Shown in pieces: positions 1 through 64,000 of a stretch of 64,000 bases of DNA (position 1 is its first letter; every line of letters begins with the position of its first letter). The notes below the pieces were generated by a model, which ran no database searches, was not told the origin of the DNA, and saw only the letters and a list, made by a program, of their open reading frames with translations. The stretch is from contig OZ251539.1 of the NCBI GenBank assembly GCA_965243135.1, positions 544,001 through 608,000 on the forward strand, written 5' to 3'. Origin of the DNA: Alphaproteobacteria bacterium. GTDB taxonomy: Bacteria > Pseudomonadota > Alphaproteobacteria > MPNO01 > UBA830. Both the position numbers and the translations under genes were made by a program.

Positions 1-79
1 TGGCCGCAGCCCAGCACGGCGCCGCTTGAAGGAGCGCGCGCAGCCGGAAGAAGCGGAGAAGCCATTGCGGGAAAGCGTC

Positions 80-634
80 ATGATACGCAAGAAAACCTTC
101 ATGACTTTCAGAGAAGCGGAGAATTGCGGTCCCTACGACGAACGTCCCATGCTTCCGGACAACATCGATCCGCAGCTTCATTTGAGCCGAAACGACCGGC
201 CCCAGCCGTTTTTCCTGATATGCGAGAAAGACACTCTCCTCGTGCAGGTGTCGGGCAAAGGCCGCATAGAATTCCGCGACACCAACGTTCTCCAATATTC
301 CCTCGAGCCGGGAGATTTCATCTACGTTCCGGGCGGCGCGCCGCATCGAATCACGCCTGAGGAGGTCTCGATCAACTATCGATACAAGCCGCGGCAGCCC
401 GGACTCGAGGGCGTTGCGTGGTATTGCGGCGAATGCGGAAGGGAGATCCATCGCGAAATATGGGACACTGGCGAACGTCTTCCGCAGGAAGGTTATATCC
501 GCGCTTGCCGGAACTTCAACGCTTCGAAAGAGTTCAGAGCCTGCGCCGGATGCGGAGCGGCGCACGATCGGATCGATTTGGCGCCTTATCGATGGGAGCG
601 GCTTGCGGAGGAGTTGAGATCGCCGGATGCCTGA
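80..634 (+). CDS. 3-hydroxyanthranilate 3,4-dioxygenase-like cupin with rubredoxin-type Cys4 site
   Basis: Cupin motif IYVPGGAPHR, EGVAWYCGECG and CAGCG as in 3HAO; frame is open to the window edge so the start is uncertain. Confidence 0.6.
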   Translation: MIRKKTFMTFREAENCGPYDERPMLPDNIDPQLHLSRNDRPQPFFLICEKDTLLVQVSGKGRIEFRDTNVLQYSLEPGDFIYVPGGAPHRITPEEVSINYRYKPRQPGLEGVAWYCGECGREIHREIWDTGERLPQEGYIRACRNFNASKEFRACAGCGAAHDRIDLAPYRWERLAEELRSPDA

Positions 635-1469
635 ATTCCGAACTGCATTCCCGGATTCCGAACGAGGCAACGCCGCAAAGCGGAACCGCGAAGCAGGAAT
701 AACGATCCACGACCTGACCATGAGATTCGCCGGCGCCTCCGGCGAAATTCAAGCTCTCGACCATGTCAATCTGACGATAAAGGAGAACGAATTCCTGTGC
801 ATCGTCGGTCCCAGCGGTTGCGGAAAGACGACGCTTTTACGCATTCTGGCCGGGTTGGAGGTCCAGACTTCCGGATCGGTGCGTTTCGTCATCGATGCGA
901 CGCAACGTCCCCTTCAGTCGATGGTGTTCCAGGAGCAGGGAATATTTCCATGGTTCACCGTGCTCGACAACGCCGCTTACGGACTTGCCGTAAGGCGGAT
1001 TCCAAAGAAGAAACGTTACGCCCGCGCTCGCGAATGTCTTCGAAAACTCGACCTTTCCGCGTTCGAGAGAGCGTATCCGCATGAACTTTCGGGCGGAATG
1101 CTGCAACGCGTCAACCTCGCGCGCGCTTTCGTCAACGATCCTGCCGTGTTGCTGATGGACGAGCCGCTGGGGGCGCTCGACGAGCAGACCAAGATGCTCG
1201 TTCAGGCGGATCTGTTGAAGTTATGGGAAAGCGCAAGGAAGACCGTTCTCTTCATCACGCACAGCCTTGACGAGGCGATCGTTCTCGGCGATCGGGTTGC
1301 GGTCATGAGCAAGAGGCCCGGCGTAATCAAGACGATCGTTCCGATCGACCTGAAGCGGCCGCGAGATGCGCTGGAACTCCGCAATGACCAGCGCTTCATG
1401 TCCCTCAGGCGAACCTTATGGGAGGCGTTGAGATCCGAGGTTTCACGGGATGAAACGAGGCGTCCCTGA
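627..1469 (+). CDS. NitT/TauT-family ABC transporter ATP-binding protein
   Basis: Walker A GPSGCGKT, LSGGM signature, LLMDEP, FITHS. Confidence 0.92.
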   Translation: MPEFRTAFPDSERGNAAKRNREAGITIHDLTMRFAGASGEIQALDHVNLTIKENEFLCIVGPSGCGKTTLLRILAGLEVQTSGSVRFVIDATQRPLQSMVFQEQGIFPWFTVLDNAAYGLAVRRIPKKKRYARARECLRKLDLSAFERAYPHELSGGMLQRVNLARAFVNDPAVLLMDEPLGALDEQTKMLVQADLLKLWESARKTVLFITHSLDEAIVLGDRVAVMSKRPGVIKTIVPIDLKRPRDALELRNDQRFMSLRRTLWEALRSEVSRDETRRP

Positions 1470-2227
1470 TGACGAGCGGAGAACGGGCGCTTGCCGTCGC
1501 GAGCCCCGCGGCGGTCTTTCTGTTCTGGGAGCTGCTGGCGGCAGCGGACTTGATCGACGTTCGGGTTTTGCCCGCGCCGACCACCGTTCTTTCGACGATG
1601 TTCGTGATGTTTCGGGACGAAGGCCTTTTGGATCAGACCGTGTCGACCGCGGTTCGATTTGCAGCCGGGATGGTTGTCGGGGTCGTGCCGGGCGTTCTGA
1701 TCGGCCTCACCATGGGTTTGTTCAAGTGGGTGCGGGCCGTTGCGAATCCGCTTGTGGGCTTGTTTTACCCGATACCGCGCATCGCGCTGTTTCCGCTCGT
1801 GCTCATACTCGTCGGGATCAACGAGACGTCGAACGTGATCATGATCGCTCTGGGACCGTTTTTCACGATGCTGATATCGGCGATGTACGCAGTTTTGAAT
1901 ATCGATCAGATATATCGGGACGTCGCTCGAAATTTTCGGACCGGAACCTTTCACCTATACGCGATGGTGACATTTCCGGCATCTCTGCCGGCGCTCATGA
2001 GCGGCCTTCGCATATCGGTCGGTCTGGGTCTGCTCGGCACCGTGGCCGTGGAGTTCCTTGTCGGGGATTCGGGCCTCGGCCACGTAATCTGGAACAGTTG
2101 GCAGGTTCTGTCTTTGCAACGTTCAATGGCGGGGCTCGTCGTTTCCGCCGTATTCGGCTTCGGAGTGTATCTGTCGATGGATCTCCTGGAACGCAGTCTG
2201 GTTCCCTGGAAACAGGGTTCGAGCTAG
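1469..2227 (+). CDS. NitT/TauT-family ABC transporter permease
   Basis: Multi-TM protein with EAA-like loop, coupled to the ATPase by TGATG overlap. Confidence 0.9.
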   Translation: MTSGERALAVASPAAVFLFWELLAAADLIDVRVLPAPTTVLSTMFVMFRDEGLLDQTVSTAVRFAAGMVVGVVPGVLIGLTMGLFKWVRAVANPLVGLFYPIPRIALFPLVLILVGINETSNVIMIALGPFFTMLISAMYAVLNIDQIYRDVARNFRTGTFHLYAMVTFPASLPALMSGLRISVGLGLLGTVAVEFLVGDSGLGHVIWNSWQVLSLQRSMAGLVVSAVFGFGVYLSMDLLERSLVPWKQGSS

Positions 2228-2420
2228 AAATGAATATCCGGAGAAGCTTGGCGAAGCGTCGCTGCCCGGCGTCGAGGCGAGGACGAACGTGCGCGAATGA
2301 ATCGACGGTCTACGCTATCGTCGGTCGCGCAATGGAAGCTGCGCCCGCGCCTTTGACCGGTCAGGAGAGAGCCGGAGACGCAATGCGCAACGTACTTTGG
2401 AAACAACATGGAGAGAAGCA

Positions 2421-3446
2421 ATGAAAGCCAGATTTGCAGCCGTCGCCCTGATCGCCGCTTTGCAGGCGTTCGGAGCGCAGGCGTTCGCTCAATCGGGCGC
2501 GAATGTCGTCAAGACTTCGATCAACCCGCTCGTCTACAGCTATCTTCCGATTTTCATCGCTGTCGACAAGGGTTATTTCAAGGAACAGGGTCTCGACGTT
2601 CAGATCGACACCTATCGCGGTTCTTCCGTCACTCAGGTGCCGTTGCTGGCGCGAGGAGACCTCGATATCGCGCCGATGGTCATGGGGCCCGGCATGTTCA
2701 ACCAGCATTCGGAGGGATTCGATCTGAAGATCGTCGCTTCGATTGCAGGATCGAATCCGGCATGGAGCGACACGAGTTGGATAATGGTGAGGTCCGACGT
2801 CTGGTCGGCCAAACCGCTTTCGGAGATCGGGGATTTGAAAGGCCTCTCGATCGACGGCGGCCCCCTCGGGTCGCCTGTCAATCTCCTGATTCGGGAAGCC
2901 TTGCGCAAGGCGGGGCTCAAGCTGACGGATGTGCGGTATTCCGAGAAGTTCAGATCTCCGCCGGACTGGATCGCGGCGTTCAAGAACAAGGCGATCGACG
3001 TGCTTGCCGCGGTCGAACCGATCGTCACGATGCTGGAAGCGCAGGGGTTGGCGAAACGCTGGAAGTCCTACAAGGACGCGGTGCCCTGGTTTCAGGAAAC
3101 GTACTTCGCCGCGTCTCCCGGCTTTCTGAAATCCAAACGCGACGCGGCGCGGCGTTTTCTTGCCGCCTATCTCAAAGCCGCGGTCGAGGTAAACGCGACG
3201 GCCGGAAAGTGGACGCCGGAGATGCTCGAAACGGTGACGAAGTGGTCGAAATTGCCGGCCAAGATCATAGGAAAGATTCCCGGACCTGCTTTCGTCGGCT
3301 ATCTCGGGGCCGTCGACGTTTCCGCAATCGAGCGCCAGCAGCGGATATGGATCAAGCACGGAGCCGTGAAACAGCGCGTTGACGTTGCCGATCTGGTCGA
3401 TTCGACCATATTGGCGGATGCCCGCAAGGCGGCGGGGATCAAGTGA
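2421..3446 (+). CDS. NMT1/SsuA-like ABC substrate-binding protein
   Basis: Signal peptide, LPIFIAVDKGYFKEQGLDV motif, RBS GGAGAG. Confidence 0.88.
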   Translation: MKARFAAVALIAALQAFGAQAFAQSGANVVKTSINPLVYSYLPIFIAVDKGYFKEQGLDVQIDTYRGSSVTQVPLLARGDLDIAPMVMGPGMFNQHSEGFDLKIVASIAGSNPAWSDTSWIMVRSDVWSAKPLSEIGDLKGLSIDGGPLGSPVNLLIREALRKAGLKLTDVRYSEKFRSPPDWIAAFKNKAIDVLAAVEPIVTMLEAQGLAKRWKSYKDAVPWFQETYFAASPGFLKSKRDAARRFLAAYLKAAVEVNATAGKWTPEMLETVTKWSKLPAKIIGKIPGPAFVGYLGAVDVSAIERQQRIWIKHGAVKQRVDVADLVDSTILADARKAAGIK

Positions 3447-3863
3447 CCTTGACGGTTTCGAATCGTCGAACGACATGTCCGCACTGTCAGGGGAATGATC
3501 GTTCGGGATCTTCAGCGGGTCTGCGCGCATAGACAGTGACGGCGGCGTAACGGGCGACCGGCCGGGCAGATCTCGTTTGCCTGCGGCGAAGGCGGGCGGA
3601 GCGCCGAGTTGCTTTACGCGCGTTTCCGCCCGGCCGCGAGCGCGTTGCTGGCCGGCCGGCTTCGGTAGCGAACTCCCGAACGGCACCGGCATTGTTCGGG
3701 GACCATGCATGGCCGCTCTTTGCGGCGGCCGGATATCGCTCCTCCCCTGCGCCGCGGCGAGGAAGGACGAACCGGGATGCTGGTCCGCGTTGTTCGTCAC
3801 CCAGCCGTCTGGTCAACCCCCAGCGGCGCGTCCCCGAGGCCCGAAACCGAGTCGATAGGGGGA

Positions 3864-4583
3864 TTATTCCGCCGCCGTCCTCGCCGCGCTGTCCGTCGCG
3901 GGCCGTTCGAACAGCGACGCGACATGAAACCCCCGGCGCTTCAGGTTCGCGCGGAACTCCTCGAGAAAGTTGGGCGCGACCGCGCCGGTCACGGTTTCGT
4001 TGGCGAGCAGCGCGCGGGTCCACGCCTCGACCAGGGGAAAGGAGTCGAGCGCGCCGGTCCGAAGGTATCCGTCCGCGATGTCGAGGCGCTGCAGGAACGG
4101 CGCGTAGGCCGCGTCGACGAGGCACAGCTCGCCGCCGTTGAAGTAAGGGCCGTCGTTGCCGCGCTCCCGGCCTATCGCGTCCTCGAGCCGCTGCAGCGAT
4201 TTGCGGGCGGCGGCCAGGCCCCGCTCGGTCTCGTCCCGGGTCTTGGTGTAGTAGATCCCGGAAAGAGCCTTCGAAAAGTCCGGAACGAAATCCGTCCAGG
4301 CCCGGTTGCGGGCGCGCTTGACCGGGTCTTCGGGATGAAGCCGGGGCGGCACGGTTTCGTCGAGATACTCGGCGATCGCGTTGGATTCGAACAGGACCTC
4401 GTCGTCCACTTCGAGGACCGGCACCTTGCCGTGCGGCGAGATCTCGAGAAACCAGGAAGGCTTGTTCCGCAGGTCGACGTAGGTGACGTCGAACGCCACT
4501 TTCTTTGCGCGCATGGCGATCACGGCGCGCTGGACCCAAGGTCAGGTGAACGAGCTGACCAGATGGTATCTTCTGACGGACAT
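3864..4583 (-). CDS. Glutathione S-transferase, probable selenoprotein (Sec14)
   Basis: ATG at 4583 gives MSVRRYHLVSSFT-TGA-PWVQRAVIAM in frame with the GST ORF (SPHGKVPVL, LFESNAIAEYLDE); TGA sits at the catalytic C of the CPWVQR-type motif. Confidence 0.85.
4507..4530 (-). promoter_or_regulatory. Putative bacterial SECIS hairpin
   Basis: GCGCGC-C-GUG-AUCGC-CAU-GCGCGC stem-loop starting after an 11-nt spacer 3' of the UGA (4542-4544). Confidence 0.6.
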
Positions 4584-4595
4584 GGCGCGGCCGCC

Positions 4596-4820
4596 TCAGA
4601 CCGAAGCGGCCGGAGGCAGGTCGTCCTCCAGGATGGCGATGTGCAGCGCGTAGGACACTTCGCCTTCCTCGTCGTCGCGGTAAAGCGTGCCGAGCAGTTC
4701 GTCTCCAAGGTTGACCTCGACGGTCGCGTTGGGATGCGTCGGCTGCAGAATTCTGATGCGGTCGTTGGAAAAAATCAGGCGCAGGTACTCCTGCACGCGC
4801 GTAATCTCGTTAAGCGTCAT
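4596..4820 (-). CDS. DUF3126-family protein
   Basis: 74-aa protein with LGTLYRDDEEGEVSYALHIAILEDDL motif typical of this alphaproteobacterial family. Confidence 0.8.
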   Translation of the reverse strand: MTLNEITRVQEYLRLIFSNDRIRILQPTHPNATVEVNLGDELLGTLYRDDEEGEVSYALHIAILEDDLPPAASV

Positions 4821-4968
4821 GGCGCGCTCCGGAAGGGCGAAAGTCCGGGAAGAATACCGCCGTCGCGGCGGAATCGCAAGCCTGCGGTTCGCGACGCGCG
4901 CGGTTCTGGACAAGGCGGAATTTTCGTAGGATGATCCATCGACCCAAACGGCACAGGGAGGATTTCGC

Positions 4969-6036
4969 ATGACCCGCAAAGCCATTCAGCCCTTCGTCCG
5001 CAATGCCTGGTATATCGGCGCCTGGTCGGAGGAACTCGACGACGGCCTCGTCGCTCGGACGATCATGAACCAGCCCCTCGTTCTCTACCGCGACGCGGAG
5101 GGCCGTCCGGGCGCGCTCGAAGACCGTTGCTGCCACCGCGGCGCGCCGTTGACCCACGGCACGATCGTCGAAGCCGGGCTTCAGTGCGGTTACCACGGGC
5201 TGACCTTCGACACGGGCGGCAAGTGCGTCGCGGTCCCTGGGCAGAAGAACATCCCGCCCCAGGCGCGCGTTCGGAGCTATCCGGTGGTCGAACGCGACCA
5301 GATCCTGTGGATCTGGACCGGCGATCCGGCGTTGGCCGACGAGAGCGCGATCGTCGATTACCCCTATCACGATCAGTCGGACAAGTGGCCGCACCGCAAG
5401 GCCATGTTCCAGATCAAGGCGAACTACATGCTGATGATCGACAACCTGATGGACCTGACGCATCTGGGCTACGTGCACCGCCACACCATCGGCGGCAATC
5501 CGGGCCATCATGTCGCCGCGCAGATGGAAACGCGCCAGACCGACGAAGGGGCGTATTTCATCCGCTGGATGATGGATCACGAACCGCCGCCGACCTACAA
5601 GAAGGGCGGCAAGTTCGACGGCAAGGTCGATCGCTGGCAGGAGTTCGAATACGTCGGCCCCAGCATCGTGCTGCAATGGTCGGGCGCGCTGAAGGCCGGC
5701 GCGGGCGCCCGGGAGAACCGCGATCAGGAAGGTTTCCATCTGCGGCTGCTTCACGGGGCGACGCCCGAGACCGAGACCACGTTCCACTACTTCTGGTCGA
5801 CGGCCAACGGCTACCGCCAGGACGATCCCCAGGCGACCCAGGAGATGTACGACGAGATCTACCCGACCTTCATCGAGGACAAGGAGATCATGGAGGCGCA
5901 ACAGGCGCGGGTGAATCTCGATCCGGATCGCGACCTGGTGGAAATCCATGCCGACGGCGCCTTGTCGCTGGCCCGGCTGTCGCTCGACAAGCTCGTCGCC
6001 CGGGACGGCGGCGCCTACGCGCAGGCGGCGGAATAG
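4969..6036 (+). CDS. Rieske non-heme iron oxygenase alpha subunit (VanA-like)
   Basis: CCHR...CGYHG Rieske motif, DNLMDLTHLGYVH mononuclear Fe motif. Confidence 0.92.
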   Translation: MTRKAIQPFVRNAWYIGAWSEELDDGLVARTIMNQPLVLYRDAEGRPGALEDRCCHRGAPLTHGTIVEAGLQCGYHGLTFDTGGKCVAVPGQKNIPPQARVRSYPVVERDQILWIWTGDPALADESAIVDYPYHDQSDKWPHRKAMFQIKANYMLMIDNLMDLTHLGYVHRHTIGGNPGHHVAAQMETRQTDEGAYFIRWMMDHEPPPTYKKGGKFDGKVDRWQEFEYVGPSIVLQWSGALKAGAGARENRDQEGFHLRLLHGATPETETTFHYFWSTANGYRQDDPQATQEMYDEIYPTFIEDKEIMEAQQARVNLDPDRDLVEIHADGALSLARLSLDKLVARDGGAYAQAAE

Positions 6037-6097
6037 CGCGGGCGGCTCGTCTGCCGGAAGGGCGAGAGCCGCCCTTCCGCGACGTCCCGGCTGGCGG

Positions 6098-6616
6098 TCA
6101 GGGTCTCCAGCCGTTCTCGAACGCGGCGAGAACGATGCGCGCGCAGGCCTCGGCGTCGGAGCCGGCCTCGTGATGCGCGAGCGGAATGCTCAGATGTTCG
6201 CAAACGTCGGGAAGCGTGGTCGGACGGATGTCCCACACGCTTCTCGCGACTTGCATGGTGCAGACGAACTCGCGGCCGGGAGTTGGAATGCCGGAGGTTG
6301 CGCAGCAAGCGCCGAGCACGCTGCGGTCGAAAGGCGCGTTGTGGGCCGCGAAAAAGTCCAAGCCTTCCAGCAGCGGGGAGAGATCCTGCCATACATCGCC
6401 GAACGCAGGTTCCTTCCTGACGTCTTTCCACCGGAGGCCGTGAACGTGCGTATTGGTGAAATAGCTGTCGGGCGGGCGGATCAGGCGGCTCTGAAGATCC
6501 GCCATTCTGCCGTCGCGCACGATGGCGAGTCCGATCGCGCACGCGCTGTCGCGGTTGGAGTTGGCGGTTTCGAAGTCGATCGCCGCGAAGTCTGCAATCC
6601 GCGTCCGTCGCGCCAT
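6098..6616 (-). CDS. DEDDh 3'-5' exonuclease (DnaQ-like)
   Basis: IDFETAN, AHNAPFD, HHEAGSDA motifs. Confidence 0.9.
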   Translation of the reverse strand: MARRTRIADFAAIDFETANSNRDSACAIGLAIVRDGRMADLQSRLIRPPDSYFTNTHVHGLRWKDVRKEPAFGDVWQDLSPLLEGLDFFAAHNAPFDRSVLGACCATSGIPTPGREFVCTMQVARSVWDIRPTTLPDVCEHLSIPLAHHEAGSDAEACARIVLAAFENGWRP

Positions 6617-6720
6617 GGCTCTGGCCTCCTGAATGCGTCCGGGCCCGGCTCCCGCCGCGCGAGGGGCCAAGGATCGAAAGAAGCGTCCTCGGCGCCGGGC
6701 CGAACGGCAGGAGCGAGTCC

Positions 6721-7773
6721 GTGAAGTTCGGACTATTCTACCTGCCGACGTATCTGCCCGATTCGCGGAACGTGCATGAGCATATGCACAACATCGTCGA
6801 ACAAGTCGAATTCGCGGACCGCGTCGGCATCGACTATGCGTGGATGGTCGAACATCACTTCGTGCGTCACGGCGGCTTCCTGCCCGCTCATTACGCTTTT
6901 CTTTCCTATCTGGCGGCGCGGACGCGGAACATTCGCCTCGGAACCGGAGCGACGGTTCTGCCGCTCAACGACCCGGTCCGCGTCGCCGAACAGGCGGCGA
7001 CCCTCGACCATCTATCGAAGGGGCGACTGGATTTCGGGGTCGGGCGCGGCTTCGTTCGCGACGAGTTCGACGCTTTCGGGGTGCCGATGAGGGAAAGCCG
7101 CGAGCGCGTGGAGGAGGGCGTGGATCTGATCCTCAAGGCGTGGACCGGAGAGCCGTTCGAATTCGAATCGAAGTTTCGGCCGAGAATGTCGGGGCTCAGG
7201 GTGCTGCCGCCAGCCTATCAGAAACCGCATCCGCCGATCTGGAACGCCTGCCTGATGTCTCCCGAAAGTTTCGAATGGACCGCGCGGGAAGGCCACAACC
7301 TGCTTTATGTCGCCTATCACGTCGACCATCCGGTGGCGGCGGAGCGGATTGGCTGGTACCGGGACGCGCTCGCCAAATACGGTCGGCAGGGCCGCGAAAT
7401 CTGTTGCGTCTACCATGCGCATTTTCTGGCCGAGGAGGACGACGAGGCGCTCAAGACCGTCGTCGACGGCCCGATGGCCGAGTACGCCCGCGCCGGGGTC
7501 GAGGCGGCGAGCAGGCCTCCGGATCCGGAGGCGTACAAGGGCTACCAGCGCCGAGAGGCGGGCCAGCAGGAACTCGATTTCGAGCGGTATTTCCCCGGCC
7601 GCGTATTGATGGGCGGACCGGAGCAGGCGCTCGAGCGCATCGCGGTCTTGCGCGACATCGGAATCACGCAGATCGCGTTGCTCGTCGATTTCGGCTCGCT
7701 CGAGCAGGAGAAAATCATGCGTTCGCTCGAAGTCTTCGCCTTCGACATCTTGCCGCGCGCTCAAGAAATGTGA
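6721..7773 (+). CDS. LLM-class flavin-dependent oxidoreductase
   Basis: WMVEHHF, PVRVAEQAATLDHLSKGRLDFGVGRG. Confidence 0.92.
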   Translation: MKFGLFYLPTYLPDSRNVHEHMHNIVEQVEFADRVGIDYAWMVEHHFVRHGGFLPAHYAFLSYLAARTRNIRLGTGATVLPLNDPVRVAEQAATLDHLSKGRLDFGVGRGFVRDEFDAFGVPMRESRERVEEGVDLILKAWTGEPFEFESKFRPRMSGLRVLPPAYQKPHPPIWNACLMSPESFEWTAREGHNLLYVAYHVDHPVAAERIGWYRDALAKYGRQGREICCVYHAHFLAEEDDEALKTVVDGPMAEYARAGVEAASRPPDPEAYKGYQRREAGQQELDFERYFPGRVLMGGPEQALERIAVLRDIGITQIALLVDFGSLEQEKIMRSLEVFAFDILPRAQEM

Positions 7774-8333
7774 GCCGCGGGGCGCCTCGCGACAAAGCGT
7801 TCCGGTCGACGAAGCTCTCCTCTGCGTGATCTTGGAGCGCGCGCCGATTCCGGGGCATGACGCGCCGTCCGTCCGCCTCGGTCATGCGGACGGCGGCCGC
7901 AAAGCGTTGCGGAACGTCCGGACGCCGTCGGCGTCATCGCCGTCGGGGCCAGCCGCTCCAGCCGCAGTGGCCCGGCGGCACCCGGCGCCCTTCGGTTCCG
8001 AAGCAATGTCCGCATCGCCTTGCAATCGGGTCACGCCCAAGACCGGAGGGACGACGAGTTCCGCTACGTTCCGTCTTCGGCGCTTTCGGCGGACGCCCGC
8101 GCCGACGGGCGCTGCGTTTGCGCATCCGCTCGGTTCGAAGTACAAACCCCGCCGTGCTCCGTTGCAGGGATCGCGAGATCCCCACGGATACGGGGAGCGC
8201 TCCGCGCCGCCCCGGCAACCCCGCTTTCCGGGACGCGCTCCCGGAAGGCTTTCCGGCCGCCGACGAACGCGGCTACCGACCCGCTTCCGCCGCCGACAAA
8301 CGCGACAATCGAAGCGACGAAAGGAGAGAGAAC

Positions 8334-9911
8334 ATGTGCGCAGCGATTTTGGAGATGCCGGGCATGGCATCCGAATTGATCGTCGATCTGCGAGGCACCC
8401 TCGACTGGCTCAAGCAGGAAGGAGATTTGATCGAGACCGACGCCGAAGTGGATCCGGATCTCGAGATCACCGCGATCCAGAAGAACCTGGACGGCGGCTG
8501 TCCGATCCTCTTCAACAACGTCAAGGACAAGCCCAATCATCGCGTCGTCACCAATCTGTTCGCCGACATGAACGTCATCAACAAGATGTTTGGCTGGAAG
8601 GACGACACCGACCGCACCCGCAAGCTGGCCTGGGCTCTGGAGCATCCGCTCGCGCCGGTCGAGATCGGCGGCGACGAGGCGCCGTGCCAGGAGGTGGTGA
8701 TCGAGAACCCGGCCGACGTCAACGAATTCATGGTTCCCATCCGTCACACCGAATACGAACCGGAACTGACCGTGGGCTCGGGCAACCGGGTCGTCGCCGG
8801 AAAGTATTTCGATGGCGGCACGGACCTCGGCTACAACCGCATGAACTTCCGCTGGGGCAACGTGGGCACGTTCCAGATCTCGCCCGGCTCGCATATGTGG
8901 CAGGTGGTTTCGAAGCATTACAAGGACGACGAGCCGGTGCCGATCACCATGTGCTTCGGCCTGCCGCCGAGCTGCACGCTGATGGCGGGAGCGGGTTTCA
9001 ACTACGTGATCCTGCCGCAGGGCTGCGACGAAATCGGGATCGCCGGCGCGGTGCAGGGCCAGCCCGTGCGCCTCGTGAAGGCGCGCACGGTCGACGCCTA
9101 CGCGGTCGCCGACAGCGAGGTCGTGCTCGAAGGCTACGTCAATCCGCGCGACCGGCGTTACGAGACCGCCGAGTCCGAAGAGGCGGGGGTTCAGGGCCGC
9201 TTCCACTTCCATCCCGAATGGGCCGGCTACATGGGCAAGGCGTACAAGGCGCCCACCTTCCACGTCACCGCGGTCACGATGCGCCGGCAGGAAACGAAGC
9301 CGATCATCTTCGCGCTGGGCGTGCACACCCTCGACGACCACAATATCGACACCACGGTTCGCGAGGCCGCCATGTTCGCCCTGTGCGAGCGCATGCAGCC
9401 CGGCATCATCCAGGACGTCGTCATTCCGTACTGCATGACGGATTGGGGCGGAGCCGTCATCCAGGTCAAGAAGCGCAACAAGATCGACGAGGGCTGGCAG
9501 CGCAATTTCATGTCCGCCATCCTGTCGACCTCGCAGGGATCGCGGATCTGTTTCGCCGTGTCCGACGACGCCGATCCCTACGACATGGACGACATCATGT
9601 GGAACCTCACCACGCGAGTGAATCCGCACACCGACATTCTGAATCCGATCCCCGGCGGGCGCGGCCAGACCTTCATGCCGGCGGAGCGCATGACGGCCGG
9701 CGAGAAGGAATGGACGGCGTCCAACACCCGTTTCGAGGGCGGCATGGGCATCGACGCCACGGTTCCGTTCGGCTTCGAGAGCGATTTCATGAGGCCGGTC
9801 TACGCGGTGGACAAGGTCGCGTTGTCGAAGTGGTTCGACGACGGCCAGATCGCGAACGCCAAGGGCCGCATGAAGGGGTGGGTGCAGAGCCTGGCGCGGA
9901 CCGGGCGTTAA
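8334..9911 (+). CDS. UbiD-family (prFMN-dependent) decarboxylase
   Basis: EVDPDLEITAI, PILFNNVK, EVVLEG, GMGIDAT motifs; RBS AAGGAG before ATG 8334 (start could be slightly downstream). Confidence 0.88.
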   Translation: MCAAILEMPGMASELIVDLRGTLDWLKQEGDLIETDAEVDPDLEITAIQKNLDGGCPILFNNVKDKPNHRVVTNLFADMNVINKMFGWKDDTDRTRKLAWALEHPLAPVEIGGDEAPCQEVVIENPADVNEFMVPIRHTEYEPELTVGSGNRVVAGKYFDGGTDLGYNRMNFRWGNVGTFQISPGSHMWQVVSKHYKDDEPVPITMCFGLPPSCTLMAGAGFNYVILPQGCDEIGIAGAVQGQPVRLVKARTVDAYAVADSEVVLEGYVNPRDRRYETAESEEAGVQGRFHFHPEWAGYMGKAYKAPTFHVTAVTMRRQETKPIIFALGVHTLDDHNIDTTVREAAMFALCERMQPGIIQDVVIPYCMTDWGGAVIQVKKRNKIDEGWQRNFMSAILSTSQGSRICFAVSDDADPYDMDDIMWNLTTRVNPHTDILNPIPGGRGQTFMPAERMTAGEKEWTASNTRFEGGMGIDATVPFGFESDFMRPVYAVDKVALSKWFDDGQIANAKGRMKGWVQSLARTGR

Positions 9912-9916
9912 AGAAG

Positions 9917-9943
9917 GAGGGGGCCGCGAGGCTCCCTCTTTTT
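9917..9943 (+). terminator. Intrinsic terminator after the ubiD-like gene
   Basis: GAGGGGGCC-GCGA-GGCTCCCTC hairpin followed by TTTTT. Confidence 0.8.
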
Positions 9944-10137
9944 CCGGCAGGCGGCGCGCTTGCGCCGCATTTTCGACGGCCGCGGCTGAACCGAGCGCGT
10001 CTCGTTCTCGCGCCCGGCGAAATCGCGCTCGCCAGCGTTCCTTCGAGTCGCTGCAAAATTTTGCGAACCAAGAGAGCGTCCATGTATCATGCATCCCTGC
10101 CGGGCGTCTCGAACGCCGCCGCCGGGGAGATACGGAA

Positions 10138-10941
10138 ATGGGAGCGAGCGCAATTCGCGGTTGGGTGTTCTGCTTTCTGATCTTTAGCGGAGTTCTGGCG
10201 TCGTCGTCCGCGATGGCGTCTTGCGCGGGCATGGCGGGGTCGCCGGTGGTGCATCTCGCCAGTACCGGAGACGGCACGGGAACAGTGCCTGCGGGCCAGC
10301 TCCGGATCACGTTCGTCGGCCACTCCACGTTCGAGATCGAGAGCCCGCGCGGCGCCATCGTCCAGACGGACTACAACGACTACACGCGCCGCGGCACTCC
10401 GCACATCGCTACGATGAACAAGCTTCACGATACGCACTTCTCGTACGATCCCGACAAGGCGATCCTTCATGTCCTGCGAGGATGGGATCCGGCGGGGGGC
10501 GTCGCGCGCCACGACCTGCGCTTCCGCGATATCCGCGTTCGCAACGTGCCGACGAACCTGCGCGAGCTCGTCGACGGCAAACTCTCCAACGACAATTCGA
10601 TGTTCGTGATCGAGGCGGTCGGGCTTTGCGTCGTCCATATCAGCCACCTTCATCACTACCTTTCCAAGGATCAGCTTCGGGAACTTGGCCTGATCGACGT
10701 GGCGTTCGCGCCGATCGACGGGATGTGGACCATGAGCCACGACGAACTGTTTCGCGTGCTGTCCGATATCCGCGCGCGGCTCGTCATTCCGATGCACTAC
10801 GGTTCCCTGTCCGGGGTGGAGGCGTTCGTCGCGCGCGCGCAGGAAAAATGGCCGGTGCGCCGGCACGACAGCGATACGCTGTTCGTGAGCCTCCGCACCT
10901 TGCCCCGAAAGCCGGAAGTCGTTTTCCTGGAAGGCTACTGA
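10138..10941 (+). CDS. Secreted metallo-beta-lactamase-fold protein
   Basis: Signal peptide, ITFVGHSTF, HDTH, VIPMHY. Confidence 0.8.
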   Translation: MGASAIRGWVFCFLIFSGVLASSSAMASCAGMAGSPVVHLASTGDGTGTVPAGQLRITFVGHSTFEIESPRGAIVQTDYNDYTRRGTPHIATMNKLHDTHFSYDPDKAILHVLRGWDPAGGVARHDLRFRDIRVRNVPTNLRELVDGKLSNDNSMFVIEAVGLCVVHISHLHHYLSKDQLRELGLIDVAFAPIDGMWTMSHDELFRVLSDIRARLVIPMHYGSLSGVEAFVARAQEKWPVRRHDSDTLFVSLRTLPRKPEVVFLEGY

Positions 10942-11798
10942 AGCGTCGCCGCGCCGTCCTTGCGCCGAACGGCGCCGTAGGGCGGCTTGTCGAAGCCCTT
11001 GGGCGAAAGCGTGAATATCTCGCAACCGTCCGCGGTCACGGCGACGCTGTGTTCGAACTGGGCGCTGAGGGACCGGTCCTTCGTCACCGCCGTCCACCCG
11101 TCGGAAAGAATCTTGGTTTCGGCGCGGCCGGCGTTGACCATCGGTTCGATCGTGAAGAACATGCCCTCGCGCAGCGCCACGCCTTCGCCCGGCCTTCCGT
11201 AATGCAGGACGCTGGGGGCGGTGTGGAAGATGCGTCCCAGGCCGTGACCGCAGAAATCCCGCACGACCGAATAACGTTTGCTCTCCACGAAGGTCTGGAT
11301 CGCGTGTCCGATGTCGCCCAGCGTCGCTCCGGGCTTGACGGCGGAAATGCCCCGCATCAACGCTTCGTGGGTTACGTCGATCAGGCGCTGCGCCCTGACG
11401 CCGATGCCGCCGACCGGATACATGCGCGAGGAATCGCCGTGCCAGCCGTCGACGATCGGCGTCACGTCGATATTGACGATGTCGCCGTCCCTCAAAACCT
11501 TGTCGCCGGGAATGCCGTGGCAGACGACGTGATTGACCGAAGTGCAGATGGATTTGGGGAACCCGCGGTAGCCGAGCGGAGCCGGCGTGGCGCCGCGATC
11601 GAGCGTGAACTCGTGGCAAATCCGGTTGAGCTCGCCGGTCGTCGCGCCCGGCACGACATGTTCGGTGATCATGTCCAGGCATTCGGCGGCGAGGCGGCCC
11701 GCGGCCCGCATCGCCTCGTATTCCTCGGGACCGTGAAGCACGATTCCCGCCGGCGCCCCGACATGAGCCTCGCTGAATGAGGTGAATGATTCGTTCAT
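10935..11798 (-). CDS. map: Methionine aminopeptidase type I
   Basis: SICTSVNHVVCHGIP, DGWHGDSSRM, GHGLG, FTIEPMVN, SAQFEH. Confidence 0.96.
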   Translation of the reverse strand: MNESFTSFSEAHVGAPAGIVLHGPEEYEAMRAAGRLAAECLDMITEHVVPGATTGELNRICHEFTLDRGATPAPLGYRGFPKSICTSVNHVVCHGIPGDKVLRDGDIVNIDVTPIVDGWHGDSSRMYPVGGIGVRAQRLIDVTHEALMRGISAVKPGATLGDIGHAIQTFVESKRYSVVRDFCGHGLGRIFHTAPSVLHYGRPGEGVALREGMFFTIEPMVNAGRAETKILSDGWTAVTKDRSLSAQFEHSVAVTADGCEIFTLSPKGFDKPPYGAVRRKDGAATLQ

Positions 11799-11824
11799 GG
11801 TTTCCTGCGTGACAGCTGTTCGCG

Positions 11825-12544
11825 TTATACGGGCGAACGGGGCTTCCGGTCCAGTTCGAGACGGCGGTCGACGGCGATTCCACGGGGCGTGACCGCGCAG
11901 CCGTAGCAAATCGCCTCGACGCCGCGTTCGCGCGCGTTTCGCGAGGCCACTGCGTAGCCGGGATCGATGTCGTCCGCCACCCTAAAAAAACGGCAATCCT
12001 GACGCTGGCAAAGATAGAACGTGACGGCGCGGGCGCCGGCGGCGCGCATGTCCGCGAGCTCGCCCTGATGCTTGGCGGCGCGCGCGGACGCCGCGTCGGG
12101 AAATTCCGCGACGCCCGGTTCCCGCATCAGGTGGACGTTCTTGATTTCCACGTAGCAGTCGGGCTTGCCGTCGGCTTGCAACAGAATGTCGATGCGCGAA
12201 TTGCGGCCGTATTTGACTTCGCGCCGCAACGTCGGATAGCCGGAAAGTTCCGGGATGCGGCCGGCTTCGATCGCTTCCCGGACGATCGCGTTGGGGCGTT
12301 GCGTGTTGATTCCGACAAGGCGATCGCCGACGCGGATCAACTCCCAGGTGAATTTCAGCTTGCGATCCGGATTCCGCGACGGCGACAGCCAGACCTCGGA
12401 GCCGGGATCGCATACGCCCAGCATGCTGCCGGTGTTGGCGCAGTGGGCGGTGACGGTTTCTCCGCCGTCGAGGCGCACGTCCGCGAGAAACCGCTTGTAG
12501 CGGCGCGTCAGCGTGCCCCGGATCAGGGGGTCCGGAAAGTCCAT
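11825..12544 (-). CDS. sfsA: DNA/RNA nuclease SfsA
   Basis: RYKRFLADV, AHCANTGSM, YVEIKNV, FPDA motifs. Confidence 0.95.
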   Translation of the reverse strand: MDFPDPLIRGTLTRRYKRFLADVRLDGGETVTAHCANTGSMLGVCDPGSEVWLSPSRNPDRKLKFTWELIRVGDRLVGINTQRPNAIVREAIEAGRIPELSGYPTLRREVKYGRNSRIDILLQADGKPDCYVEIKNVHLMREPGVAEFPDAASARAAKHQGELADMRAAGARAVTFYLCQRQDCRFFRVADDIDPGYAVASRNARERGVEAICYGCAVTPRGIAVDRRLELDRKPRSPV

Positions 12545-12620
12545 GCGGAGACCGTAGCCGCAGGCGGCGGCGCTTTCAACGCGGGCGCCGCTCGGCTATA
12601 CAGTGACGAAGAGGAGTTTC

Positions 12621-13421
12621 ATGGCGCAGAAAGACACCGTAACGGCCTGTTTGATTTTGATCGGCAACGAGCTTCTTTCCGGCCGGACCCAGGACAGGAA
12701 CCTGTCGCATCTCGGGAAGGAACTGAACGAGGCGGGCGTTCAGCTTCGGGAGGCGCGGGTCATTCCCGACGTTCGGGAAACGATCGTCAGCACGGTCAAC
12801 GAGTGCCGGGCGGCGTTCGACTACGTGTTCACCACCGGCGGAATCGGACCGACGCATGACGATATCACGTCGGAATGCGTTGCCGAGGCGTTCGGCGTGG
12901 GCATGTACGTGGATCGGGAAATCGTGGACCTGCTCAACGCGTACATGGCCCGGCGCGGCCGCGCCGAAATGAACCCGGCGCGAATGCGCATGGCGACGTT
13001 CCCCGAAGGGGCGGAGCTGCTCAGGAACGAGATCAGCGCGGCGCCGGGTTACAGGATCGGCAACGTGTTCGTCATGGCGGGCGTGCCGCGCATCATGCAC
13101 GCGATGCTGGAAGAGGCGAAGAAACATCTGGAGGGCGGCAGGACCGTGCTGGCGCGAGGGCTCGTCGTCGACCTGCCGGAAGGCGCGATCGCCGAACCTC
13201 TGGCTCTGGTTCAGGCACGGTTCAGGGAGGTCGATATAGGTTCGTATCCCCAGATGCGCGACGAGGGGTTTCGCGTATCGGTGGTTGTCCGAAGCGCCGA
13301 CCCGGTCCTGCTGAACCAGGCGGTCGAGCAGCTCTCGCGATCCCTCAAGGAGATCGGAGGCCGTCCGGAAGAAGAGGATCTCGCGACGGCGCCGTCGCAG
13401 TCGCACCCCGAGGAAGAGTGA
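12621..13421 (+). CDS. CinA-like molybdopterin-binding-domain protein
   Basis: IGNELLSGRTQDRN, TTGGIGPTHDDIT, MAGVP, IGSYP. Confidence 0.9.
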   Translation: MAQKDTVTACLILIGNELLSGRTQDRNLSHLGKELNEAGVQLREARVIPDVRETIVSTVNECRAAFDYVFTTGGIGPTHDDITSECVAEAFGVGMYVDREIVDLLNAYMARRGRAEMNPARMRMATFPEGAELLRNEISAAPGYRIGNVFVMAGVPRIMHAMLEEAKKHLEGGRTVLARGLVVDLPEGAIAEPLALVQARFREVDIGSYPQMRDEGFRVSVVVRSADPVLLNQAVEQLSRSLKEIGGRPEEEDLATAPSQSHPEEE

Positions 13422-13606
13422 GTCCGATTCCGGCGATACTCGGCGCAATGCTGGGAGCGGGCGCGCTGCTGGTCGTGATGGGCATTCGGACGTTGAGCAA
13501 CCGCAAGCTCGACGAACCGGCCCGCAAGCGGGGTTTCTGGCCGCTCAATGCCGGACTGCTTCTCGTCGCCGCGTCGATGTATCTATTCGCGACCGGAACG
13601 GAGTGA
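13418..13606 (+). CDS. Small two-TM membrane protein
   Basis: GTG overlaps the upstream stop; two hydrophobic helices. Confidence 0.55.
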   Translation: MSPIPAILGAMLGAGALLVVMGIRTLSNRKLDEPARKRGFWPLNAGLLLVAASMYLFATGTE

Positions 13607-13610
13607 TCGG

Positions 13611-13898
13611 CTACAGGCCGTCGACGACCATCATGTTGAAGTCGGCGGCCCCCAGGCGCTTTTCCCTGGCGGCCTGGTATTCGGGGGAGTCGTACATCGC
13701 CTTCGCCTGTTCGGCATTGTCGAACCGGATGATCACGACGCGGTGCGCTTTCCAGTTTCCTTCCAGCACGTCCGCCGCGCCGCCCCGGGCCAGAAACTCG
13801 CCGCCGTATCTGGCGATGGCGTCGGGCGCCAGCTTGCCGTATTCGCCGTAGGCTTTTTCGTCGAAGACTTCGACGTTCGAAACGATGTAGGCAGCCAT
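13611..13898 (-). CDS. DUF1330-family protein
   Basis: YGGEFLARGG, VLEG, YDSPEYQAA motifs. Confidence 0.88.
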   Translation of the reverse strand: MAAYIVSNVEVFDEKAYGEYGKLAPDAIARYGGEFLARGGAADVLEGNWKAHRVVIIRFDNAEQAKAMYDSPEYQAAREKRLGAADFNMMVVDGL

Positions 13899-14228
13899 TG
13901 CGCTTCTCCATTTTTTGCAGGTCGCCGTCATCATACCGGAACGGCGGACGGTTCAACCCCTTATGTCCTAACCAGTCCGTCGTCGTCGCGCGGCCGCGTC
14001 ACGACGCCGGATTTCTCGTCAGAATGCCTCTTTCCCCTTTCCCCCATTAGCCGTCCGGGCGTTCGCAGGGCGCACCGGACGGGCGATGCGCGACCGTTGA
14101 ACGGGCGTTCGAGCGTTTCTGTCGTCTCGGGCATCGACAGCGATTCCGCGACCGTATCGTCGCGAACGAAAAGCGAGGCCGTCTCGCGCCGTTTCCCGAG
14201 CGGCGAGCGTTCATTCCGGGTCATTCGC

Positions 14229-14596
14229 CTAAATCCCGGGGACCATCTCCTTCAGCGCGGGCGCAAGCGCGCCGAGCAGCGAATCCGGCCACGGCAGAGC
14301 CAGCAATTCGTCGAATACGAACCAGCAAAACACGACGAGGCAGGCGGATATTGCTATCGAGAGCGGCCAGCGCTCGCCTTCGGTCTTCATGAAGGCCAGC
14401 GCGAACAGAAAGATCGTCGGCAACATTCCCACGGCGAAGGTGAGAGCGAGAAAACAGACGATCCAGCCGGAGAAGGACAAGGCGCGGCGGCGGACAGGGG
14501 CGGCCGTCTCGTCGGGGGAGACGTCCGCTTGCCGCATCATGCGGTCGCGGACGCCGGCCCCGGCGCCGCCGGCCGACGGCCGGCGGAAGGTATGGG
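14229..14596 (-). pseudogene. 3' part (TctB-like domain) of a tctA-tctB fusion, separated by the prophage
   Basis: Continues the frame of 55762-57420 across the duplicated CCCAT; ends FVFDELLALPWP, TctB-like. Confidence 0.85.
14592..14596 (+). repeat. 5-bp target-site duplication ATGGG, left copy
   Basis: Identical ATGGG at 55762-55766; abuts terminal TG. Confidence 0.92.
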
Positions 14597-14604
14597 TGTA
14601 GCGC

Positions 14605-14646
14605 GACAAAAGTAACTGAGAATCCGGCCAGAAATAACTGAGAATC
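14605..14646 (+). repeat. Two tandem putative transposase-binding sites, 22-bp period
   Basis: GACAAAAGTAACTGAGAATC (14605-14624) and GCCAGAAATAACTGAGAATC (14627-14646); inverted counterparts at the right end. Confidence 0.8.
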
Positions 14647-14751
14647 GGCGAGAAAAATGGCCGATTTTCGACCCGAAAACGCCCGAAAAATTGCCCTTGA
14701 TCGCCGGCCGGCCGTTTGAAATTTCCGCCGCGGCCGATTGAAAGCGCCGCG

Positions 14752-15690
14752 CTACGGCCCGTAGTAGATCTGGATCCAGCCGTTCTGGCCCGTCAATCCC
14801 GCTCCCAGGTTGGCGCCGTTGGGCGCGGCGCCGACGCCGTGGTCATTGACGGCGAGGTTCGACGCATGGGACAGGATGCCGTAATCCGTCGCCCCTGACG
14901 CGCCGATCAGGATCGCGAATTCCTTCTTGCGCTGGTCGCCTCGGATCGCGCCGGCGATGCCGGTCCCCGACGCGCCGGCTCCTCCCCCCGTCGATCCGCC
15001 CAGCCCGCCGCCCGCGCGGATGACCCCGAACCGCGTCTCGCCCCCGGCGGATCCGTTCCGCCTGTTCCGGCCTCCGACGCCGCCGGCGCCGCCGCGGCCG
15101 CACGACCACGCCACCCGCGTTCCGGGCGCGTAGCGCACGTACTCCGCGGCGATCCCGCCGTCCCCGCCGCGACCGCCGTCGAGATACCTCGTGAACGGAC
15201 CTTCGAGATCCTCGCCCGATCCTTCGTAATAAGTCTCGTACCCGTTCCCCGCCGCGCCGCCGCCCGCGCCGCCGCAGATCGCGAATATCGTTCCGACGCC
15301 CGCGGGGACGACCCATGTTCCCGCGGCGACGATGCCGGATTGCCAGACGTGTCCGGTGATCCGCGCGCCCGACGACCGCCACGCGGTGCCGCCGAGCGCC
15401 CGGTCGAGGAGCGCCCGTATCTCCGCTCCGGTCTGATCGCCTTTCGCCGCCGTCTCGATTCCGTTGAGTTTCGTTCGGAGCCCCGCCGTGAACGGGACTC
15501 CCGGCAGGTGTTCCGCCGGGAGCTTGTTGGTCGCGTCCAGCGGCGCCACTCCTCCCGCGTAACCGCGGGAGTTTAGAATCGCGGTCACTCTGAGACTCAT
15601 CTTGTAGAACTCTTCCCTGGGCGGTCTGTCCGACCCCTGGTCCAGCCCCAGAGTCGACAAGTCGCTGGCCGGCCAGCTGCGATCCGTCAT
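14752..15690 (-). CDS. Gly-rich tail fibre-like protein
   Basis: Last tail gene; AGGVAPLDATNKLP motif and GGAGGG-rich C-terminal domain. Confidence 0.6.
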   Translation of the reverse strand: MTDRSWPASDLSTLGLDQGSDRPPREEFYKMSLRVTAILNSRGYAGGVAPLDATNKLPAEHLPGVPFTAGLRTKLNGIETAAKGDQTGAEIRALLDRALGGTAWRSSGARITGHVWQSGIVAAGTWVVPAGVGTIFAICGGAGGGAAGNGYETYYEGSGEDLEGPFTRYLDGGRGGDGGIAAEYVRYAPGTRVAWSCGRGGAGGVGGRNRRNGSAGGETRFGVIRAGGGLGGSTGGGAGASGTGIAGAIRGDQRKKEFAILIGASGATDYGILSHASNLAVNDHGVGAAPNGANLGAGLTGQNGWIQIYYGP

Positions 15691-15700
15691 TGCGTATCTC

Positions 15701-18700
15701 CTATTTCAGGCCGCGGATCACGACGTCGACGGTCGCGTCGGCGCGGCGGCCGTCGCCGTCGAAAATCCAGATGACCGGGGGGTTTTTCTGCGGGGTGCTC
15801 CAGCTCCACCCCGCCCCGACCGACTGCAGGGTCACGTCGATGTCGGTGACGCGCCGCAGCGTCGTCGGGACGACCCGCCCGGACGCCGCTGCCGGCGGCG
15901 AGGGCCGCGCCCACCGCGAGGTGTCTTGGTCGTGCAGGCGCTGCTCCTCGTGGGGCGCCAGAACCGACCAGCACAGGTGGTCGAGCCAGAGCCGCTCGCT
16001 GCCGTCCCCGGTCAGCCGGAAGCGGACCTGGATCCACCGCGCCTCGATCAGGCTGCCGGTCTCGTAGTCGGTCCAGGCCTTCGCCGTCGCGGCGGCCTCG
16101 GACGCCCCGGCCCGGTACTGCAAGGTCATGTCGCCGCCGTGCTCGCCCTGCCACCCCAGGCCGAATTCCAGCTCGGCGCCGAGGTCGTAGGGCGGCGGCG
16201 CGTAGGTGGCCTCGCGCAGGAAATCGTCGCCCGATCCGCCCGCCCACGTCAGCCAGGCGTCCCAGGTCGTCAGGTCGTCCCAATCGTAGTCCCCCAGCCC
16301 CTCGAGGGTGCTCGTCCCCTCCTGGCTGACCTCGAAGCCCGCGGTCGCTCCCGGCCAGCCCGTCGCGGAGGGGCATTCCCACAGCACGGCGTTCGCCGTC
16401 CGCGACGGCCCCATCTCGGCGACGATCCGGACCTCTTCCGAGACCCGTCCGCCGGTGTCGACGGCGCGGGCGGCGATCGCGTAGCGGCCGGCGCGCAGCG
16501 GCTGGACCGTCTCGTAGTAGTCCGCCGTCAGGTAGCCCCTGTGGAACTTCGTCATCGTCTCCCAGGCCGGCGCGGCCGCTCCGGGAGCCGCCTCGGCGTA
16601 GGCCAGTTCCACGCCGGCCAGGTCGGGATCCTCCGGCGGCGTCCACCGGTAGCGGCGGGTGCCGTCGGCCAACGCGTCGAACAGGAAGTTGCCCGGCGGG
16701 TCCGGCGGCGCCAGCTTGCCGAGGATCTCGTATCGCGGCGCTTCCCACGCCGGCCCGACCGGCGCGGCGGCCGACCCCGGCAGGACGCGGACGTCGAGCA
16801 GCCCCTGCGGCTGCTCGATCCAGCGCGCCTCGAGGTCGCCGTCGACCAGGCGGGCGACCTCCCGCCACGGCGCGTCGTCGACCCGCGCCAGCACCGTGGC
16901 GCCGCGCCAGTCGCCGGTGACCGTCAACGTCAGCTCGATCTCCACGGCGTAGCCCGGCCCGGCGCGGATCAGCGTCTCCGAGATCACGCCGTAGGTCACC
17001 TTCGGGATCCGGCGGCGCAGCGTCGGCAATGCCGCGCCCTCCGGCAGGTTCAGGCTGGCGTAGTACTCCGGGACCTCGTCCAGCGCCTGGACGCGGACCG
17101 CGCCGCCGGAGGCCGGGATCATGCCGAATATCCGCACCTTGCGCGGATCGCCGGCCGCGCCGTACCAGCGCCACAGCCAGTCCAGCGGCTCCTCGCCGTC
17201 GTAGGCCGCAGGCAGGGGATCCGCCAGCGTCACTTCGGCCGTTTCTCCGTCGCCCGGCGCTTGGCGGACGGCCGAAGTCACGATCGGCGCGCCGCCGTCC
17301 GGGGGCGCCAGCATCAGCGTCGGCGGCTCCTGGTCCGGATCTATCGGCCGCGAGAGGGTCACGTCCGTCCGGTTCGCCGCGATCTCCGCGAGGCGGCCGG
17401 CGACGCCGCCGTCGATCAGCGAATGGGTCACGGCGACCACGTCGCCGCGGGCGGCGGCGATGCCGTGGAGCGGCATCAGCCACTCGTGGCGGCGGCGGTG
17501 GTAGCGCTGCCGCGCCGCCTGGAGGGTCACCTCGTCCAGCGCCTGCGCCCGCGACGTGACGCCGGGCAGGTCGATCGTCGTGGACAGGCGGATCTCGGTC
17601 GCGCCCGGACGGACGCGGCGCACCTCGCGCTGCTGCCAGTCGTGGCCGGGATCGACGTAGCGCCCGACGATCTCGTCGGCGAGGCGATCGCCGGCCCACT
17701 CGGTGCGGTAGCTGCCGGCCTCGACGACGGCGGGCGTGATCAGCGCCGTCACGGGCCTGTCCGGCGCGTCCCAGACGACGCCGAGCTTGCCCGACGCCCA
17801 GCTGAGTGTGGCGCGGCCGCACTGCGCGACGATCTCGAGCGTGCGCATGGCGTCTTCGGCGCGATCAATGATGCGGTTGCACTCGAGGCCCTCTGCGGTG
17901 CAGAACGCGCCGAACGCCTTCAGCGCGGCGTCGTCCACCCGGTCGGCGGGCAGGCCGGCGCCGGCGATCAGCCTGCGCTCGATGCCCGCGCCGATCCAGA
18001 CGCCGCGCGCGAGCCACCGGATTATCCAGGCGGGGTTCGACGTGGCCCGCGGCGCCGTCCACGCGGCGCCGTCCCACGTCGGGCATTTCTGGTCGACGAT
18101 CCCCGACAGGCGGTCGAGGCGTCCGCTGAGCTGCCCGGTGGCGCGGATCGTCAGGCCGAGCCGGTTGCGCCCGGCATAGTCCGTCGCGTCGGGCTGGTAG
18201 GCGCGCAGCGCCGCCCATTCGATCGACGCGTACTCGCGGCTGGCGGCGGGCGGCGCCGCGGCGCGGCGGACCCGCGCTTCGTACGCGCCGGCGGCCAGTC
18301 CCTGCACGATCTCGGTGTGGCGCAGCGGGCGCTGCCGGGCGTTGCGCAGCGTCACGTCGCGCCCGGCCCAGACGCCGGCCGCGACCGGCGGATCGGCGTC
18401 CGGATCGGCGGCCGTGCGCCACTCGATGCGGAGCGCGGCGGACTGCTCGGCGTAGTCGCCCGCGTTCGTGAGGCGGAACAGCTGCGCCACGAAGTCGAAG
18501 TCGAGCCGCGTCGCGCCGTCCGCCGTCTCGCGGACGATCCAGTCGGCCGCCGCCGCGTCCCGGTCGTATTCCCCCTCGGACGTCTTCGGCCAGTCGAGCG
18601 TCCCGCCCGCCTCGGTGTCGACGTTGCCGAAGATGCCCGCGATCGACGTCCCGCCGAGCGCCCACTCGGCTGTCGCGTCCTGGTAGTCCTCGAGGGGCGT

Positions 18701-19351
18701 GTCGCCGATGCGGACGTCGGACACCTCGAGGGCGCCGAGGCCCCAATCGAAGATCTGGAACAGGTACTGGTCGTTGCCCCGGAACTCCGCGTATTCGGCG
18801 GCGGCGAGGTCGGGGAACGCGCGGTGCCGGCCCAGGACGAGGAGCATCGGCTCGCCCGGACGCGCCCGGTTGGCGCCGCCCGACAGGGAGTGGACAGTCG
18901 CGGGCGATCGCTGCGGCTCCGGCGCGTCCGGCGCCCGCGGCGGCGCCAGGGCGTTCGCGACGAGCGACCCCGCCATCATGACGCCGGCGCTGACCAGCGC
19001 GCCCTTCCACGTCAGGACGGTCGCGCCGCCGACCGTCGCGGTCAGCCCCGTCGCGCCCAGCCCGGCCAGGGCGTAGGGCGCGGCGATCGCGGCGGCGACC
19101 ACCGCCAGCTGGAGCACCGTGCGCAGCGGATCGTCTCCGGCGACGGCGGCGCGGATCGTGGCCACGTCGCCTTCCGCCAGGCGGACGGACGCCCAGCGGC
19201 CGCGCGGAACCAGGACGCCGTTCACGGCCGCCTCGACGGGACCCGGAATGCCGGCGTCGCGGACGACGTCGGCGACCGCGCTACCCGGCGCGACCGGGAC
19301 GAGGCGGCGGCCTGCCGCCGTCAGCGGGTGCGGCCAGAGGTCGGCGACCAT
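15701..19351 (-). CDS. Tail tip / host-specificity protein (TipJ-like with N-terminal gpI-like region)
   Basis: About 1216 aa; SLSGGANRAR, SNPAW, RGDVVAV motifs; follows the NlpC/P60 gene. Confidence 0.85.
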   Translation of the reverse strand: MVADLWPHPLTAAGRRLVPVAPGSAVADVVRDAGIPGPVEAAVNGVLVPRGRWASVRLAEGDVATIRAAVAGDDPLRTVLQLAVVAAAIAAPYALAGLGATGLTATVGGATVLTWKGALVSAGVMMAGSLVANALAPPRAPDAPEPQRSPATVHSLSGGANRARPGEPMLLVLGRHRAFPDLAAAEYAEFRGNDQYLFQIFDWGLGALEVSDVRIGDTPLEDYQDATAEWALGGTSIAGIFGNVDTEAGGTLDWPKTSEGEYDRDAAAADWIVRETADGATRLDFDFVAQLFRLTNAGDYAEQSAALRIEWRTAADPDADPPVAAGVWAGRDVTLRNARQRPLRHTEIVQGLAAGAYEARVRRAAAPPAASREYASIEWAALRAYQPDATDYAGRNRLGLTIRATGQLSGRLDRLSGIVDQKCPTWDGAAWTAPRATSNPAWIIRWLARGVWIGAGIERRLIAGAGLPADRVDDAALKAFGAFCTAEGLECNRIIDRAEDAMRTLEIVAQCGRATLSWASGKLGVVWDAPDRPVTALITPAVVEAGSYRTEWAGDRLADEIVGRYVDPGHDWQQREVRRVRPGATEIRLSTTIDLPGVTSRAQALDEVTLQAARQRYHRRRHEWLMPLHGIAAARGDVVAVTHSLIDGGVAGRLAEIAANRTDVTLSRPIDPDQEPPTLMLAPPDGGAPIVTSAVRQAPGDGETAEVTLADPLPAAYDGEEPLDWLWRWYGAAGDPRKVRIFGMIPASGGAVRVQALDEVPEYYASLNLPEGAALPTLRRRIPKVTYGVISETLIRAGPGYAVEIELTLTVTGDWRGATVLARVDDAPWREVARLVDGDLEARWIEQPQGLLDVRVLPGSAAAPVGPAWEAPRYEILGKLAPPDPPGNFLFDALADGTRRYRWTPPEDPDLAGVELAYAEAAPGAAAPAWETMTKFHRGYLTADYYETVQPLRAGRYAIAARAVDTGGRVSEEVRIVAEMGPSRTANAVLWECPSATGWPGATAGFEVSQEGTSTLEGLGDYDWDDLTTWDAWLTWAGGSGDDFLREATYAPPPYDLGAELEFGLGWQGEHGGDMTLQYRAGASEAAATAKAWTDYETGSLIEARWIQVRFRLTGDGSERLWLDHLCWSVLAPHEEQRLHDQDTSRWARPSPPAAASGRVVPTTLRRVTDIDVTLQSVGAGWSWSTPQKNPPVIWIFDGDGRRADATVDVVIRGLK

Positions 19352-19731
19352 TCGTAGAACCCCTCGACGTCGAAGCCTGCCAGCCGCAGGCCGCGGCGGT
19401 CGTGCAGGCACGTCCCGACGCCGCGCGCGCAATGCAGGACCAGCCACTCCGGCCCGCCCGACGCCAGGACGCCGACGTGGTGTCCGCCCGCCAGTCGGCC
19501 TGTCGGGCGCATGAGCGCAAGGTCGCCGGGGCGGACGGGCCGGTCGATCCGCCGCGCGTACTCCGCCGCCAGCTCCGCCATCTGCCGGTCCCGCGCCCGC
19601 GCGCCCTTGGCGTAGGGCGGCACGCGGACCTCGGCGCCGAAGACGTCGCGGGACGCCTCGAGGACGAGGTCGAGGCACTCGAACTGTCCCTCGACCCACG
19701 GCCGGCCGACGTACCCGTCGGTCCAGCCCAT
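19321..19731 (-). CDS. NlpC/P60-family tail assembly protein
   Basis: YVGRPW..FECLDLV, PGDLALM, HVGV, VLHC. Confidence 0.8.
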   Translation of the reverse strand: MGWTDGYVGRPWVEGQFECLDLVLEASRDVFGAEVRVPPYAKGARARDRQMAELAAEYARRIDRPVRPGDLALMRPTGRLAGGHHVGVLASGGPEWLVLHCARGVGTCLHDRRGLRLAGFDVEGFYEWSPTSGRTR

Positions 19732-20198
19732 CAGAACAGCCCCGGCGAACGCTCCGGATCGTGCCGCAGCAGCACGACCGGCGACTGGAGGTTCATCCCG
19801 AACTCCAGCTCCAGCGCCACCTCCTCGCCGGCGACCGCCGCGCCTGCCACGTCGAGCGTCACTTCGGCCTCGACCTCCCCCGTGGCGGCGAGCGCGCGGA
19901 TCAGGCGGCAGGTTCCGCCCGCCGCGCCCTGCGTCGACTCCACCCATTGCGTGAGATCGCGCCCGACGTTGTCCGCGGCGATCCGGGCGCGCGGCCGGCG
20001 GTTCTCCGCGGCGTCCGGCCAGAGGGCGCGGAACGGCACGGGCGCGTAGTTCTCGCCGCCGATCGTCCGCTGATCGGTGTCGTTCACGACGCGGACCGGG
20101 GCGGCGATCGACGGATGGGTCAGCTCGAGGGCGTCGAGGACGAGGTCCGCCGGATCGACGGACCGGACGGCGCGGCGGTAGCGGGCGGACGGCGGCAC
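19731..20198 (-). CDS. DUF1833-like minor tail protein
   Basis: LELTHP..PVRVVND, PFRALWP, C-terminal PGLF. Confidence 0.8.
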   Translation of the reverse strand: MPPSARYRRAVRSVDPADLVLDALELTHPSIAAPVRVVNDTDQRTIGGENYAPVPFRALWPDAAENRRPRARIAADNVGRDLTQWVESTQGAAGGTCRLIRALAATGEVEAEVTLDVAGAAVAGEEVALELEFGMNLQSPVVLLRHDPERSPGLF

Positions 20199-20204
20199 GG
20201 ACGG

Positions 20205-21353
20205 CTAGCCGGACGCCGCCGGGACCGTCACGCGCAACCGGATCGCCGCGGGTCCGCGGGCGTCGCGGGCGGTCATCTCGACGTCGTAGTCTCCGGCCGC
20301 GGCCGCGGCCGGCACGGTCAGCGTGACCGGCCACGCGTCCCCGGAGCGCGCGCCGAGGGCGACAGTCCAGCCGGCGGGCAGGTCGGGCGGGTCGAGGACG
20401 ACGTCGTCGAGCGCTCGCCGCCGCTCGCCGCCGCGGGAGACGCGCAGGGAATAGGCATGGGCGGAATTCCGGTCGGGAACCGTCCAGGGGACGATCCCTG
20501 CCGGCAACGCGCCGCCCGTCCCCGACGTCCAGGCCGGCGCGTGCTCGATCGACACGCCCTCGATGCGCGCGGCCGCGGCCAGTGCCGCCGCCGCGACGGC
20601 GGCGGACGCGGCGCAGGCGCGGACCGCGCGGCGGCCGTCTTGGCGATAGCGCTCGACGACCCGCAGCGCGGCCGCCTGGTCGGCGTCGGCCGTCCTGGCC
20701 GGAGCCGCGTCGTCGCAGTCGAACAGGTAGCGGAGGCGCGCGGCGGCGGCCGCGTCGATCTCGCCTTCCGCGCGCTCGATCGCCTCTCGCAGCGGCAGCG
20801 AGGCGGTCGCCGGATCGGCCTGCGCCAGCCGGGCGTTCCACGCCGCCTCGACCCCGCCCGCGTCGACGAGCAGGCAGAACTCCTCGTTGTGGAGCACCCG
20901 CCGCGCCTCGATCGCGGCGTTTCCGGTCAGGACGTTTCCGCCGGCGTCGCGGATCGGCGCGCGGCCGGCGCAGCGCTCGATCAGATCCTCGATGTAGCCG
21001 CGCAGGTGGCCGTACGCGCTCCATGCGTCGAGGCGGCGCCGGGCCCACGCCTGGAGAAGCTCCCGGCGTTCCGCGCGGGAATGCAGCGGGATCGCGTCGC
21101 CGGGCGACGCCGAGGGAATCCGCAGCGTCGGCTTGTGGCCGTGGCCGCCGGCCAGCTCCGCGGCGGCGATTTGCAGGACCGCGTCGGCGTCGAAGAAACG
21201 TCCGCCGAGCGAGATCCCGCCGGCGAGATGGGCGTCCCGCAGCCGGGCCGCCTCGGCCAGCGCGGGCGGGCCGACCACGTCGGACACGTGGTTGCGGACG
21301 GCGAGGTCGAGGAACGCCCAGTCGGTGGTGGCTGCGATGAGTCGTCCGGTCAT
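20205..21353 (-). CDS. Hypothetical tail-region protein with C-terminal Ig-like domain
   Basis: RBS AAGGAG; LPAGWTV..LTVPAAAAAGDYDVEMTARD. Confidence 0.6.
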   Translation of the reverse strand: MTGRLIAATTDWAFLDLAVRNHVSDVVGPPALAEAARLRDAHLAGGISLGGRFFDADAVLQIAAAELAGGHGHKPTLRIPSASPGDAIPLHSRAERRELLQAWARRRLDAWSAYGHLRGYIEDLIERCAGRAPIRDAGGNVLTGNAAIEARRVLHNEEFCLLVDAGGVEAAWNARLAQADPATASLPLREAIERAEGEIDAAAAARLRYLFDCDDAAPARTADADQAAALRVVERYRQDGRRAVRACAASAAVAAAALAAAARIEGVSIEHAPAWTSGTGGALPAGIVPWTVPDRNSAHAYSLRVSRGGERRRALDDVVLDPPDLPAGWTVALGARSGDAWPVTLTVPAAAAAGDYDVEMTARDARGPAAIRLRVTVPAASG

Positions 21354-21393
21354 GTCTTCTCCTTTCTGTGCGAGATCCAGGTGCCGGCGCCGG

Positions 21394-23238
21394 TCATGCC
21401 ACCCCGTAGATGCGGATGACCTTGTCGCCGGCTCCGCTGCCGGAGAGCGCGTTGTCCACGGACAGTTTCGTGCCGGCGCCGGGGCGGACGGTCAACGAAA
21501 GCGTTTCGGCGGCGGCGGAGTGGTCGGACGCCGCGCCCGTGAACCGCCGCAGAAACGCATCGTTGTTCGACGCAGCGGGGATCGCCAGGCCGGACGGGAT
21601 CCGGAACCGGACCCGAGCCGTATACCCGCGACCGTCCGCGATGCCGCCGCCCACGAGCGGATATTCGCCGTCGAGCTCGAGCCAGGCGCCGCCGTTGTTG
21701 TTCTCGTTGATGAAGTCCCTCACGGCGTTAAAATCCGCCAGCGTCCCGTTGACCGTGTTCGTCAACGTCGCCAGCACGGTCTCGCGCGCCGTGGCGGACG
21801 CCGCGTCGGCGGGCGTGAACGTGACCCGAAGGTCGGCACCGATCGTGGCGCCGGTGCCGCCCGCCGCGCCCTCCCAATAGTGGTAGACCCCGACTTCGTG
21901 GTCGGAGTTGTGGACCAAGAGCACGCGATACGTGCCGACCAGCGTGTTCAGCGAGTAGAGCGGCTGCTCGAACACCGCCAGTCCCGCGAGGGACTCGGTC
22001 GAGCTGAAGACAAAGTCCCCGGCGTCCGCGAGAGCCGTGGCGAACGCGATGTTGCCGAGCTGGAGCTGCCTGTCTTCGTCGGTCTGATTCGCTTTCCCCT
22101 GCACAAACCCCATGTTCAGGTCGGACACCGGATCGACGGACAGCGACAGGGCGCAGTGAAATTCACCATGCGACTTGTCGGCGTTGTCCAAGTCGAACGC
22201 GGGGTCGAGATACGTCGGCGCGGCGGGCCGGACGCTGGTGTCCGTGCGGAGCAGCGTGAGGCCGGGAAATTCGTGATCCACGAGGTGCGTCCCCGGAACG
22301 TGGGGCAGCTTCGCCCGCGGCACCAGGTCCGCGGAGCCGCCCAACGCCCACGGCGCGACGTTGGTCAGTTTCGCCGGCGGAACCGGGTCCGCGTTTCCGG
22401 GCTGCGCCCACGGGGACACCGTCGTCTGGTTGCGGGCGTCCTGCGCCCACCGGCCGACGTTCGGCACGATGGCGAGCGGCTGCGTCTGCGCGTCGTCGGA
22501 CCACGCCGTGACGGAGAACGCGCCGGTCAGCGGCCGGTCGCGCCCGTCCGTGCTGTCGATCCCCGACTCGCCCGCTTTGCGTTGGTAGCCGTAGGTGGAG
22601 ACCGCGTCGCCCGCCGCGTAGCGCGACAGGCCGGTTTCGGCCCACAGGCCGCCGCTCGTCTGGACCAGGATCCAGATCGTGGCCGGCGGCGCGCCGCCGA
22701 GGGCGGCCTTGCTGAAATTCGCCCGGACGACCTCCGGATCCTCGCGCCAAGAGAACGTCGCGTCGCCGATGAGGCCGTTCCCGAGGTCGCCGATCGTCCC
22801 GTGGTAGACGTGCCGGTCGACCCCGGCCGCGAGCAGCTCGTACAACACGCCCCGCAGATTGACGATGTCGCCGACGTTGCGGGTCGCGACGTCCGGCAGC
22901 GCCTGGATGGCGTCGAGGTGGTCCGCCGAGAAGCCGCCGGCCCCGCCGAGCTGCGCGATCGTCGCGCGCTTGACGCCGCCCGCCGTCAGCACCGGGACGG
23001 TGGCCGCCGCCAGCGCCGCCACGTCGACGCCGGCGACGCCGCGCAGCGCCTCGTACACCTGCGCGTCGGTCGGCTGCGCGCGCGACAAGAGGGCATCGAG
23101 CGAGGTCCGCTGCGGCGCGATGGCGCGGGCCTCGGCGTCCCCCAGCACACCCGGCGCGAAGAGCGGAATCGTCGAGGTCAGATCGATCGCGTCCGCCTGC
23201 AGCACGGCAAGATCGTTGATATCCCAGAAATCAGGCAT
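21394..23238 (-). CDS. Putative tail fibre / receptor-binding protein
   Basis: 614 aa, beta-rich, internal repeat PWA..G.AD.VP.AKL; lies in the tail operon. Confidence 0.55.
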   Translation of the reverse strand: MPDFWDINDLAVLQADAIDLTSTIPLFAPGVLGDAEARAIAPQRTSLDALLSRAQPTDAQVYEALRGVAGVDVAALAAATVPVLTAGGVKRATIAQLGGAGGFSADHLDAIQALPDVATRNVGDIVNLRGVLYELLAAGVDRHVYHGTIGDLGNGLIGDATFSWREDPEVVRANFSKAALGGAPPATIWILVQTSGGLWAETGLSRYAAGDAVSTYGYQRKAGESGIDSTDGRDRPLTGAFSVTAWSDDAQTQPLAIVPNVGRWAQDARNQTTVSPWAQPGNADPVPPAKLTNVAPWALGGSADLVPRAKLPHVPGTHLVDHEFPGLTLLRTDTSVRPAAPTYLDPAFDLDNADKSHGEFHCALSLSVDPVSDLNMGFVQGKANQTDEDRQLQLGNIAFATALADAGDFVFSSTESLAGLAVFEQPLYSLNTLVGTYRVLLVHNSDHEVGVYHYWEGAAGGTGATIGADLRVTFTPADAASATARETVLATLTNTVNGTLADFNAVRDFINENNNGGAWLELDGEYPLVGGGIADGRGYTARVRFRIPSGLAIPAASNNDAFLRRFTGAASDHSAAAETLSLTVRPGAGTKLSVDNALSGSGAGDKVIRIYGVA

Positions 23239-24466
23239 CGGGCGCTTCCGGCGCGAGGCTCAACACGGTATCGACCTCCCCGGCCCGCGCCGCCTCGGCC
23301 GCCGCCCACGCCAGCGCCTGGGCGGCGTTGGCGGGCCGCCAGTAATACGGATCGTCGTCGTCGGTCGTCCGCGTGCCGGGCGCGCCCGGGCCGCGCACGA
23401 GCAGCGGATCGCCGCCGTCGCGCGGGACCAGCGCGATCACCAGCCGGCGTTCGATCTCGTCCGTCAGCGACGGGCCGGGCGGATTTCTGCCCGGGTTCTC
23501 GTCGCTCGTGATCCGGATGGAGAGCAGATCGGGACGCCCGCCCCTGATGGAGAAATCGGCGAACCGAGCGTTCGTCTCCCGCGGCGGCGCCTGCCAGTCC
23601 GCGGGGATCGCCGCGTTCACCCGGGAAACCACGTCCGGGTTGCCGTTTTTTACCGTCAGCTGGGCGCGCAACGCCAACTCGAACCGCCCGCCCCAGACCG
23701 CCTCGCGGCGGCCCCACGCCAGCGGCAGGCCGCCCCACGCGGTCTGGCCGGTGCCCGCGACGCCGATGCGCACGGTCGCGCTGCCGCGGCGTCCGGCGGC
23801 GTCGACGGCCGCGAGCTCGTAGTCGGCGGCGGGCGCCGGCAGCGCCGGCGTCCCGCCGATCCATGGGCCGCCGAGCGTCAGGCCCGCCGGCAGGGCCGGA
23901 GAGATCGAATAGTGCGCGCCCTCCTCGCCGACGGGCGCCGGCAGGCCCCACGGGGCGTTCTCCGCTCCTGCCTCGAAGATCATCCCGCGGTTTCCGGGCT
24001 CGAACTCCAGATCCCGGGAGAAGACATAGCCGCCCCAGCAGATGGGGAGGGCCGCCCAGCGGACGGGGAGGCCGCCCCACGCCAGGCAGGCCTCGTCCTC
24101 GGTCTCCAGGCTCTCCAGCGTCAGCCGCGCCTCCCAGCGGCGCCGCCCGCCGCGGACGACGGCGCGGCATTCGACGCCGGCGCGCCCGCCGACGATGCGG
24201 CATTCCCTGGACTCGCCGTCGGGCGCGTCGGCCAGCAAGATCGGATCGCCCTCGGCGGCGCGGTCGAAGGCCCACGTCCGGAAGCGCTCGAGGTCGGCGT
24301 CGGAATCGAGGAGCGCCGTCACCGTCCTGACGCGGACGTCGAGGCCGCCGGTCCGCCGCTGCGCGGCCAGGCCGTCGTCGAACGGCCGGCGCGCGACGGC
24401 CGCGCGCCACGACAGCGCGTAGCGGTCCGCGGCGAGCGGCGCGTAGTCCGGCCAGGCGGCGGTCAC
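23231..24466 (-). CDS. Distal-tail-like domain fused to putative Ig-like domain
   Basis: GTG overlaps upstream stop; N-terminus resembles 24463-24822; YSISPALPAGLTL..IGGTP motif. Confidence 0.6.
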   Translation of the reverse strand: MTAAWPDYAPLAADRYALSWRAAVARRPFDDGLAAQRRTGGLDVRVRTVTALLDSDADLERFRTWAFDRAAEGDPILLADAPDGESRECRIVGGRAGVECRAVVRGGRRRWEARLTLESLETEDEACLAWGGLPVRWAALPICWGGYVFSRDLEFEPGNRGMIFEAGAENAPWGLPAPVGEEGAHYSISPALPAGLTLGGPWIGGTPALPAPAADYELAAVDAAGRRGSATVRIGVAGTGQTAWGGLPLAWGRREAVWGGRFELALRAQLTVKNGNPDVVSRVNAAIPADWQAPPRETNARFADFSIRGGRPDLLSIRITSDENPGRNPPGPSLTDEIERRLVIALVPRDGGDPLLVRGPGAPGTRTTDDDDPYYWRPANAAQALAWAAAEAARAGEVDTVLSLAPEAPDA

Positions 24467-24822
24467 GCCGGCCCCTCCAGCTGCGCCCGGCCGTCCCAGG
24501 CGCGCCCGCCGTCGGGCCGGACGCGGGCGGTCAGGCGGACCCCTCCCAGGCCGTTCCGGACGCGGGCGCGGCGCGTCACGCCGTCGGAGGGGTCGGTCCA
24601 GTCGAACAACCTGTGGCAGTGCCGACGCGCCCACATGAGCCAGTCGTGCGCGGCGAGATCGTCGGCGCAACGGAACCGGATCGTGCGCTCGCGCATCGGC
24701 GCGGTCGCCCGGTCGGCCTGGCGCGGCCAGACGCCGACGTCGCCGCGCTCCGCCTCCGGAGACGATCCCTCGCGGTAGCCGTCCGCGACGATCGGGGCGG
24801 CGTCGCCCGGCCAGGCCGTCAC
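24463..24822 (-). CDS. Distal tail (Dit/gpM-like) protein
   Basis: Directly after tape measure; FDWTDP..RRAR motif. Confidence 0.65.
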   Translation of the reverse strand: MTAWPGDAAPIVADGYREGSSPEAERGDVGVWPRQADRATAPMRERTIRFRCADDLAAHDWLMWARRHCHRLFDWTDPSDGVTRRARVRNGLGGVRLTARVRPDGGRAWDGRAQLEGPA

Positions 24823-26897
24823 GCCAGCACCCCCGCGCCGTGCAGCTGGCGCGAGATCGGGCCGCCGTCGCGGAGATCCCGCAGCACCACGTCGGCGACG
24901 TAGCGGTCCCCGTCGAAGCGGATCGGCCCGGGCTGCGCTTCGATCGGCCGCGAAGTTTCGTTGTTGAGGTTGATGGAGACGCTCGCGCCGGCGGGCGAGG
25001 CGCCCTTCGGCAGGATCCTCTCTCCGACCTGCGCGACGATCACGCGCTCGTCCGCGCCGACGATCCCGCCGGCATGGTAACGCGGCATCCTGCCCGCGAG
25101 GTACTGCGCCGCGACGGACTCCAACGGCAGCCGTCTCCGGACGCCGCCCGGCGCACCCACGACGCCGCCCGCGTGCTGGACGCCGAAATCCCCGAAGCCG
25201 AGCGGCCCCTGCCGTCCGCCGGGGCCGCCGAAGAGCGATCCGATCGCGCCTTGCAGGCCCGCCGCCAGAGGCCCGGTTATATGCTGCCGGACCGCGATCC
25301 GCGCGAGGTCGGAGATGATCGAATTCGCCAGGTTTCGAAATTCGATCTTGCCGCGGACCGCGAAATCCGCCAGCGCGTCCTCCATCGACCGCAGCGAAGA
25401 CAGCGTCGCGTCCTCGATCCCGGCCTGGAGGTCCTGCGCTTCCGCTGCGTACTCCTCGAGGAGCGTCAACCGCCGCTCCTTGCCCCGCTTGTCGGCGTCC
25501 GCGGCGGACGGCGAGAACGGTCCCGGCTTCCTGCCCCGCGTCATGTCGACGCGCAATCCATCGCCGGTTTGCAAATTCGCAATTTCTTCCAGTTCGTCAG
25601 CGGCATCCAGCGCATCCAAGTCTCTCAATTCGCCGTTGATCGTACCGAGTTCGGCGCGCAGATTTTTCATGTTGTCCGCCAATGCCACGATCCGGCCCCG
25701 GTACGCCTCGAGCAGATGTTCCGTACCCGGCTGCCGGATCCGAGAGTCGATCTCCTTCGCCTCCTCCTTTATCCGCTCCATTTCCGCCCGCACGCCCGAT
25801 AGCCGCCGCTGCAGCTCTTGCCGCTGCCGCTCGCGGATCTGGACAGCGGAGCCGGCCCCGAAGATGTCGCCTCCGAAGAACGCCCCGGCGGCGGCGCCGA
25901 TCAGGCCGCCGGCCGCCGCGCCCTTCGGGCCTGCGATCCCGCCGACGCGCATGCCGGCATAGCCCCCGAAAATCGCGCCGGCCAGCCGCGGGTTCTCCGC
26001 AGCCCACTTCGAGATATCGCGCAACGCCTCGAGGGCCGCCTTAATTCCCCACGCCAGCCCGGCGGCGAGATCGCGCGCGGCCGCCTTCGTTTTGGGGTCC
26101 TGCAAGAAGACGACCAGGTCCTCGATGGCCTCTCGCAGCTCGCGCGTGTCGTCGGCCTGCGCCTCGAACAGGTCGCCGAAAGCGTTTTTCGCCGCGTCGA
26201 CCGCTCCGCCCAGGGTGTCGCGGATCGCGCGGGCCGTGCCCTGCACCTGTCCTTCGAGCACCTCGAGGATCCGCACCATCGCCTGGGCGCGATCGCCCGA
26301 TTCCACCAAAGCCCGGATCTGGTCCTTCTGCGATTCGGTGAACGTCGTGCCGGACCGCGAGAGCGCGGTCAGTCCCCGTTCAGGATCTTCGAGCGCCTTG
26401 GCCAGCTGGAGCGCCGCCGACCGCAGGTCGATGTCCATGGCCGCGGCCAGATCCTGCACCGCTTCGGTCACGCGGCGGAACAACGCCGGGCTCTGCCCGG
26501 CGATCGACCTGAACGTCAGGAGCAGGGACTGCATCTCGAGAGTGGCCTCGTCGCCGAACGTCGTGACGTCCTGCAGTTGCGCGGCCATCCGGGCGAGCCC
26601 GGGCGTCGTCAGCTTCGTCGCCGCGCCGAGAGACCTGATCCGCGCGTCGACTCGCGCCAGCGCCCGTTCCTGGGCGAACACCGCCTTCGACAGCCGGTTG
26701 ATTCCGAGCCCGGCGCCGACGATGGCGGTCGTCCACAGTGCCCAGCGCCGCATGGCCACGCCCGCCCTGCGAAGCGCCTCGCGCGCCTGCCGGGCGGCGC
26801 GGCGGACATGTCCGAGTCCGTCGCCGAGCCGCCGAAGCCCGCGGTAGGCGGCGGCGACGTCCGCGCGGATACGCAGCGTCAGTTCGCGGTCAATCAT
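24819..26897 (-). CDS. Tail tape measure protein
   Basis: 692-aa Ala-rich helical protein, LAKALEDP, lambda-type C-terminal FRNLANSIISDLARI, HAGG. Confidence 0.9.
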   Translation of the reverse strand: MIDRELTLRIRADVAAAYRGLRRLGDGLGHVRRAARQAREALRRAGVAMRRWALWTTAIVGAGLGINRLSKAVFAQERALARVDARIRSLGAATKLTTPGLARMAAQLQDVTTFGDEATLEMQSLLLTFRSIAGQSPALFRRVTEAVQDLAAAMDIDLRSAALQLAKALEDPERGLTALSRSGTTFTESQKDQIRALVESGDRAQAMVRILEVLEGQVQGTARAIRDTLGGAVDAAKNAFGDLFEAQADDTRELREAIEDLVVFLQDPKTKAAARDLAAGLAWGIKAALEALRDISKWAAENPRLAGAIFGGYAGMRVGGIAGPKGAAAGGLIGAAAGAFFGGDIFGAGSAVQIRERQRQELQRRLSGVRAEMERIKEEAKEIDSRIRQPGTEHLLEAYRGRIVALADNMKNLRAELGTINGELRDLDALDAADELEEIANLQTGDGLRVDMTRGRKPGPFSPSAADADKRGKERRLTLLEEYAAEAQDLQAGIEDATLSSLRSMEDALADFAVRGKIEFRNLANSIISDLARIAVRQHITGPLAAGLQGAIGSLFGGPGGRQGPLGFGDFGVQHAGGVVGAPGGVRRRLPLESVAAQYLAGRMPRYHAGGIVGADERVIVAQVGERILPKGASPAGASVSINLNNETSRPIEAQPGPIRFDGDRYVADVVLRDLRDGGPISRQLHGAGVLA

Positions 26898-27458
26898 TTT
26901 CCGCCTCCCGCCCGTAGCGCCAGAACAGGAGCATTTGCTCCCACGTCAATCGCCCGCAGACGTCGTCGTGGCGGCCGTGCCCGTATCTGACGAGGTCGGC
27001 GACGATTCTTCCGAGCTCGACCGGGCGTCCCGAAGCGCGTCCAGGACGCGGCGAGTAAAAAAACGGGAATTCGCCGCCCAGACGCCGTTCGAAACCGCGA
27101 TGCCGGAGACCTCGTCGAGACGGCCGATCCACGCGGCGTCGCGCCCCGTCGAGGCGGCGCAGACGTCGATCCACAGATCGGCGTGGGCGGCCATCGCGCC
27201 TTCGATGGCGTCCACCCGGATTCGTCCGCCGCGGCCGGCGCAGTCCGCCAGCTCGGCGATCAGCGGCGCAGCCGTGCGCCCCACGTCGAGGGACTCCCGG
27301 AACCGGAACGCCCTGCACAGGATCTCGACCTTCTCGCCCGAATCCGGATCCCGGACGGCGACGGCCCGGTCCGGAAACAGGATCGCAATCTCGTCCGCGG
27401 GGTCCGGCGCGTCGGCCGCCTCGACCGCCGCCTCGAGGGACTCGGACGCCGCCATCAC
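26890..27458 (-). CDS. Tail assembly chaperone G (stop 26946) and GT (stop 26890) via -1 frameshift
   Basis: Between tube and tape measure; slippery T TTT TTT at 27057-27063; -1 frame ORF overlaps the tape measure start. Confidence 0.75.
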
Positions 27459-28291
27459 GCGCTCTCGCGGATCAGGACCTGCGGATGGTCGCCGTGCGTC
27501 AGGATCGACGCGGTCAGGCCGATCCGCTGCTCCTGGTTGCGCCCGTCCTTCAGATCCACCGCGCCGTCGGGGCCGATCGAGGCGCGGCGGATGTAGATGT
27601 CGCGGCCTGCGGACGTCGGCGCGTTCTCGAGGTAGCGGATGGCGGCGTAGACGTTGGCGTCGGCGCCCGACCGGACGTAAGCGTAGTCGTCGTCGTCGGC
27701 CACGGTGTAGAACACCTTGACGTCGGTCGCGGCCGCGATCCCGCCGGCGACGCCGGGCGCGACGAAGAGCCTGCCGCGCTCGAGGTCGAACCCGAACTGC
27801 CCGGCGGCGTATTCGCCCCCTCCGGCGTCCGGCTCGACCTTGAGCGCGCGGCCGGCGCCGGGGGCGTTCGCGCCGCCGGCCGCCGCGACGCGGCCGAACC
27901 CGAGCGGGCGGTCCGCCGACACGCCGAGCTGGTAGCTCCTGCCGGGCAGGACGGTGATCGTCTCGCCGGCCGCCGGCGCGTCGCCAGCGGCGACCGCCTG
28001 GGTCGCCGTTTCGCCGCCCAGGAAGACCGCCCAGTTGTCCAGGGACATGTCGAGAAGCACCATGGAGAACGAGCGGTCGATCGTGCGCTGGATGTCGACG
28101 ATCTTCTGCGCGGTCGGGCCGTCCGGATCGAACACCTCGGTGCGCTCCGACGCCACCGCGATCGCCGCCGAGACCGCGCCGCCGAGATACCGCTCCCCCT
28201 GCGTGCTCCCCGCCTCGTCCAGCACGTCGAGGTACACCTCGCCCGCGCCGATCACCGTCCTGTTGACGTGGGCCTTCTTCGCTGCCGTCAT
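27455..28291 (-). CDS. Major tail tube protein
   Basis: IGAGEVY..GERYLG N-terminus; position before chaperone and tape measure. Confidence 0.75.
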   Translation of the reverse strand: MTAAKKAHVNRTVIGAGEVYLDVLDEAGSTQGERYLGGAVSAAIAVASERTEVFDPDGPTAQKIVDIQRTIDRSFSMVLLDMSLDNWAVFLGGETATQAVAAGDAPAAGETITVLPGRSYQLGVSADRPLGFGRVAAAGGANAPGAGRALKVEPDAGGGEYAAGQFGFDLERGRLFVAPGVAGGIAAATDVKVFYTVADDDDYAYVRSGADANVYAAIRYLENAPTSAGRDIYIRRASIGPDGAVDLKDGRNQEQRIGLTASILTHGDHPQVLIRESA

Positions 28292-28301
28292 CGCTGCTCT
28301 C

Positions 28302-28763
28302 CTACGCCCGCCCGCCGGCGGCCGTCTCCAGGGTTTCCGCGGCGAGGCCGCACCGCGCGCGGTGCGCGAGGACGCCGCCGAACGACACGTTGTCGATGTC
28401 GGCGCGGAACGCCCAGGGCGCCGTCAGGGCGCGCCCGCGCCAGTCGTCGGCGCGGAACGCCCGCGCCAACGCGTCGAGCGACTGCTCGAACGCCGTCTGC
28501 GACTCGCCGCCGTCGTCGAGCGCCCGGTACAGCGTCAGCCGCCAGAGCCACTCGACGCGCCAGAGGCCGTCGTCGAGCGCCCGCTCCGAGCGCGATTCGA
28601 GCGCGACGTAGCCGCCCTTCAGGCGGCCGTCGCGCACGTAACGGGACACGAGGTCCTTCGTCGAGGCCGCGTAGCGCTCGCGCCCGTGGACGGTCCCGAC
28701 GTCCGGGGGCGGCGACCCGGCGGCGGCGATCGCGACGATCGCGGCGCGCAGCTCCGCGGTCAC
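28302..28763 (-). CDS. Tail completion/terminator protein
   Basis: Position, size, VGTVHGRERYA and FGGVLAHRA. Confidence 0.55.
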   Translation of the reverse strand: MTAELRAAIVAIAAAGSPPPDVGTVHGRERYAASTKDLVSRYVRDGRLKGGYVALESRSERALDDGLWRVEWLWRLTLYRALDDGGESQTAFEQSLDALARAFRADDWRGRALTAPWAFRADIDNVSFGGVLAHRARCGLAAETLETAAGGRA

Positions 28764-29269
28764 GCCCGCGCCCCGGCGAGCCGTTCGGCGACGCGGCCGA
28801 CGGCCGCGGACATGAAGCGCTCGACCTGCGGCCGGGCGGCCTCGGCGCCGTCGCGGAACATGAAGGCGCCTTCGGTGCCGCGCGCGGCGATCTTGCGCGC
28901 GATCAGGTAGGCGACGGATCCTGCCCGGTCGGCGGGAACGCCCAGCTTGTAGCGCGCCCAGTCGGCGATCGGCGCGACCGGCGGGAAGTGCGGCTTCGTC
29001 CCGAGCTCCACCGGGATCGCGTGCGCGATCGAGGTCGAGACCGCGGCGCTCACGGACGCGCCGTCGATCCGCGGCGGGCGCGCCGAGATCGATCCGGCCA
29101 GCGCGCTGGTCACGCCGCGCGGCGTCCGCTCCTTGATCTCGCGCTCGGCGAGCAGGGCGCCTTCGGCGCAGGCCCGCGCCAGCTCCTCGGCCACGACGTC
29201 CGGCGCGTCGCGCCAGGCGCGGCGCAGGGTCTCCAGCTCGGAGACGTCGAGGCGGAGCCCGTCGGTCAC
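28760..29269 (-). CDS. HK97 gp10-like neck protein
   Basis: ERTPRG..LAGSI, AIPVELGTKPHFPP, IARKIAARGT. Confidence 0.7.
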   Translation of the reverse strand: MTDGLRLDVSELETLRRAWRDAPDVVAEELARACAEGALLAEREIKERTPRGVTSALAGSISARPPRIDGASVSAAVSTSIAHAIPVELGTKPHFPPVAPIADWARYKLGVPADRAGSVAYLIARKIAARGTEGAFMFRDGAEAARPQVERFMSAAVGRVAERLAGARA

Positions 29270-29760
29270 GGCGAGAGCCTGCCGTGCGTCAGCGGCTCCC
29301 GGCGGCTCGCCTGGCGGCCGGGATTGACCACGGCGGCGGCGGCGGCGGCGCGGCTCGGGCGCGCCACCCCCATCTCCTCGCGCCACCGGTCGCGGTGGTG
29401 GTTGGACAGCCGCCGGTAGCGGTCGGCCGCCGACTGCCAGTCGACGGAGTCGGCGCCGATCGTCGGTTCGGTGGCATTCGCGTACGCGCCCGCCAGCTGC
29501 TCGTAGAGCGACGCGGCGGCCAGCGCGCAGACCGCTTCGCGGTCCGAGGCCGGAATGGTGTCGGCGGAGACGGGCGGGACCGCGTCGGGATCGGCCAGCC
29601 GGTGCGGCGGGACGGCGCCGCCGACGGCCGCGCGCGGACGGAGCGCGGCGTAGGCGAGCACCGCCCGGTCGAGCGCGTCGTCGCGCTGGGCGGCGTCGAT
29701 CCGGTCGGCGTCGTCCCGGACCAGCGAGTCGATCAGCGACGCGTAGTCGGCCCGCGGCAT
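29266..29760 (-). CDS. Head-tail adaptor protein
   Basis: ATG overlaps capsid stop; helical 164-aa protein. Confidence 0.55.
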   Translation of the reverse strand: MPRADYASLIDSLVRDDADRIDAAQRDDALDRAVLAYAALRPRAAVGGAVPPHRLADPDAVPPVSADTIPASDREAVCALAAASLYEQLAGAYANATEPTIGADSVDWQSAADRYRRLSNHHRDRWREEMGVARPSRAAAAAAVVNPGRQASRREPLTHGRLSP

Positions 29761-32042
29761 CAGGTCACCGCGGCCTTGTACATCCCGCGGTGGTCGAGCG
29801 CGGCGCCGCCGTAGATGTGCCGGATCTTGTAGGTGATCTGGTCGTTCGTGAAGAGCGAGCCCACCGACGGGCTGTCCTGCACGAATATCTGCGGCTCGGT
29901 CTCCGCGTCCAGGAAGCCGATCTCGACGGTCGGCACGTCCATCGGATCCGCGACGACGAACCAGTCGTTCGCGTCGGTGAATTCGGGGACCGGGATCACC
30001 TCGAGCGAGAGCGTCTGCACGAACGTCCGGTCGTTCTCGGTGTTGCGCCGGAAGATGTTGACCGCCGCCTCCTCGAGGTCGAACGGCACGAGCAGATACC
30101 TGGGGCCGATCCCGAGCTTCTTGTCGGACGTCAGCTCGGTCTGCTTCACCATCGCGAGCCGCGCCGCCGCGAGGCTCGCGCCGCTCAGGGCGGCGGTGCC
30201 GAGGTTGCCGTGCGTCCCGTGGAAGAGGGCCACGTTGTCCTGCAAGTCGGCGTTGTCGATCAGGAAGTCGGCGGCGAACTTCGAGACGGTCCGCTTCGCG
30301 GCGCGCGACAGCATCCGGGGCAGCCGCTGCACCGCCATGACGTCGTCGTTCTTGATCGCCTCCAGCGTGATGTTCTCCGTGCCGCCGCGCTTGGTGACCG
30401 CGTAATCCTCCTTCTCGTCGGCCGGCGACCCGAGGGGTCCGTAGGCCCCGCCCTCGGCGACGCCCGGCAGGTCGCCGTAGCCGCCCCAGCGGATGCGGTG
30501 GTTCGCCCGGAAATCCGTGGTCGTGGCGACCGAGCACCACTTCGTCCAGCCGTCGTAGATCGCGGTCTCCCGGTAGTCGGCGAGCATCCGCTTCCGCATC
30601 GCGTCGACCAGCAGTTCGCCCATCGTCGCGGTGCTGAGCGCCTCCCTCAGCCGGAACGCCTCGCGGACGACGGCCGGGTCGCAGCTCTCGAGGCGGCCGG
30701 TGACCTTCCGGTCGCCCGTGCACTGGACGTAGGCCTCCTTCACCGAGACGCAGGACTTGTCGTTCGGGTCGAAGAAGGCGTCCCACATCTTGCCGACCTT
30801 CTCCGCGAACCCCTCGGTGACCTCGACGCGGGTCTCGCCCAGGCCGGTGACCTGACCCGCCGGCGCGATCTCCGCGAGGTAGGCCCGCTCGGCGTCGATC
30901 GCGCGCTTCACGGCGTCGGCGCCCAGGCCGCCGATCTCCGCGCGGCCGAACGATTCGCGGAGCCTGGCCTGCGCCGGGCCGGGCAGCGCCGACGCGGCCA
31001 CCGCCTCGCGCGCCGCGGCGCGCGCCTCGATCAGCCGGACCCGGTCGTCGACCGCGCCGACGGCGAGGCTGCGCACCCGCGACTCGGTCAGCCCGCCGTC
31101 CGGCGGCGGATTCTCCGGCGCCGCCAGCGCCTCGCGATAGAGCGCCTCGAGCCCCTCGTCGTCGTCCGCGTCGAGCGCCTCCAGCCGGGCCTTGCCCAGT
31201 CGCGCCTCCACAAGTCTCTTCATGCGCTCGCGCATGGCGTCGTCTCCCTGTTGCCGTTCGTGGACCGATTCGATGAGGTCGAGGATCGCGCCGCCGGCCG
31301 ACGGCTCGACCACGAGGTCGACCGAATCGACCCGCTCGATCGATTCGACGATGTTGACGCGGCGGCCGTCGACCGTCGCGGACCGCCCGCGGCCCGCCGC
31401 CACGATGGACAGGCCGAGGATCGGCTTCGCGGCGGCGGATCCGATCATGCCGGCGGCGTGGGCCTCGCGCAGCTTCGCCGCGATCGGGCCGTCGGGCTCG
31501 ATCAACTCCAGCACGCCGCGGATCTCGCCGGCGCCGCCGGCGGCGTAGCTCGCCTCGGCGATCCGCCCGACGAGCGCCGAGACCGACGTGTCGCGGCCCC
31601 GGAGGTGGTCCTCGTCGGACCGCGCCAGCACCCGCGCGCCCTCGACCAGCGGCGCCGCGCCCTCGAGCGCGTCCGCCGTGTAGAAGTTCCCGTTCCTGCT
31701 CAGGCCGCCGCGGATCACCCGCACCGCCCAGCGGCCGCGCCGGTCCCCCTCCGCCTCGACGATCCCGCCGGGGATCGCCGCCTCGGCCATCGGGACCTCG
31801 CGGAACGTCTCCTCGACGCGGACCGGGTTCGTCAGGTCGGCGCCGCCGTCGTCGCGCAGCCGGTAGTCGTAGCGCGTGAGCACGCTGCCGTCGGACACCA
31901 CGACCTGGTCGGGGTCCTGGAACAGCGCGCAGATCCAGCGCCAGTTCGGCCCGTCGCCGTCCTCGGCCCGCAGCGTCTTGTGGACCGCGTCGCGGCGCTG
32001 CTCGAACGACCCGGCCGCCGCCTCCGCGACGCGCCCGGTCAC
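29760..32042 (-). CDS. Protease-scaffold-major capsid fusion (Mu gpT-like capsid domain)
   Basis: GLSRNGNFY..H..GLSI..SVDLVVEPSAGG protease motifs; TLEAIKNDD, LFHGTHGNL, YKIRHIYG capsid motifs. Confidence 0.85.
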   Translation of the reverse strand: MTGRVAEAAAGSFEQRRDAVHKTLRAEDGDGPNWRWICALFQDPDQVVVSDGSVLTRYDYRLRDDGGADLTNPVRVEETFREVPMAEAAIPGGIVEAEGDRRGRWAVRVIRGGLSRNGNFYTADALEGAAPLVEGARVLARSDEDHLRGRDTSVSALVGRIAEASYAAGGAGEIRGVLELIEPDGPIAAKLREAHAAGMIGSAAAKPILGLSIVAAGRGRSATVDGRRVNIVESIERVDSVDLVVEPSAGGAILDLIESVHERQQGDDAMRERMKRLVEARLGKARLEALDADDDEGLEALYREALAAPENPPPDGGLTESRVRSLAVGAVDDRVRLIEARAAAREAVAASALPGPAQARLRESFGRAEIGGLGADAVKRAIDAERAYLAEIAPAGQVTGLGETRVEVTEGFAEKVGKMWDAFFDPNDKSCVSVKEAYVQCTGDRKVTGRLESCDPAVVREAFRLREALSTATMGELLVDAMRKRMLADYRETAIYDGWTKWCSVATTTDFRANHRIRWGGYGDLPGVAEGGAYGPLGSPADEKEDYAVTKRGGTENITLEAIKNDDVMAVQRLPRMLSRAAKRTVSKFAADFLIDNADLQDNVALFHGTHGNLGTAALSGASLAAARLAMVKQTELTSDKKLGIGPRYLLVPFDLEEAAVNIFRRNTENDRTFVQTLSLEVIPVPEFTDANDWFVVADPMDVPTVEIGFLDAETEPQIFVQDSPSVGSLFTNDQITYKIRHIYGGAALDHRGMYKAAVT

Positions 32043-32278
32043 CGCGACCTCGCGGCGGCCTTCACCGCCCACATCGCGGCGCCCTCGACGCCGTCCTCCG
32101 CCAGCGCCTTCAGCCGCGCGACCTCCCGTCCGCGTCCGCCCGGCGGCTCGGGGATCTCGCCGATCCGGTCGATCAGCTGCGCCGCGAGGCGCTTGATCCC
32201 GTCGATCCTGCCGTCGCCCGACGGGTTGAAGTCGACCCCGACGCGGGCCTCGCCGCGCGTCCCGCCCGCGACGCTCAT
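32039..32278 (-). CDS. Small helical-hairpin protein, possibly Acb2/Tad1-like
   Basis: RVGVDFNPSG..IKRLAAQLID..RLKALA..EGAAMWAVKAA; coupled to both neighbours. Confidence 0.5.
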   Translation of the reverse strand: MSVAGGTRGEARVGVDFNPSGDGRIDGIKRLAAQLIDRIGEIPEPPGGRGREVARLKALAEDGVEGAAMWAVKAAARSR

Positions 32279-32733
32279 TCCGGCGGCTCCTTCGGCGGCC
32301 CTTCCGGCCGCGCCGCCTCCCAGGCGGCGTCGCGCTCGGCCGCGGTCACGTCCGGCAGCCCCGCCGCCGCGCCCAGCGCGTCCGGCGTCGGCTTGCCGCC
32401 CCGCGTCCAGGCGTCCTCGTCGTCCGCGTCGAGCGTCGGGACCGCGTCGCGCAGCAGCCCCGCGCGGTCCACCGCCGCCTGCGGCGGCGGCGCGTCCTCG
32501 GCGTAGACGTCGACCGCGCGGTCCGGGAAGATCCGGTACTTCCGCCCGCCGATCGTCGTCACGCCGACGTACAGGGGGTTGCCGTCGTTCGGCCGAAAGA
32601 CGGCGCTCAGCACGCAGTCGGCGGGCTTCCCGTAGCCGAGCTTCCGCTCGGCCTCCGTGGGTTCCAGGTTCAGGATCTTCGCGATCGCCGCGCGGGTCGG
32701 CATCTTCTCGAGGACATTCTTCGGTATCGACAT
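32275..32733 (-). CDS. Head-associated protein with C-terminal WTxxGKP..TAAERDAAW domain
   Basis: RBS GGAGG; first gene of the leftward late operon. Confidence 0.55.
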   Translation of the reverse strand: MSIPKNVLEKMPTRAAIAKILNLEPTEAERKLGYGKPADCVLSAVFRPNDGNPLYVGVTTIGGRKYRIFPDRAVDVYAEDAPPPQAAVDRAGLLRDAVPTLDADDEDAWTRGGKPTPDALGAAAGLPDVTAAERDAAWEAARPEGPPKEPPE

Positions 32734-32782
32734 TCGGGCCTCCGTGCGAATCGGACATGTTTCGCACGGAAGGGCGGCGGCG

Positions 32783-32808
32783 GTTCAGGGGAGAAATATC
32801 CCCTGAAC
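32783..32808. promoter_or_regulatory. Perfect palindrome upstream of the leftward late operon
   Basis: GTTCAGGGGA-GAAATA-TCCCCTGAAC; related site at 49051-49073. Confidence 0.6.
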
Positions 32809-32940
32809 GAAGGCCCCGGAAACGCGCTATTCAGGCGACGCGGAATCCCGAGAGGGGCGGCGCGAAGGGTCAGGGCTGGGCGCGGCGGAAGCCGGGGGAG
32901 CCGCGCCGCGAAGCAACGCCCCGGCGGCCCGCCGCCCCGC

Positions 32941-32974
32941 ACAAGAAGAAGGCCCCGCCGGCGGCGGGGCCTTC
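32941..32974 (-). terminator. Intrinsic terminator insulating the late operon
   Basis: 12-bp stem GAAGGCCCCGCC/GGCGGGGCCTTC followed by TTCTTGT on the minus strand. Confidence 0.75.
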
Positions 32975-32988
32975 GCCCGTCCGGACGG

Positions 32989-33183
32989 TCAGGCGGCGAG
33001 CAACCCCAACACCGTCAGCGCGATCACCGCCCAGAAGAAAAACGACAGCGTCCCCGACGCTACGTCGGCGCACACGCCGAGCCACGCCTCCGGCTTCTCC
33101 GGCCCGGGCGCGCCGCAATGGGGGCACGCCTTCGCCGAGCGGGCGACCGGGCCGGAGCACTCGCGGCAATCGACCAGCGTCAT
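32989..33183 (-). CDS. Zinc-ribbon membrane protein
   Basis: CREC..CPHCG plus C-terminal TM helix. Confidence 0.7.
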   Translation of the reverse strand: MTLVDCRECSGPVARSAKACPHCGAPGPEKPEAWLGVCADVASGTLSFFFWAVIALTVLGLLAA

Positions 33184-33371
33184 TTCCCCTCTCCCCGCCT
33201 GTCCGCGTCCAGGATCGCGGGCATGACCGAATCCGCGACGACGCCCGCGGCCGCTGACAGGTCGGCCACGCACTCGTTGCGGTAGACCGGAACCTGGCGG
33301 CCGGTGACGCGGGCCGTGACCCGCCAGCCGCCCGATTCCCTCGCCCGGATGTTGATCGTGTAGTCGGGCAT
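33180..33371 (-). CDS. 63-aa hypothetical protein
   Basis: Purine-rich RBS GGGGAGAAGGA; ATGA overlap with the next gene. Confidence 0.6.
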   Translation of the reverse strand: MPDYTINIRARESGGWRVTARVTGRQVPVYRNECVADLSAAAGVVADSVMPAILDADRRGEGK

Positions 33372-33385
33372 TTCCTTCTCCCCTT

Positions 33386-33425
33386 CGCGTATACAGTATA
33401 TATGCGCGGCGTGCGCGCGGCGCAA
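33386..33425 (-). promoter_or_regulatory. Putative sigma70 promoter with overlapping imperfect palindrome
   Basis: TTGCGC-17 bp-TATATA; palindrome CGCGTATACAGTATATATGCG at 33386-33406. Confidence 0.5.
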
Positions 33426-33448
33426 GGGGCCGGGGGAGAAATTTTCGG

Positions 33449-34096
33449 CTATTCGATGCCGCCAGTCGGGCCGAACGTCCTCATCGCCCAACGAATTTCG
33501 CCCAGGATGCGGGTGCTTTCGGGCCAGTCCCATTCGGCAGTGTCGGCGACATACTGACGCCACTCGCCCGTCGGCGAGCGTCTTGCCCGCGCCACTTCTA
33601 TGCCTCGGTCGGCGCAGAACAGATACAGACGTCCGGCGCGGCGGGTGCGGCCCTGGGCGCTCAAGTCGATCAATAGCCAGCACGGGCCGATCAGGTCGGG
33701 GGTCCAAGCCCCGTCGTATCTGACGACAGCGCACCGCGACGGGCTGAGTTGTTGCGTCAACATCCAGTCGCGACCGAAATACTGATAGCCGGTCACGGGA
33801 GCGTCCTTTATCTCCACGTTGTTGACCCCGATTGGCACGGTGACCGCGTGGACCGGCACCCTGTGCACAGCGTGCATTTCGCCGTCGTCCGGCCGACCCA
33901 CCCCGTTCACGAGCCAAACATCGCTGACCCGGAACGCTTGCGCGTAGCGTTCGGCCACCGCCAGCCGAATGCCCCTGGAGCCGTTTTCGTGGCCGCAATA
34001 GGTCCCGACCGGCCAGCCGAACCCCTCCGCAGCTGCGGCGGCGCTCCCGAACCCGGCTCTGATTCGCGCCGACTTGAGTCGTTCGTGAATGGTCAT
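33449..34096 (-). CDS. CI-like XRE repressor with degenerate S24-like C-terminal domain
   Basis: HERLKSARIRAGF..HENGSR..WLVNG HTH; divergent from cro-like gene. Confidence 0.8.
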   Translation of the reverse strand: MTIHERLKSARIRAGFGSAAAAAEGFGWPVGTYCGHENGSRGIRLAVAERYAQAFRVSDVWLVNGVGRPDDGEMHAVHRVPVHAVTVPIGVNNVEIKDAPVTGYQYFGRDWMLTQQLSPSRCAVVRYDGAWTPDLIGPCWLLIDLSAQGRTRRAGRLYLFCADRGIEVARARRSPTGEWRQYVADTAEWDWPESTRILGEIRWAMRTFGPTGGIE

Positions 34097-34099
34097 GCG

Positions 34100-34169
34100 C
34101 TATGCATAATGAAAAAATCTATGCAAAACGCATTGACTGGGTCTTTTTCTTCGTCTATGCAAAACGCAT
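34100..34169. promoter_or_regulatory. cI/cro divergent promoter-operator region
   Basis: ATGCAAAACGCAT twice (34121-34133, 34157-34169) plus a variant near 34102; TTGACT-17 bp-TATGCA. Confidence 0.8.
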
Positions 34170-34359
34170 GGACAAGCAAAACCATGCGGCCGAATTCGCG
34201 GCGATCCGCAGAAATCTGGGCATGTCGCAGCAGCAGATGGGCGCCGAACTCGGAGTCCACCAGACCACGGTTATGCGATGGGAAAAAGGAATCCAGCCGA
34301 TTCGGCGCGTCTTCCTCATCGCCGCACGGAAACTGACGATCGATCGGGACGCCGCATGA
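34168..34359 (+). CDS. Cro-like HTH protein
   Basis: IRRNLGMSQQQMGAELGVHQTTVMRWEKG. Confidence 0.85.
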   Translation: MDKQNHAAEFAAIRRNLGMSQQQMGAELGVHQTTVMRWEKGIQPIRRVFLIAARKLTIDRDAA

Positions 34360-34691
34360 CGAGGCCGCGCCGCAAGACGGAGCGCGCCTTCGTCCGGGCG
34401 GCGAAGGAATCGGCGACCGGGCGTCCGGACGGCCTCGGCGGCCGGGCGGCGGTCCTGCGGGCGATCCGCGACCTGGCCGCCGAGAAGCGCCGCGGCTCGC
34501 TCACGGAGATCCGCTACCGCCTGACCGTGACGCTCGGCCGCGACGCGTCCCTCGACGCCGTCTGGCGGCAGCTGCAGGCCGCCGTGCGCGACGGCCATCT
34601 CGCCGAGAACAGGTACATGCTGTCGTCGCGCGGCGTCCTCTGCACATGGGAGCTGACGGACGCGGGCGCGGCGGCGTTGGAGGCGGCATGA
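34356..34691 (+). CDS. Winged-helix-like protein
   Basis: ATGA coupling; C-terminal WELTDAG. Confidence 0.55.
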   Translation: MTRPRRKTERAFVRAAKESATGRPDGLGGRAAVLRAIRDLAAEKRRGSLTEIRYRLTVTLGRDASLDAVWRQLQAAVRDGHLAENRYMLSSRGVLCTWELTDAGAAALEAA

Positions 34692-35572
34692 AGCTCCCCC
34701 GCTGGACCCCCGCCGAGGACGGCGCGATGCGCCGGATGTGGAGCGAAGGGCGGCCGATCGACGAGATCGCCGCCGCGGTCGGGCGCACCTATCACGCGGT
34801 GGTCGAGCGGCGGAAGAGGCTCGGCCTGCCCGGGCGGCCGGGCGGCGGGCGGCCCCGCGACGGGGCGCGCGACGACGAGTTGCGGCGGCTGTGGAGCGAG
34901 GGCGCGACGACCATCGAGGCCGCGGCGGCGCTGGGCATGTCGAAGACCGGGGTCGACGGCTGGCGCAGGGCGCTCGGCCTGCCGGCGCGCCAGAAGGGGA
35001 ACCGCACGGTGCCCGAAGAGCGCGACGACGAGTTGCGGCGGCTGTGGAGCGAGGGCCGGACGTCGGCCGAGATAGGGCGGGCGCTGGGGCTGTCGGCCGA
35101 CGGCGTGCGTTCGCGCCGGGTGCTGCTCGGCCTGCCGGCGCGGCCGCGAGGCCGCCCGGGCCCCCGCGACAGGGTGCGCGACGACGAGTTGCGGCGGCTG
35201 TGGAGCGAGGGCGCGACGACCATCGAGGCCGCGGCGGCGCTGGGCGTGTCGAGGAGCGCGGTCGACGGCCGGCGCAGGGCGCTCGGCCTGCCGGCGCGGC
35301 GGAGGACGGGCCGCCCGCGGGCGGCCGCGCCGGCGGCCCCGGGCGCCGCCCCGCCGCCGGCCCCGGTCGGCGAACCCGCGGCCTTCGCCCCGCGCTGGCC
35401 GTCGGGGCTGACGATCCGCGACGTCCCGGGGCCGCCGCCGGCGACCTGCCAGTGGATCGACGGCGACCCGCGCCGCCGGGGCTTCTGCGGCGCGCCCGTC
35501 GCCGGACGCGACAGGCCGGCGCCGTACTGCGAAGAGCACCTGGCGCGGGCCTACCGGCGGGGGACGGCCTGA
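34688..35572 (+). CDS. GcrA-like regulator with four tandem HTH repeats
   Basis: Four (L/M)RR(L/M)WSEG..R..LGLP units; C-terminal TCQWIDGDP..FCG..PYCEEH. Confidence 0.75.
   Translation: MKLPRWTPAEDGAMRRMWSEGRPIDEIAAAVGRTYHAVVERRKRLGLPGRPGGGRPRDGARDDELRRLWSEGATTIEAAAALGMSKTGVDGWRRALGLPARQKGNRTVPEERDDELRRLWSEGRTSAEIGRALGLSADGVRSRRVLLGLPARPRGRPGPRDRVRDDELRRLWSEGATTIEAAAALGVSRSAVDGRRRALGLPARRRTGRPRAAAPAAPGAAPPPAPVGEPAAFAPRWPSGLTIRDVPGPPPATCQWIDGDPRRRGFCGAPVAGRDRPAPYCEEHLARAYRRGTA
34867..35245 (+). repeat. Intragenic direct repeats encoding the HTH units
   Basis: 70-bp identical copies at 34867-34936 and 35176-35245; 37-bp partial copy at 35020-35056. Confidence 0.9.
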
Positions 35573-35811
35573 TGCACAGCGCCTCCGTGGAGCGGTCGCC
35601 GCGGCTGCAGCGGGTGCTCGCCGTCCTGGAGGACGGGCGGGAGCATTCGACCAGGGACATCGTGCGGGACGCGGACGTGTGCGCGGTGAACGCCTGCGTC
35701 GCGGAGCTGCGCGACAACGGCTACTGGGTCGAGTGCCGCCAGGAGCGCGGCCCGCTCGGCCGCGTGTGGTGGTACCGGCTGGTCTCTTCGCCCCAGGGAG
35801 GCGCCGCGTGA
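35572..35811 (+). CDS. Small winged-HTH protein
   Basis: RVLAVLEDG..STRDI..VAELRDNG..YRL. Confidence 0.65.
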   Translation: MHSASVERSPRLQRVLAVLEDGREHSTRDIVRDADVCAVNACVAELRDNGYWVECRQERGPLGRVWWYRLVSSPQGGAA

Positions 35812-36485
35812 CGGCCGCGCCGAACCCCGCCGGCGGCGACGCCGGCATGGAGGCGTGGGCGGTCCGCGGCGCGGCGCTGACGAAAGCGCGTGCCGATTCG
35901 CGCTGGGATCTGGCATATTGGTGCGGCGAGGGGTTCGACCGGTGGGGATTGAGCGCCCGCGAAACGGCCGCGAAAATCGGGATTTCGCCCGAGAAATTTT
36001 CCAACTATCTAGCCGTTTCAAGGGCGTACAGGAATTTCGCGCCGCGAAAATCGGTTGATTTCACCCACCATCTCGAGGCCGCGCGCCTCGAAGAGGCGGA
36101 CCGCGAGCGGATCCTCGACGCCGCGGAAGCCGGCGCCTGGACCCGCGACCAGACCCGCGCGGCGGTCCGGGAGGCGTCGACCGAGCGCCGCCTCCGGCGC
36201 CGGATCGCCGACCTCGAGGAGGCGCTCTCCCGCAGCGAGGCCGCCGGCGAGCTGGTCCGGCTCGAACAGACGGCCGACGATTCGATGCGCTCGGTCGAAC
36301 GCGCCTGGCGCGACGTCGAGGACGCCGCGCAGGCGTTCTTCAAGGCCGGCGGCCCGGTGGACTCCCTCCACGGCAACGCCGCCCGGACGGCGCGGAAGCG
36401 CGTCCGCGGCCGCATCGAGAGGCGCGTGGCGCGGGCCAACGCGATCGCCGCGCGGGTCGACGCGCTGCTCGGGGACGACCGATGA
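35808..36485 (+). CDS. LmbU-like DNA-binding protein
   Basis: WDLAYW..VSRAY..DFTHHLEAA..W pattern. Confidence 0.5.
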   Translation: MTAAPNPAGGDAGMEAWAVRGAALTKARADSRWDLAYWCGEGFDRWGLSARETAAKIGISPEKFSNYLAVSRAYRNFAPRKSVDFTHHLEAARLEEADRERILDAAEAGAWTRDQTRAAVREASTERRLRRRIADLEEALSRSEAAGELVRLEQTADDSMRSVERAWRDVEDAAQAFFKAGGPVDSLHGNAARTARKRVRGRIERRVARANAIAARVDALLGDDR

Positions 36486-38149
36486 CGTTCGCGGTCCGTT
36501 TCGGAGGCGCGGCGCCGTCCGAAAGCCTCGCGTGGGACGCCGCGACGGACCGTCAGCGCGAGGCGGCGCGGACGCGGCTGTCGGCCGCCCGGCGCTCCGA
36601 CGAGCTGGCCGCCTCCGGGACGCCCCGCGCGCTCGCCGACGCGGCGGCGGCCCGCGAGATCGCGTCTTCGGCGTCCTCGGTGGCCGCGTGGCGTCGGCGG
36701 ATCCGCGGCCTGCCGCCCGAATCGCAGGCGGCCGCGCTGCTCGACGCGCCGAAGAGCGGGCGGCCCGGCCCGCCGCCGGAGGCCGTGGAGCTGATGGCGG
36801 CGCTGGCCCTGGAGCACGGCCGCCACGTCACCGCGGAGCACGTCCGCCGGGCGATGCGCGTGCGCGGCCTCGCCGTCCCCTCGGCGCGCACCGCGGCGCG
36901 CTGGCTCGGCCGCTGGCGCATGGAGAACGCCCGCGCGATCTCCGCCGTCGAGCACCCCGACCGCCACCGCTCCCTGCGCAAGCCGGCGGCCGGCGACGCG
37001 GCCGCCGTCGTGACGGCGCTGAACGGGCTGTGGGAACTGGACTCCACCCCCGCCGACGTGATGTGCGACCCCGGCGGCCGCCAGGCGGTGGTGGCCGCCG
37101 TCGACGTCTGGTCCAGGCGGGCCAAGGTGCTGGTGGCGCCGGTGTCGCGGTCGGCGGCGATCGCCGCGCTCTTGCGGCGCTGCGTCCTCGACTGGGGCGT
37201 GCCGGCGTGCGCGCGGACCGACGAGGGCGCCGACTACACGTCGAGGCACCTCGCGGAGGTCCTGCGCGACCTCGGCGTCGCGCACGACCGCTGCCCGCCG
37301 TACGCGCCCGAGTCGAAGCCCTTCGTCGAGCGCTTCATCGGCACGTTGAGCCGCGATTTATTCGCGTTCTTGCCCGGTTTCACGGGCCATTCCGTCGCCG
37401 ACGCGCAGGCGATCCGCAACCGGAAGTCGTTCGCCGCCCGCATGGGCGGCGCCGACCCGTGGGGCGTGTCGCTGTCGCCCGAGGACCTCCAGCGGCGCTG
37501 CGACGCCTGGACCGATTCGGTCTACGGGCGGCGGCCGCATTCCGGCCTCGACGGCGATTCGCCGTGGGCGCGGGCCAACGCCTGGACGCGGCCGGTCCGC
37601 CGCGTCCGCGACGAGCGGGCGCTGGACGTCCTCCTGGGCGACGGCGACGCGCGGACGGTGGGCAAGAAGGGGCTGCGGATCGACGGCGGCCTCTACGTCG
37701 CCGCCGAGCTCGGCGACCTGGTCGGCGAGAAGGTGCGGTTCCGCCGCGACCCCGCCGACCTCGGGCGCGTCCTGGTCTACCGCGGCGCGGCGTTCCTGTG
37801 CGTCGCCGAGGACCCGGCGCGGACCGGGGTCGACCGCGCCGCGATCGCCGCCCGGATGAAGGCGCGGGCGCGCGAGGCCGACCGCGAGGCGCGCGGCTGG
37901 GCGCGGGACCTCAAGAAGCGGATCTCTCCGGAGACGGTGATGGACGAGGCGCTCGAGGCGGCGGACGCCGAGGCCGGGCGCGTGGTCGACCTGCCGCGCC
38001 GGGACGAGGCCTGCGAGACGCCGGCGCTGCGCGAGGCGGCGCGGGCGGCCGCCCGTTCGGCGGAGGTGAAGAGCCTGCCGCCGCCGAAGGCGAGGCGCGT
38101 CGTCGACGCGCTGAAGGAGCTTCAGCGAAGGGAGGAGCATAATGGCTGA
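36482..38149 (+). CDS. Mu-like DDE transposase
   Basis: WELDSTPAD, RTDEGADY, PESKPFVERF triad; Y..RPHSGL; C-terminal RTVGKKGLRIDG. Confidence 0.93.
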   Translation: MTFAVRFGGAAPSESLAWDAATDRQREAARTRLSAARRSDELAASGTPRALADAAAAREIASSASSVAAWRRRIRGLPPESQAAALLDAPKSGRPGPPPEAVELMAALALEHGRHVTAEHVRRAMRVRGLAVPSARTAARWLGRWRMENARAISAVEHPDRHRSLRKPAAGDAAAVVTALNGLWELDSTPADVMCDPGGRQAVVAAVDVWSRRAKVLVAPVSRSAAIAALLRRCVLDWGVPACARTDEGADYTSRHLAEVLRDLGVAHDRCPPYAPESKPFVERFIGTLSRDLFAFLPGFTGHSVADAQAIRNRKSFAARMGGADPWGVSLSPEDLQRRCDAWTDSVYGRRPHSGLDGDSPWARANAWTRPVRRVRDERALDVLLGDGDARTVGKKGLRIDGGLYVAAELGDLVGEKVRFRRDPADLGRVLVYRGAAFLCVAEDPARTGVDRAAIAARMKARAREADREARGWARDLKKRISPETVMDEALEAADAEAGRVVDLPRRDEACETPALREAARAAARSAEVKSLPPPKARRVVDALKELQRREEHNG

Positions 38150-39077
38150 AATCCACTCACTGGCCCCGGAAGGCGGGGCGCTCGCCGAGCGCTGCCGCGC
38201 CGAGATGGAGGCGGCGGGACTGTCCGCCGCCCGCGCCGCCCGCGAGGTCGGCGTCTCTTCGGCGACGCTGTCGACCTGGCTGCGCGGCGCCTACAAGGGC
38301 GATTCCGCGAACGTCGCCCGGCGCGTCGAGGCGTGGATCGAGACCCGCCGCGAGGCGGCGCGGCGCTCCCTGGCGCCGGCCGGCCTCGACCGCCACGTCG
38401 ACCTCGGCGTGACCGGCGACGTGGAGGCGGCGCTGGGCCACGCGCAGGCGACCGGCGACATCGCGCTGGTCCACGGGCGCCCGGGCGCGGGCAAGACGTG
38501 GGCGGCCCGGCGGTACTGCGCGTCGCGCGCCGGCACCGCCTACGTCGCCGTCACCGGGGCCACCACCAGCCTCGCCGGGATGCTGTTCCGCGTCGCGGAG
38601 GCCGCCGGCGCCGGCGGCCAGCACCCGTCGGCCCTCGCGGCCGAGACCGCGATCGTGGCGCGGCTGGAGGGCCGGACCGCGCTGCTCGTGGTCGACGAGG
38701 CGCACCACCTGAACGCGCGGCAGCTCGACGAGCTGCGCTGCCTGCGCGACCTCGCCGGATGCGGCCTCGGCCTGCTGGGCGACGATTCGATCCGCCAGAC
38801 GCTGGCGCGCTGCCCGCAGGTGACGGGGCGGACCGGCGTCCGGGTGGCGCTGGGCGCCGCCCCGGAGGCCGACGTGGCGGCGCTGGCGCAGTCCGTCCTC
38901 GGCCGCCGGCCGGCGCGCGAGGAGCGCGCCGCGCTGATGGCGGCGGGGCGGGGTCCGGGCGGCCTCCACGCCCTGCGCCGGCTGCTGGCCGGCGCGTGGC
39001 TGATGGCGCGCGCCGACGGGCGCGGGGCGATCGCGGCCGGCGACCTCGCGGCCGCCGCCGAAAGCGAGGCGGCGTGA
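38142..39077 (+). CDS. MuB-like AAA+ transposition ATPase
   Basis: N-terminal HTH, GRPGAGKT, LLVVDEAHHL. Confidence 0.92.
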   Translation: MAEIHSLAPEGGALAERCRAEMEAAGLSAARAAREVGVSSATLSTWLRGAYKGDSANVARRVEAWIETRREAARRSLAPAGLDRHVDLGVTGDVEAALGHAQATGDIALVHGRPGAGKTWAARRYCASRAGTAYVAVTGATTSLAGMLFRVAEAAGAGGQHPSALAAETAIVARLEGRTALLVVDEAHHLNARQLDELRCLRDLAGCGLGLLGDDSIRQTLARCPQVTGRTGVRVALGAAPEADVAALAQSVLGRRPAREERAALMAAGRGPGGLHALRRLLAGAWLMARADGRGAIAAGDLAAAAESEAA

Positions 39078-39499
39078 AGCGCTGGTCTCCCGCGCAGGAC
39101 GAGATCCTGCGGCAGTCGCTGGCGGACGGCAAGACGTTCCGCCAGGCGGCGGCCCTGGCCGGGGCCTCCCGCAACGCCGCGATCGGCCGGGCGAACCGGC
39201 TCGGCTTCGTCCGCGCGGAGGGCGGCGACGCGGCCGGCTGGAGCGAGGCGGAGGACAACGCGGTGATGCGGGCCGGCCACCCGGCCGCGATCGGGCGCGA
39301 GATCGGGCGGACCTGCGGCGCGGTGATCGCCCGCCGGAAGGTCCTGCTGGCGGAGGGCCGGACCTACGGATCGAAGGCGAAGCTCCGCAAATGCCTGCGC
39401 TGCGGCGCGGAGATCGTTTCGCAGCACGCCGGCCACCGCATGTGCGACCAGTGCCGGCGGGTCGGCAGCGCGGCCGGCGACTACGCCTGCCACGCCTGA
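39074..39499 (+). CDS. GcrA-type HTH protein with C-terminal Zn finger
   Basis: WS..SRNAAIGRANRLG; CLRC..CDQC. Confidence 0.6.
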   Translation: MKRWSPAQDEILRQSLADGKTFRQAAALAGASRNAAIGRANRLGFVRAEGGDAAGWSEAEDNAVMRAGHPAAIGREIGRTCGAVIARRKVLLAEGRTYGSKAKLRKCLRCGAEIVSQHAGHRMCDQCRRVGSAAGDYACHA

Positions 39500-39516
39500 G
39501 GAGAGAGGAGACGAAC

Positions 39517-39735
39517 ATGACGAGACCCTTGACCACGACCGACCCGAAGGAGGCCCGGCGCATGTCGTCCGCCGCGGCCGCCGACCTCGCCGCGAGCCTG
39601 GAGCGCGGCGATTCGCCCGTCGCGCCGGGCAGATCCTGGTCCGAAGCGGTGTCCCTGCGGCACCCGGACGCGGACGCCGGCATCGACCGCGGCTACTGCG
39701 TGCAGCTCGCCGACGGCCTGTGGGTGGCGTCATGA
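39517..39735 (+). CDS. Hypothetical protein
   Basis: RBS GAGGAG; coupled to next gene. Confidence 0.55.
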   Translation: MTRPLTTTDPKEARRMSSAAAADLAASLERGDSPVAPGRSWSEAVSLRHPDADAGIDRGYCVQLADGLWVAS

Positions 39736-39914
39736 AGAGGGCGGCGCGGAAGAAGCGCCTCGTCCGCCGCGGCGGCAAGGAGAAGGCGCGGAAGCGGGCG
39801 CTGGCGGCGAAGCGGCGGCCGCGGCCGGCGGGCGGGCAGGAGCGTCTCGTCCGCAACGCCACCGAGATCTGGACCCCGGAGGCGTTCGCGGACGCGGCGG
39901 AGGCGTGGCGATGA
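39732..39914 (+). CDS. Small basic hypothetical protein
   Basis: ATGA overlaps at both ends. Confidence 0.45.
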   Translation: MKRAARKKRLVRRGGKEKARKRALAAKRRPRPAGGQERLVRNATEIWTPEAFADAAEAWR

Positions 39915-40231
39915 GGTGCGGCAGGGTCAGGGACATCTTCGTCGCCGCGATCGAAGAGGCGGCCCTGAAATACGAGGAGGTCGCCCGCGTTATGGAAGAG
40001 ATCTGCGGATCGCCGCCGGCCGACGTCGCCGACGTGCGGGGCGCGATCAAGCTCATGCGCACGTGCGCGGAAGACATCGACGGCGCGACCGCGGACCGGA
40101 TCGCGGAGTTCTTCCGCGAGGCCGGCTGGCCGGACGCCGCGGGGCCGGACGCCGAAACGCCGCCCCGCGTCGTCCGCATGGCCGACTGGATCGAGGAACG
40201 CACGCCCGACGGCCCGGAGGGCGCGGCGTGA
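39911..40231 (+). CDS. Hypothetical protein
   Basis: ATGA coupling, RBS GGAGG. Confidence 0.55.
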   Translation: MRCGRVRDIFVAAIEEAALKYEEVARVMEEICGSPPADVADVRGAIKLMRTCAEDIDGATADRIAEFFREAGWPDAAGPDAETPPRVVRMADWIEERTPDGPEGAA

Positions 40232-40271
40232 CCCGGACCCCGGGACGAACGCTCGAAGAGAGGAGACAGGC

Positions 40272-40625
40272 ATGAGCAGCAGCAGCGTCACCACCATGAC
40301 CGTGCGGGGGGAGGTCGTCGAGATCCGGACCGGCGGTTTCCCGCTGCCGGCGGACGCCCCGGCGGCGGGCGGCAACGTCGTCGTCCTCGACACCCCCGCG
40401 ACGCGGGCCTTGCGGCAGGCCGCCCTCGACGCCGCCGGCTTCGCCGGGGATTACGCGAGCGAGGCGGAGGTCGCGATCGAGGACGGGGATCTCGTCCACG
40501 CCCTCGAGTGCCTCCGCTGCGCGCAGACGGTGGCGCAGGAGTACGGCGACGGGACGACCTGGCTCCCCGCCATCCTGACCCTGTCGCGGCTGGTCGACGA
40601 GGCCGGGGCGGAGAGCCATGTCTGA
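40272..40625 (+). CDS. Hypothetical protein
   Basis: RBS GAGGAG. Confidence 0.55.
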   Translation: MSSSSVTTMTVRGEVVEIRTGGFPLPADAPAAGGNVVVLDTPATRALRQAALDAAGFAGDYASEAEVAIEDGDLVHALECLRCAQTVAQEYGDGTTWLPAILTLSRLVDEAGAESHV

Positions 40626-40745
40626 CCTGATCGGACGGCTGGCCGCCGGCGGAACGCTGTTCCCGCCGGCGAAGGCGGGGCGGCGGAGGTTCCATCTCCG
40701 CCGCCTCGCGGGATTCATCCGAAACCTCATGAGGAGAAAACGGAC

Positions 40746-41261
40746 ATGAGCACCATGATCGAGATCGAGGAGCTGTGCAAGCGGTACGCCGCGGCCCGGG
40801 ACAAGCTCGACGACACCGTCGAGGGAGTCCGGGAAGAGCAGCGGAAGGCGGCGCGCCAGAAGATGCGCCCGATCAAGCGCCAGGCGGCGGACGTCGCGGC
40901 GGCGCGGGACGCGCTGTTCGCGGCGATCGAGGAATCGCCGGAGCTGTTCGAGAAGCCGCGCACCGTGCCCTTTCACGGCGTCACCGTCGGCTTCCGGAAG
41001 CAGCCGGGCAAGCTGGAGTGCGACGAGGCGCGCTCGATCGCGCTGATCCGGAAGAAACTGCCGGACCGGGCGGAGGGGCTGATCAAGGTCAGCGAGAAGA
41101 TCGTGGCGGCCGCGCTCAGGAAGCTGCCGGCGAAGGACCTCGCGGCGGTCGGCGCCGCCATCGTCGAGCCCGACGACGAGGTCGTGATCAAGGTCGCGCG
41201 GAGCGACCTCGACCGGATCGTCGCGGCCCTGATCGAGGACGCCGGGGAGAACGCGCGATGA
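40746..41261 (+). CDS. Host-nuclease inhibitor Gam-family protein
   Basis: ELFEKPRTVPFHGVTVGFRK, coiled-coil N-terminus; Mu early-region position. Confidence 0.8.
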   Translation: MSTMIEIEELCKRYAAARDKLDDTVEGVREEQRKAARQKMRPIKRQAADVAAARDALFAAIEESPELFEKPRTVPFHGVTVGFRKQPGKLECDEARSIALIRKKLPDRAEGLIKVSEKIVAAALRKLPAKDLAAVGAAIVEPDDEVVIKVARSDLDRIVAALIEDAGENAR

Positions 41262-41527
41262 GCGGCCTCCCCGAACCGGCGTTCGGCGCGAACGCCGCCT
41301 TGCGCGCGCTCGCGGCGGAGATCGACGATCGCCGGGCCGCCGGCTGCGAGGCGCACGCCTCGGAGCGGGCGATCATGGAGCGCGCCCGGCTGGCGGACTG
41401 CGAGCTGCCGGGCGCCATGCGGGCGCTGGAGCGGATGGGCTACGCCCAGCGCTGCTGGATGCCCCGCTCGCAGCTCGTCTGGAAGCTGACGGACCCCGGC
41501 CGCGAGGCCGCGGGGAGGCTGGCGTGA
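41258..41527 (+). CDS. Small winged-helix-like protein
   Basis: ALERMGY..WKLTDPG. Confidence 0.5.
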   Translation: MSGLPEPAFGANAALRALAAEIDDRRAAGCEAHASERAIMERARLADCELPGAMRALERMGYAQRCWMPRSQLVWKLTDPGREAAGRLA

Positions 41528-41757
41528 CCCTGCGCCACGACGTCCTCCGCGCCCTGGCCGACGCCGGGGCGGACGGGGAGACCGCGTCGGCCGCCAGCGT
41601 GGCGGGGCGGCTCGACTGCCTCGTCGAGGAGGCGGCGTTCGCGATCGCCGACCTCGTCGGCGAAGGCCTCGCCGAGTGGGCCGGAACCAATCCCGACGGG
41701 CTGGCGGTCTGGGAGCTGACCGAAGCCGGGCGCGCGCACCCGGATGCCCATGGCTGA
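41524..41757 (+). CDS. Small winged-helix-like protein
   Basis: DLVGEGL..WELTEAG. Confidence 0.5.
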   Translation: MTLRHDVLRALADAGADGETASAASVAGRLDCLVEEAAFAIADLVGEGLAEWAGTNPDGLAVWELTEAGRAHPDAHG

Positions 41758-41990
41758 TGCCCCCCCCCGAGATCGGCGCCGACCGCGCCCGGCGCCTGGG
41801 GGCGCTGGTCGAGGCCGCCGCGGAGCGGCCCGACCTGGTCAAGGGCGACCGCGAGGACGCGTTCCTCGCCGACCTCCATCTCCGGCTGGCGAAGTGGGAA
41901 GGCGGCCTCCGGCTCTCCGATCGCCAGCGGGCCTGGCTCAACGACATCTGGGCCCGGTTCCGCGAGGCCGGCGCCGTCGAGGACGAATGA
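41757..41990 (+). CDS. Hypothetical protein
   Basis: Coupled; E..FL..L..LSDRQRAWL motif. Confidence 0.55.
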   Translation: MPPPEIGADRARRLGALVEAAAERPDLVKGDREDAFLADLHLRLAKWEGGLRLSDRQRAWLNDIWARFREAGAVEDE

Positions 41991-42448
41991 TGCCCCGGAA
42001 GCACGAATACCACTGGCGCCGCGCGCGCGGCCTCTGCGTCGAGTGCTCGGCCCCGGTCGACGTCGCGCGCTGCCCCGAGTGCAAGCGCCGGGAACGCCTC
42101 CGCGAACGGCGCGCTGGCCGCGCGCGGAGCGCCGCGGGGCGGCCGGGGAGCGTCGCGGCCGCGTCGCCCCGGTTGCCGGAGCGCGAGCGGGACCTGCTCG
42201 TGGAGATCTTCGCCGACGGGTTGGCCGGCAAGAACTTCCGTCCGGGCGGGCGGGAATTCCGGGAGGCGGCGGCGCGGTGGATCCGCGAGATTTCGATGAT
42301 GACGGGACGGCCGGTCGGCGACGACGAGGCCGCCGGCCTGCTCGCGGACAGCGTCCTGCTGGTCCGCGCGGCGCGGTCGGCGCGGAAGGGGGCGTTCGGA
42401 GCGAGTCCGGCCGCGATCCGCGTCGCCAGCATTCTGGTGCGGTTGTGA
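41987..42448 (+). CDS. Zn-finger hypothetical protein
   Basis: CVEC..CPEC. Confidence 0.5.
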   Translation: MMPRKHEYHWRRARGLCVECSAPVDVARCPECKRRERLRERRAGRARSAAGRPGSVAAASPRLPERERDLLVEIFADGLAGKNFRPGGREFREAAARWIREISMMTGRPVGDDEAAGLLADSVLLVRAARSARKGAFGASPAAIRVASILVRL

Positions 42449-42761
42449 GGCGGCGGTCCTTCCCGCCGTTCCGGCATTTCCGGCAGGAGCACCTGCGCGT
42501 CCTGGTGGACCGCCGCGGACGCTTCGTCGCCGTCGTCTGGCGCGCGCGTTTCGAGGAAATCCACGCCCCGCCGAAGCGGTGGCCCGGACAGACGAAGCTG
42601 GAGCTGGACGTCGAGCGCCTGGCCGCGCTCGGCCCCTACCGGCGGTTCCGGGAGACGTGGCGGGTGGGGTCGGCCCGCGGCGCGGGATCCTGCCCCGGCG
42701 CTGGCCGTCGTACGCGGCGGCGGAAGCCTGGGTCGAGGCGCGGTGGAGGCTCGGGCCGTGA
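42445..42761 (+). pseudogene. Hypothetical gene with apparent 1-nt frameshift
   Basis: Coupled GTG start and coupled stop lie in different frames; one extra G in the run at 42666-42669 joins them. Confidence 0.4.
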
Positions 42762-43075
42762 CGTGGCAGTGGCAGCCCTGGCGGCTCGGCGAGGACGGGA
42801 CCCCCGCCGCGCCGGAGGCGCCGGTCGATCCCTGGCGCGGCGCCCGCGACGGGCGGCAGGCGAAGTTGATGATCGCGGGGACCAGCTGGATCGGCCTGAT
42901 CCGCCGGGACGGGGGGCGCGGCTGGACATACCGGGCGGAACTGACGTGGCCGGGCGCCGGCGACGGGGAATGGCGCGGCAGCCGCGACGAGGCGGCCGCC
43001 GACCTGAAGGACCTCTTCGCGGCGCACTTGGCGGGGGGCGAAGCTCCCTGCGTCTGCGAGGGGAACGACCGGTGA
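42758..43075 (+). CDS. Hypothetical protein
   Basis: GTGA coupling, RBS GGAGG. Confidence 0.5.
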   Translation: MTWQWQPWRLGEDGTPAAPEAPVDPWRGARDGRQAKLMIAGTSWIGLIRRDGGRGWTYRAELTWPGAGDGEWRGSRDEAAADLKDLFAAHLAGGEAPCVCEGNDR

Positions 43076-43350
43076 CGCGGGCGCTCCAGCGAGGCGACCG
43101 CGTGACGGTGCGCGGCGGGACGATCGTCCATCCGGGGAAATCGGGGACGGTCGCGGAATCGGGGATCCTCGACGGCGGCGAAGGGCAGCCGTTCGCGACC
43201 GTCGACCTCGATAACGATGGCAGGGCGTGGTTCCTGCACTCCGAATTGAAGCTCGAGGATTCCCCGGACGAGGGCGACGCGCCGGATTGGCGTCTGTCGC
43301 GGCTGGCGCGGCGGGAGCGGTGGCGCCGGGGACTGGGGGCCGGGCGATGA
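43072..43350 (+). CDS. Small SH3/KOW-like protein
   Basis: LQRGDRVTV..GKSGTV..VDLD..SEL. Confidence 0.45.
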   Translation: MTRALQRGDRVTVRGGTIVHPGKSGTVAESGILDGGEGQPFATVDLDNDGRAWFLHSELKLEDSPDEGDAPDWRLSRLARRERWRRGLGAGR

Positions 43351-43958
43351 AGGCCGTGAACGTCGAACGCAGGGCCGGGATCTTCATCGGGCCGGAGTTC
43401 GGCACCGTGCGTCGCTCCGACATTGTGGCGGCGGCGCGGGAAGCTGCCGGCTACGGCTACGACGTCCTGATCTGTTGCGCCTTTTGCTACAGCGCGGATT
43501 GCGCCGACCTTCCGGACGATCTGCCGTTGCCGGTGATACGGGCCACGTCGGCGGCCAATCTGTTCGTCGCCTTCGGCGAACCGGACATTTCCGTCGAAGA
43601 TGCCGGCGGCGATCTCATCCAGGTTCGGATGAACGGCGTTGACGTCTTCGATCCGCGCTCATGCGAGGTTCGCTCCGACGATCCCGACGGGATCGCCTGT
43701 TGGTTCGTCGATACCGATTATCGCCCCGGCCCGTTCGTGACGCGGCAGGCGTATTTCCCCGGCGCGAGTGTCGACCCCTATCAGGCGCTGAAGAAGACGC
43801 TGAAGGCGGACGTCGATCCGGAGACGTGGGCATCGCTTCGGCGCACGGTATCGCGCCCGTTCCCGCGCCCCGCGTCGGGGCGGATCGCGGTGAAGGCGAT
43901 CAACGCGCTCGGCGACGAGGCGATGAAGGTCGTCAGGGTCGGAGGGACCGGCCAATGA
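43347..43958 (+). CDS. Stand-alone C-terminal domain of a type III-like DNA methyltransferase (Mod)
   Basis: IGPEFGTV, NLFVAFGEPDI, GVDVFDP, IACWFVDTDY, GRIAVKAINALGDE; no DPPY or FxGxG catalytic motifs. Confidence 0.7.
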   Translation: MKAVNVERRAGIFIGPEFGTVRRSDIVAAAREAAGYGYDVLICCAFCYSADCADLPDDLPLPVIRATSAANLFVAFGEPDISVEDAGGDLIQVRMNGVDVFDPRSCEVRSDDPDGIACWFVDTDYRPGPFVTRQAYFPGASVDPYQALKKTLKADVDPETWASLRRTVSRPFPRPASGRIAVKAINALGDEAMKVVRVGGTGQ

Positions 43959-44875
43959 ACGTCGACGAGGCGCGGGAGGGCGCGCAGGCGGAGAACACCC
44001 GGATCGCCTACGAGAAGGGCTGGCGCTGCTTCGCCCGGTGGTGCCGGGGGCGGGACCTGCCGCCGGACGACGCGGCGGCGTCCGACGTCGCCGCGTTCAT
44101 GGTCGCAATGTGGGAGGAAGGACCGTCCGGCCGGCCGCTGGCGCTGAGCACGCTCCAGCTCTACCGCAGCGCCCTGGTCGACCGCTGGCGCCGGCGCGGA
44201 GCGGGACCGTCGCCCGCGTCCGACCGGACGGTGGACGAGGTCCTGCGCGGCCTCGCGCGGAAGCGCAACGACCCCCCGCGGCAAGCGAAGGCGATCCGGG
44301 AGGGGCAACTCCTCGCGATGCTGGAGACCTGCGCGGACGGCGGCCTGCACGCGCTGCGCGACGCGGCGGTCCTGTCGCTGGGCTTCTCGGTGGCGCTCCG
44401 CCGCTCGGAGCTGTGCGCGCTGCGGATCGACGATCTGGAACCGCACGACAGCGGCCTGCGGATCCTGATCCGGCGCTCGAAGACGGACAAGCTTGGGAGG
44501 GGGCAGGCGGTGGCGGTGATCGACGGCGCGGCGATCCGGCCGATCACGCGGCTGAACCGCTGGCTGGAGGCGTCCGGCATCGCGTCCGGCTTCGCCTTCC
44601 AGTCCCTGGCGCGCGGCGGCAAGCCGTCGGGCGCCCCGCTGCATCCGGGGGAGGTCTCCCGGATCGTGAAGCGCCGCGTCGCCAAGCTCGGCTTCGATCC
44701 GCGGCCCTACTCCGGCCACTCCCTGCGCGCCGGGTTCGTGACCTCCGCGGCGGCGCACCACGCGCGGATCGACAAGATCATGGAGGTGACCCGCCACCGG
44801 CGCGCGGACACCGTCCTCCGGTACATCCGCGACGAGGAGAGCTTCGTCGACCACGCCGGGGCGTCGTTCCTGTGA
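43955..44875 (+). CDS. Cre-like tyrosine recombinase
   Basis: ALRRSEL, RSKTD, GHSLRAG, RH..VLRY: R-K-H-R-H-Y set intact. Confidence 0.9.
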   Translation: MNVDEAREGAQAENTRIAYEKGWRCFARWCRGRDLPPDDAAASDVAAFMVAMWEEGPSGRPLALSTLQLYRSALVDRWRRRGAGPSPASDRTVDEVLRGLARKRNDPPRQAKAIREGQLLAMLETCADGGLHALRDAAVLSLGFSVALRRSELCALRIDDLEPHDSGLRILIRRSKTDKLGRGQAVAVIDGAAIRPITRLNRWLEASGIASGFAFQSLARGGKPSGAPLHPGEVSRIVKRRVAKLGFDPRPYSGHSLRAGFVTSAAAHHARIDKIMEVTRHRRADTVLRYIRDEESFVDHAGASFL

Positions 44876-44889
44876 GCGGGGAGGCGGCG

Positions 44890-45276
44890 ATGACCGATCA
44901 GCTCTCCCTGTTCGACCCGGCCGAGTTCGTCGCCGTCGCGGCGGAAGCCGCGGAGGCGGCTCCGGACGGCAAGCTGATGGAGGTGGACTGGGAGACGCTC
45001 GAGCGGGTGTGCCTGGCCGTCCGGCGGCAGGGACCGGCGACCGACTGGTTCCACACGCAGACCGTCATCAGCGCGCTGGAAGTCCGGGGCGAGCGGTGGG
45101 CCGCCTACGTCCTCGGCGCCGTCCCCCCGGACCGGCGCGGGCACGTGAAGGATCTCTGCTACGTGATGTTCTCGATCTGCGAGAAGCGCCGCATGGCGAA
45201 GGAGGCGCGCGCCTACGCCTCCGTGGTCGAGGCGTGGCCGGAGATGATCTCGCTGATGCCGGAGAGCCTGCGGTGA
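44890..45276 (+). CDS. Hypothetical protein
   Basis: RBS GGAGG; QLSLF clamp-binding-like motif at N-terminus. Confidence 0.55.
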   Translation: MTDQLSLFDPAEFVAVAAEAAEAAPDGKLMEVDWETLERVCLAVRRQGPATDWFHTQTVISALEVRGERWAAYVLGAVPPDRRGHVKDLCYVMFSICEKRRMAKEARAYASVVEAWPEMISLMPESLR

Positions 45277-45500
45277 GCGGCGGCGACCGCGGCGAGGCCG
45301 CCGCCGAGCTGGCCCGGCTCGAGGCGGGACTGATGCGCGACCCCGACGCCGGCGGCATGACGGTCGACACGATGTGGACCCGGATCCTCGGGACCTGGCG
45401 GATCAGCTCTTCCCGGAGCGCGAGGTCTCGGGCGAGTGGCTGGCCGCCCTGGACAGGCCGGGACGCCCACGACGACTGGTGGAAGAGGTTCGCGCCATGA
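45273..45500 (+). CDS. Hypothetical paralogue of the downstream gene, with an internally frameshifted segment
   Basis: Alternative frame ADQLFPEREVSGEWLAALDR matches downstream AAALWPDAEITEEWMAALER. Confidence 0.45.
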   Translation: MSGGDRGEAAAELARLEAGLMRDPDAGGMTVDTMWTRILGTWRISSSRSARSRASGWPPWTGRDAHDDWWKRFAP

Positions 45501-45799
45501 AGCGGCACCCCGAAGGCCTGGACCACGAGTTCGAACGCTTTTCGGACGCGTTCCATTTCAGCGTGCGGGCGCACGTCCTGGCCTCCGGCGACTTCGCCGA
45601 CCTGATCCTCGAGGAGGCCGGCAACATGGGCGTGACGCCGGACCGGCTCGGGGAGGCCATCGTCCTGCGCTCGCTGCTCGGGGCGCACTGGAGCGCAGAC
45701 TGGGCGGCGGCGCTGTGGCCGGACGCGGAGATTACCGAGGAGTGGATGGCCGCGCTGGAACGGGCGCGCGACGCGCACCTCGAGTGGGTGGGGGTATGA
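45497..45799 (+). CDS. Hypothetical protein
   Basis: ATGA coupling. Confidence 0.55.
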   Translation: MKRHPEGLDHEFERFSDAFHFSVRAHVLASGDFADLILEEAGNMGVTPDRLGEAIVLRSLLGAHWSADWAAALWPDAEITEEWMAALERARDAHLEWVGV

Positions 45800-46089
45800 C
45801 CGGCGGCCTCCAGGCGATGATGGTCGCGATCAAGGCCGTCGGGGGCGCGGATCCCGCCTTCCGCGAGGCGTTCGACGCGGCGCTGGACGAGACCCGGCGC
45901 GATCCCGGGACCGCCATGGAGATCACCCCCGACGATTTCCTGCGACTGTTCGCCGCCGACTGCCTGATGCTGCCGATGAACCGGGAGTTGCTGCCCGGTT
46001 TCGAGACGACGCCGCAGCCGCTGGCGGCGCGCCTCCGGCGGCTGCGCAAGCTGTTGCGGGACGCCGCCGCGAAGACGAGGAGAATCTGA
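45796..46089 (+). CDS. Hypothetical protein
   Basis: ATGA coupling. Confidence 0.55.
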   Translation: MTGGLQAMMVAIKAVGGADPAFREAFDAALDETRRDPGTAMEITPDDFLRLFAADCLMLPMNRELLPGFETTPQPLAARLRRLRKLLRDAAAKTRRI

Positions 46090-46922
46090 TGGGCGACAAG
46101 ACCGGAATCGAATGGGCCGAGGCCACCTGGAACCCCGTCGTGGGCTGCCTGGAGGTCAGCGAGGGCTGCAAGCGCTGCTACGCGGCGCGGCTGGCCGCCG
46201 GGCGGCTGCGCCGGCATCCGTCGCGGCGCGGCCTCGCGGAGTTCGGGGCGGACGGCCAGGCGCGGTGGATCGGGGAGGTGCGGTACAACTGGCCGGCGCT
46301 GGACCAGCCCGCCAGATGGCAGCGCTCGCGGCGGATATTCGCCGGCGCCCACACCGACCTCTTCGGGGCGCCGCCCCACGTGGCCGAGAACGTTTTCGCC
46401 GTCATGGCGTTGTGCCGCTGGCACGACTTCCTGGTGCTAACCAAGCGCGCCGAGCAGATGGAGAAGTTCGTCGCCGGCTGCGACGTCCGCCAGTTGCGCG
46501 ACCGGACGCGGACGTGGGGCGGGTACTGGCTCGGCGGCCGGGGGCGGCCGTGGAACACGTTCCCCCTCAGGTGGCCCCTGCCGAACGTCTGGCTGGGCGT
46601 GTCGATCGAGAACCGCGAGCGCGCAGGGCGGCTGGAGGCCCTCAAGCGGACGCCGGCGGCGGTCCGGTTCGTCTCGTTCGAGCCCCTGCTCGGCCCCGTC
46701 GGCCCGGTCGGCCTCGACGGCGTCGACTGGGCGATCGCCGGGGGCGAGAGCGGTCCGGGGGCGCGGCCGATGGAGGCCGAATGGGCGCGGGAGATCCGCG
46801 ACCTGTGCGCCGACGCGGGGGTCGCGTTCTTCTTCAAGCAGTGGGGCGGCGCGCACGCGAAGTCGGGCGGCCGCGAGCTGGACGGCAGGACGTGGGACGA
46901 ATTTCCGGAGGGGAAGCGATGA
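46089..46922 (+). CDS. Phage Gp37/Gp68 (DUF5131) radical-SAM-like protein
   Basis: TGIEWAEATWNPVVGC..SEGCKRCYA, SFEPLLG, GGESG, FFFKQWGG. Confidence 0.92.
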   Translation: MGDKTGIEWAEATWNPVVGCLEVSEGCKRCYAARLAAGRLRRHPSRRGLAEFGADGQARWIGEVRYNWPALDQPARWQRSRRIFAGAHTDLFGAPPHVAENVFAVMALCRWHDFLVLTKRAEQMEKFVAGCDVRQLRDRTRTWGGYWLGGRGRPWNTFPLRWPLPNVWLGVSIENRERAGRLEALKRTPAAVRFVSFEPLLGPVGPVGLDGVDWAIAGGESGPGARPMEAEWAREIRDLCADAGVAFFFKQWGGAHAKSGGRELDGRTWDEFPEGKR

Positions 46923-47197
46923 ACAGGTATTCCAAGGGGGAGCGGGTGCGCGTGTACGTGCCCAGGCTCGGACATGTCGACGGGACGGTGATCGGGACGC
47001 CGGGACCGGGGGACCGGTTCTACGCCGTGGAGTTCCCGCTCAACGACGGCGCGGAACTGCGGGCGTTCTACGAATGGGAGCTGCGCCGGTCATGGGCGCG
47101 CGCGATCCGCGAGGCGGCGGCCGCCGCGGCGGCCCCCGCGGCGGCCGGGGCGGCCGGGGCGGCCGCCTGGCTCCTCTTAGAGGCGTTGGCGCCGTGA
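46919..47197 (+). CDS. Small SH3-like protein with hydrophobic tail
   Basis: YSKGERVRV..GTV..YAVEF..EL. Confidence 0.45.
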   Translation: MNRYSKGERVRVYVPRLGHVDGTVIGTPGPGDRFYAVEFPLNDGAELRAFYEWELRRSWARAIREAAAAAAAPAAAGAAGAAAWLLLEALAP

Positions 47198-47433
47198 CGC
47201 TCCCGCGCCAGCCCGCGGACCTGCCGCCGGGGCTGTCCGTCCTGTGCTGGGGCGGCCTGTGGCCGCTCCCCGGCCGCATCGTCGGCGTCCGTCCGGGGAC
47301 CGGCGGCCAGAGCTACTACGAGGTCGACTGCGGCAAGGAGGGGACGTTCCTTTTTCACCCGTCCGTGACCTTCGACCGCAACGGGCTGCCGGACGACGCG
47401 GGCCGCTTCGCGCCGTTCGCGGGGACGGGGTGA
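47194..47433 (+). CDS. Small beta-barrel-like hypothetical protein
   Basis: PGRIVGV..YYEVD; GTGA coupling. Confidence 0.4.
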   Translation: MTLPRQPADLPPGLSVLCWGGLWPLPGRIVGVRPGTGGQSYYEVDCGKEGTFLFHPSVTFDRNGLPDDAGRFAPFAGTG

Positions 47434-47813
47434 TGGTCGGGCGCGTCGTCACGAAGGCCGGGGATCGCTACCTCCGCGCCGACCTGGCGAGGATGTGCCG
47501 CGAGGCGTGGCGGCATCCGGCCCGGCCGCTGGCCGAGCTGCGGGCGGGCGGGGCGACCGACGCGGAGCTTGCGGCCCAACTCAAGCTCGCGCTGGGAATA
47601 TTGCGCGAATGGGGCTGCCGAGGCTGGCACGTCGCGTCGTCGGGCGGCCGGACGCCGCGCCTGTGGGCGAGCCGGGACGAGGCGCTCCCGTCGAACGACG
47701 ACCGGCACCTGATCGCGAAGGGCGCGGCGCTCCGCGACCTGTTCCGCGACGTCCTGGAGATTCCCCGGACGCAGGACGGGCGGGCGCCGCGCTTCGCGGC
47801 GGGAACGTCGTGA
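47433..47813 (+). CDS. Hypothetical protein
   Basis: Coupled on both sides. Confidence 0.45.
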   Translation: MVGRVVTKAGDRYLRADLARMCREAWRHPARPLAELRAGGATDAELAAQLKLALGILREWGCRGWHVASSGGRTPRLWASRDEALPSNDDRHLIAKGAALRDLFRDVLEIPRTQDGRAPRFAAGTS

Positions 47814-48454
47814 CGGCGGGCGCGGCGGCGGCGACGCGGACCCGGCTGATCCGCGCCGTCCACGCGAAGGCGCGGCAGCTCGGGATCTCCGACGAGGACC
47901 GCGAGACGCTGCAGGTGCGCGCCGCCGGCGCGCCGTCGTGCCGCGACATGGACGTCCCGCAGCTCCGCGCCGTCCTGCGCGAGATGGACGCCTGGAAGCG
48001 CCTCCAGTCGCGCCGCGACGAGATCCCGGACGGGCCGGTCGCGGCGAAGCTGCGGGCGCTGTGGATCTCCGGCTGGCACCTCGGCGTCGTCGAAGACCGC
48101 AGCGAGGCGGCGCTGGCCGCGTGGCTGCGCCGCCAGTCCGGCGTCGAGGCGCTCCCCTGGGCGGCGCCGGCGTCCCTCTCCAACTGCGTCGAGGCGCTGA
48201 AGGCGTGGCTGGCGCGCGACGGCGGCGTCGACTGGTCGCCGTACGCGACCGAGGACGGCCCCGCCGAGAACCCGCGCGGCCGCGTCCTCGAAGCGCAGTG
48301 GCGCCGCCTCGCCGCGCTCGGCCGCGTGCGGATCGCGTCGGCCGGAGCGCTCCACGAATGGGCGCGGAAGCGCGGCGTCCCCCACTACCTGTTCGCGGAC
48401 GCCGCGGCGCAGGACCGCCTCGTCCGCGTCCTCGGCGACTGGATCCGGGCGTGA
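47810..48454 (+). CDS. gemA: GemA (Mu gp16)-family protein
   Basis: LIRAVHAKARQLGI, KLRALWISGWHLGVV, VEALKAWLAR. Confidence 0.85.
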   Translation: MTAGAAAATRTRLIRAVHAKARQLGISDEDRETLQVRAAGAPSCRDMDVPQLRAVLREMDAWKRLQSRRDEIPDGPVAAKLRALWISGWHLGVVEDRSEAALAAWLRRQSGVEALPWAAPASLSNCVEALKAWLARDGGVDWSPYATEDGPAENPRGRVLEAQWRRLAALGRVRIASAGALHEWARKRGVPHYLFADAAAQDRLVRVLGDWIRA

Positions 48455-48738
48455 GACTGACGCGCCGCGAAAAACGGGTGCTCTGGATCGCGGCGGTGGA
48501 GAAGGCCCCCGTGGGGTTCGGTCCGGGCCCCGCCCGGGGCCTCCGCACCGTCCGCTGCGGCGACGACAGGCTGATCGTCGAAGCGAGGGGCGACGCCGGC
48601 GCGTCTCTGGCGCGGAAGGGGCTGCTGGAATGGGACGGAAAATCCCGGACCGGGACCTGGCGGCTGCTGACGCAGGCGGGCCACGAGGCCGCCCGGCCGC
48701 TCGTCGAGGCCTGGCGCGACTGGAGGGACATCCGATGA
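48451..48738 (+). CDS. Small winged-helix-like protein
   Basis: SLARKGLL..WRLLTQAG. Confidence 0.45.
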   Translation: MRLTRREKRVLWIAAVEKAPVGFGPGPARGLRTVRCGDDRLIVEARGDAGASLARKGLLEWDGKSRTGTWRLLTQAGHEAARPLVEAWRDWRDIR

Positions 48739-49073
48739 CGGAACCTTTGCCCGGCGCGCTCGCCGAAATCGAGGAGCTGATCGGCCGCGACGCGGCGATC
48801 GCGATGGCGCGGTACGTGGGCGGCGGCCGGATATACGTCCCGAAGGGGACGGACACCGCGACGGCCGCCGTGCTCCGCGAGATGCTGGGGCCGGAGAAGG
48901 CCGGAAGGCTGCTCGACAGGTACGCCGGCGACACCCTCGAAATCCCGAAGGCCCGGAAGTTCGTGGTGCCGACGATGGCGGACGCGGGAATGACCCGGCG
49001 GCAGATCGTCGCGGAGACCGGCCTCACGGCGGCGACCGTCCGGCAGTATCTCAGGGGAAGGAATCTCCCCTAA
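48735..49073 (+). CDS. Mor/C-like transcription activator
   Basis: LPGALAEIEELIG..GGGRIYVPK, C-terminal HTH; immediately precedes lysis genes. Confidence 0.75.
   Translation: MTEPLPGALAEIEELIGRDAAIAMARYVGGGRIYVPKGTDTATAAVLREMLGPEKAGRLLDRYAGDTLEIPKARKFVVPTMADAGMTRRQIVAETGLTAATVRQYLRGRNLP
49051..49073. promoter_or_regulatory. Palindrome upstream of the rightward late operon
   Basis: TCAGGGGA-AGGAATC-TCCCCTAA, related to 32783-32808. Confidence 0.5.
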
Positions 49074-49104
49074 CCGGGCGCGCGGCGGCGGCTATCGTCG
49101 CGGC

Positions 49105-49536
49105 ATGCGCCGCGCCAGCCTCATACGGGACGAATCCAGCGACCACGGCACCCTCTCCCGCCTCGCGGCGGGCGGCCTGTCGCTGCACGTCATCGAGCCG
49201 CCGTGGCGCGACAACCGGCGAAACCGGTCCTGCATCCCGGCCGGCGACTACGAGGCGCGGCCCCACGTCTCGCCGCGCTTCGGGCGCTGCCTGCTGGTCG
49301 CCGCCGTGCCGGACCGCACGCACATCCTCGTGCACGCCGGCAACGTCGGCGGCGACCGCGACCGCGGCCTGCACACCCACACCCTCGGATGCCTCCTGCC
49401 CGGCCTGCGGCGGGGGCGGATCGCCGTGCGCGGGCGGACCCAGCGCGCCGTTCTCAACTCCCGGCCGGCCCTGCGCCGCCTCATGGCGTGGGCCGGCGCC
49501 GAACCCTTCGTTCTGGAGATCCGCGAATGGACCTGA
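49105..49536 (+). CDS. DUF5675-family protein, putative endolysin
   Basis: IEPPW..SCIPAGDY, VPDRTHILVHAGN..TLGCLLPG; lysis-gene position. Confidence 0.7.
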   Translation: MRRASLIRDESSDHGTLSRLAAGGLSLHVIEPPWRDNRRNRSCIPAGDYEARPHVSPRFGRCLLVAAVPDRTHILVHAGNVGGDRDRGLHTHTLGCLLPGLRRGRIAVRGRTQRAVLNSRPALRRLMAWAGAEPFVLEIREWT

Positions 49537-50009
49537 TGCTCACCCTGCTGACGGGCGGCGCGAGCGGCCTGCTCGGCACGGCGGTCACCGCCGTGACGGG
49601 ATTCCTGGAGCGCCACCAGCGCCACCGCATGGAACTGGATCTGCGGCGCCTCGAGATCGAGGAGACGAAGGTCGAGGCGGCGTCGGCCGAGCGGATCGCC
49701 GCGACCGAGGCGGAATCCGCCGAGTCGTCCGCGGCGTGGACCGCCCTCTCGGAGAGCTATGCCGCCGCCGGGCGGCGCTGGTCGAGCGGCGACAGCCGCG
49801 CCCTGGTGTTCGTCGACGTCGTGCGCGGCCTGACGCGGCCGGCGCTCACGCTCCTGTTCCTCGCACTGACGGGCTGGATCTACTGGACGCTCGTCGGGGA
49901 CGCGGCCGGCGCGGGGCTGCGGACGCAGATCGTCCACACGGTGCTGTACCTGACCACGACCTGCGTCGTCTGGTGGTTCGGCGGGCGCCCCCGGCAGGCG
50001 CCGAAGTAG
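49527..50009 (+). CDS. Putative holin
   Basis: Three hydrophobic segments, VRGLTRPALT, WWFGGR. Confidence 0.65.
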   Translation: MDLMLTLLTGGASGLLGTAVTAVTGFLERHQRHRMELDLRRLEIEETKVEAASAERIAATEAESAESSAAWTALSESYAAAGRRWSSGDSRALVFVDVVRGLTRPALTLLFLALTGWIYWTLVGDAAGAGLRTQIVHTVLYLTTTCVVWWFGGRPRQAPK

Positions 50010-50011
50010 CC

Positions 50012-50371
50012 GTGGACATCGAGAACCGCATCGTCCAGGGGGTCGTGCTGGCGATGATCGCGGCGATCGGCGGCCTGTTCCTGCGCGTCCGGACGAACGA
50101 AAGCCGGATCGCGGTCCTCGAGAGCGCCGTGAAGGGCATGCCGGATCTCGCGAAGACCGTCGTCGCGATCGACAAGAACCTGGCGGTGCTCCAGGCGCAC
50201 GTCGCCGGCCTCCCGGACCACGACGACCAGCAGCGGCTCCACGACCGGATCGCGGAGAACCGCAAGCTGACGACGAACGCGCTGGAATCGATCGCGGCCA
50301 TGAACGCGACGCTCGGCGGCGTCCGCCAGGCGGTGGACCGCCTGCACACGGTCGAGATGGAGCGCAGATGA
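50012..50371 (+). CDS. N-terminally anchored coiled-coil protein (DUF2730/Mu gp25 position)
   Basis: TM plus coiled coil; synteny. Confidence 0.5.
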   Translation: MDIENRIVQGVVLAMIAAIGGLFLRVRTNESRIAVLESAVKGMPDLAKTVVAIDKNLAVLQAHVAGLPDHDDQQRLHDRIAENRKLTTNALESIAAMNATLGGVRQAVDRLHTVEMERR

Positions 50372-50679
50372 GCGGGAGCCTGAAGTCCCTCGTCCGGGCC
50401 GACGCCAGGCTCGCGCTTTTGCGCGTCCTCGCGCAGGACCGCGGCTACAGCCAGAACCATTCGATCCTGCGCCTGGCGATCGACAAGGCGACGGCGATCA
50501 CGCTCACCGACGACGAGGTGAAGGAGCACGTGCACTGGCTCGAGGACCGCGGCCTGGTCGCGTCCGAGGAGGTTCCGCCCTACCTGCTCGCCCGGCTCAC
50601 CGACCGCGGACTGTCCGTCGCGCGCGGCGAGGCCGAGGTCGAGGGCGTCAGCCGTCCGCGGCCCGATCAGACCGCCTGA
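50368..50679 (+). CDS. Mu gp26-like winged-helix protein
   Basis: RLALLRVL..WLEDRGLV..LTDRGLSVARG..GVSRP. Confidence 0.8.
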   Translation: MSGSLKSLVRADARLALLRVLAQDRGYSQNHSILRLAIDKATAITLTDDEVKEHVHWLEDRGLVASEEVPPYLLARLTDRGLSVARGEAEVEGVSRPRPDQTA

Positions 50680-50682
50680 CCC

Positions 50683-51216
50683 GTGCCCCGGGCCAGCATC
50701 GTGGACCGGAGCTTCGCGGCGGCGGAGCAGGCGAAGATCGCCGCGTTCCTCGACGCGCACCCGCACGTCTCGGTCTCGGATTTCCGGGCGTACCTCGCGG
50801 AACGCGGCTGCGAGATCTCCCGCGGCGGCGCCCACGCCGCGAAGAAGCGCCTCGAGGACGTGGGGCGCAAGCTGCGCGAGGGGCGGATGTTCCTCGACGC
50901 CGTCGGCGAAGGCCTCGACCGGACCGACGAAAGCCGGCGCACCCGCGCGCTGCTGGAGACGGTGAAGGTGATGTTCGCGGAATTCCAGCTGCGGCAGATG
51001 GACGGCGCGGAACTGGACGCCGGAGACTTCCGGAGCATGGCCGGAGCTCTCAGGGACATCGCGGCCGCGTCCCGCGCCGACCAGGACTTCGCCGGCCGCG
51101 TCGCCGACGAGGAGAGGAGGAAGGCGGCGGAAGCGGCGGGCGCGGCGGCGCGGGAGCTCGGGATCGGCGGCGACGCGGAGGCCGCGATCCGGCGCGCCAT
51201 CGAGGGCGGCCGGTGA
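50683..51216 (+). CDS. Mu gp27-like (DUF3486) small terminase
   Basis: Size and position before the large terminase; MPR.S.VD start. Confidence 0.65.
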   Translation: MPRASIVDRSFAAAEQAKIAAFLDAHPHVSVSDFRAYLAERGCEISRGGAHAAKKRLEDVGRKLREGRMFLDAVGEGLDRTDESRRTRALLETVKVMFAEFQLRQMDGAELDAGDFRSMAGALRDIAAASRADQDFAGRVADEERRKAAEAAGAAARELGIGGDAEAAIRRAIEGGR

Positions 51217-52646
51217 CCGGAATCCTCCTGCCGTATCAGGCGCGATGGGTGGCGGACGCGGAGGGAATCGCCGTCATAGAAAAATCCCGCCGCATCGGCC
51301 TGTCGTGGTGCCAAGCGTACAGCGACGTCATGCGCGCGGCCAGCCGGGAGCGCCCCGGCAACGTCTACTACCAGAGTTACGCCAAGGACATGACGCAGGG
51401 CTACATTTCCGACTGCGCCGAGTGGGCGGAGAAGATCCAGGCCGCCGCCGGCGCGGTCGGCGAGGAGGCCTACGAAGAGGGCGGCAGGCAGGTCTTCGCG
51501 TACAAGATCCGGGCGGCCACCGGCAAGGAGATCGTGGCCATGACCTCCGCGCCGCGCGGGTTCCGCTCCCGCGGCCGGCCGGGAGACCGCGGCGTCGTCG
51601 ACGAGGCGGCGTTCGTCGACGACCTCGGCGCGGTCCTGAAGGCGGTGAAGGCGTTCCGGATGTGGCGCGGGCAGATCCGGATCATGTCCACGCACAACGG
51701 CGAGAACTCCGAATTCGCCAAATTGTGCAAGGCCGTCCGCGACGGCGACCAGCCCGGCTCCATCCACAAGGTGACGTTCCGGGACGCCCTCGACCAGGGA
51801 CTGTTCCGGAAGATCTGCGAAGTGACCGGCGAGGAGTGGTCGCCGGAACGCGAAGAGGAGTGGGAGGCCGAAATCCGGGCGGACTACGGCGAGGACGCCG
51901 CCGAAGAGCTCGACTGCGTGCCCGCCAGCGGCGCGGGCCACTGGCTCAGCTGGCCGTTGATTCACGGCGCGGAGAGCCCGTTCGCCGGCCTGCCCGGCCA
52001 GTACAAGGGCGGACCGACCGTCATCGGGGTCGATGTCGCCAGGCGCCGCGACCTGTTCGTTTTCGCCGTCATGGAGATCGTCGGCGCGCATCTGATCGTG
52101 CGCGAGATCGTCGAGCGTCGCAACATCAAGTTCTCGGAGCAGGACCGACTGCTCGACAAGGCCGTCGCGCGCTACCGGCCGATCCGCGTGGCGATGGACC
52201 AGACCGGCATGGGAGAAAAGCCGGTCGAGGACGCGCAGCGCCGCTACGGCCAACGGCGCGTGGAAGGCGTGATCATGTCGGCGCCGCGGCGCCTCGACGT
52301 CGCCACCGCGCTGCGCGAGCGGATGGAGGACGGCAGGCTGCGGATCCCGAAATCCGCGGAGCTGCGGGCGGACCTGCGGTCGGTGCGCACCGAGGACGGA
52401 CCGACCGGCGCGCCGCGCCTCGTCGTCCCGCGCACGAAAGACCGCGGCGAGGGACGCGAGGAGGCCGGCAAAACCCACGCCGACCGGTTCTGGGCGCTCG
52501 CCCTGGGCTGCGCCGCGGCGGCGGGATCCAGCGAGCCGGCCGGCGGCTACGCCGGCGGCGATCCGCGCGAGGCGCTGAAGCCGAAGGCGCTCCGCGGACG
52601 GCCCGAACGCGCGATGTTCGGCCGCCCCGGCAGGCGCGCGGCATGA
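51213..52646 (+). CDS. Mu gp28-like terminase large subunit
   Basis: LLPYQARW, EKSRRIGLSW, VDEAAF, GVDVARRRD, MDQTGMG, HADRFWALAL. Confidence 0.95.
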   Translation: MTGILLPYQARWVADAEGIAVIEKSRRIGLSWCQAYSDVMRAASRERPGNVYYQSYAKDMTQGYISDCAEWAEKIQAAAGAVGEEAYEEGGRQVFAYKIRAATGKEIVAMTSAPRGFRSRGRPGDRGVVDEAAFVDDLGAVLKAVKAFRMWRGQIRIMSTHNGENSEFAKLCKAVRDGDQPGSIHKVTFRDALDQGLFRKICEVTGEEWSPEREEEWEAEIRADYGEDAAEELDCVPASGAGHWLSWPLIHGAESPFAGLPGQYKGGPTVIGVDVARRRDLFVFAVMEIVGAHLIVREIVERRNIKFSEQDRLLDKAVARYRPIRVAMDQTGMGEKPVEDAQRRYGQRRVEGVIMSAPRRLDVATALRERMEDGRLRIPKSAELRADLRSVRTEDGPTGAPRLVVPRTKDRGEGREEAGKTHADRFWALALGCAAAAGSSEPAGGYAGGDPREALKPKALRGRPERAMFGRPGRRAA

Positions 52647-54076
52647 GCCTGCGCGATCGCGTCATCCGCCTGCTCGGCGGCGCGGAGCCGGCGCGGTTGC
52701 GCGAGGCGGCCGGAATCACCGTCGACCCCGACGACGATCAGTGGCGGCGGCTGACCGACGACCTGCGGCGCGACCTCACGCCGCTGACCCAGCACCGGAT
52801 GAGGGAGCTGGCCGCCGGCCTCTGGGAATCGAACCTGCTGGCCCGGCAGCTCGTCGAACTGCCGATCGCGTTCCTCCTGGCGGAGGGCGTGACGCTGCGC
52901 GTACCCGACGAGCAGGCGCAGGAGTGGCTCGACGAGTGGTGGCGCGATCCGATCACCGATATGCCGATGCGGCTCCAGGAGCTGATGCGCGACGTCGCGC
53001 TGACCGGCGAGGCCGCCTGGCCCTGCTTCGTCGACCCGTCGTCCGGCCACGTCCGGATGGCGTGGCTCGACCCGGCCCTGATCGAGACGGTCGTGCGCGA
53101 CCCCGACAACGTTTCGAGGCCGATCGGGATCGTCACGCAGAAGGACCGGCGCGGGAGGGCCCGGCGCTACCGGGTCGCCGTGTCCGGGCCGGAGACCGTC
53201 TTCGCGCCGACCGCGCGCGGGATCCGGGAGACGTTCGACGACGGCGACATCCTGTATTTCCGGACCAACGCGCAGGCCGGCGGCGCGCGCGGGAGATCCG
53301 ACCTGCTCGCGGCGATCGACTGGCTCGACGTCTACGAGCGCTACCTCTACGGCGAGGCGGATCGTGCGGAAGGGCTGCGCGCGTTTCTCTGGGACATCAC
53401 CATATCGGGCGGAACGGCGGAGGACGTGAAGCGGCGGGCCGCCGAGATCACGGCGCCGGAATCCGGCGCCGTGCGGATCCACAACGACGCGGAGACGTGG
53501 CAGGCGCTCGCGCCGAACCTCGGCGGGCAGGATCTCGAAAGCGTCAGCCGCCTGTTCCGCAACCACCTGCTCGGCGGCTCCAGCCTGCCCGAGCACTGGT
53601 TCGGCGGCGGCGGCGACGTGAACCGCGCGACCGCCGCGGAAATGGGGTCGCCCACCTTCAAGTCCTTGCAGATGCGCCAGACGTTCTGGACCGAGATCCT
53701 GCGGAGGGCGGGCGAATACGCGCTGTCCAGGCGGATCGACCCGACGGGCGGGAGCTGGATCCCGCCGTCGGACAAGGACTTGCAGATCTCGGTCGACTGG
53801 CCGCCGATGGTGACCGAAGACTCGTCGAAGCACGCGGCGGCCTTCGCCCAGGCGACCGCGGCGGCCGCGATGGGCGTCGAACGCGGCCTGATCTCCGAGG
53901 CGACGGCTATGCGGATCGTCGCGTCCGCCGGGGAGCGCCTCGGGGTGGAGATCGATCCCGAGACGGAAATCGCCGCGGCGCGGGAGGAAGCCGAGACGAG
54001 GAGGAAGCGGCAGGCCGACGAGGATTCGTTCCCGCCGCCGCCCGACGACGAAGACGCGCCGCCCGATGGCGACTGA
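52643..54076 (+). CDS. Portal protein
   Basis: 477 aa directly after terminase; RGRSDL, LPEHWFG..VNRATA. Confidence 0.8.
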   Translation: MSLRDRVIRLLGGAEPARLREAAGITVDPDDDQWRRLTDDLRRDLTPLTQHRMRELAAGLWESNLLARQLVELPIAFLLAEGVTLRVPDEQAQEWLDEWWRDPITDMPMRLQELMRDVALTGEAAWPCFVDPSSGHVRMAWLDPALIETVVRDPDNVSRPIGIVTQKDRRGRARRYRVAVSGPETVFAPTARGIRETFDDGDILYFRTNAQAGGARGRSDLLAAIDWLDVYERYLYGEADRAEGLRAFLWDITISGGTAEDVKRRAAEITAPESGAVRIHNDAETWQALAPNLGGQDLESVSRLFRNHLLGGSSLPEHWFGGGGDVNRATAAEMGSPTFKSLQMRQTFWTEILRRAGEYALSRRIDPTGGSWIPPSDKDLQISVDWPPMVTEDSSKHAAAFAQATAAAAMGVERGLISEATAMRIVASAGERLGVEIDPETEIAAAREEAETRRKRQADEDSFPPPPDDEDAPPDGD

Positions 54077-54965
54077 CGGACAGAGGGAGCGCCGCCTCAA
54101 ACGCGAGCGCTCCAGGCGGCAGCGGGCGCTTCCGCGGATCCAGCGCGACGCGGCCGCCGAGGTCAAACGCCTGCTGCGCGCCGCCGAGCGCGATCTCCGC
54201 AGCGAACTGGCGGGCGCCCCCACCGACTATCAGGCGTTCGCGCTGCCGGCCGTCCAGGCGACGGTGCGGACCGCGCTCGAGACGCTCGGCACGGAACTGG
54301 GCCGGGCCGCGGCGGCGGGACAGCGGAACGCATGGACGGCCGGGATCGCGTCGGTCGACGCGCCGGTCGACGCGGCCTTCGGGCTGGATCGGCCGGAATT
54401 CCGTTTGGCGGCGTTCCTGCCCGAGGTCGACACGCAACAGCTGTTCGCGATGCAGACGTTCCTGACGACGAAGATGCGCGACGTGACCGTCGCCGCGGCG
54501 GACAGAATCAATTCCGACATCGGGCTGGCCATCGTCGGCTCGCACGGCGTCGCCGACGCCGTCAAAGGCGTGTCCCGGACGCTCGGCAGCTCGCGATCGC
54601 GGGCGCTGACCGTGACGCGCACCGAGCTGGCGCGCGCCTACTCGGCAGCCGGACAGCAGCGCCTCGGCCAAGCGTCGGAGATCCTGCCCGGCATGAAGAA
54701 GCAGTGGCGCCGGTCAGGCAAACTGAAGTCGCGGATCGAGCACGACGCCGTCGACGGGCAGCTGCGCGACGCCGACGAACCGTTCCTCGTCGGGGGCTAC
54801 GAGCTCATGCACCCGGTCGACCCGGCCGGGCCGCCGGCGCAGACGATCAATTGCGGCTGCCAGTCGCTTCCATGGATGGAGACCTGGGACGTTCTGCACC
54901 AAGGCAAACGGCCGTTCACCCGCGAGGAAATCGCGCACGACCCGCGGCGCGGCGACATCGCGTGA
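54066..54965 (+). CDS. Phage_Mu_F/SPP1 gp7-like head morphogenesis protein
   Basis: RTELARAY, KKQW, R..H..DGQ, HP.DP..INCGC. Confidence 0.88.
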   Translation: MATDGQRERRLKRERSRRQRALPRIQRDAAAEVKRLLRAAERDLRSELAGAPTDYQAFALPAVQATVRTALETLGTELGRAAAAGQRNAWTAGIASVDAPVDAAFGLDRPEFRLAAFLPEVDTQQLFAMQTFLTTKMRDVTVAAADRINSDIGLAIVGSHGVADAVKGVSRTLGSSRSRALTVTRTELARAYSAAGQQRLGQASEILPGMKKQWRRSGKLKSRIEHDAVDGQLRDADEPFLVGGYELMHPVDPAGPPAQTINCGCQSLPWMETWDVLHQGKRPFTREEIAHDPRRGDIA

Positions 54966-54993
54966 TCGCCGCGTTCGCGATCCTGCTGGACCG

Positions 54994-55203
54994 GTGACCC
55001 CCTTCGAGGCGGCCTCGGCCGAGCTGGAGAGGCGGCAAGAGGTCTCCATCCTTCGCGCCGAGGCCGCCTTTCTGCGGGACGCGGCGTCCGCCGTCGAGCG
55101 TCTCGGAGCCGGGCGCGATCCGCGTCGGCGGGCGTCGAGGCTGCGGTGGCTCGCGGGCCGGCGCGAGACCCAGGCCAAGGAGATGGAAGATGCCGCGGAC
55201 TAG
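54994..55203 (+). CDS. Hypothetical protein
   Basis: 69-aa ORF in operon. Confidence 0.4.
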   Translation: MTPFEAASAELERRQEVSILRAEAAFLRDAASAVERLGAGRDPRRRASRLRWLAGRRETQAKEMEDAAD

Positions 55204-55420
55204 GCGCTGCCACCACTGCGCAGAGCGGTCCGAGACAGTCCAACGGTCGCCTTTCGGAACTTTCCTTTGCGCCGAGTGCGAGCGCGAACTGCGCGACAGC
55301 CTGTCCCGCGATCCGGCGAACGAGGCCGTGCACTTGACCGATATGAAATTCGTCGGGGGAGACGGCGTGGCGCGTCCGTGGAAGGGCGGGGGGAGCGATC
55401 ATGAAGATCGAAAGGCATAA
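55190..55420 (+). CDS. Zn-finger hypothetical protein
   Basis: CHHC..CAEC; last prophage gene. Confidence 0.45.
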   Translation: MPRTRRCHHCAERSETVQRSPFGTFLCAECERELRDSLSRDPANEAVHLTDMKFVGGDGVARPWKGGGSDHEDRKA

Positions 55421-55584
55421 GTTTCAGCACGGGCGCTGAAGGTGATCGCGCCGTACCCGCACTGGCCGCGGCCGGATCGCGCCGCCGGGACTCGGAATCC
55501 TCCGCTGGGTCAGGTAGAATTCCCCTTGTTTTACGACCCCGAAAACGGGGGGGAAATTTTCGATTTTTCGGGTTTTGAAAGCCG

Positions 55585-55753
55585 GATTCGCAGATACTTC
55601 TGTCCGCAACCGCGTCGGCGCGCCCGGATCGCCACGCACCGTCGAGGCGGTCCGGAGCACTGCGAAAGCGTTGAGAATCCGCCGAATCCGGCCGGGTCGT
55701 TCAGCCTAGTTCAGGATAGTACGGCCAAGTTCGGATTCTGGCCCACTTCTGGC
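55585..55753 (-). repeat. Right-end putative transposase-binding sites
   Basis: Minus-strand GCCAGAAGTGGGCCAGAATC (55734-55753, same offset from the end as the first left site) and GACAGAAGTATCTGCGAATC (55585-55604, 17/20 identical to first left site). Confidence 0.8.
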
Positions 55754-55761
55754 AGGTAACA

Positions 55762-55766
55762 ATGGG
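55762..55766 (+). repeat. 5-bp target-site duplication ATGGG, right copy
   Basis: Follows terminal CA at 55760-55761. Confidence 0.92.
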
Positions 55767-57420
55767 CGAGCAGGCTGACGATCGTGATGGCGAGGGCGGT
55801 CCAGCCGACGACTTGCGGCACGAAACGCGCTTCGTAACGCCAGGCAGCGGCTTCGGTCACCGTGAACAGGAACGCTGCGGCGAAAAACAGATATATCCAG
55901 GTGTTGCCGTCGAAACGCGGGGCTTCGAAGCGGAGAGCGCCGCCCTCGTTTTTCATTTCGCGGATCAGCGGCAGCGCGAGCACCACCAGCGCAACGACGA
56001 ACAGGACGATCACGAGCCAGTTGGATATCCATTCGAATCCGTAACGCTTGGAGGAGATCCAGAGATATCGTTCGATAATGCCGCCGAGCACCACGCCCAG
56101 AATCACCGGCGGGCGCGGCCATCCCATGCGTTTCATAACCCAGCCGACGAGGCCGAAGACGACGAGGATCACCAGATCGCCCCAGTCGCGGTTCCCCTGG
56201 AACGCGCCCACGAACAGAACCGCGAGGATCAACGGCAGGATGATGGCGTGGCGGACCTGCGAGATGCGCGCGAACTGGTTCGAGAAAAGGAAGCACACTC
56301 CCGCGCCGAGAATGTTGGCGAGAGCGACCGACCAGACCATGGAATAGGTCACTTCCAGATTCGTGGTCAGCATGTCGGGACCGGGAATCAGACCCTGTAT
56401 CAGGAAGGCGCCGAGCAGGATCGCCATCTGCGCGCTTCCCGGGACGCCGAAGGCGATGGTCGGCACCAGCGCGCCCCCTTCCTTGGCGTTGTTCGAGCCT
56501 TCGGAGGCGAGCACGCCGCGAACGTCGCCGGTGCCGAAGCTTTTGAGCGCGTTCTTTTCGGTGCTGGCTGCATGCCCGTAGGCGATCCAGTCGATCACGG
56601 CGCTGCCCATGCCGGGAATCGATCCGAGCCCGGCGCCGATCGCGCCGCAACGGAGCACGAGAAACCAGTTGCGGAAGGTGTCCTTGATGCCTTCCCACTG
56701 TCCGGTCTTGGTGTCGACCGCCGAGTCGCCGGCGACCGATCGCCGGGCGATCGCCATGTCGGCGAGTTCGGGCAGGGCGAAGAGTCCAAGCGTTATGGGG
56801 ATGATCGACAGGCCGTCCCAGAGATACAGCCAGCCGTAGGTCCAGCGATGGACGCCGACCTGCGGATCCTGTCCGACGAAGGCGATCATCAGACCGAAGC
56901 CGGCGGCCGCAAGGCCGCGCAACGGCGATCCGCCCGAAAGCGCGGAGACCATGCACAGTCCGAATACGGCGAAAGCCAGCAGTTCCGGGGAACCGACCTC
57001 GAGCATGACCGGCCGCAGAATCGGAACTGAGACGCCGAGCATGAGCGCCCCGAAAATGCCGCCGGCCAGAGAGGCGGTGTAGGCGGCGCCGAAAGCGCGG
57101 CCTGCCTGTCCCCGCTTGGCGAGGGGATGTCCGTCGAGCACCGTGGCGGCGGAGCCCGCCGTTCCGGGCACGCCGAACAGCACTGCCGGAATCGTGTCCG
57201 ATGTCGTCGTTACGGAGCCCATGCCGAGGAGGAAGGCGAAAGCGGAATAGGCGTCCATGTCGAAGGTGAACGGCAACAGCAGCGCCATTCCGACGATTCC
57301 GCCGAGGCCGGGGATCACGCCCAGAGCCAGGCCGATCAGCACTCCGGCGAACAAGTACGCGAGTCGCTCGGCTTCAAGCAGGATCAGCAGGGCGTCGCCC
57401 GCCGTAGTCAGCATTTCCAT
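55762..57420 (-). pseudogene. tctA: Tripartite tricarboxylate transporter TctA(-TctB fusion), interrupted by the prophage
   Basis: AVLFGVPGT..ATVLDGHPLA, EGSNNAKEGGALVPTIAFGVPGS; reads into the phage end to a stop at 55711. Confidence 0.9.
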
Positions 57421-57511
57421 CGCCGGTTCACTCGCTGGCGGCGTTCACAGAGTCCCCGAGAAGGATCGCGCCCGGGAGTCGCGGACCTCGTCCGCGCGGC
57501 GCATCGACTCT

Positions 57512-58795
57512 CTACTTGCAGTCGAAAGCCTTCGCGAGAGTTCCCTGATAGGTGAGCTTGCAGGCCATGCCGACCTTGAGAGCCTTGCGCTTGGTCCTCT
57601 GGCCGCCGATCGCGATCTTGGTCCTGGATCCAGAAACGCTGACGGCCCATTTCCTGCCGCCGCCCTCGACCGTGACCTTCCGACCGCCGCGCTTGATCGT
57701 GGTGATTTCCCCTTCAAGGGTTTCGATCGGAATGACGGCCTTGGAGATCTCGGTTTTGGTGTCGTCGGACGAGGCTACCGAGGCGAGCTTGATGATGTTT
57801 TCCGGCGTCTTGTAGAGTTCGGCGACCAGCGATGCGACCTTCGGGCCCGAGAGCGGCGATACGTCGAGCTTCTGCTTCTTCGCGTCGGCGAGGAACTCGG
57901 GATCGGTCATGGTCGCCATGAAGGCGGCCTGAAGGGCCTTGGCGCGGTCCGCCGGCACTCCGGGCGGCGCGATGTAGGGCCGGCCCCATGCCTGACGCGA
58001 GAAGATGAACGCGAGGATCGCCTTCTGATCGTCCGTCTTTGCGTAATCCATGATGAAGGGCACGCCCATTTCCGTCAGTTCCGGATGCGGTTCGGTCGAC
58101 ATCTGGACCAGCAAGTTGATCTTCTTGTCCTTGAGCCACTGGGGCCGGGTGGACTTCACCGAGGACCAAGACCAGGCGCAGCGTCCGTCGAGTTCGCCGC
58201 GTTCGGTCGCGAAATTGATGTCGTTCCCGCCGGGATAACCGGTGATCAGCTTCATCTTCGAGCCGAACACGTAGTTGATCACCTTCGGAAAGTTGTCGGT
58301 GTCGGCGCCCGGTCCGACGCCGCCGACGACAAAAGGCATCGCGAGCATGTCGTCGAAGGCTCTGATCTTCGAGGTATGCCACGACACGCAGAGGCTGACT
58401 TCGTTGTTCATCGTGCCCAGCCAGGTGAACTTGGTGGCGTCGAATCTGGCTTCCTTGGTGCCGAGCAGCGGCTCGTGGGTCTGGCCGCGCCCCACCGTGG
58501 CGAACACCGTGCCGTCCTTCGGAAGCGAGTTGTAGAGCTCGTTGGTGAGGATCATCGAGCCTGCGCCGGTGCGGTTCTTTACGACGATTCGCGGTTTGCC
58601 GGGAATGTGGCGGCCCATGTGCCGCGCCAGCGTCCGCGAATAACGGTCGTAGCCGCCGCCTGCGGAGAATCCGACGTAGAGCGTGAGGCGCTTCTTCTCG
58701 TAGAAATCCGCCACCGCGTCCGCCGAAACCGGCGGCGCGGCGAAGGACGAGGCCGCCAGCAGCGCGGCGGACAGCGCAAGCGTCGAGCGTTTCAT
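57512..58795 (-). CDS. tctC: TctC/Bug-family periplasmic binding protein
   Basis: Signal peptide, GFSAGGGYD, GAGS, ITGYPGG..ERGELDG. Confidence 0.88.
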   Translation of the reverse strand: MKRSTLALSAALLAASSFAAPPVSADAVADFYEKKRLTLYVGFSAGGGYDRYSRTLARHMGRHIPGKPRIVVKNRTGAGSMILTNELYNSLPKDGTVFATVGRGQTHEPLLGTKEARFDATKFTWLGTMNNEVSLCVSWHTSKIRAFDDMLAMPFVVGGVGPGADTDNFPKVINYVFGSKMKLITGYPGGNDINFATERGELDGRCAWSWSSVKSTRPQWLKDKKINLLVQMSTEPHPELTEMGVPFIMDYAKTDDQKAILAFIFSRQAWGRPYIAPPGVPADRAKALQAAFMATMTDPEFLADAKKQKLDVSPLSGPKVASLVAELYKTPENIIKLASVASSDDTKTEISKAVIPIETLEGEITTIKRGGRKVTVEGGGRKWAVSVSGSRTKIAIGGQRTKRKALKVGMACKLTYQGTLAKAFDCK

Positions 58796-58882
58796 GTTTT
58801 CCTCCTGTCTTTCCGAGCCTGTTTCGCTATAGTGGATTCAAGCCGCGCGCCGTACAACCCTCGCAAAGGACGGAATTCCGAG

Positions 58883-59335
58883 ATGCAAGCGCCTGTCCGC
58901 AAATCCGCTGCGGGGAAGCGGCCCCGCAGCCCGCAGAAATTCGCCTACGTCAAGCCCTCGTCCGGGACCGGCGGCAAGTCGATCGTTTCCCTGTGCCAGA
59001 CCGACATCATTCGCGGCGCCGTGCAGGTGGTCAGGGAGGGCGGCGACAACAACCTCCATTCGCATACCGGCATGGACGGATTCTGGATGGTGCTGCAGGG
59101 AAGAGTCCGATTTTACGGTCTGGAAGACGAGGTTCTCGGAGAATTCGGCCGGCACGAAGGGATCGCGATGCCGCGCAACGCCCAATACTGGTTCGAGAGC
59201 TGCGGCGACGAGGAACTGGAACTGCTTCAGGTCGTCGCCTTCGACCGCGACGTGAAGAACGAACGGGTGGACGCAACCGCGCGGAAGTTCGACGTCGACG
59301 CGGTGGAACGCTTCGACGGGCGCGTGCGGGACTGA
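58883..59335 (+). CDS. Cupin-domain protein
   Basis: GGDNNLHSHTGMDGFWMVLQG..MPRNAQYWF. Confidence 0.8.
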   Translation: MQAPVRKSAAGKRPRSPQKFAYVKPSSGTGGKSIVSLCQTDIIRGAVQVVREGGDNNLHSHTGMDGFWMVLQGRVRFYGLEDEVLGEFGRHEGIAMPRNAQYWFESCGDEELELLQVVAFDRDVKNERVDATARKFDVDAVERFDGRVRD

Positions 59336-59412
59336 AATTCGCGGATGCCGCGGGGCGACCCCGCACGGCGCGGCGTTACAGACCCGGCCGCCGTTCGCCG
59401 GGGGCGGTTCGC

Positions 59413-59796
59413 TCAGCCGGCGCGCCAGAGGCGAAGACCGCAGGCGCCCACGACCAGAACGAAAAGCGGATCGATGAACGCCCACATCAGCGGCTCCTCG
59501 CGGGACATCAGATCGCCGAACCAGTTCCAGAAGAACCACAGGAAGAGAAGCAGCGATCCGCCCAAGAGGATTTTGGCTTCGCATCCCTCGCCCGGCTTCG
59601 GCAGAGCGCTGGAGATCAGGGCGACGAGAACGCCCGCCGCCATGAACCAGTTGAGAACGCTCCATACCGGAAAGCCGGTGGTTCCGTCGTCGTAGAGCGG
59701 CGTGGCGATGAAGTTCACGCCGACGGCGACGGCAATCAGAAGCGCGTATGCGCCGAGAATTCGTTGGATCATGGTCCTGACTCCGTCTTCGTTCAT
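59413..59796 (-). CDS. Four-TM membrane protein
   Basis: Four hydrophobic helices. Confidence 0.7.
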   Translation of the reverse strand: MNEDGVRTMIQRILGAYALLIAVAVGVNFIATPLYDDGTTGFPVWSVLNWFMAAGVLVALISSALPKPGEGCEAKILLGGSLLLFLWFFWNWFGDLMSREEPLMWAFIDPLFVLVVGACGLRLWRAG

Positions 59797-60025
59797 GAGC
59801 GATCGTCACTCGACACGGCCTCGGAAAGGCCGACGAGAGTACCATATCTCTTGCGTGCGACGAACCGCACGTTTGGAAATCCGGCCGGTCCAGTCGTCGT
59901 CAAGCCTCTTTCCGATGGATGCCGGTGGACTTTTTTCGAGGTGGAATTTCAATCAAGCCGAACTTCTGTGAGGTACGTCGGAAGTGGATGAAGAGGTTGG
60001 CTCTGAACTATTTCCGCCGGTTCGC

Positions 60026-61645
60026 TCAATTTTCTTGCCCTGCTTCGTATTCGGCGACACGATTTCCTATTTCAGACCATGCGTTGTAAAGTTCTTCAGC
60101 CACGCCTTCACATCCGGAAATTAACCCGCCAATATCCGGGTCGACCTTGATCTCTTCGACAACGGAGCCCTTGGGACGCTTTTTCGCTCTGAATAACCAC
60201 GCCCCAAATTGATCAGGACTCAAAGCGTCCTTCGCCCCACTGATTCCGTGCCTTTTCCGTTCCGGAAGAGAAGACAGGCGAACCATATTGGCGAACTGGT
60301 CCAATAGCCACTCGCTGTGCGTCGTGACAATGACTCGAATTCCGGCATTCACGATATGAGCGATCTGTCGGGCGAGAACCGCTTGCATGGCCGGGTGCAG
60401 ATGCGATTCGGGTTCTTCAATAATCAGAAGATCTCCGCGTTCGACAAAATGCCGCAGATACAACGCGATGGGCGCAAGTTCCGACACCATGGAAGAGGCG
60501 TTCATCAACGGCAAAGGCCTTTTCCATTTCTTTGGCAGATAAGTAAACGATGGATAACCGGTCTCCGAATGCTCCGTCTGCACCGAACCTTCGAGAATTT
60601 CCCTTTCGAGGTCCTGGGCAAGTCGCTCTCCCAACTCTTCCTTTCTTGTTCCGTCGTCCAATATAATCAGATGCTCAAGATAATCTGCCAAGACGCCCGA
60701 CAATTGCGGTGCTTGGGCGGTACGTCGGGTGCCCGCCATAGCCGCTCTGTCGACCAGAGCGCCTACAACCGCACGGTGAGAACGCATCACCCTGGCTCGG
60801 TCGGCTGGAAGATAGAACGCAAATCGCGTAAACGGATCTAGAATCTTAAGGATAACCGTTTCCGCAATTTCGTAAGCAAAATCCGTTGCCAAATTTCGAG
60901 AGTCGTCGGAATCTTGAATCAAGTTGGCCGGCAGCAAATCAAAACGCTTGATTTTTTCCGCAAACCGATGAATGTCGCTATCGAACTGGAAAGCGGTATC
61001 CAGCGGAAATGTCGCAGAAAGCTTGGAGTTTTTTCGTTTCATGGAGAAATCGAAATTTAGCGTCGTATCGGGGTGTGAAATTTGAGAAATATCCGTCTGT
61101 AAGATTATTCGTGCGCAGTTTGAATTTCCGTGACGGATCAATCTCGAAGCTTCCTCAACACCAAGACAGCGTCGTATTTCTTCATTAAGATAAGGGTTCG
61201 AATCCGTTATTTCGGTAATTATTGAGCTGATAAGCGAATTGATTTGGCGCGGCAAAGGAATAAGAGAAGCGGTACTTAGTTCACCGGACTTCGAATCGGC
61301 AAATATGCGTTTCGTCCAATCAATCAAGACTTCGGCGTCGTTTTTCGACAACCTTCTCCTGCTTGCCGGAGAACTCCTGTACGACGGGATCCGGTTATTT
61401 CTCATAAGCGGACGCCGATAGCGAAAATCACCGCTTCCAAGGAAGCGATGCAATGCATAGATCAACGTGGCCAAATAGGATTTTCCGGCGTTGCTCGGAC
61501 CGACGAACACAGTGAGAGGTCGCAGGTCAACGGCGGCTTCGATGATTGGCCCGAAGTTGGCTACTGACAGCCTAAATGGGTTCATTGCCGTAACTTGATC
61601 CATTTGTTCAATTTGGAAGATGTCTCTACGCGGAAAAATAGTCAA
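60026..61645 (-). CDS. AAA_15/AAA_21-type ABC ATPase (defence-associated class)
   Basis: NFGPI, VGPSNAGKS, ASSMVSEL, IIEEPESHLHP, TTHS; true start may be ATG about 61587. Confidence 0.85.
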   Translation of the reverse strand: MTIFPRRDIFQIEQMDQVTAMNPFRLSVANFGPIIEAAVDLRPLTVFVGPSNAGKSYLATLIYALHRFLGSGDFRYRRPLMRNNRIPSYRSSPASRRRLSKNDAEVLIDWTKRIFADSKSGELSTASLIPLPRQINSLISSIITEITDSNPYLNEEIRRCLGVEEASRLIRHGNSNCARIILQTDISQISHPDTTLNFDFSMKRKNSKLSATFPLDTAFQFDSDIHRFAEKIKRFDLLPANLIQDSDDSRNLATDFAYEIAETVILKILDPFTRFAFYLPADRARVMRSHRAVVGALVDRAAMAGTRRTAQAPQLSGVLADYLEHLIILDDGTRKEELGERLAQDLEREILEGSVQTEHSETGYPSFTYLPKKWKRPLPLMNASSMVSELAPIALYLRHFVERGDLLIIEEPESHLHPAMQAVLARQIAHIVNAGIRVIVTTHSEWLLDQFANMVRLSSLPERKRHGISGAKDALSPDQFGAWLFRAKKRPKGSVVEEIKVDPDIGGLISGCEGVAEELYNAWSEIGNRVAEYEAGQEN

Positions 61646-61777
61646 TTACACCCACTATCAACTCCGAAGCTGCCAGCCGACTGTCGGGGAACGAGAGAAG
61701 GCGCCTAGAGATCGATCGATCTCCGAACTGGTTTTCGTCGGCAAGCATGGCCAAGAAACGAAAGAGTCGGACCGCAG

Positions 61778-62842
61778 TCAGCCGCCAAGGCCTTCTTCCG
61801 GCTCCCCTGCTCGAATGGAATGCGCCTGCGGGAGCGAGCGCCAGTGCCGGCGGACCGCGTCTGCAATCCAATCAAGATTTAGAAGGCAGGTATCGTCGCT
61901 CGGAGGCGTTGGATCTTCCGGGATCAGAACCGCAGCGTACCGGCGCACCTGCTTGTCGGACTTGTCGCGCTGGCCAAGGTTGCCCAAATCCGGCGCTTGA
62001 TCTGCCCGCAGTTTCGCCTGCATGAGTCCGACGACTTCACCCTTGACGTCGCTTCCCAGCCCGTCGATGCCGCCATCGCCCGGACCGCCCGTATGACTCC
62101 AGATCTCATCCGGGTGCTCCAGCTGCAGCAATGACACGATCAAATGTTCGAAGGAGCTCGGGTAGAGCGCGTCGATGAGGCGTTGCCCGATTTGCTCGGG
62201 GTCGAGCGTCCATTCCGGTATTGGGTCCGCGCTGCTGGAGAGAATTCGGTCGAGAACGCCGTAGGCCGTCGTGTCCTCGTCGAGCGGATGATTGGCAAGC
62301 CAACCGTAGGTCGATCTTCCGAGCATTGAGGAGCGCAACCATCCGGGCAACTTGGGAAGAGCGACTTGCCGATACTTATCGACTTTCCAACTTTGCGCGA
62401 CATCCGTGACATGGCGATCCTCGTCGTAATTATGCAGGCCTTGGTCTTTTCGGAGTTGTTCGTAATAACCCGCCCATTCGGGAGAGTCGACGATGTGGAA
62501 TTCGCCGACGATCCTCGCAACGTATGCGCGACCTTCGCTGGGGCGGGGAACCACGACGATAGAGCCCTGCGTCACTTCCCGAACGAAATTCCTATTCCGG
62601 GTGTACGGGATCCGTTTACGCCCCACCCTCCCATTGGCTTCAAGCGCACCTTTCCATTCCTCGTCGTCGGCTTTGGCCGGATCGAGAAGGCAGGATCGAA
62701 GAGCATCCGGATTGTAATTTTCGGGTTCCCGGAGCAACGGGTAACCGATGAATACGCGCCCAGCCTTCCTGAATATGTCGAACGCGTCCGCATTTTGAGG
62801 CCTCGCTCTACAGAAGAAGGCGTACGGCTGACCTTGGTTCAT
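61778..62842 (-). CDS. Mrr-like restriction endonuclease
   Basis: FEHLIVSLL..GDGGIDG..MQAK catalytic motif; RBS GGAGG. Confidence 0.75.
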   Translation of the reverse strand: MNQGQPYAFFCRARPQNADAFDIFRKAGRVFIGYPLLREPENYNPDALRSCLLDPAKADDEEWKGALEANGRVGRKRIPYTRNRNFVREVTQGSIVVVPRPSEGRAYVARIVGEFHIVDSPEWAGYYEQLRKDQGLHNYDEDRHVTDVAQSWKVDKYRQVALPKLPGWLRSSMLGRSTYGWLANHPLDEDTTAYGVLDRILSSSADPIPEWTLDPEQIGQRLIDALYPSSFEHLIVSLLQLEHPDEIWSHTGGPGDGGIDGLGSDVKGEVVGLMQAKLRADQAPDLGNLGQRDKSDKQVRRYAAVLIPEDPTPPSDDTCLLNLDWIADAVRRHWRSLPQAHSIRAGEPEEGLGG

Positions 62843-62921
62843 TTGTACGTTCCTCCCTCTTCGGTATCGGCATCCTTAGCGGGACGCGGTTTCTTCGTCT
62901 TTTTCCTCAGAAGGGTTTCGT

Positions 62922-62981
62922 CATCTAAAGCTTGCATCAGCATCTAAAGCTTGCATCAGCATCTAAAGCTTGCATCAGCAT
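62922..62981 (+). repeat. 19-bp tandem repeat, 3 copies (CATCTAAAGCTTGCATCAG)
   Basis: Exact copies at 62922, 62941 and 62960 plus partial CAT. Confidence 0.95.
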
Positions 62982-64000
62982 ATGTCACCCTCCTGTCTTT
63001 TCGCAATCCTTTGAACTAGCTCGAATACTCGCTTTCTAAGTTCTTTGTGATCGATTCGTCCCAACACTGTCAGATCTTGTTCAGTACGCTTCCAGAGCAA
63101 TCTAATTGGAGATTTTGGCCATTTATCATCGGAAATTTTGCGGCCGACGCCGTTGCTTCGAAAATGGCAAGCTAAATATGTATACCTACCACGGCGGACG
63201 AAACGGCCGGTGCAATTTGGTGCGGAACTGTGGTGTCCATCGTTCGGAAGATTAAGCCGGATGATCGGTTTACGCATGTTAGACTCCAGACCGAAACAGT
63301 TGAAATGCGTTATTCTATCCAAACGATCCTTAGGATCGTTATAGTCCAACGCGCACCATATTCCAGAATTCTTATGAAAATAAATCCGTTCGATGGTAGT
63401 ACCGTACACTGCCCCGATTCTGCATGGTTCCGCACCTTCGATCAGAGTCTTTTTCATTAGCTTGAAAGCATCTCGGATATCATCCGGACTCTTCACCGGA
63501 GTCCAGTCGCTCGATTTCGGGATCACGCTCGCTCGCGTGGATCCGGTGATCGATCTCGCGGAGTCCCTTCGCGGCCGCTTCTTGTATTCGTTTGCTGGCT
63601 TCCCTAAAGTCCCTAAAGACGGTAGGGAATTAGTAGGTCCGACAATTTCCCGAAGCTCCTTAGACGGCTGATTATTCTCGCGGTCTCTCCGGTAGTCATC
63701 GATAGTGTCGCCGCTTGCATCTTCTAATTGATCCCACCGCTTCTTAAACCACTCTAATGCCGCTTCGTATGCTTCGTATCTTCGGGTTTCGTAAATTACT
63801 TCAACATTTCCTCCCTCAAAACCGGATCTAGTAAAATTTGCGCTCCCGATCCATACAACATTCGAGGCATTACCAGACCGAAAAATGTAGACCTTTGGGT
63901 GAAACAGTCCCCCGTCGTCGACAAGACGAAGCTTTCCGAGTTCTCTCAGGCGCTCCAGAGCATCTGGTTCGGTGGCGTTCCCGTGCGTTCCCGCGAGAAC
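62975..64000 (-). CDS. PLD/HKD-family nuclease-domain protein, 5'-truncated by the window edge
   Basis: Frame open from 64000: LFHPKVYIF..WIGSANFT..NVE, continuous with ORF 62975-63526. Confidence 0.85.
   Translation of the reverse strand, partial: VLAGTHGNATEPDALERLRELGKLRLVDDGGLFHPKVYIFRSGNASNVVWIGSANFTRSGFEGGNVEVIYETRRYEAYEAALEWFKKRWDQLEDASGDTIDDYRRDRENNQPSKELREIVGPTNSLPSLGTLGKPANEYKKRPRRDSARSITGSTRASVIPKSSDWTPVKSPDDIRDAFKLMKKTLIEGAEPCRIGAVYGTTIERIYFHKNSGIWCALDYNDPKDRLDRITHFNCFGLESNMRKPIIRLNLPNDGHHSSAPNCTGRFVRRGRYTYLACHFRSNGVGRKISDDKWPKSPIRLLWKRTEQDLTVLGRIDHKELRKRVFELVQRIAKRQEGDIC

Follow-up and report, generated by a model that had tools for sequence, protein, structure and literature searches.

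The window analysed here, a stretch of 64,000 nucleotides whose numbering we use throughout, carries a Mu-type transposable prophage of 41,165 bp (14597..55761). Its ends were set without using the repeated sites described below. The element starts with TGT at 14597 and finishes with ACA at 55761, and it is bordered by the left (14592..14596) and right (55762..55766) copies of a 5-bp target-site duplication, ATGGG. The TG...CA termini together with the 5-bp duplication place it in the Mu-like class. The coordinates 14605 and 55753 given in the sequence-only reading are boundaries of the outermost sites, not termini. The prophage interrupts a host gene of the tctA type on the minus strand (TctA 1.8e-125, TctB 1.4e-11), with the 5′ part at 55762..57420 and the 3′ part at 14229-14591. 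Compared with an intact Paracoccus ORF, the two halves are colinear, in the same frame and contiguous, so the interruption is clean. The GC content of the prophage is 0.73, against 0.58-0.63 in the flanks, and its accessory and late genes of Mu type include Gam, GemA, Mor, gp27 and MuF.

The gene order departs from the canonical Mu arrangement, in which the tail genes occupy the end opposite to the repressor and early genes. The repressor and the early operon lie centrally (33449-39077), a MuF-type gene adjoins the right end and tail genes adjoin the left end, which differs from RS1 and RcapMu; the segment running from the repressor to the MuF-type gene is flipped with respect to Mu, RS1 and RcapMu. 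A comparison of 33200-33500 with 55380-55620 for repeats that might explain the inverted early/head block gave none above 10 nt. When the two prophage halves were compared with plasmids by megablast, the only matches were four short ones to a DUF5131 gene.

A CI-like repressor is encoded on the minus strand at 33449..34096 (phrog_4, 2e-10), and a Ner/Cro-like HTH gene, read from the sequence, on the plus strand at 34168..34359. Two copies of a 16-nt operator-like repeat are located at 34118-33 and 34154-69. The stretch between 34081 and 34252, which covers these operators and the early promoter region, contains no GANTC, so the transposase promoter has no methyltransferase target of the kind known from IS10 and IS50. 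Further along the early operon, on the plus strand, we identified a GcrA-like gene (34646..35572) two genes before the transposase, and an LmbU-like gene just upstream of the transposase, overlapping its start. The transposase itself (36482..38149, plus strand) is a MuA-type DDE protein of 555 aa (rve 8.7e-10; Mu-transpos_C 2.5e-14). Its residues 17-92 gave a weak match to MuA chain 2ezk (E 0.063), and no recognisable enhancer-binding domain was seen in the 555 aa. It is adjoined by a gene for a MuB-like AAA+ transposition ATPase (38142..39077, plus strand; AAA_22 1e-14, with a weak Phage-MuB_C match of 0.0017).

Each end of the prophage contains two 20-nt sites, inverted between the ends. On the left, the outer site (14605..14624, plus strand, GAATC at 14620-24) is followed at a spacing of 22 nt by the inner one (14627..14646, plus strand, GAATC at 14642-46). 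On the right, the outer site (55734..55753, minus strand, GAATC at 55734-38) and the inner one (55585..55604, minus strand, GAATC at 55585-89) are 149 nt apart. This layout of a tandem pair at one end and a gapped pair at the other had been described in the sequence-only reading, as had a shared motif with an invariant GAATC, and both descriptions hold: all four sites match GMCARAART-N5-MGAATC with 0 mismatches. At ≤2 mismatches the pattern has 5 matches in the window against a shuffle mean of 0.91, and 5 were reached in 0 of 100 shuffles. The fifth, with 2 mismatches, is located at 34061-34080 in the first codons of the repressor and corresponds to two full YGAKTCG motifs. As the pattern was derived from the four sites themselves, the zero-mismatch matches are partly circular, and the independent support comes from placement: the two outer sites occupy nt 9-28 counted from their respective termini and are inverted relative to each other. 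The longest invariant block is GAATC, present at a fixed position in 4 of 4 sites; in the outer pair its first base is nt 24 counted from either terminus (14620, and 55738 when reading inward), just as had been claimed. The central base of the GANTC is always A, which is not required by CcrM, the cell-cycle methylase of Alphaproteobacteria. Just inside the inner left site there is an A/T-rich stretch with CGAAAA/TTTTCG repeats (14647..14700), and a similar stretch lies inside the inner right site (55525-55582).

The suggestion that the repeats are placed like the transposase sites of Mu attR and attL agrees with their position: at the sequence level, repeated sites stand in inverted orientation at both ends, as in Mu-like elements. 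The four repeats are very probably MuA-type end-binding sites; the Rhodovulum phage RS1 shares the 11-nt terminus and spaces its tandem sites by the same 22 nt. The presence of GANTC in each of four likely transposase-binding sites is real and unreported.

The cluster of six GANTC proposed for 55489-55738 was located in full (55489, 55495, 55585, 55675, 55684 and 55734), and it is the densest 250-nt stretch of the 64 kb. Based on 2000 local dinucleotide shuffles, the non-coding right end (55421-55761) holds 6 GANTC against 1.68 expected (P = 0.0055). At the left end, local dinucleotide shuffles gave 0.66 expected against 2 observed (P = 0.14). Three of the right-end copies, at 55495, 55675 and 55684, are extra GAATCC half-sites on the plus strand, inverted relative to the right-end sites (span 55495..55690), and the GACTC at 55489 falls just outside their span. 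Counting both strands, the prophage has 12 copies of the word GAATCCG, and 5 of the 12 fall inside the 496 nt of the end regions, which make up 1.2% of the prophage length. For the prophage as a whole we counted 89 GANTC, compared with 98.5 expected from base composition and 173 from a trinucleotide model. A depletion of GANTC relative to shuffles (173 vs 354) was considered as a sign of CcrM and set aside, since it is unremarkable among words of the same composition.

The sequence-only reading spoke of several phage GcrA-like proteins; we found a single GcrA-like gene, whose product shows four tandem copies of a GcrA-type HTH followed by a C-terminal sigma-70-interacting domain. The latter aligned to the GcrA chains 7ye1_G and 5yix_B, and the match to NF050816 (2.5e-14) was below the family cut-off. 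Repeat 4 was aligned to GcrA by HMMER and repeats 1-3 to repeat 4 by MAFFT. The residues reported for the base and methyl contacts of GcrA are R33, N34, I37, G38 and H41, and the engineered I37E change is described as designed to remove the methyl pocket (PMC5887438). In the four repeats R33 is kept once, G38 twice, and N34, I37 and H41 in none; position 37 is D in two repeats. By this alignment, the protein is a four-repeat GcrA-like protein without the m6A-pocket residues of GcrA. None of the 8 end-region GANTC fits the GcrA consensus YGAKTCG. A search of a large protein set with the GcrA-like protein resulted in 14 matches, a single one of them close, with 65% identity across 51% of the query.

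The host is probably an alphaproteobacterium, as judged from its sequence. At 76-81% identity, its methionyl aminopeptidase has named relatives in MAGs of Rhodospirillaceae, Rhodospirillales and Alphaproteobacteria. Searches with TctA (tblastn) and with the left flank (megablast) matched both alpha- and betaproteobacteria, and Rfam and tRNA scans of the window found nothing. CcrM is said to occur almost throughout a large group of Alphaproteobacteria (PMC4551980), and an alphaproteobacterial host would be likely to methylate the GANTC of the end sites. We found no ccrM in the window and no complete adenine methyltransferase in the prophage, so a host enzyme would set the methylation state. The motif [DNS]PP[YFWH] had 5 matches in the six frames of the window. 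A single one falls within the prophage (55554, minus strand), in a frame of 59 residues in the non-coding right end. The ORF 43227-43958 was rejected as a methylase: its match to a PHROG labelled DNA methyltransferase is limited to the C-terminal third of that PHROG, neither Pfam nor NCBIfam gave a methylase domain, and it shows no similarity to the RS1 methylase.

We compared the ends with those of RS1, RcapMu and E. coli Mu; the Rhodobacter phage RC1 entered only through tblastn, with the same figures as RS1. The tandem sites of RS1, at nt 9 and 31 of its left end, have a similar outer half and an inner half without GANTC. The Rhodobacter phage RcapMu, from an alphaproteobacterial host, contains 0 GANTC in 200 nt of either end, including its annotated att repeats. 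The sequence-only reading had proposed conservation of GANTC in related prophage ends as a check; of the 2 distant alphaproteobacterial Mu-like lineages read, 0 have it in their end sites. The first left-end site of Mu, L1, holds one GANTC (GATTC), and E. coli has no CcrM. Closer relatives exist as proteins, with transposases 50-61% identical. By tblastn, the transposase matched 27 phage records, the best at 42% identity across 57% of the query, and 237 plasmid records, the best at 41%; neither set includes a close relative. A contig scan with the transposase alone returned 111 peptide-pattern stretches, of which one passed tblastn and turned out to be an unrelated Desulfarculaceae sequence (37% over 45 residues). 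A Rhizobium lusitanum prophage (35% identity) was dropped from the comparison as its ends could not be placed.

On balance we lean towards the explanation that the repeats are end-binding sites of the MuA-type transposase and that GANTC arises as a by-product of what the transposase recognises, rather than being designed as a switch. Each site has two halves, an outer G(A/C)CA(A/G)AA(G/A)T, common to RS1, and an inner half ending in the invariant GAATC(C/G)G. Most simply, one DNA-binding subdomain of the transposases in this lineage would contact GAATC base-specifically. The cores of this transposase and that of RS1 are 40% identical (residues 134-514) and the N-terminal DNA-binding parts do not align, which fits an inner half-site swapped relative to RS1. 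We infer that the transposase binds the four sites and that methylation has no designed role in this. The position of the outer sites relative to both independently defined termini speaks for this explanation, as do the related ends without GANTC, the GATTC of Mu without CcrM, the constant central A and the GANTC-free stretch 34081-34252. On the other side stand the length of the invariant block, the extra GAATCC crowding the right end and a GANTC content elsewhere in the prophage at or below expectation; by a rough estimate, a GANTC would fall by chance in a site consensus of such length in only about 4-5% of cases. In a CcrM host the end-site adenines would still be methylated, so the transposase would have to tolerate or feel m6A. 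Since affinity often shifts when m6A lies in a major-groove motif that a protein touches directly, some effect of methylation is plausible.

Several other readings were weighed against the by-product explanation. Transposition might be gated by methylation as in IS10 and IS50, with CcrM replacing Dam: full GANTC methylation would hinder transposase binding or be required for it, and the ends would then be competent only when hemimethylated after the passage of the replication fork, tying induction or transposition to S phase. The GANTC at a fixed position in all four sites, the local enrichment at the right end, the probable alphaproteobacterial host whose enzyme would act here, and the described precedent of Dam control (PMC10073500) agree with such gating. 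However, the end sites of RS1 and RcapMu do without GANTC, the early promoter and operator stretch lacks it, unlike in IS10, a phage that multiplies through repeated transposition also has to use ends that are unmethylated, and in lysogens the repressor already holds the transposase off. The pocket residues missing from the phage GcrA-like protein and the 0 of 8 fit of the end-region GANTC to the GcrA consensus also count against it. Methylation gating is only weakly supported and we regard it as doubtful. A more elaborate version appears unlikely to us, namely that a phage of a Rhodospirillales-type alphaproteobacterium has the CcrM target built into every site, so that the methylation state left by the fork licenses or blocks transpososome assembly. 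In that version, the immunity switch may be a second methylation-sensitive point, through the two GcrA-consensus sites in the first repressor codons, and the four-headed GcrA-like sigma cofactor could take part.

It is quite improbable that a second phage protein recognises the GAATC(C/G)G half-sites, instead of or alongside the transposase; such a protein would be an accessory factor binding the ends or would regulate transcription close to them. The half-sites without an outer half at 55495, 55675 and 55684 would suit such a protein, and the early operon offers as candidates the four-repeat GcrA-like sigma-70 cofactor and the LmbU-like protein, whose gene overlaps the transposase start. Nevertheless, the GAATC copies are irregularly spaced, and the poorly kept contact residues, the D at position 37 in two repeats and the lack of any YGAKTCG among the end-region GANTC speak against the GcrA-like candidate. 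We give hardly any credence to chance or relic similarity in A/T-richer non-coding ends: the pattern comes from the sites themselves and there are only four copies, but the symmetric placement of the outer pair, the tandem spacing shared with RS1 and the shuffling result are at odds with this.

Dam-gated transposition (IS10, IS50) is the textbook example of a mobile element reading host replication, and to our knowledge it has no CcrM counterpart. A full-text literature search for CcrM-gated transposition found none; the nearest statement is that IS511 transposition may be more frequent when ccrM is mutated (PMC4551980). If the more elaborate version were true, the prophage would be the first example of transposition switched by way of the cell-cycle methylase of Alphaproteobacteria. 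The prophage is a clean testable substrate, with four sites, one GANTC in each at a fixed place, and nucleotide-exact termini. Should methylation matter, induction of the prophage would be coupled to the cell cycle; should it not, the case would show that a binding site can contain a methylation motif without serving as a switch.

Among known systems, the prophage resembles Mu attL and attR in its termini and 5-bp target duplication, in having several sites of about 20 nt inverted between the ends, adjacent at one and gapped at the other, and in its DDE transposase with a Mu C-terminal domain accompanied by a MuB-like ATPase. It differs from Mu in the unrelated site sequence, in the two full sites found per end and in the shorter transposase. 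RS1/RC1 and RcapMu are likewise Mu-like siphophages of alphaproteobacterial hosts, and the terminus TGTAGCG... is common to the prophage and the Rhodovulum/Rhodobacter phages; RS1 and RcapMu differ from it in end sites without GANTC and in the canonical gene order. Like IS10 and IS50/Tn5, for which this is described (PMC10073500), it has the target of a solitary adenine methyltransferase within its putative terminal transposase sites, although here the target is GANTC, not GATC, it is present in all four sites, not at one end, and it is missing from the transposase promoter region, unlike in IS10. The phage protein resembles the GcrA/CcrM module in its GcrA-type DNA-binding fold and sigma-70-interacting domain, and phage-encoded GcrA homologues have been described in phiCbK-like phages (PMC3556154); unlike GcrA, it has four tandem DNA-binding repeats in place of one, in which the methyl-pocket residues are not kept.

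The prophage extends from 14597 to 55761 (41,165 bp) and has a G+C content of 0.73 vs 0.58-0.63 in the flanks. Its ends read TGT...ACA and it is flanked by the 5-bp direct repeat ATGGG (14592-96 and 55762-66). The insertion split one host gene into a TctA part (55762-57420, minus strand) and a TctB-like tail (14229-14591, minus strand). An intact ORF of Paracoccus denitrificans aligns with both pieces in a common reading frame, at nt 1501-2982 and 3019-3375 of that locus, and the 36-nt gap between the two alignments is exactly filled by the 12 C-terminal residues that the TctA piece leaves unaligned. The halves of the host gene, the ATGGG repeat and the TGT...ACA ends thus fix the termini to the nucleotide, independently of the end-site repeats. 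The interrupted target is a single ORF in which a TctA permease is fused to the TctB-like tail, as in its intact P. denitrificans counterpart. The last 4 kb of the window (60001-64000) have a G+C content of 0.52, well under the 0.58-0.65 of the other flanks, and may be another acquired segment.

Domain and profile searches showed a Mu-like gene set: a DDE transposase that combines an rve core with a Mu C-terminal domain (36482-38149), a MuB-like ATPase whose gene overlaps that of the transposase (38142-39077), Gam, GemA, Mor, gp27 and the large terminase. The structural genes encode a MuF-type protein, a capsid-protease fusion, a tape measure and a J-type tail protein. The gene order (14752-55420) departs from the canonical Mu order. 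The rightward arm runs from the centre to the right end with the repressor, early genes, lysis genes, terminase, portal and MuF-type gene, and the capsid and tail genes make up the leftward arm, which starts at the repressor and extends to the left end. Compared by gene order with Rhodovulum phage RS1 and Rhodobacter phage RcapMu, the segment spanning the repressor to the MuF-type gene appears to be inverted, with the end sites remaining terminal; no inverted repeats were found at its presumed breakpoints. The 76-nt gap between the repressor stop codon and the first capsid-arm gene contains an A/T-rich near-palindrome (33380-33420), which may be a late promoter or a regulator site. We also noticed a tyrosine recombinase gene (43961-44875), although a transposable phage does not need such an enzyme for integration. 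The adjoining ORF (43227-43958) matched only the C-terminal third of a "DNA methyltransferase" PHROG, and no complete adenine methylase was found in the prophage.

The four repeats near the termini share the pattern GMCARAART-N5-MGAATC, as the sequence-only reading had proposed, without mismatch at 14605 (+), 14627 (+), 55585 (-) and 55734 (-). Allowing up to two mismatches to the 20-mer, there are five matches in the window vs 0.91 expected, and none of 100 shuffles reached five. The outer sites occupy nt 9-28 from each terminus and point inwards, so GAATC begins at nt 24, exactly where it had been placed. The proposed layout also holds, with a tandem pair 22 nt apart at one end and a pair 149 nt apart at the other. 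All six GANTC sites reported within 55489-55738 are present, and this cluster is the densest 250-nt GANTC stretch of the 64 kb. When the non-coding end regions were themselves shuffled by dinucleotide, the right end had 6 GANTC vs 1.68 expected (55421-55761; P 0.0055) and the left end had 2 vs 0.66 (14597-14751; P 0.14). Just inside the inner sites lie A/T-rich stretches with CGAAAA/TTTTCG repeats (14647-14700 and 55525-55582), which could serve in packaging or bind a host factor. The stretch preceding the inner right-end site (55605-55613) resembles the terminal TGTAGCGCGAC minus one base. It may mark a former or alternative terminus, 148 nt inwards of the current one, although so short a similarity could be due to chance.

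The host probably belongs to the Alphaproteobacteria: its methionyl aminopeptidase has named relatives at 76-81 % identity, and these come from MAGs labelled Rhodospirillaceae, Rhodospirillales or Alphaproteobacteria. The window contains 173 GANTC sites vs 354 in shuffles, but this depletion is unremarkable among words of the same composition and therefore says little about CcrM.

Regarding GcrA, the reader of methylated GANTC, several phage GcrA-like proteins had been suggested and we found a single such gene, located in the early operon (34646-35572). The architecture of the protein is unusual, with four tandem HTH repeats of ~51 residues each and, C-terminal to them, a domain alignable to the sigma-70-interacting domain of Caulobacter GcrA. 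A large protein search returned only 14 matches, one of them close (65 % identity, half the length); homologues of GcrA have already been described in phiCbK-like phages (PMC3556154). GcrA is described as contacting the bases and the methyl group through R33, N34, I37, G38 and H41 and as preferring YGAKTCG (PMC5887438). In the four phage repeats, R33 is kept once and G38 twice, while N34, I37 and H41 are kept in none. Two repeats carry an aspartate at the position of I37, a residue for which the engineered change I37E was meant to destroy the methyl pocket (PMC5887438). None of the eight end-region GANTC sites fits YGAKTCG, and of the 41 matches to this motif in the window none lies within 14597-14751 or 55421-55761. 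With the contact residues so poorly kept and no fitting site at the ends, we find no support for the ends being read in the manner of GcrA.

The fifth match to the site pattern, an imperfect one (34061-34080), corresponds to two full YGAKTCG motifs, TGATTCG and TGAGTCG, 15 nt apart (34060-34081) within the opening codons of the repressor gene and beside the operators. Judged from their sequence, these motifs could make the lysogeny switch methylation-sensitive, and if methylation acts in a GcrA-like way anywhere in the phage, the immunity switch is a better candidate than the ends. An identical pair of operator-like 16-nt repeats (34118-34133 and 34154-34169) lies between the repressor gene and a Ner/Cro-like gene (63 aa, 34168-34359), the second repeat overlapping the start codon of the latter.

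We infer that the four repeats are very probably transposase-binding sites. Transposase residues 17-92 matched the solved MuA end-binding subdomain 2ezk weakly (E 0.063); this does no more than hint that the two-part site is matched by a DNA-binding region that is likewise in two parts. Many transposases in the protein database share 50-61 % identity with it over at least 90 % of the length, the closest one in plasmid and phage collections has 42 % identity, and a genome-contig scan with the transposase alone returned only an unrelated contig.

On balance we lean towards the repeats being ordinary Mu-type end sites, in which the inner half would be specific to this transposase lineage and would contain GAATC incidentally. 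As the host very likely methylates GANTC, the transposase would still meet m6A in every end site, and some effect on its affinity is plausible. The main rival, a designed methylation gate like that of IS10, seems unlikely, even if several observations speak for it. GAATC is the longest invariant block of the end sites and its extra copies crowd the right end; GAATCCG has 12 copies in the prophage (both strands), five of them within the 496 nt of the two end regions. GANTC shows no excess otherwise, with 89 sites in the whole prophage vs 98.5 from base composition and 173 under a trinucleotide model. The lack of a complete adenine methylase in the prophage also favours the gate, as does the probable alphaproteobacterial host, CcrM being described as almost ubiquitous within one large group of the class (PMC4551980). 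However, between 34081 and 34252, the stretch of the operators and early promoter, there is no GANTC, so that the IS10 scheme lacks its promoter half here. Moreover, the central base in the end sites is always A, which CcrM does not need. The right-end copies at 55495, 55675 and 55684 are oppositely oriented half-sites that lack the outer half; that an accessory protein reads them is a minor and quite improbable alternative. Dam control of IS10 and IS50 appears as citations in a review (PMC10073500), and in full-text literature searches no case came up in which GANTC or CcrM acts on Mu-like ends or gates a transposase of any kind.

The comparison with known phages also speaks against the gate. 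The first left-end site of E. coli phage Mu contains a GATTC even though CcrM is absent there. Ends were also compared for two distant alphaproteobacterial Mu-like lineages, RS1 and RcapMu, and the end sites of both lack GANTC. RS1 has none in its sites and one GAGTC 68 nt in, inside a gene, and RcapMu has none in 200 nt of either end. The same phages support the reading of the four repeats as transposase-binding sites. The transposase core of RS1 is 40 % identical to that of the prophage and the first 11 nt of its left terminus are the same as at the left end in the window. Its tandem repeats at nt 9 and 31 have the positions and the 22-nt spacing seen in the prophage, with a similar outer half, and the annotated att repeats of RcapMu occupy the same terminal positions as the prophage end sites.
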